Positions 1 to 34,043 of a stretch of DNA of 34,043 bases are shown here, one piece after another (positions within the stretch are counted from its first letter, which is position 1; every line of letters starts with the position of its first letter). The notes below the pieces were generated by a model that made no database searches, was not told the DNA's origin, and worked only from the letters and a program-made list of their open reading frames with translations. A program made the translations under genes and the position numbers. The stretch lies in IMG/VR virus record IMGVR_UViG_3300021387_000016. One strand, written 5' to 3'. This DNA is from an uncultured virus (IMG/VR IMGVR_UViG_3300021387_000016) (taxonomy: Duplodnaviria; Heunggongvirae; Uroviricota; Caudoviricetes).

Positions 1-125
1 GGCAGTTCTTTTTTTGCGTCTTTGATGCTTATTGTGCATAAATCCTGTTTTTCTCACCCCTAAGAGAAAAATACCATGCTAACCAACAGGGGGAGTACTT
101 AACTCCCCCAACTCCCTTAAAAATT

Positions 126-1889
126 ATGAACGAGATATTAAAAGATAGTCAGGGAATCGCCAGATACCTTGAAAGACACAAAATTGACGAAAACGTAATT
201 AGAGAAAGTATTAGTTTGGTTGATAGAGCTTTCTATACAGAAAAAGACACTCAACTTGGGAAAAGAATGGGTGCACTTGCCAAACAGTATGTCAGACAAA
301 ACATCATGGATATGACTGGTGGACTGTCTTTTGAAAAATTAGAAGAATTAACCCAAAAAAACAAAGATAACTCTATAGCTCAGATACATTACTATTACGA
401 CATATTACGACTTGAAGCACCTTTTATTTTGGACAGTTATAAGCTCTATATTGAAAAAGATCGTCCAAGAAAAGACCGATTTTACGAGCCACGCAGAAAA
501 ACTCTGATTAAGGTAACGGAAGCTGTTCAAAGGCTTGAAGATAATGAGCTGGATATTTTATTTCTACATCAGCCTCCGCGAACAGGAAAAAGCGGAGATA
601 TGACTATGGATACATCCTGGCATTGTTCAAGAGATCCAGAGTTATCAAATCTCTATGTGACATACAAAGAAGGCTTGGGTGGAGCTTTTTTAGATGGTGT
701 TATCGAAACATTAACAGACCCAACGTATTGCCATAAAGACGTTTTTCCAGACGTAAAAATAAATGAAACTGACGCAAAAAACAACAAACTTGACCTAAGA
801 AAAGAGGGTGGCCGAAAAACAAAGAAGTATAAAACCCTCTCCGGAAAAGGTCTGGAGTCTGGATTAAATGGTGAATACGATGCAAGCGGATGGCTTCTTA
901 TAGATGACCCACTTGAAGGTGTTCAGGATGTAATGTCAGAGGAAGTCTTAAAAAGAAAACAGACTATTTTTGACAACAACGTTCTGTCAAGAAAAAAAGA
1001 AAATTGCAAGGTTATCTGCATAGGAACATTGTGGGCAACTAATGACCTTTTCATGAATTATCTTGATTTCATAGAAACAAGGCCTGAAATGAAGGATACT
1101 CGCTATGAAATTATCAAGATTCCAGCACTAGATCCTAATACTGACGAGAGTAATTTCGAATATGATTATGGAGTAGGCTTTTCCACCAAGTATTATCAGA
1201 GTTTAAGAGCAAAATTTGAGAATAACGATGATATGGTCGGATGGTTTTGTCAGTATCAGCAAACACCTATTGACCGTGTTGGAGCAGTATTTAATCCTCA
1301 ACACATGAGATATTACAGTACGCTCCCAGGAATAGAACCACTAAAGGTTATCTCTCATGTGGACGTTGCTCTAGGCGGCGCAGACTATTTGGCAATGCCT
1401 GTTGTATATTACTACGAAGATGAAGAAGATGGACTGGTTGGATATGTTGAGGATGTTGTTTTTGATAACTCCGAGAAGCATATAACAGAGCCACAGGTTA
1501 TAGCCATGGTCAAAAAGCATATCATTAAGCATCTACACTTTGAGGCAAACCAGGGTGGCGAAGGATATGCGGACGATATACGAAAAGCTCTGGCAGAGGA
1601 TAAAGAGTACAAAGAAGTCTGTAATATTTCATCTGATTGGGCATTAACCACCAAAAGAAAACAACAAAGGATTTTTGATAACGCAGAAAGCATACGAAAA
1701 CTTTATTTCAAAGACCCACAACATCGTAGTATTCAATACCAAAGATTTATGAATAATCTCTTTAGGTTTTCAACAAATATGAGAAAAAGAGAAAATGATG
1801 ATGCACCTGATGCTTTATCAGGACTTGTTGATTTTGAAAAGCATGGGACTGGAATTAAGACAGCAAGAATTATCCAAAGTCCAATCTAA
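126..1889 (+). CDS. terL: Terminase large subunit
   Basis: 587 aa; Walker A-like HQPPRTGKS, Walker B LLIDDP, RNase H-like nuclease motifs (HVDVALGGADY, FEANQGG, DDAPDAL); upstream of portal. Confidence 0.93.
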   Translation: MNEILKDSQGIARYLERHKIDENVIRESISLVDRAFYTEKDTQLGKRMGALAKQYVRQNIMDMTGGLSFEKLEELTQKNKDNSIAQIHYYYDILRLEAPFILDSYKLYIEKDRPRKDRFYEPRRKTLIKVTEAVQRLEDNELDILFLHQPPRTGKSGDMTMDTSWHCSRDPELSNLYVTYKEGLGGAFLDGVIETLTDPTYCHKDVFPDVKINETDAKNNKLDLRKEGGRKTKKYKTLSGKGLESGLNGEYDASGWLLIDDPLEGVQDVMSEEVLKRKQTIFDNNVLSRKKENCKVICIGTLWATNDLFMNYLDFIETRPEMKDTRYEIIKIPALDPNTDESNFEYDYGVGFSTKYYQSLRAKFENNDDMVGWFCQYQQTPIDRVGAVFNPQHMRYYSTLPGIEPLKVISHVDVALGGADYLAMPVVYYYEDEEDGLVGYVEDVVFDNSEKHITEPQVIAMVKKHIIKHLHFEANQGGEGYADDIRKALAEDKEYKEVCNISSDWALTTKRKQQRIFDNAESIRKLYFKDPQHRSIQYQRFMNNLFRFSTNMRKRENDDAPDALSGLVDFEKHGTGIKTARIIQSPI

Positions 1890-1909
1890 ACATAAGGGGG
1901 AAAAGCATA

Positions 1910-2071
1910 ATGAAAGCACCACAGATTATAATGATTGTTCTCTATAGTATTGCAGTATTCACATCACTGCTTAAGCACGGAGAGTCCAAGGGAGAATATA
2001 ACTTTTGGGCATCTCTTATAGCAACAGCTATTGAAGTTTTAATTCTAAAATGGGGTGGATTTTGGGGATGA
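1910..2071 (+). CDS. Small 53-aa membrane protein (not in ORF track)
   Basis: AAGGGGG SD; MKAPQIIMIVLYSIAVFTSLLKHGESKGEYNFWASLIATAIEVLILKWGGFWG with two hydrophobic segments; stop overlaps the next ATG (ATGA). Confidence 0.7.
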   Translation: MKAPQIIMIVLYSIAVFTSLLKHGESKGEYNFWASLIATAIEVLILKWGGFWG

Positions 2072-2232
2072 TTTATATGTTTGCATTTAAGGTATTCACA
2101 ACAACACTTATCGCACTTCTTATGCTGATTATCTTTTTTAATGGGTTAAAAGTTACGGATAATTCTACAAAAATGGTCAGCCTAATAATGTTTGCAATCC
2201 AAGGTTTTGCCATTATCGCTATTTGGGGGTAA
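2068..2232 (+). CDS. Small 2-TM hypothetical protein
   Basis: Hydrophobic ORF; start at 2068 preferred because of the ATGA overlap with the upstream gene. Confidence 0.6.
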   Translation: MIYMFAFKVFTTTLIALLMLIIFFNGLKVTDNSTKMVSLIMFAIQGFAIIAIWG

Positions 2233-2235
2233 TAA

Positions 2236-2646
2236 ATGAACAAAAGAGAAATAAAACTTGATAAATATGGAATTAGCGGAAAAAGAGTCAAGGAACTTTG
2301 TGGCTTTTGCGAGCAATATCCTGATTGGAAAAAAGAAATAACAGATCATGCTTTTATTTCTGCAATTCAGTATGGTGACGAACCCAAGCCGTCTAATCAT
2401 AATAATTCAGATTCTACCGCCATACATGCTCTTAAAATGCTAAAGTTTAAAAGAAACTGTGACCTTATAGAAAAAGTGGCCAAAGAAGCAGATCCTGAGA
2501 ATTGGGAATATTTGATTAAAGCAATATGCTATGAAGTACCTTTGACATATCTTATCAGCGTAGAGGGTATGCATATTTCTCCTTCTGCATTTTATGAGAG
2601 AAGAAGGTACTTTTTTTATCTGCTGGATATAGAAAAGAACAAGTGA
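2236..2646 (+). CDS. Putative phage late transcriptional regulator (ArpU/RinA-like)
   Basis: 136 aa with ELxxFCxQYPDWK and C-terminal SxxxFYxRRRYFFYLLD, resembling Clostridial phage regulators found near terminase genes. Confidence 0.5.
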   Translation: MNKREIKLDKYGISGKRVKELCGFCEQYPDWKKEITDHAFISAIQYGDEPKPSNHNNSDSTAIHALKMLKFKRNCDLIEKVAKEADPENWEYLIKAICYEVPLTYLISVEGMHISPSAFYERRRYFFYLLDIEKNK

Positions 2647-2744
2647 ATATGCTAGAATATGCAAGGTGCTACCAAAAACGGTAGGCGGTTGGCCTTATCC
2701 TAACGAAAGGAGGTAAAAATCCAATCGAAAGGAGGGCTTTGTTT

Positions 2745-2867
2745 ATGGTATTGACTATCGAAGGCTTAATAGCTGTCCTTAGCTTCGGCATTGGATGCTT
2801 TGCTCTTGGTTATGCAATAGCTAGTAACAAAAATGACCGCCCCAGCCAAGGTAACGGTCATTTCTAA
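2745..2867 (+). CDS. Putative type I TA toxin, 40-aa single-TM peptide
   Basis: GAAAGGAGG SD; MVLTIEGLIAVLSFGIGCFALGYAIASNKNDRPSQGNGHF; mRNA ends are complementary (2663-2696 with 2884-2910); extended -10 TGcTAGAAT at 2650-2658. Confidence 0.7.
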   Translation: MVLTIEGLIAVLSFGIGCFALGYAIASNKNDRPSQGNGHF

Positions 2868-2950
2868 ATTTGACTAAAAACTAAAGGCCAACCGTCTATC
2901 GGTAGCACTTTTTTGTATCTATATAATACCACAAACAAATATAAAGTCAA
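2826..2950 (-). ncRNA. Putative antisense antitoxin RNA with its sigma-A promoter and terminator
   Basis: Minus-strand TTGACT (2950-2945), 16 nt, TATTAT (2928-2923); hairpin 2831-2863 followed by a U-run on the minus strand; overlaps the toxin 3' region. Confidence 0.6.
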
Positions 2951-3025
2951 AATTTATAAAATGCGTAAATCCAGGACGTGTGTACACCCTATAATACATA
3001 TCGTAGAAAACTATGAAAACATTCA

Positions 3026-3060
3026 AGGCGGTTGACCCTTAAAAGGTTAGCCGCTTTTTT
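3026..3060 (+). terminator. Intrinsic terminator before portal
   Basis: GGCGGTTGACC-loop-GGTTAGCCGC followed by a T-run. Confidence 0.65.
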
Positions 3061-3074
3061 AATGCGGTGGCGAA

Positions 3075-4658
3075 ATGAACGGACGTATAAAGATAAAGAC
3101 CAATGTTAAGGTCATAACTAAGGACAATATCATAGAAGTTCTTCAAAAAGCACTTGGCCAACATCTGATAAATGCAACCAGGATAAAAGAGCTTATAGAT
3201 TTTGAAGAAGGTATACAGCCACTACAGAGAGAAAAGAAATACAGACCAGATATTGATTGTGTAGTAATTGATAATATAGCAAACCAGATTACGGAGTTTA
3301 AAGTAGCATTAAACTATGGAAATCCAATAACATTTAAAAAAAGAGATAGCATTGAGGATGAAAGCATAGTTAAGGCGGTTCAGGAATGGAACAATCAATA
3401 CATTCTGACAGATGCAGACTCTGATAATCAGGAACTGGCAAGATATTTCGAAATAGGTGGAATCGGAAACACCTTTATCGACATTAACACTGAATGGGAA
3501 GAAGGAGATCCGTATTATAAACGTTCCATCCTAAATCCCATGTATTCACTTGTTATCTATTCGTCATACTATGCAGATGAACGTCCAATGGTGGGTGTTA
3601 TGTTCAGAGTGGACGATGATGGAACACGAAGAATTACTGCTTTTTCTAAAGATTTCAGATTTGAAATAAAGAATTGGCAGATAATAAATCCTGAAACAAA
3701 AGAACCACAAGAGTTTTGGGAACATGATGAGAGAAGTGGAGAAGAGAATCCGCTACATGTTATTCCAATTATCGAGTATTTTAGAGCTTACGATAGAATG
3801 GGTTGTTTTGAAAGACAAATTCCAGCTATGAACAACCTTAATTTATTGTTGTCAGATTTGGCAAATGATATTGACCAAAATACTCAGGTTATCTTTTGGG
3901 CAAATGACTGTGAATTTGAAACTGTTACCGTTATGAATGAAGACGGTTCAGTAACAGAACAGGTTAAGCATCCTAAATCAAATGAGTGGCTACAGACATT
4001 TACATCCAGAGATGGTAAAGTCCCAAAAGTTCAACCATTGACGGTTACTTACGATTATGCTGGTATGATTAAAAACATCCTGACACAGAGATCGTTGATT
4101 CTACAGGAATGTTATGTACCCGAAAGAAATGATAACTCTGGTGGAAGTACTGGTGTAGCAATGAGTGATGCTACCGGATGGAGTGCAGCTGATATTGCAG
4201 CTTCCAAGGAAGAAATGATAATTAAAAAGTGCATTCGCCAAGAGATAAGAGCTATCTGTGCAGCAATTAAGGAAAGTAAATGCCCTACAGATAGTCCTCT
4301 TAGAAATATCAAACCTTCAGACTTAGATCCAAGCATTAAGAGACAGAAGAGTTACGAATTATCTATCAAGACAACTGCGATTGGTAATCTTCTTGGACAA
4401 GGTTTTAGTTTGGAAGATACATTGGATGCCGTACCAAATCTATTCCCAGACCCAGCGCAGGTTATTTCACGCAGTAAAGACGGTGTGGAAAAGAAACAGA
4501 ATCTTGATGATTCTTCGGAAAATAAAGTGACTCCGACAGCTGATGACCCGATAAATCAGATTGGCAACAGCCCTAATGTTGATGGATTGAGTACAAATAC
4601 GAATATTTCTAAATTGGAAACAAAAACAACAACTGTTCAGACTAATAAGGAAGAGTAA
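3075..4658 (+). CDS. Portal protein (SPP1 gp6-like)
   Basis: 527 aa; N.A.QI.EFK....YGNPI, NPLHVIPIIEY...DRMGCFE..I..M..LN, SGGSTGVAM motifs; position after terL. Confidence 0.9.
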   Translation: MNGRIKIKTNVKVITKDNIIEVLQKALGQHLINATRIKELIDFEEGIQPLQREKKYRPDIDCVVIDNIANQITEFKVALNYGNPITFKKRDSIEDESIVKAVQEWNNQYILTDADSDNQELARYFEIGGIGNTFIDINTEWEEGDPYYKRSILNPMYSLVIYSSYYADERPMVGVMFRVDDDGTRRITAFSKDFRFEIKNWQIINPETKEPQEFWEHDERSGEENPLHVIPIIEYFRAYDRMGCFERQIPAMNNLNLLLSDLANDIDQNTQVIFWANDCEFETVTVMNEDGSVTEQVKHPKSNEWLQTFTSRDGKVPKVQPLTVTYDYAGMIKNILTQRSLILQECYVPERNDNSGGSTGVAMSDATGWSAADIAASKEEMIIKKCIRQEIRAICAAIKESKCPTDSPLRNIKPSDLDPSIKRQKSYELSIKTTAIGNLLGQGFSLEDTLDAVPNLFPDPAQVISRSKDGVEKKQNLDDSSENKVTPTADDPINQIGNSPNVDGLSTNTNISKLETKTTTVQTNKEE

Positions 4659-4664
4659 TGCTTT

Positions 4665-5327
4665 ATGGCAAAGTCAAAGATAGATGAGCTGAATATATTA
4701 AGTGCAGATGATGGCTTTGAGGATTCGGAGAACTCCTTTGACTACCATAGTTTTATCGAACATTACTTTGACCCAATGCAGATAAACAAAAAGCAAAAGC
4801 AAGAGCGCATTGAAGCTGCGGAAGAAATCTTCGATGCAATCTTGCTTTTTCTTATATGGTGCGAAAATGCACCTGAGAGAGTTGAAGAAGAAGCAACAAT
4901 CCGCAGTTTTGAGAATATGTACAAGGAAGTCATATTCCAATATAGCGAACCAGATGAATACCTTGATAAGTATGTTGCTTTTTTTATAAACAATCTCATC
5001 AAAGTCACACTGGAGCATCCAAAAGAAGAATACTTTACCTCTGTAGAGAGGGCTGCAAATGTGGCGGCTAACGAATCAAATACTGTAATAAATCATAAGG
5101 AGCTGGAGGACGCGAAACTTTTGGGTTTTACCAAAAAGCGTTGGCTTACAGAATTAGATGAACGTGTAAGAGAAACACATCAAGAGATGGAAGGTGTAAC
5201 AATTCCTATTGATGATTTGTTTCTGGTAGGCGAATCGCTGATGGAAATGCCAAAAGATTCTTCCCATGGAGCAGATCCGAAAGAAATTGTGAATTGCAGA
5301 TGTGTACTTGAATATCTGAGAGATTAA
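4665..5327 (+). CDS. Minor head protein (MuF / SPP1 gp7-like)
   Basis: KKRWLTELDERVRETH...EG...F.VG...P.D......EIVNCRC signature. Confidence 0.88.
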   Translation: MAKSKIDELNILSADDGFEDSENSFDYHSFIEHYFDPMQINKKQKQERIEAAEEIFDAILLFLIWCENAPERVEEEATIRSFENMYKEVIFQYSEPDEYLDKYVAFFINNLIKVTLEHPKEEYFTSVERAANVAANESNTVINHKELEDAKLLGFTKKRWLTELDERVRETHQEMEGVTIPIDDLFLVGESLMEMPKDSSHGADPKEIVNCRCVLEYLRD

Positions 5328-5328
5328 C

Positions 5329-5353
5329 CAAGGGCCTTAAATGGTCTTTTTTA
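5329..5353 (+). terminator. Intrinsic terminator
   Basis: AAGGGCC-loop-GGTCTT followed by a T-run. Confidence 0.5.
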
Positions 5354-5374
5354 TTGCAAAGAAAGAGGTGTGAT

Positions 5375-5566
5375 ATGGCTATATTCGCAATGGCACAGAA
5401 CGACATGGATGGAGTTGCCAACTTAGGATGTGATGGCACTGCCGATGTTCAGAATCTTACTGCTTATGCACAATCAAATAATCTTAAACCTGGTTCAAAC
5501 TGCTATGTTATTGACACAGGGGAATTGTACATGATGAAGTCAGATTTTACTTGGAAGAAACAATAA
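5375..5566 (+). CDS. Small virion-associated protein (possible fibre base)
   Basis: GAGGTG SD before ATG 5375; PGSNCYVIDTGELYMM...W motif; first gene of the fibre block. Confidence 0.55.
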   Translation: MAIFAMAQNDMDGVANLGCDGTADVQNLTAYAQSNNLKPGSNCYVIDTGELYMMKSDFTWKKQ

Positions 5567-5578
5567 GGAGATACAAAC

Positions 5579-6721
5579 ATGAAAGGACTAACCGCATATA
5601 GTTTGTCACGAAAATTTACAGAAGACACCGCAGATGCGCTAGGTGCGGTTAAAGGTGCACCCTGCGAGATAGAAAAAATCGAATATGATGAAGAAGAGGG
5701 AACTGTCACCATAACCTTTTCATGGACGGGTGATAGTGGACAAGTGCAGACCGATACCGCAGTTCTCCATAATGGTGAGGACGGAAAAGACGGTAAGGAT
5801 GGTTCAGAAGTTTCGGTAAATGCTATTCAAAAAACAGGCACAAAGATTGCAGAAGTTACCATTGATGGCACAAAGTATGACTTATATGCGCCTAAAGGTG
5901 GCGGTGGTGGAAGCGCAGAGCTTTCAGAAGATTTGACCACAGCAATCTCAGTAGGTGGCATAGCAAGTGGAACAACATATGAAGCAGGCACGCCACTTGA
6001 AGACCTTTTTAGAGACATGCTTGAACCTACACTTTATCCGTCATTTACTAATCCTAGTGCATCTCTTGCATATAACGCAAATCAATATTATGCAGTAGGT
6101 GCGACAGTTTCTGCTATGACAGGTACAGTTACTTTAAATCGTGGAACTATAAATCCAGCATACGGCACATCGGGAAAGAGGTCTGGTGAAGCGACAGGCT
6201 ATTCTATTTCTACAAGCGGTGCAGATACAGAGTATTCCGATTCAAGTGAAAATAGTGGAACATTTAGTGTGCCTGCACTTACAAGAGCAACTAAAGGAAC
6301 TATTATCGTTACAGGTACAGCAAGCTATGCACAAGGCGAACAACCAAAGGATTCCAAAGGAAACAACTACAATAGTCCACTTCCAGCAGGTAGCGTAAGT
6401 GGTAGTAAGACTTTGAATTTTATACAGCCGTATTACTACGGAAAATCTGCCAGTTCAGCGATCTCTGATTTTACTGGATTAACAGAAAGCGTAACAGCAA
6501 AGGGACAAAAGACTTTTAACTATACAACAAACAATGAGTACATGGTATTTGCCTATGATTCTTCATATGGCAACCTTAAGACCATTCTTGACGGAAACGG
6601 ATTTGATGTCACAGGTGGTTGGACAAAGAATACATTAACAGTTGGTGGATTCAGCTACTTCGTATATGTATCCAATTCACCTACAACAGATACGAACGCA
6701 CCATTCACATTTAAGTATTGA
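5579..6721 (+). CDS. Fibre/adhesin-like structural protein A
   Basis: Short collagen-like GEDGKDGKDG, Gly linker, T/S/G-rich beta region; C-terminal half homologous to that of 6740-7864. Confidence 0.6.
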   Translation: MKGLTAYSLSRKFTEDTADALGAVKGAPCEIEKIEYDEEEGTVTITFSWTGDSGQVQTDTAVLHNGEDGKDGKDGSEVSVNAIQKTGTKIAEVTIDGTKYDLYAPKGGGGGSAELSEDLTTAISVGGIASGTTYEAGTPLEDLFRDMLEPTLYPSFTNPSASLAYNANQYYAVGATVSAMTGTVTLNRGTINPAYGTSGKRSGEATGYSISTSGADTEYSDSSENSGTFSVPALTRATKGTIIVTGTASYAQGEQPKDSKGNNYNSPLPAGSVSGSKTLNFIQPYYYGKSASSAISDFTGLTESVTAKGQKTFNYTTNNEYMVFAYDSSYGNLKTILDGNGFDVTGGWTKNTLTVGGFSYFVYVSNSPTTDTNAPFTFKY

Positions 6722-6739
6722 TAATCAAGGAGAAAAGAT

Positions 6740-7864
6740 ATGGCTATCAATGTATCCCAGGCTTTTCATAGAACATCAGCTAATCCGGTTGATGATACAT
6801 TAACATTGACCAAGGCCCAAATGCTTGCGGCCAATGATAATCTAATGCCAAGTAAATATCTTACAATCTGTCAGGATGATGGCTTTATCTATCTTTATGA
6901 CAAGACTAATACCGCAGATGAACAGACAGGAAAGTTCCGTAAGTTTGAGGGCGGAAGTGGTCAGGAGATCCAAGTTTCCGAAATGCCAACTGCGGCAGAG
7001 GCACTTGTAGGAACAATCGTGCAGTTTGTTGGTACAACAGATAGCACATATACGAATGGATATTTTTATGAGTGTGTAAGTGATGGGGAATCCACACCTA
7101 CATATTCATGGACACAAAAAAATGTGCAGCCTAGTGGTGGAAGCGGTGATGCTTCACTTACAACCGCAGTAACATCTAACCTTGCTGTAGGAGCTATCCC
7201 ATCAGGAACAACTCTCGCACAGGGAACAACCTTTACAGAGTTTGCACAGAAACTTCTTATTACTGAGATCGCTCCTACTACAACATTTACTGCAAGTGGA
7301 AGTGGTGTAAAGGAAGTTGGTACATCTGTTACACCAACTCTTACACTCACTATCACAGGCACAGGAACAGGAACTCCTACATCCATCAAGTTCTATGATG
7401 GTTCTACACTTATTGATACACAGGCTTATGTGGATGGAACAACATCATACACATTCACAATGGATGCAGTAACCACCACAAAGACCGTAAAGGGTGTATT
7501 GGAGTACAAGAAGTCGGATAACACTGATGGAACTATCGAGAAGAGTGCAACATATACATTTGTTATGGCTTCTTACTATGGAGCAGTTACAACAGCACCT
7601 ACAGACAAGGCAGGTATTATTGCACTTACAAAGAATGTCAAGAATACAAGAGCACTCACTACTACATTCACATTGTCAAACCAGAGGTCTTGCTACTGTT
7701 ATCCTGCAAGTATGGGTAATCTATCGAGCATAAAAGACGGAAATAATTTTGAATACATTAATTCGTACACAAAGACAAATGTTACTGTTGACGATGTAAG
7801 TTACAACGTTTACACATTGACTGATCCTGTAACTGCATCTGGATTCAAGCAAATTTATGCATAA
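6740..7864 (+). CDS. Fibre/adhesin-like structural protein B
   Basis: N-domain shared with 7882-9345; C-region shared with 5579-6721; Thr-rich Ig-like segment. Confidence 0.6.
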   Translation: MAINVSQAFHRTSANPVDDTLTLTKAQMLAANDNLMPSKYLTICQDDGFIYLYDKTNTADEQTGKFRKFEGGSGQEIQVSEMPTAAEALVGTIVQFVGTTDSTYTNGYFYECVSDGESTPTYSWTQKNVQPSGGSGDASLTTAVTSNLAVGAIPSGTTLAQGTTFTEFAQKLLITEIAPTTTFTASGSGVKEVGTSVTPTLTLTITGTGTGTPTSIKFYDGSTLIDTQAYVDGTTSYTFTMDAVTTTKTVKGVLEYKKSDNTDGTIEKSATYTFVMASYYGAVTTAPTDKAGIIALTKNVKNTRALTTTFTLSNQRSCYCYPASMGNLSSIKDGNNFEYINSYTKTNVTVDDVSYNVYTLTDPVTASGFKQIYA

Positions 7865-7881
7865 AGAAAGGGGGAAAGACT

Positions 7882-9345
7882 ATGAGCCTTGTCATCGGCG
7901 ATAATTTCAGTTTTCAAGGTGCAAAGCCCCTTGATGCGAGGTTGAAATATTCTACAGTTGCAGAAATGAAGGCAGTTGGTGATTCCACTATGTATGATGG
8001 ATGTCTCGCTTATTGTTCTGAGACTGATAAGACATACCAGTGGAAATCAACAAATACAGTAGATGCTACTACAGGCAGATGGAGAGAGTTTTCAAGTGGT
8101 GGTGGTAGTGGCACAGATGAAAATGCTTATCATACAACAGATTCAGCAGAAACAGATATAAGTGATACAGATTATTTCCCATTCTTAGATAGTAATACAC
8201 CTAAGAAGTCTTTGTGGAGCAATATTAAGGCTAAATTAAAGACTTATTTCGATACTCTTTATGACCTTAATAATGACGATATTGTTAAGTATGCCGAATG
8301 TGGAACAGAAGCTTCAATAACCGCTAAAACTGCTAATGTTTCAAGAGGTTCATTTAAGCTCGTTGCAGGTTCTAAGGTTGCAGTAAGATTTTCTTATGCC
8401 AATACTGCTACTTCTCCAACACTAAATATCAATAGTACAGGAGCAAAAGCAATAAAGGCAATTAATTCAAGTGGTTCTTACGTTGAACCTACTAATTGGA
8501 ATAGTAATGATATAGTAACATTTATATATAATGGTTCATATTATATAATGCAACCTTCATTTGGTACATTACCTAGTATCCCTGTAGTTGGAACTATCAA
8601 TCGTAGTGATATATACGATACTACAGAGAAAGTAATTGGTTGTATGACAGATGGTCGTCCTCTGTACCAAAAAACATTTGTAGGAACATCAAATAGTAGT
8701 GGGAATATAACAAGTGTAGGTACTCTATCAAATGCTAGAGTTTATAATATAAAGGGTGTCATAAGTAATACATCTACTACTATGGCAAATTCAACTACAT
8801 CAATTAACATTCCTGTAGGAGCAACTACTACTTCTGGCTCTGCGCTTGATGTTTCAATATTTGCTTATTTTGATACATCTACTATTTATTTAGCTGTAGC
8901 AGATAATGCAAATACTTATAGAAATAAAGGTTATGCAATTACTGTTCAATACACCAAGACTACAGATTCAGCTAATTCCTACAACTATGCTAATGAAAAC
9001 GACTACTCCACATCTGAGAAGATAATAGGAACTTGGATAAATGGAGAAACGCTTTATCAACGTACTTATACAGGAACTTTCCCATCATCTTTTAATAGTA
9101 ATGAAGGAATTATTAACATTGCTACATCATATACATATACTCCTGTTGAAATATTAGGATATGCATATTATAAAGATGGTACAATATATGGTAGTTTACA
9201 AATGCCTTACTATGATGGAACAAATGCAATAGTTCTTCAGACAAATACCTCAACGAAAACTTTAGAAATGTTCTATACAAAAGGAAGTTCAATATCTTAT
9301 CTAAAAAGTAGACCTTACTATGTAACAGTTAAATATATTAAATAA
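7882..9345 (+). CDS. Fibre/receptor-binding-like protein C with two tandem C-terminal repeats
   Basis: GSKVAVRFSYANTATSPTLNINSTGAKAI fibre motif; repeats YDTTEKVIG..DGRPLYQKTF...ITVQYTK and YSTSEKIIGTWINGETLYQRTY...VTVKYIK. Confidence 0.65.
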   Translation: MSLVIGDNFSFQGAKPLDARLKYSTVAEMKAVGDSTMYDGCLAYCSETDKTYQWKSTNTVDATTGRWREFSSGGGSGTDENAYHTTDSAETDISDTDYFPFLDSNTPKKSLWSNIKAKLKTYFDTLYDLNNDDIVKYAECGTEASITAKTANVSRGSFKLVAGSKVAVRFSYANTATSPTLNINSTGAKAIKAINSSGSYVEPTNWNSNDIVTFIYNGSYYIMQPSFGTLPSIPVVGTINRSDIYDTTEKVIGCMTDGRPLYQKTFVGTSNSSGNITSVGTLSNARVYNIKGVISNTSTTMANSTTSINIPVGATTTSGSALDVSIFAYFDTSTIYLAVADNANTYRNKGYAITVQYTKTTDSANSYNYANENDYSTSEKIIGTWINGETLYQRTYTGTFPSSFNSNEGIINIATSYTYTPVEILGYAYYKDGTIYGSLQMPYYDGTNAIVLQTNTSTKTLEMFYTKGSSISYLKSRPYYVTVKYIK

Positions 9346-9346
9346 A

Positions 9347-9433
9347 AGCACTATCCCTATATATATAAAGCTAATACATGGCGAATATAACAGAGGTAAG
9401 ACTTATTGTTTAACAATACAATATACAAAGTAA
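9347..9433 (+). pseudogene. Start-less remnant of an additional fibre C-terminal repeat
   Basis: Reads STIPIYIKLIHGEYNRGKTYCLTIQYTK*, matching the repeat end STIYL...YRNKGYAITVQYTK of the upstream gene. Confidence 0.55.
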
Positions 9434-9509
9434 TATTAAAGGAGTAATAAATGAGTTTACTTACAGAGGAATAGTTCGCAAAAGAAGAACATCAATGTGT
9501 TATAATCCT

Positions 9510-9591
9510 TATGTGGCTAGGCTGACGAGCCGAAAGCACGTTATCGCTACGTGTTGCCACATAGCAATTAGCGAGTTTACGAAAGCGAGGT
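9510..9591 (+). ncRNA. Structured leader/antisense-type RNA, copy 1
   Basis: Closing stem TATGTGGC/GCCACATA; CTAGG..CCGAAAGCA core; loop TCGCTA complementary to TAGCGA (9569) and AGCGA in the RBS (9582-9591); TATAAT at 9501. Confidence 0.6.
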
Positions 9592-9598
9592 AAACAAA

Positions 9599-9775
9599 AT
9601 GATATTACCCTATAACATTTCAGCAACTTATGCTAAAGGTAATTTGTTCATGATTAGCAATAAAGTTTGTAAAGCCATAAAAATAATTGAAATGGGTGAT
9701 GAATTAGTTTTGTTTAATCCTAAAACTCGCAAAGGCAACTATATAGAGGCATACGAAGTTTTTCAAAATAGTTAG
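9599..9775 (+). CDS. 58-aa protein related to the N-domain of 10519 and 31913
   Basis: GAGGT SD; SATYAKGNLFMISNKVCKAIKIIEMGDEL aligns with SQAYTKGTLLYFKNRLCKATQAISNGATL. Confidence 0.6.
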   Translation: MILPYNISATYAKGNLFMISNKVCKAIKIIEMGDELVLFNPKTRKGNYIEAYEVFQNS

Positions 9776-9807
9776 TTCGCAAAAGAAGATTTAATGGAAT
9801 AACTTAA

Positions 9808-9841
9808 AGAGCATCAACTGTCAAAGGTTGGTGCTTTTTTC
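9808..9841 (+). terminator. Terminator with conserved TGTCAAAG loop
   Basis: AGAGCATCAAC-TGTCAAAG-GTTGGTGCTTT plus T-run. Confidence 0.75.
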
Positions 9842-9856
9842 TATTGGAGAAAGCCT

Positions 9857-10516
9857 ATGGTAGAGATATTTAAAGTGCTCGGAACAATTCTAGCTGCAAT
9901 GATAACTACCTTTGGCGGCGGTTATTTTGTGCTAAAGAAGTATCTCCTTGAAAGAGAAGATGCTAAAGATGCGCAAATTATACAGAAGCAGATAGATAAT
10001 TCTATTGCCAAAGTAAAAGAAGAATTGAAAGCAGAGATTGCAAAACAAGTTGAACAAAGCATTAAGGATTGTGGTGAAATTGGAGATAAAGCCATAGCTG
10101 ATGCAGTTCAGGAAGCAAGGCATGATTTTGAAGAAGGTTTGAAGATGCGTGGCGAAGAAGGATTGAAACGGTTTGAAGCCAATTCAAAAGCTATAGATGA
10201 GAACACTGCAATGATAAAGCAGATTCTTACAATCCAGAAGAACTCTACGGAAAAGATTGATAAGATGGCAGATTCTATAACTGCGTTAGCACAAGTGAGC
10301 GAAGCCTGCGCAGAAAGCCAGAGAACCGCTAATTACGACAGACTTTTGATTGTAACGAGCAAGATCATTAAGTCAAAGAGAATGACTATGACCGAGAAAA
10401 CAAATCTTATTCAACTATATGATTCCTGGAAAAAACTACAGGGAAATGACATGAAGATAAAAGTTATGTATGACGAGTGTTTGAAGATTACACCTGTCCT
10501 TGATGAAGGAGTATGA
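9857..10516 (+). CDS. N-terminal TM + coiled-coil protein (holin-like family of Bacillota phages)
   Basis: One TM at the N-terminus; C-terminal YDRL...EK.NL..LYDSWKKLQGN motif resembles proteins usually found next to lysins. Confidence 0.45.
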   Translation: MVEIFKVLGTILAAMITTFGGGYFVLKKYLLEREDAKDAQIIQKQIDNSIAKVKEELKAEIAKQVEQSIKDCGEIGDKAIADAVQEARHDFEEGLKMRGEEGLKRFEANSKAIDENTAMIKQILTIQKNSTEKIDKMADSITALAQVSEACAESQRTANYDRLLIVTSKIIKSKRMTMTEKTNLIQLYDSWKKLQGNDMKIKVMYDECLKITPVLDEGV

Positions 10517-10518
10517 CA

Positions 10519-10821
10519 ATGGCAAATTACAGTGGGCACTACGAAGACTCAAGTGGAAATTTAATACTTCCTATTCCTAGCGGTGGAACAGCTACTATAG
10601 AGCTTGGGAATACTGCAAGCCAGGCATATACAAAGGGAACATTGTTATATTTTAAAAATCGTTTATGCAAGGCTACTCAGGCTATATCAAATGGAGCAAC
10701 GCTGGCTGTTGGGACTAATCTTTCCTACACATCACTTGGAACAGAGTTTTCTTCACATATGGTTGCTTCTAATGGAACAGAGTTTTCGTTTCAAACACTT
10801 ATAAATGGTGGGTATAACTAA
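10519..10821 (+). CDS. Stand-alone paralog of the constant N-domain of the 31913 fibre gene
   Basis: MANYSGHYEDSSGNLIL...TASQAYTKG...NRLCKAT...GTNLS.TS.G.E..SH..ASNG.EF aligns closely with the 31913 N-terminus. Confidence 0.75.
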   Translation: MANYSGHYEDSSGNLILPIPSGGTATIELGNTASQAYTKGTLLYFKNRLCKATQAISNGATLAVGTNLSYTSLGTEFSSHMVASNGTEFSFQTLINGGYN

Positions 10822-10842
10822 AGGAAAGGAGAAATAAACAAG

Positions 10843-11133
10843 ATGAAACTCAGTGATTTTTTGGCAGCGTTAAGAACTAACAACGTTACAGTTACAATCA
10901 ATGATCTTCAGGATAAGCTTGTTTGCAAGATTGATGCAGCTAGTTATTCTGCTCTTTCTGATGATTTGGAAAACAGAACAATTAATCGCTGGAACATTGT
11001 TGGAGCAACTTCTATCATGGTTGTGCTTAATGAGCCGGATAACAGTAATTCTGATTCAGGGAATAACAACTCAGGCAGTGATCCTAGCAATGATTCTGGT
11101 AGCGACTCAGGCAATGACCATAGCGATCCATGA
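10843..11133 (+). CDS. Hypothetical virion protein, paralog of 17397-17600, with S/D/N-rich tail
   Basis: MKLSDFLAAL...VTIND vs MTLQEFLAAL...VTVKD; strong AAGGAG SD. Confidence 0.65.
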   Translation: MKLSDFLAALRTNNVTVTINDLQDKLVCKIDAASYSALSDDLENRTINRWNIVGATSIMVVLNEPDNSNSDSGNNNSGSDPSNDSGSDSGNDHSDP

Positions 11134-11164
11134 TGTCTTTTACTGGGCATAGCAAATTCCTCCG

Positions 11165-11278
11165 AGGTGGCCATGTGTCACAGCATGGTCATCTATTTGG
11201 AATATCTACTCCCATATTTTTGATATTCCCTTCTCATAAGAGAGGCGGTTCTACTGTCACAGGTAGAATCGCTTTTTT
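11165..11278 (+). terminator. Two hairpins with TGTCACAG loops (second is a clear terminator)
   Basis: AGGTGGCCATG-TGTCACAG-CATGGTCATCT and GGCGGTTCTAC-TGTCACAG-GTAGAATCGCT followed by a T-run. Confidence 0.7.
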
Positions 11279-11410
11279 AGCACTTAGAGAAATCTAGGTG
11301 CTTTTTTCATGCCAAGGAAAAGGCATAAGAACCCTGAGAGAACAGTACATCACAACGTTACAGAGAAGTAACGGAACAAAAAACACAAATAGAAAGGTGG
11401 ACAACTAAAT

Positions 11411-12073
11411 ATGAAAAAGAAGAATCTTTGCAACTATCAACCTTCATTTCCGATGAATCTTCAGTTTTTTGCAGATGAGGGCAACACAGCACCAGAACCA
11501 TCTACTAATCCAGAAGGGAATCCAGAGGGAAACCCAGATGATAAGAATGGCGACGAAAATACCCCACCAACAAAGACATATGAAGATGCGATGGCCGAGA
11601 TTGCTGCTGCAAATGCAGAAGCAAAGAAGCTGAAAGCAGAACGTGACGCAGCTCTTAAGAAGTCCGGCGAGTTAACTAAGCAACTCAGAGCAAAAATGAC
11701 TGAGGATGAGCTTAAAACTCAGCAAGACGAGGAAGAGAAAGCAGAGCGTGAAGCTCATATGAAAGAGCTTGAGGCTTATAAGGCTAGTAACGAAGCATTC
11801 AAGCGTTACACGATGCAGGGAATGGATGCTGCACTGGCTGAGAAAGCGGCCAAGGCTGAAATTGAGGGCGATATGGATGCTCTTGCAGCAGTTTTTGCAG
11901 AGCAGAAAAAGAAAGAACTCAAGGAAGCAAAGGAGCAGTGGCTTGGTTCAAGGCCAGAGGCAAATAAGGGAGATGGCGAAGGATCTTCCATGACAAAAGA
12001 AGAGATTTTGGCAATCAAAGATCCAAAAGAACGTCAGGAAGCAATTGCCAGAAATCTCAATCTTTTTGAGTAA
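11411..12073 (+). CDS. Head scaffolding protein
   Basis: MNLQFFA N-terminal motif, acidic linker, long coiled coil, C-terminal MTKEEILAIKDPKERQEAI; directly before the capsid gene. Confidence 0.85.
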   Translation: MKKKNLCNYQPSFPMNLQFFADEGNTAPEPSTNPEGNPEGNPDDKNGDENTPPTKTYEDAMAEIAAANAEAKKLKAERDAALKKSGELTKQLRAKMTEDELKTQQDEEEKAEREAHMKELEAYKASNEAFKRYTMQGMDAALAEKAAKAEIEGDMDALAAVFAEQKKKELKEAKEQWLGSRPEANKGDGEGSSMTKEEILAIKDPKERQEAIARNLNLFE

Positions 12074-12126
12074 GCAAAGACTACAAAGAGTAGTCATACG
12101 CCAAATGGCAGAAAGGAAGAAAAATT

Positions 12127-13248
12127 ATGGCAGCTGAGAAAGGTGTAATTAAGAAAGCCGACCTCGCGAGAGCGAGAGAAGTGGATTTCGTCTATCGTTT
12201 TCAGGATGGAATCAAGAAACTTATGGAAGCATTAGGAGTAACAAGAAAGATTGCAAAACAGGCAGGTACAAACCTGAAGGCTTACAAAGCAACTGGTACT
12301 CTTCTTGACGGACTTGTAGCAGAAGGCGATATCATTCCTCTTTCACACTACAAGACTGTTCCTGTTACTTTTGATGAGATCACAATTAAGAAGTGGAGAA
12401 AAGCTACCACTGTAGAAGCTATCACAGAAAAGGGCTTCGACCAGGCAGTAACACAGACCACAGACGAGATGCTTAAGGATGTTCAGAAGGGCATCAAGAA
12501 GACCTTCTTCAATTTCCTTGCAACTGGTACTGGCCTTGCTTCTGGTGCAACATTCCAAGCAACTATTGCAGCTATTTGGGGACAACTGCAAGTCCTTTAT
12601 GAGGACACAGAAATGCAGGCTGTGTATTTCATGAATCCTCTTGATGCAGCAGATTATCTTGGTTCTGCTCCTATCACCATTCAGGAAGCTTTCGGTATGA
12701 AGTATATTGAAGACTTTATTGGCCTTGGTACTGTTATCTTTAATTCTAACGTTCCAAAGGGAACAATTTATGGTACTGCCAAGGAAAACATTATTCTCTA
12801 TTATATTCCTGTTAACGGTGCTGACATTGGTGAGGTATTTGCATTCACATCTGATGAGACAGGATATGTAGGTATTCATGAGACACCTGATTATGACAAC
12901 ATGACATCCAAGGATACAGTTGTATCCGGTATCGTTCTCTTTGGTGAGAGAATCGATGGTATCGTTGTTGGTACAATCGGTGGATCAATCACTCCTACTG
13001 TTACAACAGACGTTGATACAATCACTGTTCCTGTTGGCGGCGTAGATTCTGTTCATGCAAAGGTTAACCCTGCTGGAACAGCGTATACATGGGCTTCCGC
13101 AGATACAGATGTATTCACTGTTTCTGCTGGACTTAGCAACGCTGACGTTGTTATCACAGGTGTTGCAGCTGGTACAGCTAACCTTACATGCACAATCGGC
13201 GGTTCTGTTGTTAAGACTGTTGCTGTTACTGTTTCAGCTAGTGCTTAA
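12127..13248 (+). CDS. Major capsid protein with C-terminal Ig-like (Big_2-type) domain
   Basis: VAEGDIIPLS...KKWRKATTVEAI..GFDQAV..T motifs; last ~85 aa (V.PAGT..TWASADT.V.TV...ITGVAAGTANLT) look Ig-like. Confidence 0.88.
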   Translation: MAAEKGVIKKADLARAREVDFVYRFQDGIKKLMEALGVTRKIAKQAGTNLKAYKATGTLLDGLVAEGDIIPLSHYKTVPVTFDEITIKKWRKATTVEAITEKGFDQAVTQTTDEMLKDVQKGIKKTFFNFLATGTGLASGATFQATIAAIWGQLQVLYEDTEMQAVYFMNPLDAADYLGSAPITIQEAFGMKYIEDFIGLGTVIFNSNVPKGTIYGTAKENIILYYIPVNGADIGEVFAFTSDETGYVGIHETPDYDNMTSKDTVVSGIVLFGERIDGIVVGTIGGSITPTVTTDVDTITVPVGGVDSVHAKVNPAGTAYTWASADTDVFTVSAGLSNADVVITGVAAGTANLTCTIGGSVVKTVAVTVSASA

Positions 13249-13272
13249 TTGTAGAAAGAAGGGAAAGTGCGT

Positions 13273-13641
13273 ATGCAGTATGTAGTAACCCGTTACTTTA
13301 CTGATGCGCAGGATAACGAGTATGCCTACCACGAGGGTGATATTTACCCTCGTGAGGGCCATACCGTTTCTGAAGCGCGTCTTAAGGATCTTCTTAGTGG
13401 CAATAATTTTCAGCGCGTTGCTCTTATTAAGAGAGTAGAAAAAGTTGAAGCACCAAAGAAGAAGGAAGTTCAGGAAGAAGTTCAGGACAACGAGAATGTT
13501 GTATGGAGCGAGGACGAAATCAATAAGATGCCATTTATGAAGCTTAAGGCTATCGCAAAGCAGAATGGCATTGATGTTGAGGATAAGAAAGCGTCCGAGA
13601 TCAGAGAAGAGTTGATTGAGAAGCTTGCAAAAGAGGATTAA
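13273..13641 (+). CDS. Head-associated protein with C-terminal HeH/Rho-N-like domain
   Basis: YVV..YFTDAQD....Y..GD.YPREG N-domain; WSEDEINKMPFMKLKAIAKQNGI C-domain. Confidence 0.6.
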   Translation: MQYVVTRYFTDAQDNEYAYHEGDIYPREGHTVSEARLKDLLSGNNFQRVALIKRVEKVEAPKKKEVQEEVQDNENVVWSEDEINKMPFMKLKAIAKQNGIDVEDKKASEIREELIEKLAKED

Positions 13642-13644
13642 GCC

Positions 13645-13986
13645 ATGACAAAACAAGAAATGCTGGATGAGATTTTTGAAAACTTAAAAAGTGAAATCAA
13701 CGCGGATGAGGCCCAGGCTGATATTCTTAGTGAGAACCTTTTGAAAGTTAAAATCCAATCCGCATATCGCGAAGTCATGAGGGCAAGAAATTATCCCAAA
13801 TCTTACTCTGAAGCTCAGATTGAAACGGACATGGAAAACTATTACTCCAACATTGAAGCAATAGCCAGGTACGATTACAACGGTTCGGGAAGTGAAGGAA
13901 TGAGTTCTTATTCAGCGGATGGTACATCTATCCATTACGAAGACAGAAACAAGCTCTTTTACGGAGTATACCCAATAGCGAGGTGA
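13645..13986 (+). CDS. Head-tail adaptor (SPP1 gp15-like)
   Basis: RNYP...A.YDYN..GSEGMSSYSADGTSIHY motif and position. Confidence 0.78.
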   Translation: MTKQEMLDEIFENLKSEINADEAQADILSENLLKVKIQSAYREVMRARNYPKSYSEAQIETDMENYYSNIEAIARYDYNGSGSEGMSSYSADGTSIHYEDRNKLFYGVYPIAR

Positions 13987-13992
13987 TGTGTC

Positions 13993-14424
13993 ATGAGAGT
14001 ACCACGAAAAGTGAAACAGCCCTTGATATATGCCTTGCTTGTAAGAAAAGAACCTATCTATGAGCGTGACAGTGATGGAAACATAGTTTACAAGATAATC
14101 AAGGGAGATTATGTTCCTAAAGATACAGGTGAAAAGAGGGATATTTATTCTGCACCGATAACTTTTTACAATTCTATCTCAGGTCAACTTTCTGAGGATG
14201 AATTACAGGCATTTGGAACTAAAAATAATGCAATAGCAAAAATGACTTATAAACGTGAGCTTTACCCTTTTAGAACGGGTACGCTCATTTGGAAGACTTC
14301 GGAAGTGAAATTCCTTGAAGATGGTACACCAGACCCTACATCTGCGGATTATCGGGTTATTGGTGTCATGACCGAAGGACAGTACTTTTGGAAGTGCTTA
14401 TTGGAAGCGGCGAATAAGAAATGA
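13993..14424 (+). CDS. Head closure protein (gp16-like)
   Basis: Synteny; AFG...IW...ADYRVIGV motifs. Confidence 0.65.
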   Translation: MRVPRKVKQPLIYALLVRKEPIYERDSDGNIVYKIIKGDYVPKDTGEKRDIYSAPITFYNSISGQLSEDELQAFGTKNNAIAKMTYKRELYPFRTGTLIWKTSEVKFLEDGTPDPTSADYRVIGVMTEGQYFWKCLLEAANKK

Positions 14425-14972
14425 AACTTGAAATAGAGCTAAACCAAAAATCCATCAGCCATGCAATCGGTGAACTAAAAAGATATCGTGAGTCTCTTCC
14501 AATTAAGAACGAAATCTTTGTACGAAGATTGTTAGATGAGGGTATAAGAGTCGCAAAAGAAAATACTGGCGGTTACGGTAGACTTATTTCTTTTTCTAAA
14601 GATGGGCACGGCGGGTTAAAAACTGTAGGGTATATGATTGCAGATAGCCGTCCTATAACTGCTGAATGGGCAGTTAAAGACGAAAATGGAAATGAAGTCA
14701 AGAAAACAGCAGAAGTTAGTCCTCTTCTTATGGCCGAATTTGGTTCAGGCCCTATGGCAGAAGTTTTATTCGACATAGCAGGTGTTGGTCAAGGGACGTT
14801 CCCTGGACAGACTCATGCTTTTGAAACTTCCTGGTGGTATAAAGATTGGGAAACTAAGGAATGGCATCAGGCTTTTGGTATCAGACCTAAACATCCTATG
14901 CATGAAGCAGAAATGGCAATGATAGAAAGAGTTCAGGAAATCGCAAGAGAGGTATTCAACAGTGGCAACTGA
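14421..14972 (+). CDS. Neck/tail completion protein (HK97 gp10-like)
   Basis: LLMAEFGSG...P..PMHEA...IAREVF; synteny. Confidence 0.65.
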   Translation: MKLEIELNQKSISHAIGELKRYRESLPIKNEIFVRRLLDEGIRVAKENTGGYGRLISFSKDGHGGLKTVGYMIADSRPITAEWAVKDENGNEVKKTAEVSPLLMAEFGSGPMAEVLFDIAGVGQGTFPGQTHAFETSWWYKDWETKEWHQAFGIRPKHPMHEAEMAMIERVQEIAREVFNSGN

Positions 14973-15399
14973 TATATGGTATTCGGAAATTGAATCAACT
15001 ATCTTTACTCACTTGCAATACGTGCTTATTGAAGCAGACGATGCGCTTTTTCCAGAACTGAACTGCACTACTTCAAGTAAGAGCGAATCTCTTGAGAACG
15101 TCAGTGATTTTCCAAATCTCTACGTGCATCTTTTGCCACTATCCGAAATGGGTAATGATTTAACCAATGAGACTGTTAATGCTGTTAGAGCAACATTTGA
15201 ACTACAGCTATATTCCGATAAGTCAGAAAGCGAATGTAGAGAAATTATGACCGCCTGTATTCAGGAAATGAAGAAACTTCACTTTAATGTGAGCATGTTT
15301 CCAGACCCTCAAACAGCCGCAGAGAAAAAGTATTTTGCTATTGCTCGTTTTACTAGAGTGATAGGGGCTGGGGATTCAGATATTGTACAACAGGATTAA
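14962..15399 (+). CDS. Tail terminator protein
   Basis: FP.LY.H.L...E.GNDL....VNA...TFELQ...ARF.RVIGAGD; last connector gene before the tail tube gene. Confidence 0.7.
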   Translation: MATDIWYSEIESTIFTHLQYVLIEADDALFPELNCTTSSKSESLENVSDFPNLYVHLLPLSEMGNDLTNETVNAVRATFELQLYSDKSESECREIMTACIQEMKKLHFNVSMFPDPQTAAEKKYFAIARFTRVIGAGDSDIVQQD

Positions 15400-15462
15400 T
15401 GAGTACTTGTTTTATAATCAACAAATAGAGCATAATTGGGTTATGCAAAAGGAGTTGATTAT

Positions 15463-16326
15463 ATGGCAAATATCATTGATTTAACCGGACAACGTTTTGG
15501 AAGGTTAGTTGTAATACAAAAAGGAAAACCACATATTACATCTGGCGGTGCGTATATCACAACATGGTACTGCAAATGTGATTGTGGAAACTACACAACA
15601 GTTCAAGCACCAAAGCTAAGGAAGGGGCATACTACTTCATGTGGTTGCCTTATTAAAGAGAATAAGGGACATGCCTATGAGGATCTTGTCGGTCAGAAAT
15701 TTAATCGACTCACTGTAATCAAGTTTATTCCTCCGAGCGAGAGAACTGTTCGAGGTTACAACTGGCTATGCCAATGTGAATGTGGCAAAATGATTAAGGC
15801 AAACGCAAATAAGCTGAAATCAGGAATGCAACAGTCATGTGGTTGTCTGAAAGAAGAAATGAAATATAACATTGGAAATGTCAATAAGAAGTACAAATAC
15901 TCAAACAAGAGACTTTACGGCGTTTATAAAGCAATGCTGAATAGATGCTACAATCCAAATGGTCGTGAGTATAAAAACTATGGTGGCAGAGGAATTACTG
16001 TTTGTGATGAATGGCTAGGCGAATATGGCTATGATGCTTTTGCAGAATGGGCAATTAGTACTGGCTATGATATCAACGCCGAACATGGTGATTGTACAAT
16101 TGATAGAAACGATGTTAATAAAGGCTATTCGCCTGATAATTGTTCATGGAAAACGAATAAGCAACAACAAAGTAACCGAAGAGATACCGTTATTCTTTCA
16201 TACAATGGTGAAAAGCATAGTATGAAAGAGTGGTCAGAAATACTGGGTATTTCTTATTCGAAGATTATTTACCATGTACATAAAGGCAAAACGCTTGAAC
16301 AAATAATAGATATGAATGGCAAATAA
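15463..16326 (+). CDS. Free-standing HNH-type homing endonuclease
   Basis: Two DLxGQxFxRLxV...WxCxCxCG...SCGC repeats, then RLY.VY.AM..RCYNP...YKNYGGRGITVCDEW...TIDRNDVNKGYSPDNCSW; AAGGAG SD before ATG 15463. Confidence 0.85.
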   Translation: MANIIDLTGQRFGRLVVIQKGKPHITSGGAYITTWYCKCDCGNYTTVQAPKLRKGHTTSCGCLIKENKGHAYEDLVGQKFNRLTVIKFIPPSERTVRGYNWLCQCECGKMIKANANKLKSGMQQSCGCLKEEMKYNIGNVNKKYKYSNKRLYGVYKAMLNRCYNPNGREYKNYGGRGITVCDEWLGEYGYDAFAEWAISTGYDINAEHGDCTIDRNDVNKGYSPDNCSWKTNKQQQSNRRDTVILSYNGEKHSMKEWSEILGISYSKIIYHVHKGKTLEQIIDMNGK

Positions 16327-16350
16327 CCATTTATATAGATACACGATAAT

Positions 16351-16378
16351 AAAAAAGAGCAGAAATGCTTTTTTTTGT
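16351..16378 (+). terminator. Probable bidirectional terminator
   Basis: A-run, GAGCA-GAAA-TGCTT, T-run. Confidence 0.6.
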
Positions 16379-16401
16379 TGCAAAAAGAAAGGAGAATAAC
16401 T

Positions 16402-17155
16402 ATGGCAGCACCAGGAGTTAGCACTTTAGGTAAACTTATTCAGTAATGTATACAATGCGAAGTTGCTGAAATGCCGTCTGCTATGAATGTTGCCAAGTAG
16501 ATAGCAGATGATTAGTGCGGTATTAAGCGGAGAAAAGGTTTGCAACCTCAATCCGAACCGAAGGCTAGGCTTAGTCTAGTCAGGGGCAACGCATAGATGG
16601 TGAAAAAGATATAATCCATCCAAGAGACCGCGCCATCTGGCAACCATAAGTGGTGAAAAGATATGCTGAACTAAAGTGTAATGCTTTAGAAATATGGATA
16701 AAAAGCCATATGATAACAAATTGATTAAGTTGGGTTATGGAATCGGTTCTTCATTACCATCTTCCTTTACCGTGCTTACAAGAATTAATGCAATTGGTGG
16801 CATTTCTCTGGAAACAGAACAAATTGATGCTAGTGCCCTTGAAGACTATGTTACAAGATACGTAGCCGGAAGACAGGATACTGGCGGATCATTTCCTATT
16901 ACCATCAATGTTACTGATGATACAATTGCTGAGTGGGAGGCACTTATCGCAGCTTACAACGCAAAGGCTAATGACGAAGCACTTTACCTTGAGGTATGGT
17001 CTCCATATCTTACAAAGGCATTCTTCATCAAGGCCCAGCCTCCACAGGTTCTTCCTATGTCAGAAATGGCACAGAACGAACTTCAGACAATTGAGATCGG
17101 ATTAACAATTGAAGAGTATCTTGGAATGGATACAGCGGTAGAACCAGTGGGGTGA
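16402..17155 (+). CDS. Major tail (tube) protein, two exons 16402-16431 + 16724-17155 (153 aa spliced)
   Basis: AAAGGAG SD then MAAPGVSTLG; joined in frame to IKLGYG...LTRINAIGGISLETEQIDASALEDYVTRYVAGRQDTGG, a typical siphophage tube protein. Confidence 0.85.
16432..16723 (+). ncRNA. Group I self-splicing intron (292 nt, no ORF)
   Basis: 5' exon ends in U, intron ends in G; P3 GTGCGGT(16515)/ACCGCGC(16627); P4 region AAGCGGA..AATCCG; P7 GCATA(16591)/TATGC(16662); P9 hairpins 16671-16711; splicing restores the frame. Confidence 0.88.
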
Positions 17156-17337
17156 GTAGTCCTGGTAATGGTGGCAATCAGGGCGGTAACTCTTCTCAGA
17201 CCACTTACACTCAGTCGGAACTTAATGACATGACAATAAGTGAGATTATGGAAATCGCGAACGAACGAGGATACACGATAACAAGTACACTTAAGGCTGA
17301 TATTATTCAGGAATTCCTTGACCAACAAAATAGTTGA
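17152..17337 (+). CDS. HeH/Rho-N-like domain; probable -1 frameshift extension of the major tail protein
   Basis: In the -1 frame at GTG GGG TGA; no clear SD; starts with a G/S/N linker then TYTQSELNDMTISEIMEIANERG. Confidence 0.55.
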   Translation: MSSPGNGGNQGGNSSQTTYTQSELNDMTISEIMEIANERGYTITSTLKADIIQEFLDQQNS

Positions 17338-17341
17338 GATT

Positions 17342-17368
17342 GGGGCGAGCTTCGGCTTGCCCCTTTCC
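17342..17368 (+). terminator. Hairpin with UUCG loop
   Basis: GGGGCGAGC-TTCG-GCTTGCCCC then TTT. Confidence 0.65.
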
Positions 17369-17396
17369 CTTATAAAAAGAAAAGGAGAATAAGGTC

Positions 17397-17600
17397 ATGA
17401 CACTTCAGGAATTTCTTGCAGCTCTTGATAATCCAACAGCAGTTGTAACCGTTAAGGATAGTACCGAGGGTAATCCAGACCTCATTAAGCTTTATGCGGC
17501 TGGATATGCGCAGCTTCTTGCGACTCTCCTTGCAAGAGAGATTGATAAGGTTACTGTGGTTAAGGCAGATCAGATCACAGTTATTCTTAAGGCTGAGTAA
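17397..17600 (+). CDS. Hypothetical protein, paralog of 10843-11133
   Basis: Strong SD; sequence similarity over ~65 aa. Confidence 0.65.
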   Translation: MTLQEFLAALDNPTAVVTVKDSTEGNPDLIKLYAAGYAQLLATLLAREIDKVTVVKADQITVILKAE

Positions 17601-17613
17601 TTGAATATTGTTT

Positions 17614-17644
17614 CAAGGGGCTGTCCGGTTGGACGGCCCTTTTT
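17614..17644 (+). terminator. Intrinsic terminator
   Basis: AAGGGGCTGTCC-GGTT-GGACGGCCCTT plus T-run. Confidence 0.7.
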
Positions 17645-17671
17645 GGTATTAAAAGGGAAAGGAATATTAAT

Positions 17672-18010
17672 ATGAGCAGATTTTTTACAATCAACGAAAA
17701 AAGATATCAGGCAAAACCATTTGATTTTAATACAGTATGCGACCTTGAAGATAATGGAGTATCGCTTCAGGACATGTCCAAGAAACCTATGAGCATGGCA
17801 AGAGCATATTTTGCACTTTGCCTTAATGGTGACAAAGAAAAGGCTGGAAAAGAAATCCAGGAGCATGTCATGCATGGCGGTGATTTCAATGAATTATATA
17901 CTGCTATGGGTGAAGAGCTAAATGAATCTGATTTTTTTCAGGCTCTCAACCAGAAGCAGAACGAGGAAACTCCGGAAGTGGAGATCAAAGAAGAGAAGAA
18001 AGCAAAGTAA
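17672..18010 (+). CDS. Tail assembly chaperone (gpG-like)
   Basis: Between tube and tape measure genes; contains slippery GAT TTT TTT CAG (T7 at 17932-17938). Confidence 0.8.
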   Translation: MSRFFTINEKRYQAKPFDFNTVCDLEDNGVSLQDMSKKPMSMARAYFALCLNGDKEKAGKEIQEHVMHGGDFNELYTAMGEELNESDFFQALNQKQNEETPEVEIKEEKKAK

Positions 18011-18405
18011 AATACACGTCCTTAAGACGGAAGTATGAAGCGGAGCTTGTGCCTCAGATGATGGTAATGGGAGTAAGCTATAACGAATTTTGGAAGCTTA
18101 CTCCACGGCAAGTAAAGGTTATTGCCGAAGGGTATAAATTAAAACATCAGGTGGATGATGAGCAGGCATGGATTGTTGGTGGTTATGTATTTGAAGCTGT
18201 TTCTTTGGCACTTGGTAATTCCTTTAGAAAGAAGTTTCAGAAGCCGAAGGATTATTACAAGGATACAAAACCAATATCCAAGCGAGTTGAAGATTTACCT
18301 GACGAAAACGGACTTACAGAAGAATACAAGAAAGAAAAGACAAAATTACTCTTTAAAAATCTTGAAATCATGGCAGCTAACTACAGATTAAATAATGGGA
18401 AGTAA
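17932..18405 (+). CDS. Tail assembly chaperone gpT part (via -1 frameshift)
   Basis: The -1 frame is open from the T7 tract to 18405; MGVSYNEFWKLTPRQVK motif typical of gpT-like domains. Confidence 0.75.
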   Translation, partial: FFSGSQPEAERGNSGSGDQRREESKVKYTSLRRKYEAELVPQMMVMGVSYNEFWKLTPRQVKVIAEGYKLKHQVDDEQAWIVGGYVFEAVSLALGNSFRKKFQKPKDYYKDTKPISKRVEDLPDENGLTEEYKKEKTKLLFKNLEIMAANYRLNNGK

Positions 18406-18430
18406 GGTGTTACAGCCTTACTTCTTTTTT
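18397..18430 (+). terminator. Terminator with TGTTACAG loop
   Basis: GGGAAGTAAGG-TGTTACAG-CCTTACTTCTT plus T-run. Confidence 0.7.
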
Positions 18431-18447
18431 ACGAAAGGGATGAAGAG

Positions 18448-21400
18448 ATGCCTACAAATCTTGATACTCTACAAATTGAAATAAAGAGTTCAGCCACAGA
18501 TGCATCGAGTGCAATTAAGAATCTCGAATCAGCCCTTAAAAACTTAAACAAGCAGCTTGACCTTAAGGATGGCACAAAACTAGTAACAATACTTAATACA
18601 CTCTCTGGTTCTGCTAACGATTTTTCTACAAAAATAAATAACATAACCGGAAGCGGTTTTAATAAAGTTACTAAAGGAGCTGAAAATGCACAAAAAGCTA
18701 TTCAGCAACTAAAGAAAGAAGGAGAGGATCTTCAAAAAACACTAGAAGGTTTTCATACTCCTGATTTAGACAAAGCGTTTGGCCTTGCGTTTTCCAAGAA
18801 GAGAATTTTAGGTGAAGATGCTGCAAAAGGCAACCCCAAAATTACGGAAACCGGATTTATTATTCCAAATTGGGATGACTCTGCGCCGCAAAGAGTAGCT
18901 GAAGCTGTACAAAATATTACCCAAAAGGCGAAAGATCTTAACGAAGAAATGGATGCTTTCCATTTCCCTGATTTTGGTAATGAATTAAAAGAAGCAGATA
19001 CTTTTGGAAAAATCGCTAACCAGGCACAAAATGCAAGTAATTCTATAGGTGATGCCGTCGAAAATATCCGTAAATTTAAAGCACTGATTTCTGGCATGGA
19101 GAGCGGAAAAATTAAGTTTAACGAAGAAGATTACGCTCGATATATAAAAGGCTTAAACGAAGCTGAAACTGCTGTGAAAAATTATAAGCAGGCCCTAACG
19201 GAAAAGATGCCTGAACCAGAACCGCTTAAATCTAAAACACTTATCGGTGATTTTCTGCCCCAATTACTTGTATTAGGAGAAAAAATAGAAGAAATATCCG
19301 GTAAATTTAATAATCTGGCTGATAAAGGAGTTTCTTTATTTAAAAAATTAATTACTCCGCTTAAAATGGCTGCGAGCGAATATGTTGAGAAGTTTGAGCA
19401 TATGAAAGCTTCGGTAGAAGGCTTTAAACAGCACTTTGAGAAGAGTCTTACTAAAATGTCGCAATTTTGGAAACGAACAATGCGTACATTTACATTTATG
19501 ATTATCCGTAAAGCTTTTACGGCTGTCATTAAAGAAGTTGGAAATGCAATACAGTCTCTGGCCATGTATTCAAATGCAATGGGTACAGCATTTAATACCG
19601 ACTTGTCAAACATGGTTGCTGATTTTCAATATGTTGGACGTGCTATTGTAAGTGCTTTTGCTCCGTTACTTAGCATTGTTGGGCCTATCATTGATGCTAT
19701 AACCAGCAAAATTGCAACCCTGCTTACATATATCGGAATGTTATTTTCACTTCTTGGTGGAAAGACAACATTTACAAAGCCTAAAAAGAACGTAGATAAC
19801 TACGCAGAATCACTTGATAATGCCAGTAAGTCAGCCAAGAATCTTACGATGGGTATTGACGAGCTGAACATCATTTCTGAAAACAAGAGTAGTGGTGGAA
19901 GTTCGAAGCCTTTTGATGGATGGGAAGATGCATGGGAAGAAATGCAGATACCACAATGGCTTAAGGATTTGTTTGATTGGCTTAAAAATCTGTTTAAGAG
20001 ATTCTTTGATCCACTTAAGGAAGCATGGAATAGAGCAAAACAGTATCTTATTGATGGTTTTAAGACCATGATGGACTCTATTCTTCGTCTGTTGTGGCAT
20101 ATGCTTGATGACTTCCTTACAATGTGGAATCAGGAAAAAACTATCCGCATGTTTGAGATGATGCTTAGAATTGTGGGTGACTTAATGAGAGTTGTCCGCA
20201 ATTTGGCTAATCAGTTCGATAAGGCTTGGCAAAAGGGTAAAGTAGGTTTACGCATATTTGAAAACTTAAGAGATATTCTTGCAACAATTGTGGATCATGT
20301 AAGAAATGTTTCGTATTACATGATTGGTTGGGCTGATAGCATGAACTTTAGCCCATTGCTTGAATCCTTTGAACTCCTGACAAGAAAGATGGTTAAACTT
20401 GCAGATTTCCTTGGTGGAATATTTGAAGACATCATGATCGAAGGTGTTCTTAAGTACATTAAATTCCTTATAGAAGATGCTATCCCACACCTTCAGGAAA
20501 CACTTGCTGAGATAATAGATACCTTTAATTTCAATGCGCTTAGAGAGAAGTTGAGACCACTTTGGTCAGCTATTGAGGAAGTACTTGAGCAAATTCACAC
20601 AGGTGTCACAAACACTATTGGAAACCTTGGAAAAGAAATCGCACGTTTTACCAATTCGGAAGAATTTACTGATTTTCTTCAAAGAATTGTGGATATATTA
20701 AATCTCATAACCGCTGAGAGAGTCGAAAAGATTCTGACCGGAATAGGTAAAGGGATACTTGCTATTGCCAAATCTATTATCAAGTTTATTAATAGTGAGC
20801 CTTTCATGAAATTCCTACAGGCTATTGCGGATTGGATTGATAATCATTCAGTAGACCAGATTGCAGGAATTCTTGAAAAAATAGCTAATGCGATTCTGCT
20901 ATTCAAATTTGGAGCATTTGCAACCGAAAAGATTGCTGGCTTCCTTAAGTTTTTTGCGGCAATTAAAGCACTTCAAGACCTAGCAACAATAGCTAGTGGA
21001 TTTAAAGAGTTAGGTGCTGGTATGGAAGGAGCTGCATCAGGAGCAGGCGCACTTGCAGTTGCAGGCGAAGGTCTTTTGATTGTCTTTGGCGAAGTTGTTG
21101 GTATCCTAGCTCTTAAGGGAGAGTTTGACCTTATTAAGGATGCCACTTATAGATTATCTGAGGGGGTTGAAACTTTATCAGATAAATTTAAAGTGCTCGC
21201 GGAAATCCTTGGTGGGCTGCACTTAGGAAATTTTGCAAGTAATATTCTTGGGCCAGTAGGAATATTGGCAAGTAAGCTCCTTGAACTTTCAGGTATTATG
21301 AATGGACTTAGTGCATCCAACTTTGAATCAGTTATGGATGCTGTTCTAACAAAGGGCGATACCACTGTAGCAATGGTCAAGGATTGGTTTTCTGGTGTAA

Positions 21401-24240
21401 CCGCAGATGTTCAGCAGAATGTTCAGACCTGGACGGATACAATTAGAAACCTTACTCAAGATGAAGGTGATCTTGCAAATTATTCACAGACTCTTGAAAC
21501 TCTTGAATCTGCTTTCCGTGGAACAACGGATATGACTGTATTATCTTCGAAGATTCTTACACAGAAGTATCAGGATATGACTACTGCAATAGATAATTAT
21601 GTAATGCAGAGTACTGATGCATTAAAGAAAGAACTGGAAGACAACAGAGAATATTATGAGTCAAAAGGCAAGAATGTTGATGACATGATTGCCAAAATTG
21701 ATAAACAAGCTGAAGAAGAAATGCAGATTTATCAAAAGACTCAAGAAGCAGTTAATAACTCAGCCAAAGCATATGAAGATGCAGTTGAGAAATATGGTTA
21801 TGGTTCAAAGAAAGCAGAAGAGGCTTATAAGACTTATGAAGATGCAGTAACTAAACACATTGATGCTATTAAGGACTATCGTACTGAAACTGAAAAGATT
21901 GATACAACATATGCTTCTCAACAGATTGAGAAACTAGGAAAGAGCCTTGATCTTAGTCAATATTCAAATATGGAAGATGCTGCATCTGACATTAAAGGTG
22001 CACTTGAAGAAATTAGAGTCACATATGAAAAAGAGCTATCTTCTGTAAATTCAACTGTTGAAGAAAAAATGGCCTTTCTTAAAGAGCAGTTTGAGAAAGG
22101 ACGCATTGACCAGGAAGAGTACGATATAGGTCTTAAAGCTCTTGCAGAAAAAGCAGAAGAAGATGGAAATACTCTTACTGAAGCATACCAAGAAGCCCTT
22201 GATTTATTTGACCAACAGCTTGCGGCTAAGTTAGAAGATGTTAAGACTAATGCTGAAGCAGAATGGGAAGAAGCTAATCCAATTAAGCGTTTCTTTATGG
22301 GAAGCAGTAAAGATGCTTATGTTGCTTCTCAAATGCAGACATATGTAGATGAAATGCTTGGTGAAAGTGGACTTGCTGGTGAATTGCAAGCCGCTTTTGA
22401 AAAATTGCCAGGTGATATTGAACCTGTAGCTTCACAGTCAATGTCTCAGATAGTTGAAGATACAAGTTCAGTATTTAATACTTGGGATCAGGTAATAAAT
22501 GCAGATAGCCTTAAAGAAGCGGTAGGCAATGTATTTAATAGTGCAGGAGAAAAGGTTTCTGAATGGGGCGCTGAAAAGAGAGAATCTATTTCTACATGGG
22601 TTGAAGAAACAAAGACGAGTCTTACCGAAAAGCTCGGACTTATGAGAGATAGTGTCGAACAATCATTTGATAGCCTTCCTGAAGCGATTGGTTACGCTCT
22701 AGGTTTTGTTTCTGGAAAGCTAATAGAATGGGGTGCTGAACTAATTGCCTGGGCTGAAACAAATATTCCTCTGTTTGTAGATAGCGTTGTAGAGTTCTTT
22801 GCTACACTTCCTGGTAAAATTTGGGAAAAACTGGTAGAAGTTAAAGCAAAGTTTGATGAGTGGAAAACTGAGCTTATTACCTGGGTAACAACTGAAATAC
22901 CTTTGATAGTAGATGTAATTCTTAAGTTCTTTGGTGAAATTCCTACCAAACTATATAACTTAGGAACAGATATCATAAATGGTCTCTTAAATGGTATCAA
23001 AGATGCTTGGGAAGCCTTGAAAGGTGGTGTAAAAGAATTTTGCGACGGATTCTTACAAGGTTTCAAAGATGCTTTAGGTATTGCTTCCCCTTCAAAAGAA
23101 GCTGAGACAATCGGAGATTATGTTATTGAAGGTTTGTTTTTACCATTTACTAAAGATCAGACATCTACATTAAAGGTATTTGTAAATGCATTCTTGGATG
23201 TATTTAGGGTTAATTTAAGCCCCGACAAATTTACTGTATATGGTAACAATGTTATTCAAGGGTTAATACAACCGCTAACTAACTCTTCAAGCCAGTTTGT
23301 AACAGCTGTTAATCAGATTTTTGTCGTGATAACAGAAACAATACTTACAAACATTCAAACCCTTGGTGTAGCTTTAACTGAAGCTCTTACAACATTTGTT
23401 GCAACATATATTTTACCTTTCTTTGACTTGGAGATGTGGCAGCCTATTCTTGATAACCTCATGAATGCAGTATTTATTCCTAACTTTGAACTGTTTAGGA
23501 CTTGGTTTACTGAGTCAATGACAGTTTGGTGGGAAGAAGATGTATTATTCTGGTTCACTAATGAAAAATGGGATGGAGATATCTTCACACCACTTGCTGA
23601 TAACATTCATGAGCATTGGAATACATTCTCAAGTTGGTGGGATACCACAATGAATGCATGGTGGAACAACCAGGTAGTCCCATGGTTTGCTAAAGCTAAA
23701 TGGTTAGAGCAATTCAAACATATTCTTGAGGCTGCGAAAGAAACTTTTGAAGAAATCAAAAGGATAATAACTGAGCAGATAAATGAAGCTCAACAGGCAG
23801 TTTCAGATGCTTGTGAAACAATGAAAGCATCTATAGCGGAAGTAATAACAGCTATTGGTGAACTGATGGATGCTCTCTCAGGACTTGAAGGACTTGGTGG
23901 ACTTGAAGGTGGCAAATTCACAATTGCATTTGGTGGTGGTGCTCCTAAATTTGCCGAAGGTGGTTTCCCAACAAGAGGTTCTCTTTTCTGGGCAGGGGAA
24001 CAAGGCCCAGAACTTTTGGGTTCTATTGGTGGACATACTGCGGTAGCATCTAATGATGAAATCACAGGAATTGCTAATGCGGTGTATGCAACAGGTAATA
24101 CTGAGGCAGAACTTCTTGGTCAGCTTATCACTGTTACAAGGATGATGCTTGATAAAGACCCTGTAGTAATTTCCGATAAGGAAATAGCAAGGATGAATCT
24201 TAGCGGACAGAACAAGTTAGGAATGAGTATTATAACATAA
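18448..24240 (+). CDS. Tape measure protein
   Basis: 1930 aa, helical, LDTLQIEIKS N-terminus, MGIDELNII, periodic W/F repeats, C-terminal PKFAEGGFPTRGSLFWAGEQGPEL. Confidence 0.93.
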   Translation: MPTNLDTLQIEIKSSATDASSAIKNLESALKNLNKQLDLKDGTKLVTILNTLSGSANDFSTKINNITGSGFNKVTKGAENAQKAIQQLKKEGEDLQKTLEGFHTPDLDKAFGLAFSKKRILGEDAAKGNPKITETGFIIPNWDDSAPQRVAEAVQNITQKAKDLNEEMDAFHFPDFGNELKEADTFGKIANQAQNASNSIGDAVENIRKFKALISGMESGKIKFNEEDYARYIKGLNEAETAVKNYKQALTEKMPEPEPLKSKTLIGDFLPQLLVLGEKIEEISGKFNNLADKGVSLFKKLITPLKMAASEYVEKFEHMKASVEGFKQHFEKSLTKMSQFWKRTMRTFTFMIIRKAFTAVIKEVGNAIQSLAMYSNAMGTAFNTDLSNMVADFQYVGRAIVSAFAPLLSIVGPIIDAITSKIATLLTYIGMLFSLLGGKTTFTKPKKNVDNYAESLDNASKSAKNLTMGIDELNIISENKSSGGSSKPFDGWEDAWEEMQIPQWLKDLFDWLKNLFKRFFDPLKEAWNRAKQYLIDGFKTMMDSILRLLWHMLDDFLTMWNQEKTIRMFEMMLRIVGDLMRVVRNLANQFDKAWQKGKVGLRIFENLRDILATIVDHVRNVSYYMIGWADSMNFSPLLESFELLTRKMVKLADFLGGIFEDIMIEGVLKYIKFLIEDAIPHLQETLAEIIDTFNFNALREKLRPLWSAIEEVLEQIHTGVTNTIGNLGKEIARFTNSEEFTDFLQRIVDILNLITAERVEKILTGIGKGILAIAKSIIKFINSEPFMKFLQAIADWIDNHSVDQIAGILEKIANAILLFKFGAFATEKIAGFLKFFAAIKALQDLATIASGFKELGAGMEGAASGAGALAVAGEGLLIVFGEVVGILALKGEFDLIKDATYRLSEGVETLSDKFKVLAEILGGLHLGNFASNILGPVGILASKLLELSGIMNGLSASNFESVMDAVLTKGDTTVAMVKDWFSGVTADVQQNVQTWTDTIRNLTQDEGDLANYSQTLETLESAFRGTTDMTVLSSKILTQKYQDMTTAIDNYVMQSTDALKKELEDNREYYESKGKNVDDMIAKIDKQAEEEMQIYQKTQEAVNNSAKAYEDAVEKYGYGSKKAEEAYKTYEDAVTKHIDAIKDYRTETEKIDTTYASQQIEKLGKSLDLSQYSNMEDAASDIKGALEEIRVTYEKELSSVNSTVEEKMAFLKEQFEKGRIDQEEYDIGLKALAEKAEEDGNTLTEAYQEALDLFDQQLAAKLEDVKTNAEAEWEEANPIKRFFMGSSKDAYVASQMQTYVDEMLGESGLAGELQAAFEKLPGDIEPVASQSMSQIVEDTSSVFNTWDQVINADSLKEAVGNVFNSAGEKVSEWGAEKRESISTWVEETKTSLTEKLGLMRDSVEQSFDSLPEAIGYALGFVSGKLIEWGAELIAWAETNIPLFVDSVVEFFATLPGKIWEKLVEVKAKFDEWKTELITWVTTEIPLIVDVILKFFGEIPTKLYNLGTDIINGLLNGIKDAWEALKGGVKEFCDGFLQGFKDALGIASPSKEAETIGDYVIEGLFLPFTKDQTSTLKVFVNAFLDVFRVNLSPDKFTVYGNNVIQGLIQPLTNSSSQFVTAVNQIFVVITETILTNIQTLGVALTEALTTFVATYILPFFDLEMWQPILDNLMNAVFIPNFELFRTWFTESMTVWWEEDVLFWFTNEKWDGDIFTPLADNIHEHWNTFSSWWDTTMNAWWNNQVVPWFAKAKWLEQFKHILEAAKETFEEIKRIITEQINEAQQAVSDACETMKASIAEVITAIGELMDALSGLEGLGGLEGGKFTIAFGGGAPKFAEGGFPTRGSLFWAGEQGPELLGSIGGHTAVASNDEITGIANAVYATGNTEAELLGQLITVTRMMLDKDPVVISDKEIARMNLSGQNKLGMSIIT

Positions 24241-24245
24241 GTCAA

Positions 24246-24278
24246 GGCGGTCAGATGTCAAAGTCTGGCCGCTTTTTA
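24246..24278 (+). terminator. Terminator with TGTCAAAG loop
   Basis: GGCGGTCAGA-TGTCAAAG-TCTGGCCGCT plus T-run. Confidence 0.75.
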
Positions 24279-24293
24279 TTGGAGGTGTTAACT

Positions 24294-24695
24294 ATGGCAT
24301 TTCTTGAGATCAATGGAGTAGAAGTCCCTTGCCCAAGTGCAGGACTACAAATCATATTGAGTGATGCGGTTAACTCCGGACGTAATGCCAATGCGGAAGT
24401 TATCGCAGAGAAAGTTGGTAAGACCAATATAAAGTATAACGAACTTAAGTGGGTATGGCTTACAAGGGATGAATGGGGACTAATTTGTTCCCTTTTTTCA
24501 AATTTCTTTGTGGTGGCAAAGGTATGGAATCCGGCAACTAACGGATTTGTAAATATTAAGATGTATCCAGGTGATAGGTCTGCGGAAGTTTATTGGACGG
24601 AAAAAGACGGAGTTACACCAAAGAATTTTAAAGATTGCAAGGTAAATATTATTGATTGCGGAATCGTAGGAACAAGTTTCAATCCTAATGCGTGA
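24294..24695 (+). CDS. Distal tail (Dit-like) protein
   Basis: GGAGGT SD before ATG 24294; ING...P.P...VNSGRNAN...MYPGDRSA; follows the tape measure gene. Confidence 0.7.
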   Translation: MAFLEINGVEVPCPSAGLQIILSDAVNSGRNANAEVIAEKVGKTNIKYNELKWVWLTRDEWGLICSLFSNFFVVAKVWNPATNGFVNIKMYPGDRSAEVYWTEKDGVTPKNFKDCKVNIIDCGIVGTSFNPNA

Positions 24696-24703
24696 GGCTA
24701 CCA

Positions 24704-27427
24704 ATGCAGAGAACAAGCAGAGCATACAAAACAGAACAAAAGGGATATTTGCGTAATGAGCAATATATATTTGTTTATCTTGGAGTAATCTCAAGAGAGG
24801 CACAGGCAAATGCATCTGCTCATGGCAATTTTACTATATACTCTGATTCAGAATCTCTTTTTAGCAATGTTAATTTTGAAGCATACTATGCAACCGCAGA
24901 ACAAAACATGGCAAGGTGTGATGCATCACAATATTTTATGCCAAGAGATAGTGCGAAGTTTGCATTGTATCAGGGACTTGTTACACAGGATATTTTAGGC
25001 ACTGTAACGTTTAGATTTGGCTCTTATAAGCATCTTAATATAAAAGGTCTTACTTTTGATTTTGGTGACTTTTACCCCACAAATTTTACGATTTCGAACG
25101 GCCATGAGAGCTATACATATATATATGAAAATGATGCTCCTGGCAAGTGGGTTACTGAGGATGAATTCCTTGACACCGAGTTTATAAAGATTACGGTTCA
25201 TTCCATGGTTGGAGGAATCCAAAGACTTAGAATATTGTCTGCACTTTTTGGTGTTGGATTCATGTTTGATAACAAATCTCTTATTTCTACTTCATGGAAA
25301 TCAGAGGTTGCACACTTATCAGATAGTCTTCCTTCCAAGGCTTTTTCTTTTACTATTGATAACCTTAGTAGGAAGTTTTCAGCAGATAACCCTCATTCAT
25401 TTGTTGCATTCCTTGAAGAACAACAGGACGTACAGTTTGAGTTCGGAAGAAAAATGGATGACGGTACAATTTATAGGATACCGGGAGGCAAACTGAACCT
25501 TAATTCTTGGTCGAGTGATGATACACAGGCCAAGTTTACAGCGGTTGGCTACATGGATTATTCCACTGCTACTTATAATAAGGGACAGTATTATCCAGAT
25601 GGTATTTCTTTGTTTGATTTGGCAGTTGATGTCTGTGAGGATGCAGGGTATGAGGATTACATAATAGATACATACCTTAAGAAGATCATTACACACAATC
25701 CTCTTCCGGTTGAAAAACATAAGAATTTGCTGCAACTTATAGCCAATGCATCCATGGCAATCTTAAGGGAAACAAGAGATGGTCGAATCGAGATTAAGAC
25801 ATCTTTTATCCCTGAAATAATAGATATATCTGATAATGGACATACGGATAATTCTCATATTGAGAACATTGTAGAGATAAACGAATCATACAATGAATAC
25901 GCTAGTGCTGAACTTGATTTCTCATATGCAGACGGGCATCAATATTTCAGACCAAGAAATGCTGAAACAGGACTTATCCCTGCTGGTTATGTTTCAAGTG
26001 CGATATCTACTGCAAGTGGTGATTTTGAAGGAGAAACAGACAATTACCTTCACTTTGTATATGATGATGGAACAATAGTAGGAATTACCTTTAATGACGG
26101 AATAATGGAAGTCACAAAGGGACGTTTCCTTAGTGATGGTATTTCTGTAGCATTTAACGAGAAATCTACAAATAATCCTAAACTGACAATTGCTTGGGAA
26201 GCGGCATGGACGTTTTTTAATCTGACAATGATATTCTCAGACGTATATCCTAAGACAGTTGTTATTCATACATATAAGGATGATATAGAAATTGAGTCCT
26301 TTACAATAGAAGATACCATTGAGCTTACTACTCTTGTTAACCATGATTTCTATGATATTGACAAGATCATGTTTGAGTTTGTAGAGACCAATCCTTATCA
26401 AAGAATTCACCTTGGAAAAATTATCTTTGGTGATATCACTGATTATTGCATTGACTATAGGGATATGGCTACATCTCCTACAGCGGTAAGAACTGACTTT
26501 ATCAAGAATGTAAATGTGGTTTATACAGAGTTCACATACGGAACAGAAGTTAAGACCGCAGGAACGGTTAACGCAGTTGAAGGTGAAAACACAACTGAGT
26601 TTAGAAAAGCCTACCATGATTATTCATTATCTTATAAAGAAATTAAGGATGATGATGAAGACTATACAAAGGCAAGCAAAATATTCGTTGATGAACTTCC
26701 TTCTCTTGAAGATGCCAAGTCAAGTACTCGTTATTTTGTTCCGACAGGTACAGATGGTCAGTACTATGAATATATGGTAAAGACAGAGGATAAGGTTAAG
26801 TCTTGGGAACTTAAGGATACTGTATCAGAAACAATAGTAAGCAGTTTGCCAGGAACACTTGCACTTCATACATTATATGTTGTTGAAACAGATACAGAAC
26901 TTATATATCACCTGTATTTGATGGAGCAAACTAATAACGAAAATACGATATATTCACTTGGATATCAGGTCAGAGGAACGCTTACGATAGTAGAAAGTGG
27001 AGCTTACTACATTACATTTACTACTAATGTAGCGACACCTGTTACTATCTCTGGAATAGAATTCATTATCAATGAGCTGACTTATACTAATCAGCTTAAT
27101 GAAGTAGGAATTGATAAAACTGCGACTAATGTACTGATTGATAATGTTGACCAAGCCGAGAAGGAGTGTGATTGGCTTACTGAGTATTACAATAATGATG
27201 TTGAATACAAGATACAGTATCGTGGTGAGCCTGCACTCGATCCTGATGACCAAATCTATACTGAGAACAAGTTTGTAGAACGAAACCTCATAAGAATAAC
27301 ATCTACACAGATTGATACGTCCGCTGGTATGAGTATGACATGTACACTCACAGGCAGACGTATTTCTTATGTTGAGGCGGCAAGAGTTGATTATGCAATA
27401 GTAGATCAGAGCGAGGTACAAGAATGA
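24704..27427 (+). CDS. Baseplate hub / Tal-like protein
   Basis: ~907 aa; SLPSK.FSFTIDN, NPLPVEKHKNLLQLIANA, YRGEPALDPDD; internally duplicated beta domains. Confidence 0.7.
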   Translation: MQRTSRAYKTEQKGYLRNEQYIFVYLGVISREAQANASAHGNFTIYSDSESLFSNVNFEAYYATAEQNMARCDASQYFMPRDSAKFALYQGLVTQDILGTVTFRFGSYKHLNIKGLTFDFGDFYPTNFTISNGHESYTYIYENDAPGKWVTEDEFLDTEFIKITVHSMVGGIQRLRILSALFGVGFMFDNKSLISTSWKSEVAHLSDSLPSKAFSFTIDNLSRKFSADNPHSFVAFLEEQQDVQFEFGRKMDDGTIYRIPGGKLNLNSWSSDDTQAKFTAVGYMDYSTATYNKGQYYPDGISLFDLAVDVCEDAGYEDYIIDTYLKKIITHNPLPVEKHKNLLQLIANASMAILRETRDGRIEIKTSFIPEIIDISDNGHTDNSHIENIVEINESYNEYASAELDFSYADGHQYFRPRNAETGLIPAGYVSSAISTASGDFEGETDNYLHFVYDDGTIVGITFNDGIMEVTKGRFLSDGISVAFNEKSTNNPKLTIAWEAAWTFFNLTMIFSDVYPKTVVIHTYKDDIEIESFTIEDTIELTTLVNHDFYDIDKIMFEFVETNPYQRIHLGKIIFGDITDYCIDYRDMATSPTAVRTDFIKNVNVVYTEFTYGTEVKTAGTVNAVEGENTTEFRKAYHDYSLSYKEIKDDDEDYTKASKIFVDELPSLEDAKSSTRYFVPTGTDGQYYEYMVKTEDKVKSWELKDTVSETIVSSLPGTLALHTLYVVETDTELIYHLYLMEQTNNENTIYSLGYQVRGTLTIVESGAYYITFTTNVATPVTISGIEFIINELTYTNQLNEVGIDKTATNVLIDNVDQAEKECDWLTEYYNNDVEYKIQYRGEPALDPDDQIYTENKFVERNLIRITSTQIDTSAGMSMTCTLTGRRISYVEAARVDYAIVDQSEVQE

Positions 27428-28305
27428 GTTACCAAAAGCATTTATGGGTAAGTAAAGAGATTATTACTTCTAAGAACTTAAACCACCTTGAGGATGGAGT
27501 ATATCAGGAAGAGCAAAGAGCAATACTTGCAGAACAAAACTTAACTCAATCTGTTGGTTCAGAAACTCTAAGAGCCGAAAGTGCTGAATCAGCCTTATCT
27601 ACAAGAGTAGGTGCTACAGAAAATGCAATAACAACTCTAAATGGAAATGACCAGGTAGTAGGGAGTGTTGATTACAAGATTGCTCAAGCCACTACTGATA
27701 TAGGTGGTTATAAAGTAGTTATGGATCATACCGCAGTGTCTAACCCATCTAATAAGTATATCTACCTTGAACCTGATAATTCAGCAACAGGTACAGATAA
27801 GTTCAGCGAGTGGGTATGGACGGACTATGATAATCCAGGTACTTTCAGTTGGAAGTGTACAGGTGAGGTTTCACTTGATTTATCTGGGTATGTGCAGAAA
27901 ACAGATTATGCTACAACGAGTGTTGCAGGTGTGGTTAAGCCTGATGGAACAACAATTACCGTTAATAATGGTGTGATTTCTTCCAATGCTATTGGTGGTG
28001 TATCTTCATTTAATGGAAGAACAGGAGCGGTTAATCCTGCAAATGGCGATTATTCATACTCTCAAATATCAGATACACCTACACTAGGAAGCGCAGCGGC
28101 TCTTGATGTACCTACATCAGGTAATGCATCATCGTCACAGGTAGTTAAGGGTGACGACTCAAGATTATCTAATGCAAGAACACCGACATCTCATACTCAT
28201 ACCAAGAGTCAGATTACAGATTTCCCTACTATTCCAGGTGGTGTGAAGATTGGTACTACAAGAGCAAATGCAACTGATACAACACTGTATTTCATAAGGA
28301 GTTGA
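27424..28305 (+). CDS. Tail fibre / upper baseplate protein
   Basis: W...EIIT...LNHLEDGV N-terminus, coiled coil, VSSFNGRTGAV, DDSRLSNARTPTSHTHTKSQITDFP fibre motifs. Confidence 0.75.
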   Translation: MSYQKHLWVSKEIITSKNLNHLEDGVYQEEQRAILAEQNLTQSVGSETLRAESAESALSTRVGATENAITTLNGNDQVVGSVDYKIAQATTDIGGYKVVMDHTAVSNPSNKYIYLEPDNSATGTDKFSEWVWTDYDNPGTFSWKCTGEVSLDLSGYVQKTDYATTSVAGVVKPDGTTITVNNGVISSNAIGGVSSFNGRTGAVNPANGDYSYSQISDTPTLGSAAALDVPTSGNASSSQVVKGDDSRLSNARTPTSHTHTKSQITDFPTIPGGVKIGTTRANATDTTLYFIRS

Positions 28306-28307
28306 AT

Positions 28308-28778
28308 ATGAGTCTTGAGTGGATACAACCTAAAACTGATTGGAGTGCACAATATGATGATGCAGGGTTGTTTATAGGAGATTTCTTTAACGTAACGGAC
28401 TATAACCGTATAAAGAATAATCTCTTATATTTAAGAGAATTATCAACGCAGCTTGTCTCTGGTGTGCCAAGAATTACAGTAGGAGAGGATAAACATCTGC
28501 CAGACAATGATAACCCTGATTTTGATAATGACAATTTTTTTGCTGATGAAATCAATCTCATAGAAGATGCACTAGAAATAATAGACGATGCAATAGGGTG
28601 GGTTGATTTTGGTGAAAAACAGACCTTTTACGAGAATGGCAGGTTTATAGATGCTAATGAGTTAAATCGTATAGAACGAGCGGAATTAAGACTTTATAAC
28701 TTGCTAGAAAATTCTATAAATGGCAAACACAGATTAGCATTCAGACTTGGAACTAGTGAACGTGATATAAGGGTCTGA
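28308..28778 (+). CDS. Minor tail/baseplate protein
   Basis: W..PKTDW...FNVTDYNRIKNNL...ELNRIE motif; SD AGGAG. Confidence 0.6.
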   Translation: MSLEWIQPKTDWSAQYDDAGLFIGDFFNVTDYNRIKNNLLYLRELSTQLVSGVPRITVGEDKHLPDNDNPDFDNDNFFADEINLIEDALEIIDDAIGWVDFGEKQTFYENGRFIDANELNRIERAELRLYNLLENSINGKHRLAFRLGTSERDIRV

Positions 28779-28792
28779 GAAAGGGGATAGAT

Positions 28793-29044
28793 ATGTCAGC
28801 ATTAAGAACAAATTATCAAGATGATGTATTTGAAGGAAACAGAAAATACACAGAGGTAAATAACCTGGATGGTTCTAAGTCATTTGTGGACGTTACTCAG
28901 TATCTGCAAAGGGGTGATACCTACGGAGCTGCGGAGATCAATGCTCAGAATGATGCTATTAATAAGAAGGGTGTAGTAGTATCAGACGTAGACATTGACG
29001 TTCAGGATAGACTCGTTGGTAATTTATATTTTTTCTATAGTTAA
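28793..29044 (+). CDS. Minor tail protein
   Basis: LRTNYQDDV...RKY...N.DGS.SFVDVT.Y.Q.GD.YGAAEINAQN motif. Confidence 0.55.
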   Translation: MSALRTNYQDDVFEGNRKYTEVNNLDGSKSFVDVTQYLQRGDTYGAAEINAQNDAINKKGVVVSDVDIDVQDRLVGNLYFFYS

Positions 29045-29097
29045 TTAGCATCTCATTTGAGGTGCTTTTTTTATGCAAAAAGAAAGGAGCTAAGAAA

Positions 29098-29424
29098 ATG
29101 GCAAAATATCTTGTTTTTAAGAATGGTGCGACAGAAGAGTTTACAGATGAATCCACCATTACAAATCTTTTCTGCGTTGTTGATGATTACGCTGACATTG
29201 ATGCAATGCAGGCTAACTTCACTACAGAGAATATGGTAGGGGCAACATTTGATGGAGAACCTATCGAGAACATTGTTCCTGTTACCACAGTAGCAACAAA
29301 CACATATGGTAACGAAAATGCAATCGTGGTTAACTTCCAAAACCGTTACAAGACAGCTGTTGAGATTTTACAGGAGCAGATGATCGAGGTTCAGGAAGCA
29401 CTTGTAGAACTGTCTGAAGGCTAA
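29098..29424 (+). CDS. XkdW-like tail fibre chaperone
   Basis: AAAGGAG SD; acidic; C-terminal QMIEVQEALVELSE; paired with a small downstream gene. Confidence 0.5.
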   Translation: MAKYLVFKNGATEEFTDESTITNLFCVVDDYADIDAMQANFTTENMVGATFDGEPIENIVPVTTVATNTYGNENAIVVNFQNRYKTAVEILQEQMIEVQEALVELSEG

Positions 29425-29439
29425 AGAAAGGAGATTGTT

Positions 29440-29604
29440 ATGGGAAAAGTAAACGCTAGACTTATTCATGATTACGTTGCATATGGTATTGATACTACTG
29501 TTCATTGCATCGCAGATGTCAAGGCTAAGTATAAGGATGCTACAAGAGCAGCTTATTTAGTTCTGTTTGGAACAGAAGCACCTGAGACCGATCCAAACGC
29601 ATAA
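29440..29604 (+). CDS. 54-aa XkdX/CD1375-like protein (not in ORF track)
   Basis: AAAGGAG SD; MGKVNARLIHDYVAYG...IADVKAKYKDATRAAY. Confidence 0.55.
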   Translation: MGKVNARLIHDYVAYGIDTTVHCIADVKAKYKDATRAAYLVLFGTEAPETDPNA

Positions 29605-29655
29605 GAGATCAAGGGGTGAATAACCCCTTTTTCTCTTTAATATGGGATTTTGCTT

Positions 29656-29904
29656 ATGAAAAGTGGAATAGAAAGATGCCAAGGGAAAAAGCCTAAAAAG
29701 GTTAAAAAGATAGATAAGATTGTTAAAGGAGTCTGCATCTATTGGATTAGCTTTGTTTGCGTGGCTTGGATTACATTCTGGGTTAAAGATTCTGTACCGG
29801 ATACACTTATCCAATTTGGACTTGGTGGTGGCGCAGTAGAACTTCTTATAACAGGAGCAATTGAGATTTTTAGAGATTTGCACTTGGGAAAGGATGAAAC
29901 ATGA
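29656..29904 (+). CDS. Holin-like 2-TM membrane protein
   Basis: Basic N-terminus, two TMs with VPDTLIQ linker; in the lysis cassette. Confidence 0.55.
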   Translation: MKSGIERCQGKKPKKVKKIDKIVKGVCIYWISFVCVAWITFWVKDSVPDTLIQFGLGGGAVELLITGAIEIFRDLHLGKDET

Positions 29905-30188
29905 CAATTCAGCTATTTTTATATCTATTTACTATTGGCTCTTTAGCTGCTTCTCTTTTGACAGAAACATTGAAAAAGGCATTTGTTAGTGTGTCGGCTA
30001 ACGTAATTGCACTCGTAAATGCGATTATAGTTGGTGTTTTAGGGACTGTTGCTGCATATATCCTTATGGGAATAGCATTCACAGCTCAGAATGTGATCTG
30101 TATAATTCTTATGACAGTTTGCATCTGGATTGGCTGTATGTGCGGCTATGATAAAGTGATGCAGACCATTTCTCAGATAAAGGGGTAA
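29901..30188 (+). CDS. Holin
   Basis: Three TMs, LLTETLKK and GYDKVMQTISQI motifs; immediately before the endolysin. Confidence 0.75.
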   Translation: MTIQLFLYLFTIGSLAASLLTETLKKAFVSVSANVIALVNAIIVGVLGTVAAYILMGIAFTAQNVICIILMTVCIWIGCMCGYDKVMQTISQIKG

Positions 30189-30192
30189 TAAA

Positions 30193-30936
30193 ATGGCAAA
30201 TGAAGCTACTATTAAAAACTTCATAGCAGAAATAGCACCATGCGCACAAAAAGCATATAAAGCTCTTGGTAAGGTTAAGCCTTCAGTATGTATTGGAATG
30301 GCTTGTGTGGAATCGGCCTATGGAACTTCTAAGATAATGCGACAACACCATGCATTTCTAGGTCATAAGGTTGGAAGTGGAAGAACCGCCCTTAAGTATT
30401 GGGATGGTTCTTTTTTTGTGGCTAAAACCAAGGAAGAGTACATAATTGGGCAACACACAGTCATCAAGGACGCTTTCAGGAGCTTCAAAAACACTGAGCA
30501 ATGTATCTTTAATTTCTACGAACTTCTTAATACAAGCTTGTATTCAAGAGTTAAGGCAGAATCCGATTACAAAACTCAGATGAAACAAATTAAGGCATGT
30601 GGCTACATGACAAGCAGTACTGAAGTATCCAGTGTCTTGAAGCTAATTGAGAAATACCAGCTATTCAAATATGACTCTGATGAGATCATTGATAAGCCGA
30701 ACCAGATCAAGATAAATCCATACAAGCGAACTAGCAACCTAATCAAACGTGGCATGAAGGGCGAGGATGTCTTTTGGCTACAGTGGGAATTAAATAGGCA
30801 TGGAGCAAGTCTTGTTACGGATGGGGATTTTGGCAAAAAAACTTTGACGGCTGTAATTTCTTTTCAGCAAAAACACTTTCCATTGAAAGTTGATGGCGTG
30901 GTAGGCCCAAAAACTATTGCTGAACTAGAGAAATAA
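30193..30936 (+). CDS. Endolysin (GH73 glucosaminidase-like + peptidoglycan-binding domain)
   Basis: PSV.I..A..ESAYGTS...T.EEY...FRSF...GYMT catalytic region; GEDV.WLQ..LN..G...DGDFG.KT..AV..FQ....LKVDGVVGPKT PG-binding domain. Confidence 0.88.
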   Translation: MANEATIKNFIAEIAPCAQKAYKALGKVKPSVCIGMACVESAYGTSKIMRQHHAFLGHKVGSGRTALKYWDGSFFVAKTKEEYIIGQHTVIKDAFRSFKNTEQCIFNFYELLNTSLYSRVKAESDYKTQMKQIKACGYMTSSTEVSSVLKLIEKYQLFKYDSDEIIDKPNQIKINPYKRTSNLIKRGMKGEDVFWLQWELNRHGASLVTDGDFGKKTLTAVISFQQKHFPLKVDGVVGPKTIAELEK

Positions 30937-30979
30937 TAAGCAAAGTGTAGTATACTATCCATGGGAAAAAATAAACACT

Positions 30980-31061
30980 TGGCAAGTCTAGGGTCGCTCC
31001 CGAAAGCATACCACGCTAGTATGTTGGCTTGCCACAACTATAGCGGCTATCAAAGCGAGGT
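30980..31061 (+). ncRNA. Structured leader/antisense-type RNA, copy 2
   Basis: Closing stem TGGCAAGTC/GGCTTGCCA; CTAGGG..CCCGAAAGCA core; loop CGCTA complementary to TAGCG (31041) and AGCG in AAAGCGAGGT RBS; TATACT at 30951. Confidence 0.6.
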
Positions 31062-31066
31062 AGAAT

Positions 31067-31327
31067 ATGAGTGATATGGAAAACGAGAAGATCAGTAACG
31101 AGACCGCGCATGAGATTATTGTTGCGGTTATGGAAAGACAGGTAAAGAGATTGTTTATTCTTTGCCTAGTAATTTTTGCAGCTTTAGTTATAAGCAACGC
31201 TGCATGGATTTACTATGAGAACAGTTTCCAAGATGTTGTAGTGACAGAGAACACTCAGGATGGTGAAGGAACTAATATCATGAGTGGTGGAGATGTAAAC
31301 TATGGCGCAGAGAAGCAAGACAATTAA
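31067..31327 (+). CDS. Single-TM membrane protein
   Basis: GAGGT SD; one TM (LFILCLVIFAALVISNAAWIYY) followed by an acidic tail. Confidence 0.65.
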   Translation: MSDMENEKISNETAHEIIVAVMERQVKRLFILCLVIFAALVISNAAWIYYENSFQDVVVTENTQDGEGTNIMSGGDVNYGAEKQDN

Positions 31328-31427
31328 AACAAGAGTAAAGAAAAATGGTCTTCAAAATTCCGCAGGATATAGGATTTGCAAAAACTGCGGTGGAGATGGT
31401 TTGGTAAGAAAAAGAAAGAAAAAGTGA
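31302..31427 (+). CDS. 41-aa basic peptide with CxxCxGxG (not in ORF track)
   Basis: GGAG SD; MAQRSKTIKTRVKKNGLQNSAGYRICKNCGGDGLVRKRKKK. Confidence 0.55.
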   Translation: MAQRSKTIKTRVKKNGLQNSAGYRICKNCGGDGLVRKRKKK

Positions 31428-31548
31428 TCTGACTTATTATTACATTTTGATGTATTGTAGCCAAGCTTAATCGTATTTTTAAACACAGAAAAGTATTTCT
31501 AGGCAAAATGAAGCCCTTGATGTTAATTCATCGGGGTTTTCTTGCTAG

Positions 31549-31662
31549 TTGACTAACCTTTATGATTGTTATATTATAAGGGTGCGGAAACGCAAACAAA
31601 AGTTATAAAGAGTTCTATGACAAAACGAAACCCCCGATGTAGGCGCATCGAGGGTTTCTTGC
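31549..31662 (+). ncRNA. Antitoxin RNA of a par/Fst-like type I TA, with promoter and terminator
   Basis: TTGACT-17-TATTAT (31549-31577); carries AAAAGTTATAAAGAGTTCTATGAC, repeated at 31764-31787 over the toxin start; terminator hairpin 31627-31659. Confidence 0.72.
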
Positions 31663-31697
31663 TGTTTGGAGTCAGCTACACTCAGGCTATGGCCGTG

Positions 31698-31784
31698 TTA
31701 ATCTTCTCTGTCTAGCCATTTGCAAATGTAGTAGGCTACTATACTTGCCATGACAGAGATTAAAAAAGTTATAAATAGCTCTAT
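31698..31784 (-). CDS. Fst/Ldr-family type I toxin (28 aa, apparent ATA start)
   Basis: AGAAAGGAGGTG SD; (M)ELFITFLISVMASIVAYYICKWLDRED with TM and C-terminal KWLD. Confidence 0.8.
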   Translation of the reverse strand: MELFITFLISVMASIVAYYICKWLDRED

Positions 31785-31859
31785 GACTACCTCACCTCCT
31801 TTCTACCGGAGGCACACGGCCCAAATAGCATAACACAAACAGAATAATAATAAAAGAAC

Positions 31860-31890
31860 AGGAAATCTCGAAACGAGGTTTCCTTTTTTA
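31860..31890 (+). terminator. Intrinsic terminator
   Basis: AGGAAATCTC-GAAAC-GAGGTTTCCT plus T-run. Confidence 0.6.
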
Positions 31891-31912
31891 TTGTCTGAAA
31901 GGAGAAAACACT

Positions 31913-32533
31913 ATGGCAACATATAATGGACATAATGAAGATTCAAGCGGAAATATCTTACTGAGTATCGGTAATGGCATGACTGCAACAGTAGAAACAG
32001 GAACAACAGCAAGCCAGGCATACACAAAAGGATCTTATCTGTTTTTTAATAACAGACTTTGTAAGGCTACTTCTGCAATTTCAAGAGGTGCTTCATTGGC
32101 CATAGGAACAAATCTTTCACAGACATCAATAGGTCAGGAAATAACAAGCCACCTTAGAGCGTCCAATGGAGATGAGTTTTATTTTGACTACAAAGATTCA
32201 AAGCCAGGCTACTATCCATCTGCATCTAAGGTAGCTTCACAATTCGTCCCATTTGGAGGAACATGGAGTGCCTTCAGCCCGGTAGGAAGAACAGCAACAG
32301 TGCTAGGAACAAACTTTACTGTTGGAAAGTATTATGTTTTTAGATTATTTGGCTCATATGTTTTTGATGGTACATTTGTAGGAGCTAATGTAATATCCTC
32401 ATCAGGCAACATAGGTTCTTTGGGCCAGGGATATACACGTTCATATATTCTTCAAGCAACATCTACTACAATAACGTCCTCTGTCAGTTTTAATAACAAT
32501 CCAGATGGCGCACTATCTCTAGGTACATTTTAG
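31913..32533 (+). CDS. Expressed fibre/adhesin gene of a putative shufflon (constant N ~115 aa + variable C ~90 aa)
   Basis: AAAGGAG SD; constant part ends FVPF-GGT at site ATTTGGAGGAAC (32251-32262); followed by start-less cassettes. Confidence 0.72.
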   Translation: MATYNGHNEDSSGNILLSIGNGMTATVETGTTASQAYTKGSYLFFNNRLCKATSAISRGASLAIGTNLSQTSIGQEITSHLRASNGDEFYFDYKDSKPGYYPSASKVASQFVPFGGTWSAFSPVGRTATVLGTNFTVGKYYVFRLFGSYVFDGTFVGANVISSSGNIGSLGQGYTRSYILQATSTTITSSVSFNNNPDGALSLGTF

Positions 32534-32850
32534 ACGAACAGCATCGACAGGATCTATTGCTGAAGTACCAACTTCAACAGCATATGTAGTTAATCTTGGG
32601 TATAAGCCTAAAGTAGTTTTGCTAAAAATATACTACAGTACCAATGTTGATTATATGTTGTTTACATACAATGAAACTTTTTTTACCTGGATATTTTTCA
32701 TACGTACAATATTATGCAGGGGGTTGGGGTGGCGGGGGTACTCCTCTAGGAACTTCCGCTATATGCATACTTGATATAACGTCAACAGGATTTACTATAA
32801 AGTCAGTATATGGTGGGATGTATGGGACATATATAGCTTACAAAGATTAA
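32528..32850 (+). pseudogene. Silent C-terminal cassette 1 (one extra T in T7 at 32678-32684)
   Basis: Starts at TTTTAGACGAAC; RTASTGSIAEVPTSTAYVVNLGYKPKVVLLK...YNET then, after removing one T, FLPGYFSYVQYY...ITSTGFTIK...YIAYKD*. Confidence 0.62.
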
Positions 32851-32898
32851 AGCAAATCGTAATTTTCAAAATGTCAAAAGTTCAACTTGATTTAAGTG

Positions 32899-33181
32899 TT
32901 ATATCCCTGTAGCATATACGGTTACTGGATAACTATAACTGGCAAGATTAATGGTTTCTCCGACATTATAATCTCGGTCTATGACTATTGAACCCGTAGC
33001 CTCAGCTGCTCGGATATGACAGCGAGCAATTGTTGTAACTTGTGTTTGAAAATAACTCAAGAAATTCCCTGATTGTCCACTCACTTTTACTGAATAAGAT
33101 GAACCATTAAAACTTATACCATACGCCCATATTGTTCCAGCATAACCACTTGCAGTTTCAAAAACAGTTGTTCGCTTGAAT
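32899..33181 (-). other. Silent C-terminal cassette 2
   Basis: Minus-strand site ATTCAAGCGAAC; open frame RTTVFETASGYAG...PVTVYATGI*; no SD or start. Confidence 0.68.
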
Positions 33182-33187
33182 AAGACA

Positions 33188-33485
33188 TTATTTGGATATA
33201 GTTAATGTAGCAATCAAACCATTGTAATATGTGATGTATTTATAATTCTGAATGTTGTTTGTTACATTGACAGATAGCTGTGTTAGTGTTTGGAAATCGT
33301 TTGTACCATACAATGCGTTTCTACCACTACTACCTGCCATGTTGAATGTTTTATATCCATCAACATTCCATAATATTGAATCATAATATGATGTCATTGT
33401 AATGCTAGTAGCATTGCCAACTACTGCAACATTATCTCCTTGGCGGAAGTAATCGCCTGGGTTTCCGAAGACAGTTCGTTGAAAT
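33188..33485 (-). other. Silent C-terminal cassette 3
   Basis: Minus-strand site ATTTCAACGAAC; open frame RTVFGNPGDYFRQ...ATLTISK*. Confidence 0.68.
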
Positions 33486-33493
33486 AATACCGA

Positions 33494-33839
33494 TTACCAC
33501 GATATAGTAACCGAATAAACAGGAGCTTGATAACCTACTGCACAATACCTTATATAATCGTAATTTAGATTGGTGAGTGTTCTGTTCCAACCACTACTCA
33601 AATCTGTTATGACTCCATCTTTAAATCCTTGCATACTTCCAGCTACCGCGTTGGCAATACTAAAAGTACTAGTAAAATTTTTCAGATCAGCTGTATAAAA
33701 CAGAAGAGAAAATGAACCATAGCTATCTGTTCCAGACACCGCAACTCCATTAGCAAACGATCCAATGGTATCTATAACAGATGGTTTCTCATATAAGTAT
33801 TGATTAGATTTCAGCAATGCCACGCCTGTTCCTTAAGAA
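33494..33839 (-). other. Silent C-terminal cassette 4
   Basis: Minus-strand site TTCTTAAGGAAC (in-frame TAA just before GGA ACA); GTGVALLKSNQYLYE...YSVTISW*. Confidence 0.65.
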
Positions 33840-33848
33840 CAACCGCTT

Positions 33849-34043
33849 TTAATCGTCTTGTTCTTGTAAACTACATGCTGTTGGATTCATATGTGAATAA
33901 GTAAGAGTAGATGCAGTTGCCAAGATAAGAACTGCGTTCTGTCTATACACTCCACCATCTGAAGTACCAATGCACTTAGCTAAAATAGTTGCACCACTTG
34001 AAATTGTAAACTCAATATATCCAGTGCTAGCCCATATCAAATA
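33849..34043 (-). other. Silent C-terminal cassette 5 (truncated by window edge)
   Basis: Open to the window end; GATILA...LILATASTLT resembles GANVIS...YILQATSTTIT of the expressed C-terminus. Confidence 0.55.

Follow-up and report, generated by a model that had tools for sequence, protein, structure and literature searches.

In the late operon of the phage studied here, hairpins with largely different stems share one apical loop, and selection very probably maintains this loop as a sequence-specific RNA signal. The hairpins are stem-loops of the sense-strand RNA, located on or beside intrinsic terminators inside the operon. Purifying selection acts on the loop, and the stems change by compensatory substitutions. 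The fuller statement, that a selected signal of sense-strand terminator loops would also be recognized by a trans-acting reader, has in our estimate slightly less than an even chance of being correct.

Motif hairpins of the late operon

The window, meaning the whole stretch of DNA that was analysed (34,043 nucleotides), belongs to an uncultured tailed phage of roughly 70 kb, sampled from gut or rumen, with a siphophage-type gene order. An initial annotation had reported five similar loops, and all of them were found where it had placed them, on the + strand:

9806..9839, + strand: motif hairpin 1, stem AGCATCAAC/GTTGGTGCT, loop TGTCAAAG, followed by T6
11165..11194, + strand: motif hairpin 2, stem GGTGGCCATG/CATGGTCATC, loop TGTCACAG
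11239..11278, + strand: motif hairpin 3, stem GCGGTTCTAC/GTAGAATCGC, loop TGTCACAG, followed by T6
11279..11302, + strand: ordinary terminator capped by GAAA, adjoining the 3' side of motif hairpin 3
18397..18426, + strand: motif hairpin 4, stem GAAGTAAGG/CCTTACTTC, loop TGTTACAG, followed by T6
24244..24275, + strand: motif hairpin 5, stem GCGGTCAGA/TCTGGCCGC, loop TGTCAAAG, followed by T5

The same annotation described stems of 10–11 bp with unrelated sequences. The stems are indeed mostly unrelated, but three of them (11165, 11239, and 24244) start with AGGYGG, and the core stems comprise 9–10 pairs including G.U, or 11–16 when flanking A/T pairs are counted. As had been noticed, four of the five hairpins are directly followed by T5–T6, which together with their dG (-14.7 to -19.7) corresponds to the hairpin and U-tract of an intrinsic terminator. 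Hairpin 9806–9839 has a dG of -14.7 and scores 41.9 bits with model R1, and hairpin 11239–11278 has a dG of -16.8 and scores 40.3 bits. The remaining copy, 11165–11194 (loop at 11176; 37.3 bits), continues into the tail CTATTTGG without a T-run and is directly preceded by a CCUCC box. Its layout is that of a sixth motif hairpin, located about 70 nt before the start of the window and upstream of the terminase gene, which also lacks a U-tract.

Three hairpins lie 5–20 nt 5' of the next ribosome-binding site, in agreement with the reported position directly before a Shine-Dalgarno sequence. The 3' end of hairpin 9806–9839 is 18 nt from the ATG at 9857, hairpin 18397–18426 separates the tail chaperone genes from the tape measure gene (ATG 18448), and hairpin 24244–24275 follows the tape measure gene and precedes the next tail gene, which has its probable start at 24294 and occupies the usual place of the distal tail protein (Dit) gene. 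The GAAA-capped terminator at 11279..11302 is a member of a tandem terminator block 5' of the scaffold gene, and in L074 the same hairpin again stands behind a motif hairpin.

The motif is unusual because of its placement in hairpins and not because of its frequency, since the 8-mer TGTYAMAG is not over-represented in the window (8 occurrences versus 6.6 expected). Five of these eight occurrences have 11 or more flanking pairs, and the remaining three have one at most. Counted from the side of the hairpins, TGTYAMAG occupies 5 of the 20 eight-base segments with at least 9 flanking pairs, against a chance of 9.3e-5 per segment (binomial P ~1e-16). None of the 17 other relaxed-motif matches in 36 kb of early genes falls in a hairpin. 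Over the whole phage, the loop caps 6 of 22 strong gene-strand hairpins, and other terminator-like hairpins on that strand carry the loops CTTAAAA, GAAA (twice), TTCG, GGTT, and AAA. The first of these loops belongs to the following feature:

3025..3057, + strand: terminator before the portal gene, stem foot AAGGCGGTTGAC, loop CTTAAAA, only 22.8 bits with model R1

This motif-like stem foot bearing a different loop shows that the loop is not bound to a stem family. In Rfam searches of the window, the sole match at gathering level was int-alpA at 9510–9576, off the hairpins. With E values up to 0.5, nothing overlapped the motif hairpins, and no family covers them.

Metatranscriptome data from two studies consist of assembled contigs, which are blind to true 3' ends, strand, and level and may include DNA carry-over. 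In these assemblies, contig depth stays low as far as 11135, is high between 11136 and 17543, and falls from 17544 to 18611. Contigs start at 11319–11363 and end at 11292, 18363, and 18396, positions that are not proven 3' ends; the contig ending at 11292 passes through hairpin 11239–11278. A drop in depth, for which DNA carry-over has to be kept in mind, coincides with hairpin 18397–18426. The depth changes at the 11.2-kb and 18.4-kb hairpins are thus consistent with working terminators.

A conserved hexaloop on covarying stems

The cross-phage motif and covariance search proposed in the initial annotation was carried out on 2.93 Mb of related phage DNA, in which 256 four-base loop patterns were compared by counting distinct hairpins. 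The pattern GT.A.A ranked first of the 256: on the gene strand it caps 47 of 624 distinct hairpins, on the opposite strand 1 of 329. It corresponds to a hexaloop, G-U-N-A-N-A, which reads UGUNANAG with its U.G closing pair; this pair is found in 35 of the 47 distinct motif hairpins versus 74 of the 577 others. Among the 47 copies, G1, U2, A4, and A6 never change, and positions 3 and 5 vary freely. By contrast with the constant loop, all 11 stem pairs covary, with 97.9% of cells paired in a set that was chosen for being hairpins. The conservation of the loop combined with the divergence of the stems argues strongly for selection on the loop as an RNA signal. In addition, 71 of the 470 stem cells are G.U pairs, which together with the strand asymmetry points to the sense-strand RNA as the acting molecule. 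A run of at least four T follows 30 of the 47 motif hairpins, and the 17 without such a run indicate that not all of them are terminators.

In many related uncultured phages, the motif is found again at junctions of the same types, namely 5' of the terminase gene, 5' of the scaffold gene, and both before and after the tape measure gene. After the latter, TGTCAAAG is found on four stems (the window; L004/L005, which are identical; L007; and L008/L011), and near-variants occur in L006 and in L003, where a segment of about 570 nt is inserted between two motif-like hairpins. At the junction 5' of the tape measure gene, the window has TGTTACAG, L010 has TGTCATAG, and L207 and L204 have TGTCAAAG; positions 4 and 6 of the 8-base loop drift there on a nearly unchanged stem. 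The complete relative G005 has no motif hairpin, and its terminators at the same junctions are capped by GAAT, TTAT, and CTGTGA, which indicates that a late operon can work without this loop. Numerous relatives harbor only a single copy, a poor fit to a multi-site regulon.

The hosts, deduced from metagenome bins, are probably Firmicutes. In a strictly filtered survey of 121 genomes of the likely host family, with 57 candidates scored per genome, 27 genomes gave any model match, for a total of 29 matches, of which ten have the exact UGUNANAG loop. Where neighbors were scanned, these matches mostly lie behind ordinary host genes. In 400 kb taken from one metagenome-assembled genome (MAG) of the family, 1 of 71 terminator-like hairpins gave a loose match. 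Equal frequency in host terminators had been named at the outset as an outcome speaking against a phage signal; the loop is instead rare in those of the likely host family.

Candidate readers and known loop-reading systems

A docking site is the simplest explanation for a base-specific apex that is carried by unrelated stems, common in the phage family, and rare in the terminators of its likely hosts. The factor that would dock there may be a protein or an RNA, encoded by the phage or by the host. Since the terminator hairpin itself carries the loop, docking would most likely adjust the amount of transcription or RNA that gets past each junction, either by factor-dependent read-through or because the 3' end is protected or processed. 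Head and tail-tube transcripts would then be abundant, and those of the tape measure and distal tail genes scarce. A putative antitermination role of the loop is plausible. We know of no N-like system in Firmicutes, nor of any antiterminator of their phages that reads a hairpin loop.

One candidate partner gene had been put forward in the initial annotation:

2236..2646, + strand: gpX, 136 aa, all-helical

As an obligatory reader, gpX was rejected, since four motif-bearing phages rated 100% complete, with one motif hairpin each, have no homologue in a search whose positive control worked. It is therefore not a general partner, and it is also the only co-occurring candidate found.

The lambdoid boxB elements (lambda, P22, and phi21), which are read by N, resemble the motif hairpins in being small phage RNA hairpins whose signal is the apical loop. 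PMC12550061 describes boxB loops of five or six nucleotides that adopt a GNRA/UMAC-like fold and loop out their variable bases, such as GACAA in P22, with its C looped out, and the hexaloop CUAACC in phi21. Judged from its sequence, the motif would be compatible with such a nut-site fold, with G1 and A6 at the ends and variable positions 3 and 5. A plausible predicted structure, drawn by likeness to these loops, would be compact and comprise the U.G pair, a sheared G.A pair, a UNAN turn, and two variable bases pointing outward. Although boxB acts in terminator read-through, the likeness is only an analogy: boxB is located near the operon start, apart from terminators and with boxA, whereas the motif loop caps the terminators themselves, and its sequence, GUNANA closed by U.G, is different. 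A promoter-proximal position, a boxA, and an arginine-rich N-like protein were looked for around the motif and not found, and alignment A4 contains no shared linear box outside the loop. A crude scan for arginine-rich ORFs yielded no conserved candidate and identified no N-like protein.

ANTAR antiterminators, such as EutV of Enterococcus, are proteins that read hexaloops on nascent RNA beside intrinsic terminators and thereby control termination. PMC8934654 gives a single hexaloop as the minimal site and a consensus in which positions 1 and 4 are A and G. The motif loops, by contrast, have G1 and A4 in all 47 copies. Furthermore, the ANTAR arrangement involves a second hexaloop hairpin that competes with the terminator stem, whereas the motif hexaloop is the terminator's own loop. 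The RNA-binding ANTAR domain (PF03861) was detected in none of the four phage records searched (G001, G004, G007, and G131) and in one host-family MAG, by a search with a weak control, as 14 control genomes gave no match either.

Other explanations and significance

That the loop has no reader appears rather unlikely. In that case, UGUNANAG would be a self-contained structural cap, a putative unusually stable or fast-folding apex that this lineage would use as others use GNRA or UUCG tetraloops, for reliable folding of terminators. The loop does outnumber the GNRA-capped (22 and 13) and UUCG-capped (16) hairpins of the phage family, both of its variable positions are those able to loop out, and no partner protein was found. 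G005 has tetraloops instead at the same junctions. UCAC and UAAC are, moreover, UMAC sequences, for which GNRA-like folds are reported, as for the phi21 boxB hexaloop CUAACC (PMC12550061). However, a generally stable cap would be expected to be common in host terminators, where the loop is rare. The weak U.G, and not G-C, predominates as closing pair (35 of 47), and U2 never varies, although a GNRA-like fold normally tolerates any base at its N position.

It is improbable that the loop imitates the anticodon loop of queuosine-family tRNAs, with U-G-U-N-A-N standing for U33-G34-U35-N36-A37-N38 of tRNA-Asp, Asn, Tyr, and His, so that the hairpins would serve the host tRNA-guanine transglycosylase (TGT) as substrates, or a colicin E5-type anticodon nuclease as decoys or targets. 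In the motif, UGU and the following A are fixed, position '36' is free (C 34, A 8, G 3, and U 2), and position '38' is A, C, or U, never G; minimal TGT hairpin substrates likewise have UGU at the 5' side of the loop. Bacterial TGT requires only UGU in a hairpin loop (PMC10103133), a virF mRNA hairpin with a 6-nt loop is modified by TGT in vitro (PMC1950534), and colicin E5 is directed against the shared sequence UQU (PMC1635277). TGT genes occur in each of the three candidate host bins, and the phage encodes tRNA-Asn(GUU) and tRNA-Tyr(GUA) genes. By contrast, U at '33' is missing in 12 of the 47 hairpins because the closing pair covaries, UGU being present in 36 copies (35 with the U in a U.G and 1 with the U in a U-A closing pair). 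The loop has 6 or 8 nt instead of 7, the conserved A7 and G8 of the 8-base loop have no tRNA counterpart, and the stems have 9–13 pairs instead of 5. A search of two phage records (G004 and G007) turned up neither TGT nor queuosine-pathway genes, nothing links queuosine to terminators, and no benefit to the phage is evident. The more specific proposal, in which terminator loops would be anticodon-loop mimics either modified by TGT or serving as decoys or sensors for a nuclease cutting G34-U35, seems a shade more improbable still; if true, it would tie late gene expression to the state of host tRNA modification or of tRNA-cleavage defence.

Finally, an action of the motif as DNA, either as the -35 box of an antisense promoter (TTGACA lies within CTTTGACA, the reverse complement of TGTCAAAG) or as a nuclease or recombinase site at module boundaries (the hairpins lie at module junctions, two motif-like hairpins bracket the L003 insert, and RNA contigs of both studies diverge from the window at 11338, adjoining the hairpin block), is highly improbable. 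The 71 G.U cells, read on the opposite strand, are A/C mismatches, which pair poorly in DNA, and the strand asymmetry is 47 to 1. The variable loop positions coincide with T and G in TTG, where -35 boxes are most strongly conserved, no -10 hexamer at a distance of 16–18 nt was seen by eye in the sequence, and the T-runs behind 30 of 47 hairpins are on the sense strand.

A terminator loop serving as a docking site remains the preferred reading. The motif is short, sharply defined, and widespread, with four fixed and two free loop bases on covarying stems, and the terminators that bear it would govern the relative amounts of head, tail-tube, and tape measure transcripts. Late-gene control in phages of Firmicutes is poorly understood, and this directly testable motif could lead to a new RNA-binding regulator or to a new stable RNA loop fold. 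Should it be only a structural cap, RNA structure prediction and terminator design would still gain a new recurrent hexaloop.

Fixed-loop hairpins in the late region

The window corresponds to the late region of a tailed phage. It shares sequence with two other IMG/VR contigs, both from one sample. G004 (50.5 kb) begins about 36 kb upstream of it and reaches about window position 14,700, and G001 (21.8 kb) overlaps it from about 14,600 onward, so the phage measures about 70 kb. Its relatives, 40–94 kb in size, are uncultured phages from gut and rumen samples, and the best clue to the host is a contig in a Lachnospiraceae metagenome-assembled genome (MAG) whose capsid protein is 83% identical. 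Megablast against named phages gave no match, the portal protein, searched against IMG/VR, retrieved no contig but that of the window itself, and among named phages the two closest in capsid protein, Dulem virus 33 and Butyrivibrio virus Ceridwen, carry no motif hairpin.

Late genes of the window, as assigned by a PHROG scan
126-1889, + strand, large terminase
3075-4658, + strand, portal
4665-5327, + strand, head-morphogenesis protein
11411-12073, + strand, scaffold
12127-13248, + strand, major capsid protein
15436-16326, + strand, HNH endonuclease
listed between the HNH endonuclease and the tape measure, + strand, tail genes
18448-24240, + strand, tape measure protein, 1930 aa
next in order, + strand, distal tail genes, then endolysin at 30193-30936

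The motif is a hexaloop G-U-N-A-N-A, often closed by a U.G pair and then read as the 8-mer TGTYAMAG, and hairpins capped by it (UGUCAAAG) are called motif hairpins here. The initial annotation had described five of them, and all five loops were recovered where it had placed them (hairpins 1 to 5 at 9806-9839, 11165-11194, 11239-11278, 18397-18426 and 24244-24275, + strand). They cap hairpins of 9–13 pairs; four are followed by T5–T6 runs, and three stand immediately 5' of the ribosome-binding site of the next gene, again as first described. The 8-mer is not enriched in the window (8 copies against 6.6 expected). Of the 8 copies, five have 11 or more contiguous pairs around them and three have no more than one. 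On the + strand, only 20 of 34,035 eight-base segments have 9 or more flanking pairs, and TGTYAMAG occupies five of these 20, which at a chance of 9.3e-5 per segment corresponds to a P of about 1e-16. What is odd about TGTYAMAG is its placement on stems, not its abundance, and the fixed-loop hairpin is a real and statistically solid feature. The remaining terminator-like hairpins of the same strand carry the ordinary loops GAAA, TTCG, GGTT, AAA and CTTAAAA.

A sixth motif copy (GGATTGCAATG TGTCACAG CATTGCAATC), without a T-run, lies about 70 nt upstream of the window's first base, with a tRNA cluster on one side and the terminase gene on the other. The 36 kb of early genes contain 17 other relaxed-motif matches, all of them outside hairpins, and in the whole phage the motif loop caps 6 of 22 strong gene-strand hairpins. 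The sixth hairpin is preceded, at a distance of about 60 nt, by an unusual tRNA-like sequence of 84 nt (Rfam tRNA, 37.5 bits; no ARAGORN call). An SPFH protein gene is close to the last two genes listed below, also upstream of the terminase gene.

Features just upstream of the window and its terminase gene, positions in locus L036 (G004:C1:14001-32000)
842-6564, - strand, tRNA-Asn(GUU), tRNA-Tyr(GUA), tRNA-Leu(UAA) and tRNA-Gln(UUG)
1523-2206, - strand, homologue of the Tad3-like Thoeris inhibitor (PF25185, E 1e-29)
2347-3912, - strand, 521-aa DUF2828/DUF7788/vWA protein, with a domain layout like that of Ro60/TROVE RNA-binding proteins

Other elements adjoin the motif hairpins inside the window. 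A 16-nt exact direct repeat (AGTTCGCAAAAGAAGA) occurs at 9473-9488 and 9774-9789, with none expected by chance, and flanks about 300 nt that hold an int-alpA RNA (Rfam RF02996, 9510-9576, 39.3 bits) and a 58-aa ORF; this segment looks like a small inserted cassette immediately upstream of hairpin 1. Small paralogous proteins are encoded at 10843-11133 and 17397-17600 (N-termini MKLSDFLAAL... and MTLQEFLAAL...), and both genes end right before a terminator hairpin. For the gene that follows the tape measure gene, the ORF finder chose the ATG at 24255, which overlaps the loop of hairpin 5; relatives start at MAFLEIN, and the gene start is therefore probably 24294, behind a GGAGG ribosome-binding site.

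The loop in related phages and in the host family

The cross-phage motif and covariance comparison proposed in the initial annotation bore out its main observation, the loop being kept on differing stems in 47 distinct gene-strand hairpins. These come from a pooled set of 2.93 Mb of related loci, centred on gpX (the 136-aa protein of window gene 2236-2646), on the capsid gene or on the Dit position (the place after the tape measure gene where the distal tail protein gene usually sits), to which the window and the part upstream of it were added. Among 256 four-base loop patterns GT.A.A ranks first, with 47 of 624 distinct gene-strand hairpins; GNRA caps (22 and 13), UUCG caps (16) and AT.A.G (14) come next. 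On the opposite strand GT.A.A caps 1 of 329 hairpins. A U.G closing pair is found in 35 of the 47 motif hairpins versus 74 of the 577 others. In the alignment of the 47 sequences G1, U2, A4 and A6 are invariant, position 3 is C in 34, A in 8, G in 3 and U in 2, and position 5 is A in 21, C in 17, U in 9 and never G. Compensatory changes are seen at all 11 stem pairs, and since the set was picked as hairpins bearing the motif loop, the pairing percentage is partly true by construction and stem diversity is the informative part. G.U pairs fill 71 of 470 stem cells, and a T-tract of at least four T follows 30 of the 47. The related phages show the conserved unit to be G-U-N-A-N-A, a hexaloop whose closing pair covaries. 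The hairpins matched no Rfam family, and the literature, searched in full text, gave no account of this loop.

At the junction that follows the tape measure gene, TGTCAAAG caps four different stems (those of the window, of the identical L004 and L005, of L007, and of L008 and L011), near-variants (TGTAAAAG, TTTCAAAG and TTTCAACG) occur in L003 and L006, and in L002, L010 and L009 the loop is different or the hairpin absent. The junction before the tape measure gene has a nearly constant stem with TGTTACAG, TGTCATAG or TGTCAAAG. From the near-variants at these junctions it follows that positions 4 and 6 of the 8-mer drift freely and the others hold. Upstream of the scaffold gene, hairpins stand in arrays of three or four in each of four relatives (G006, G007, G008 and G003:C5), and one and the same hexaloop, GUCAAA, is closed there by U.G, A-U or G-C; homologues of the small paralogous proteins precede these arrays. 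Several motif hairpins have immediately 5' of them a CU-rich box, CCUCC or CUCCUCC, whose sequence complements that of ribosome-binding sites (window 11155-11164; G007 62150-62161 and about 62290; locus L096 about 15540), strongest at motif copies without a U-tract.

A covariance model built from 13 hairpins gives motif hairpins 31–48 bits, versus at most 27.6 bits for other terminators. The seemingly motif-negative loci L236-L282 carry a motif hairpin that lacks a T-run and scores below the model threshold, for example at 1317-1352 in L247 (TGTAAAAG, in the motif-hairpin alignment A4), with the same hairpin at 3587-3624 in L249. Clearly motif-free complete relatives, as needed for phylogenetic profiling of other partners, are represented by G005 alone. 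In 121 genomes from the family of the Lachnospiraceae MAG (about 350 Mb; E <= 1e-3), with 57 candidates scored per genome under strict filters, there were 29 matches in 27 genomes, roughly the number expected by chance, and 10 of the 29 had the exact UGUNANAG loop. Neighbouring genes were scanned at 16 of the match loci: most of these follow ordinary genes of the host, such as rplL, pheT and degV, and both loci in genome G122 are inside a prophage-like contig. Only one of 71 terminator-like hairpins in 400 kb of the Lachnospiraceae MAG has a loosely matching hexaloop, and in two MAGs containing relatives of the window phage strong matches are confined to phage contigs. The loop is not equally common in terminators of the presumed host; equal frequency is what the initial annotation had named as refuting its proposal. 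These comparisons show that the motif loop caps terminator hairpins and is specific to one phage family.

RNA contigs across the terminator junctions

Metatranscriptome contigs, which show neither true ends nor strand, may include DNA carry-over and prove nothing by their uncovered parts or exact ends, cover the region in two studies; in both, their depth is low over 9000-11135, several-fold higher over 11136-17543, declines through 17544-18611 and is close to zero along the tape measure gene. Among the contigs listed, one end falls at 11292, immediately beyond hairpin 3, with restarts at 11319-11363, and others fall at 18363 and at 18396, the last base before hairpin 4. This pattern fits, weakly, a terminator block that has a promoter or RNA 5' end behind it, upstream of the scaffold gene, and a strong yet leaky terminator 5' of the tape measure gene. 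The complete, motif-free G005 has terminators at the same junctions with the loops GAAT, TTAT and CTGTGA; the motif loop is therefore an add-on that is not required for termination.

A conserved element with the core CTGAGAGAACAG (window about 11325-11345) lies past the terminator block and ahead of the scaffold gene, and is found at the same position in relatives with the motif (G006, G007, G008, G003:C5) and without it (G005). RNA contigs begin at or near it (11319, 11338 and 11363), and it may be a late promoter, a 5' end or a site of processing. Elsewhere, RNA contigs from three runs in the two studies link 16431 straight to 16724 and omit 292 nt just 3' of the HNH endonuclease gene, among them 16694, the position at which the major tail protein ORF is annotated to start. 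The join restores no obvious reading frame when read by eye, and Rfam intron models found no match there; it could reflect an intron-like element or a strain variant without the insert.

Candidate readers and possible function of the loop

The initial annotation had named gpX as a candidate reader of the loop. The gpX family comprises at least 327 unnamed metagenomic proteins, and gpX occurs together with the motif in five records, namely the window phage and the four relatives with scaffold-side arrays; it is absent from G005. Among gpX-centred loci, 25 of 79 have a motif hairpin of at least 30 bits, 5.5–10.3 kb downstream of gpX. Motif matches were obtained in 29 of 79 capsid-centred loci, which include a large group of 44–62-kb phages with one motif hairpin each, before the tape measure gene. 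Four phages of this group rated 100% complete (G131, G133, G135 and G137) have one 37-bit hairpin each and no gpX by a profile search that recovered gpX in G007 at E 5e-51 as a control; gpX is therefore rejected as an obligatory reader and is not the general one. Its predicted fold is all-helical (pLDDT 84). Foldseek found nothing at E <= 1e-3, and the best VIA-align row, a phage 21 Q protein chain (Z 5.9, rmsd 7.4), and the sigma region 4 domains aligned to residues 66-136 in the C-terminal half (Z 4.7–5.1, rmsd 2.2–2.3) are all below the tool's meaningful level; the modelled structure has no convincing relative (all Z < 6). In at least 10 gpX-centred loci, a second fixed-hexaloop hairpin lies about 4–6 kb downstream of gpX (e.g. 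L093 14840, L097 15725), with ATAATG on a TCCTTTTGYCGT/GCGGTGAAAGG stem that shows small covarying changes and no U-tract.

A search of four phage records for an ANTAR domain was negative, and a scan for small arginine-rich proteins gave no conserved one. The idea that the loop pairs with another RNA of the phage was rejected: the sole reverse-complement match in the window (2540-2547) is in a coding region and within the chance count, and a common RNA partner is unlikely because two loop positions vary. Mimicry of a T-loop was also rejected, the position equivalent to A58 being variable.

A cap that is purely structural and needs no reader is an unlikely explanation, if the strongest of the alternatives. 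Mimicry of a queuosine-family anticodon loop (UGU-N-A-N) is quite improbable: published work on the TGT minimal substrate (PMC10103133; PMC1950534) and on colicin E5 (PMC1635277) speaks for it, and no TGT gene was found in the two phage records searched. The stem G.U pairs, the T-runs and the 47-to-1 strand asymmetry point to sense-strand RNA rather than DNA, which makes a DNA-level site the least likely of the three and a very far-fetched one; an antisense promoter read at the DNA level was rejected.

By analogy, the systems closest in working would be boxB/N and the ANTAR hexaloops, although the motif fails those defining features of both that were tested. The ANTAR loop consensus has A1 and G4 (PMC8934654), whereas the motif has invariant G1 and A4. 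The ANTAR hairpin competes with the terminator stem, and boxB stands apart from terminators, whereas the motif loop is on the terminator hairpins themselves.

The motif loop is very probably a selected, sequence-specific RNA signal. It may fold with a U.G pair, a sheared G.A pair and a UNAN turn, leaving its two free bases exposed; such a fold would be similar to the penta- and hexaloops of boxB RNAs, which are GNRA/UMAC-like (PMC12550061). More tentatively, the loop may serve as a docking site for a trans-acting factor that would tune read-through or 3'-end fate at operon junctions, and those copies that lack a U-tract, close to where the packaging genes begin and within the scaffold-side arrays, could be loading or titration sites.

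Follow-up and report, generated by a model that had tools for sequence, protein, structure and literature searches.

The serine invertases Hin and Gin act on two-fold symmetric 26-bp sites in which inverted ~12-bp half-sites surround a 2-bp core; recombinases of the Hin subfamily are ~190 aa in length, and the Min system has six sites. The inverted repeats used by the Bacteroides fragilis master serine invertase, Mpi, contain ACGAACGT-like cores resembling CGAAC. In R64/IncI, Rci acts on sfx sites, and multiple inversions swap the C-terminal segments of pilV. The R64/IncI sites are asymmetric with one conserved arm, according to PMC11852207. In PMC6109161, Min (plasmid prophage p15B), Gin (Mu), Cin (P1), Hin, and Pin are described as having a serine recombinase beside an invertible region, with a constant 5' fibre part and alternative 3' ends. 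The same paper (Mavrich et al. 2018, PMC6109161) presents Rin of Bifidobacterium prophages as an Rc gene followed by five start-less Rv tips with 11-bp asymmetric repeats and then by the recombinase, a locus within the tail module and downstream of the tape-measure gene. For a BV01-like Phocaeicola phage, the preprint PMC13596623 reports a phage-encoded recombinase flanking cassettes that overlap the end of the tail-fibre gene, with directional 10-bp motifs that have extensions.

The window (i.e., the whole 34,043-nucleotide stretch of viral DNA analysed here) ends in a locus that we interpret, with a probability of roughly 80%, as a siphovirus shufflon, in which multiple inversions of cassettes exchange the C-terminal tip of a fibre-like protein; the phage host is probably a Butyrivibrio-like rumen bacterium. 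A shufflon for a fibre tip had been put forward in the original prediction, made from the window alone, and is supported by both the anatomy of the locus and its relatives. Public contigs L001 and L017, both 100% identical to the window (0 mismatches across the overlap), continue it past position 34043, where the original prediction had advised looking for more cassettes and a recombinase. Both were found: on these contigs one expressed 206-aa gene is followed by one plus-strand and 13 minus-strand start-less cassettes and then by a serine recombinase. L017 coordinates are converted to window equivalents by adding 21912, and the features are as follows.

31900..31915, plus strand: ribosome-binding site and start (AGGAG at 31900-31904, ATG at 31913), the sole SD plus ATG among the 15 units
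31913..32533, plus strand: expressed gene, 206 aa, the only translatable gene of the locus
31913..32260, plus strand: constant N-terminal domain, residues 1-116, ending in FVPFGG, delimited by homologue comparison
32246..32262, plus strand: expressed-gene site GTCCCATTTGGAGGAAC, coding for V-P-F-G-G-T, 15.6 bits, with the proposed crossover dinucleotide AA at 32260-32261
32261..32533, plus strand: variable cassette now expressed, 90 aa plus stop
32523..32539, plus strand: p1 site GTACATTTTAGACGAAC, overlapping the TAG stop of the expressed gene, 18.0 bits
32538..32850, plus strand: silent cassette p1, its reading frame broken in two by the T7 run 32678-32684
32899..33171, minus strand: silent cassette m1, 90 aa plus stop
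33170..33186, minus strand: m1 site GTCTTATTCAAGCGAAC, 19.5 bits
33188..33475, minus strand: silent cassette m2, 95 aa plus stop
33474..33490, minus strand: m2 site GTATTATTTCAACGAAC, matching the consensus, 24.4 bits
33494..33829, minus strand: silent cassette m3, 111 aa plus stop
33828..33844, minus strand: m3 site GGTTGTTCTTAAGGAAC, 12.6 bits
33849..34043, minus strand: 3' portion of silent cassette m4, which is truncated at 34043 and whose site lies beyond the window
Beyond the window, minus strand: m5-m13, nine more cassettes, the array ending at L017 15187
L017 15491-16336 (add 21912 for the window): serine recombinase, 281 aa, directly after the last cassette and 3.4 kb past the window end

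The 15 tips are 78-119 aa in length, all begin with Thr, and lack mutual similarity except for m5 and m9 (34% identity). The strong-SD gene and the packed ORFs without an SD, one on the plus strand and four on the minus strand, are all located where they had been predicted, with m4 cut by the window end. The original prediction needs correcting for p1, which is interrupted at its T7 run. The placement of the locus downstream of lysis was confirmed, the expressed gene lying behind the lysis genes and directly 3' of a terminator-like hairpin; Rfam gave no match above its gathering score within 31250-34043. Only m3 among the 14 silent cassettes has an SD, a weak AAGGAA ahead of GTG, and m1 and m5 have no in-frame start in an interval that opens 10 codons ahead of the site and closes 30 codons beyond it.

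Comparison with 104 homologues revealed a kept N-terminal domain (53-100% identity) and divergence right after FVPFGG and a following T or S; the junction motif is present in 85 of the 104, with T as the next residue in 59 and S in 23. Clustering of 97 homologue C-termini at 50% identity yielded 91 clusters. In 12 of 14 related loci, DNA homology to the constant region breaks off at L017 10347-10351 (window 32259-32263), inside or just after GGAAC. Between the related loci L026 and L027, 97% identity extends to the junction, and the sequences beyond it are unrelated. The constant domain was modeled with pLDDT values of 87-93 over residues ~28-115. Foldseek returned no match for this domain at E <= 0.001, and its best VIA score was a Z of 5.9 over 50 residues to the tail fibre of phage 7-7-1. 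No match to the expressed protein or the cassettes was present in Pfam, PHROGs, or NCBIfam; the ESM Atlas provided only weak leads, none reaching the threshold of the tool (viral hypothetical proteins, pectate-lyase tailspikes, Mtd_N, and CBM_5_12). GenBank phages lacked a DNA match to the locus and a protein match to the constant domain, and GTDB species genomes contained nothing related to the constant gene. When the variable part of protein P0005 was used in a word-based search, only two proteins were retrieved, and a scan of viral contigs with homologue P0030 as query detected no further locus.

Among the cassettes, m13 alone was modeled (AF2, pLDDT 88.7). The model aligned with phage K gp144 residues 338-455 (Z 8.2, rmsd 3.1 Å, 96 of 105 residues), the monocin side fibre (Z 7.6), and the T7 gp17 tip (Z 6.7) in matches that cover model residues 1-105, and the next-ranked structures (Z <=5.8) included no tip domains. 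The predicted structure thus gives m13 the fold of these three fibre-tip domains, a distal beta-sandwich at the C-terminal end of the fibre protein.

Each cassette is headed by a specific crossover site, the asymmetric 17-mer GTnTTATTTnAnnGAAC, which consists of one 14-nt arm plus the core. Over 52 sites, positions 1-17 (left arm and core) are conserved (G1 98%, T2 94%, T7 88%, T9 85%, and G14 94%), and positions 18-37 (right arm) carry <=0.4 bit each. The original prediction had quoted five sites correctly, with GAAC read as xGA-ACx in every one and GT 11 nt ahead of GAAC in four of them (the exception being m3, GGTTGTTCTTAAGGAAC); its description of them as very degenerate with only 4 bp invariant gave way to this common arm and core. 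No two-fold symmetry was found about GAAC or about the middle of the site, G14/C17 being the only symmetric positions; the sites thus differ from those of Hin and Gin, and the symmetric half-sites of those systems are absent across the 52 sites. One conserved arm at this locus, against two-fold symmetric sites in Hin and Gin, counts against a serine-invertase reading, as a one-armed site does not account for the binding of a dimer.

A weight matrix was trained on 13 silent sites, all from the array in L017, with the expressed junction left out. That junction nevertheless scored 15.6 bits, compared to 11.4 bits for the best match outside the array (40,197 bases, both strands), so the likeness of the sites exceeds chance. 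The same L017-trained matrix marked the cassette boundaries in independent loci L023, L029, L021, L002, and the Butyrivibrio proteoclasticus plasmid pCY360, and it found no sites of at least 9 bits in the array-less locus L028. Plus-strand sites heading cassettes precede minus-strand sites in all five loci that have both orientations (L017, L023, L029, L021, and L071). Three off-rule matches of at least 9 bits, at L023 7227 (plus), L071 8566 (minus), and L025 1726 (minus), head no cassette ORF and were taken as chance or decayed sites. The central dinucleotide is the same within each locus and differs between loci: AA in the window, L023, L029, L021, L002, and pCY360 locus 1; TA in all three sites of L025; AG in three sites of pCY360 locus 2; and TT in the expressed junctions of L026 and L027 and apparently also in three silent L026 sites.

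The window itself contains no recombinase, as the original prediction stated; an intact gene is located 3.4 kb past its end, directly after the last cassette. The encoded protein matched Pfam Resolvase (PF00239) at 8e-23 (81.6 bits, cut-off 23.3) and PHROG 125 "DNA invertase" at 5e-36. Its YARVS nucleophile and SRxxR motifs align with those of Bin3 and Tn3 resolvase (GYARVST and SRFSRN compared to GYARVSS and DRLGRN in Bin3), and a C-terminal helix-turn-helix domain (residues 157-232) aligns with Bin3 121-195. As judged from these alignments, the protein is a small serine recombinase (resolvase/invertase) with both a catalytic domain and a C-terminal helix-turn-helix. Residues 153-240 also match the C-terminal part of the NCBIfam Mpi model (NF009949, E 7.6e-12), although the 45.3 bits fell far short of the family cut-off of 272. 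A PDB search returned Bin3, Sin, and Tn3 resolvase at E-values of 2e-8 to 2e-7 (Bin3 2.4e-8) and Gin (4m6f) at 3.1e-4.

Among 70 loci, the recombinase was present only in L017, L023, L026, and L029, the four array loci with the far end covered. In L028 the next phage gene comes immediately after the gene, and cassettes and recombinase are both missing. GenBank phages contained only three recombinase matches (43% identical, human faecal contigs), and the one such contig inspected, L072, had no cassette array. GTDB species genomes included no close relative of the recombinase.

In the reading that we propose, the single translated gene combines the constant residues 1-116 with a last ~90 residues that are predicted to form a fibre-tip beta-sandwich, the probable contact with the host surface, and the DNA downstream stores 14 promoterless, start-less tips, each headed by GTnTTATTTnAnnGAAC in the reading frame of the junction. 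The 281-aa recombinase would pair the plus-strand site of the expressed gene with any minus-strand site, break the strands at the AA in the middle of GAAC, and flip the intervening DNA, thereby joining the constant part through GGA to a new tip beginning with ACx (Thr). Cassette stop codons are located in or just ahead of the left arm of the next site, so the shuffled unit would be the cassette body plus the next left arm. Through successive inversions all plus-strand sites would stay ahead of all minus-strand sites, and any tip could reach the expressed position. We infer that such inversion is reversible within one genome, that the cut falls exactly as proposed, and that the exchange affects host range.

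A search for a silent cassette fused to the constant domain in relatives, one of the checks laid out in the original prediction, succeeded. The constant part of P0030 is 95% identical to L023 residues 1-117, its C-terminus is 94% (107/114) identical to the silent minus-strand cassette at L023 5359-5018, and the two are joined exactly at the Thr of the site. The cassette silent in L023 is thus expressed in P0030, a position it presumably reached by inversion. Re-assortment at the core was also seen between replicons. The megaplasmid pCY360 carries m10 (99.7% nt identity) and m9 (98.6%), both 100% identical in amino acids; their order is swapped with respect to the phage, each retains its downstream left arm, and the breakpoints are at the core. 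The adjacent recombinase is 89% identical to that of the phage, the gene served by the site there encodes a 907-aa membrane-anchored coiled-coil protein, and nothing homologous to the constant domain is present on pCY360. A goat-gut contig (run X6, from a study other than that of X1) matches over 359 nt with no differences, and the match ends precisely at the last base of the m10 GAAC. The assembled contigs of X1, the only run with the locus, contain a single main arrangement (depth ~130) plus low-depth pieces from related strains, and no strand-changing joint was found in the assembled contigs of four runs; run X2 contributed no matching contig.

Cassettes might instead move mainly between genomes, or by excision and re-insertion as in integrons or gene conversion, making the array an evolutionary store and not a switch. 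We consider this unlikely. It would account for identical cassettes in other replicons and samples with different neighbours, for the few cassettes common to the arrays of related phages, and for the absence of inversions in assembled contigs of one population; however, 17 nt of identity is too short for efficient homologous recombination, and the strict order of plus-strand and then minus-strand sites in five loci would be kept by inversion-only shuffling and not by insertion in either orientation. The silent tips, moreover, are mostly on the opposite strand, where they could be expressed only through inversion, and the recombinase is intact and always adjacent.

Less probable still is a fossil array whose recombinase now has another role, such as integration or resolution, with the hypervariable C-termini arising by ordinary modular evolution of fibre genes. 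Open frames are kept in 13 of the 14 silent cassettes (90-119 codons) despite the lack of an SD and ATG of their own, which requires selection through expression elsewhere; p1, with its frameshift, is the cassette that fits decay. The contig L018 apparently has no array behind the gene and the recombinase family is large (766 matches at E <= 0.001), as a fossil would allow, yet the core dinucleotide is uniform within each locus and differs between loci, and the recombinase occurs with arrays and is absent together with them in L028. That the minus-strand ORFs are independent small genes with their own starts is very improbable, because the frames begin right at the sites, m1 and m5 lack an in-frame start, and in P0030 the cassette continues the reading frame of the constant domain, even though gene callers label such pCY360 ORFs hypothetical proteins and m3 has its weak AAGGAA.

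The proposed multiple inversion at this locus resembles Min, Gin, and Cin in the adjacent serine recombinase and in a constant 5' fibre-gene part joined to alternative inverted 3' ends, and it resembles Min further in that several crossover sites would allow many isomers. It differs from Min and Gin in that only a ~100-aa tip would be swapped, no chaperone gene is present, the gene follows the lysis genes, and there are 15 tips compared to the six sites of Min; the host, a probable Gram-positive rumen bacterium, is also unlike those of Min, Gin, and Cin. The recombinase (281 aa) exceeds the Hin subfamily in length and, by the PDB E-values, is nearer to Bin3, Sin, and Tn3 resolvase than to Gin. 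Its C-terminal half (residues 153-240) resembles Mpi, which, unlike the enzyme of these coding cassettes, flips promoters at dispersed loci. As in R64, multiple inversions would swap C-terminal segments of a surface-recognition protein; Rci, however, is a tyrosine recombinase, and what it diversifies is an adhesin of a conjugative pilus instead of a phage protein. Short asymmetric repeats heading start-less segments, characteristic of Rci- and Rin-type systems, are found here, whereas their tyrosine invertase is not, and the sequence from the array to the contig ends of L017 and L023 revealed no ORF for a tyrosine recombinase. As described in PMC6109161, Rin is likewise from a siphovirus of a Gram-positive gut bacterium, with a short asymmetric site heading each of its dissimilar start-less tips, but it has a tyrosine recombinase, five tips, an unrelated site sequence, and a position behind the tape-measure gene within the tail module instead of after lysis. 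The BV01-like system of PMC13596623 has three cassettes and six variants (compared to 15 tips), another host phylum, and an unrelated site, TGGGAGAACT. The original prediction's suggestion of an undescribed system therefore stands in part: systems of this kind are known (Min, Rin, and BV01-like), and a literature search, with most subscription journals outside its coverage, found no paper on this recombinase, site, or cassette family or on pCY360 inversions.

More tentatively, and with somewhat less than even odds, the locus may represent an undescribed, portable family of serine-recombinase shufflons that uses one 14-nt arm plus a freely set 2-bp core and draws on one tip pool common to phage and plasmid; if so, it would act as an integron for receptor-binding tips, common to phage and host replicon. 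Portability is suggested by the same site (V-P-x-G-G-T) and recombinase type serving the 206-aa phage gene and the 907-aa pCY360 gene, and a shared pool by the identity of the m9 and m10 proteins in both replicons.

With 15 tips, the locus would be among the largest phage tip stores reported, those compared (Min, Rin, and BV01-like) having three to six. The 91 tip clusters among 97 public-metagenome sequences imply that the presumed host-recognition end changes at an exceptional rate in this phage group. A one-armed site with a selectable core dinucleotide is seemingly unusual for serine recombinases and could suit a multiplex inversion tool; according to PMC11852207, such tools today use only Rci-type tyrosine enzymes. 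The sister locus resides in a cultured and harmless rumen bacterium, B. proteoclasticus B316, so the mechanism is directly testable.

According to PHROGs, the 34-kb window is a siphovirus late region that contains terminase, portal, major head protein, a 1930-aa tape measure and tail proteins. The endolysin is followed by the expressed gene, which is preceded by AGGAG, begins with ATG and lies 3' of two terminator-like hairpins. The five crossover sites quoted in the original prediction are correct in the sequence, and stop-to-stop reading gave the cassettes below.

Features of the window
30193-30936, endolysin, adjoined by a candidate holin (judged from position and size; its match is a PHROG of unknown function)
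31913-32533 (+), expressed gene
+ strand, silent cassette p1, in two frames with a break at the T7 run 32678-32684
32899-33201 (-), cassette
33188-33493 (-), cassette
33494-33832 (-), cassette
33849-34043 (-), cassette, cut by the end of the window

The T7 homopolymer in p1 is the same in L001 (viral collection) and L017 (metagenome), two contigs that extend the window and are one and the same sequence; the cassette may be dead, or the split may come from an assembly error or from slippage. Between the terminator-like hairpins, a small hydrophobic ORF (...VVIELFITFLISVMASIVAYYICKWLDRED) lies at 31692-31790 (-), 3' of GGAGGTGAGG. It lacks an evident start codon, has a partial copy near 31598-31621, and ends in ICKWLDRED, a stretch also conserved 5' of the gene in another locus, L018; an Rfam search of this region returned nothing above threshold, and the ORF looks like a type I toxin-like peptide. 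HNH endonuclease genes (PHROG 374) occur within the structural region at window 15436-16326 (1.6e-80) and at 4107-4943 of the array-free relative L028 (1.3e-60), where the gene is directly upstream of the constant gene.

The prediction had pointed beyond position 34043 for more cassettes and a serine or tyrosine recombinase, and L017 contains both, the recombinase being of the serine type. L001 and L017 are identical to the window over 11,131 and 14,482 compared bases, respectively, and count as one sequence rather than as independent support. Minus-strand cassettes total 13 (m1-m13, L017 10987-15187) and are followed by a 51-codon membrane-type ORF and then by the recombinase gene (L017 15491-16336). 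The product of the latter is a small serine recombinase that carries an insertion and is extended by a C-terminal tail; it matches Pfam Resolvase at 8e-23 and PHROG 125 ("DNA invertase") at 5e-36. The nearest solved structures are Bin3, Tn3 resolvase and Sin, with Gin at only 3e-4, and the C-terminal half resembles the Mpi family far under the cut-off. Each of the 15 tips (78-119 aa) starts with Thr, all are mutually unrelated in sequence except the pair m5/m9, and translation signals are found in only one of the 15 units, the expressed gene.

Alignment of 13 silent sites yielded the consensus GTATnATTTnAAC-GAAC. The expressed junction, GTCCCATTTGGAGGAAC, was left out of the training of the resulting weight matrix and scored 15.6 bits; outside the array, no other match exceeded 11.4 bits in 40,197 bases on both strands. 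The matrix also recovered the site of m11 and marked cassette boundaries in four other loci (L023, L029, L021 and L002) and in the Butyrivibrio plasmid pCY360, and L028 had no match of 9 bits or more. Among 52 sites from six loci, selected with the GAAC core but not the right arm as part of the criterion, conservation was 98% for G1, 94% for T2, 81% for A6, 88% for T7, 85% for T9 and 94% for G14. The left arm and core are conserved, with no more than 0.4 bit at any of the 20 positions on the right, so the site is one-armed. It is read in frame, as V-L-F-Q-R-T in the silent copies and V-P-F-G-G-T in the gene. In L021, two sites (2304-2340 (+) and 3756-3720 (-)) have, in inverted orientation, the same identical left flank of 13 codons, ISIMDFYVLFCGT, much longer than the 17-nt site.

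Among 70 loci, the recombinase was present only in L017, L023, L026 and L029, which are the four array loci whose sequence covers the far end; L028 has the same gene neighborhood without cassettes and without the recombinase. In all five loci with both orientations, cassette-heading plus sites precede the minus sites. By simple reasoning, this order survives inversion between a plus and a minus site but would be lost if cassettes were inserted in either orientation. Three matrix matches that break the order head no ORF and are taken as chance. The assembled contigs of the run containing the locus show one arrangement, at a depth of ∼130.

Cassette-heading sites per locus
L017: 2 plus, 13 minus
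L023: 8 plus, 6 minus
L029: 1 plus, 4 minus
L021: 3 plus, 2 minus
L071 (pCY360): 4 plus, 6 minus

A word-indexed search found 104 constant-domain homologues, nearly all in singleton clusters, and the 97 usable C-termini fell into 91 clusters at 50% identity. For 12 of 14 close loci, DNA homology to the L017 constant region stops at 10347-10351, inside GGAAC or immediately past it; the other two, L028 and L031, have no junction. L026 and L027 share 97% identity as far as the junction, beyond which they are unrelated. Protein P0030 matches L023 in two parts: residues 1-117 share 95% identity with the gene's constant part and residues 117-230 share 94% with a cassette that is silent and inverted (5359-5018), the join falling at the Thr of the site; by sequence comparison, this is the clearest apparent case of tip exchange in a relative. 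Two more silent cassettes of L023 are similar to tips expressed in P0019 (67%) and P0011 (53%), as is m13 to the tip of P0005 (40%). None of the window's own silent cassettes was found expressed in the other sequences searched. The constant gene is tandemly duplicated in L026 (1389-2525) and L027 (1649-2665), copy 1 ending after 114 aa (...STFTAF) and copy 2 being complete with a tip; the short form makes up a 14-member protein cluster (P0090). In more distant phages the constant domain (∼101 aa, ending ...LIDGVYN) stands alone directly after tail-fibre genes, with no variable part and no array (L003 9998-10303, L030 6912-7217 and L031 3-269).

A homologue of the recombinase, 89% identical, is encoded on pCY360 of Butyrivibrio proteoclasticus B316, beside copies of m10 and m9 with 99.7% and 98.6% nucleotide identity (protein 100%) in an order swapped relative to L017. 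Each cassette keeps its following left arm, and the core is where homology ends. A contig from goat-gut run X6, of another study, matches 359 bases with 0 differences, precisely as far as the final base of the m10 GAAC, and then runs into unrelated sequence; in the sample of runs X1 and X21, a 97%-identical copy of m4 has different flanks. The plasmid region (NC_014389.1, 6362-12837) is a sister shufflon in a cultured bacterium. Its 907-aa protein, unrelated to the phage constant domain, has an N-terminal membrane anchor, a coiled coil and fibre-like repeats; the site GTACCATCTGGAGGAAC lies 113 codons from the end of the gene, which is followed by three plus-strand and six minus-strand cassettes (including m9 and m10, all annotated as hypothetical proteins) and then the recombinase. 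A second plasmid locus (13585-21690) has an 808-aa paralogue with junction site GTCAGTTCTAGTGGAGC, two further plus sites ending in GAGC, m9-like minus-strand cassettes and, at 20111-21690, a further pair of recombinase genes.

Because FVPFGG is always kept in expressed proteins and a stop falls in many silent sites at positions 13-15 or immediately before them (e.g., TGA-AC and TAA-CGA-AC), crossover must occur no earlier than position 14. Within each locus the two central bases are uniform, and between loci they differ, which is how the overlap dinucleotide of a serine recombinase should behave; they probably represent it. The differences between loci lead to Thr (A-C-x, 59 homologues) or Ser (23) at the junction.

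Central dinucleotide of the core
AA: window type
TA: L025, three sites
TT: expressed junctions of L026 and L027; as read here, also three silent L026 sites
AG: second pCY360 locus, three sites

The constant domain was well modelled (pLDDT 87-93), with weak structural neighbors (phage 7-7-1 tail fibre, Z 5.9, and chitin-binding-type domains); its sequence relatives either terminate 749-aa virion proteins (L004 and L005) or lie beside tail-fibre genes (L003). The m13-type domain is widespread: a family profile of m13 found 3921 representatives at E ≤ 0.001, some forming the C-terminal end of fibre-like repeat proteins or neighboring discoidin domains. Proteins with this domain (P0107-P0255) are often ∼130 aa long, starting MA[FYW][YF]R.GGG, or contain 2-5 tandem copies, and the only Pfam match is sub-threshold, to PF23624 (ORF68_C). 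The m13 model (pLDDT 88.7) scored best against distal domains (Z 8.2 for phage K gp144, 7.6 for the monocin side fibre and 6.7 for T7 gp17), ahead of the matches that are not tip domains, so m13 is a well-supported predicted receptor-binding tip; the other cassettes may encode such tips as well.

Phage tip shufflons with serine recombinases (Min, Gin and Cin) and with a tyrosine recombinase (Rin; PMC6109161) are known, as is a BV01-like system (PMC13596623), and phage tail genes are among the targets in a survey of programmed inversions (PMC9881135). The window locus probably works in the manner of Min or Rin, but its sites are not those of the Hin family and its recombinase is not that of the tyrosine shufflons. 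It is best filed as a separate variant among phage tip shufflons.
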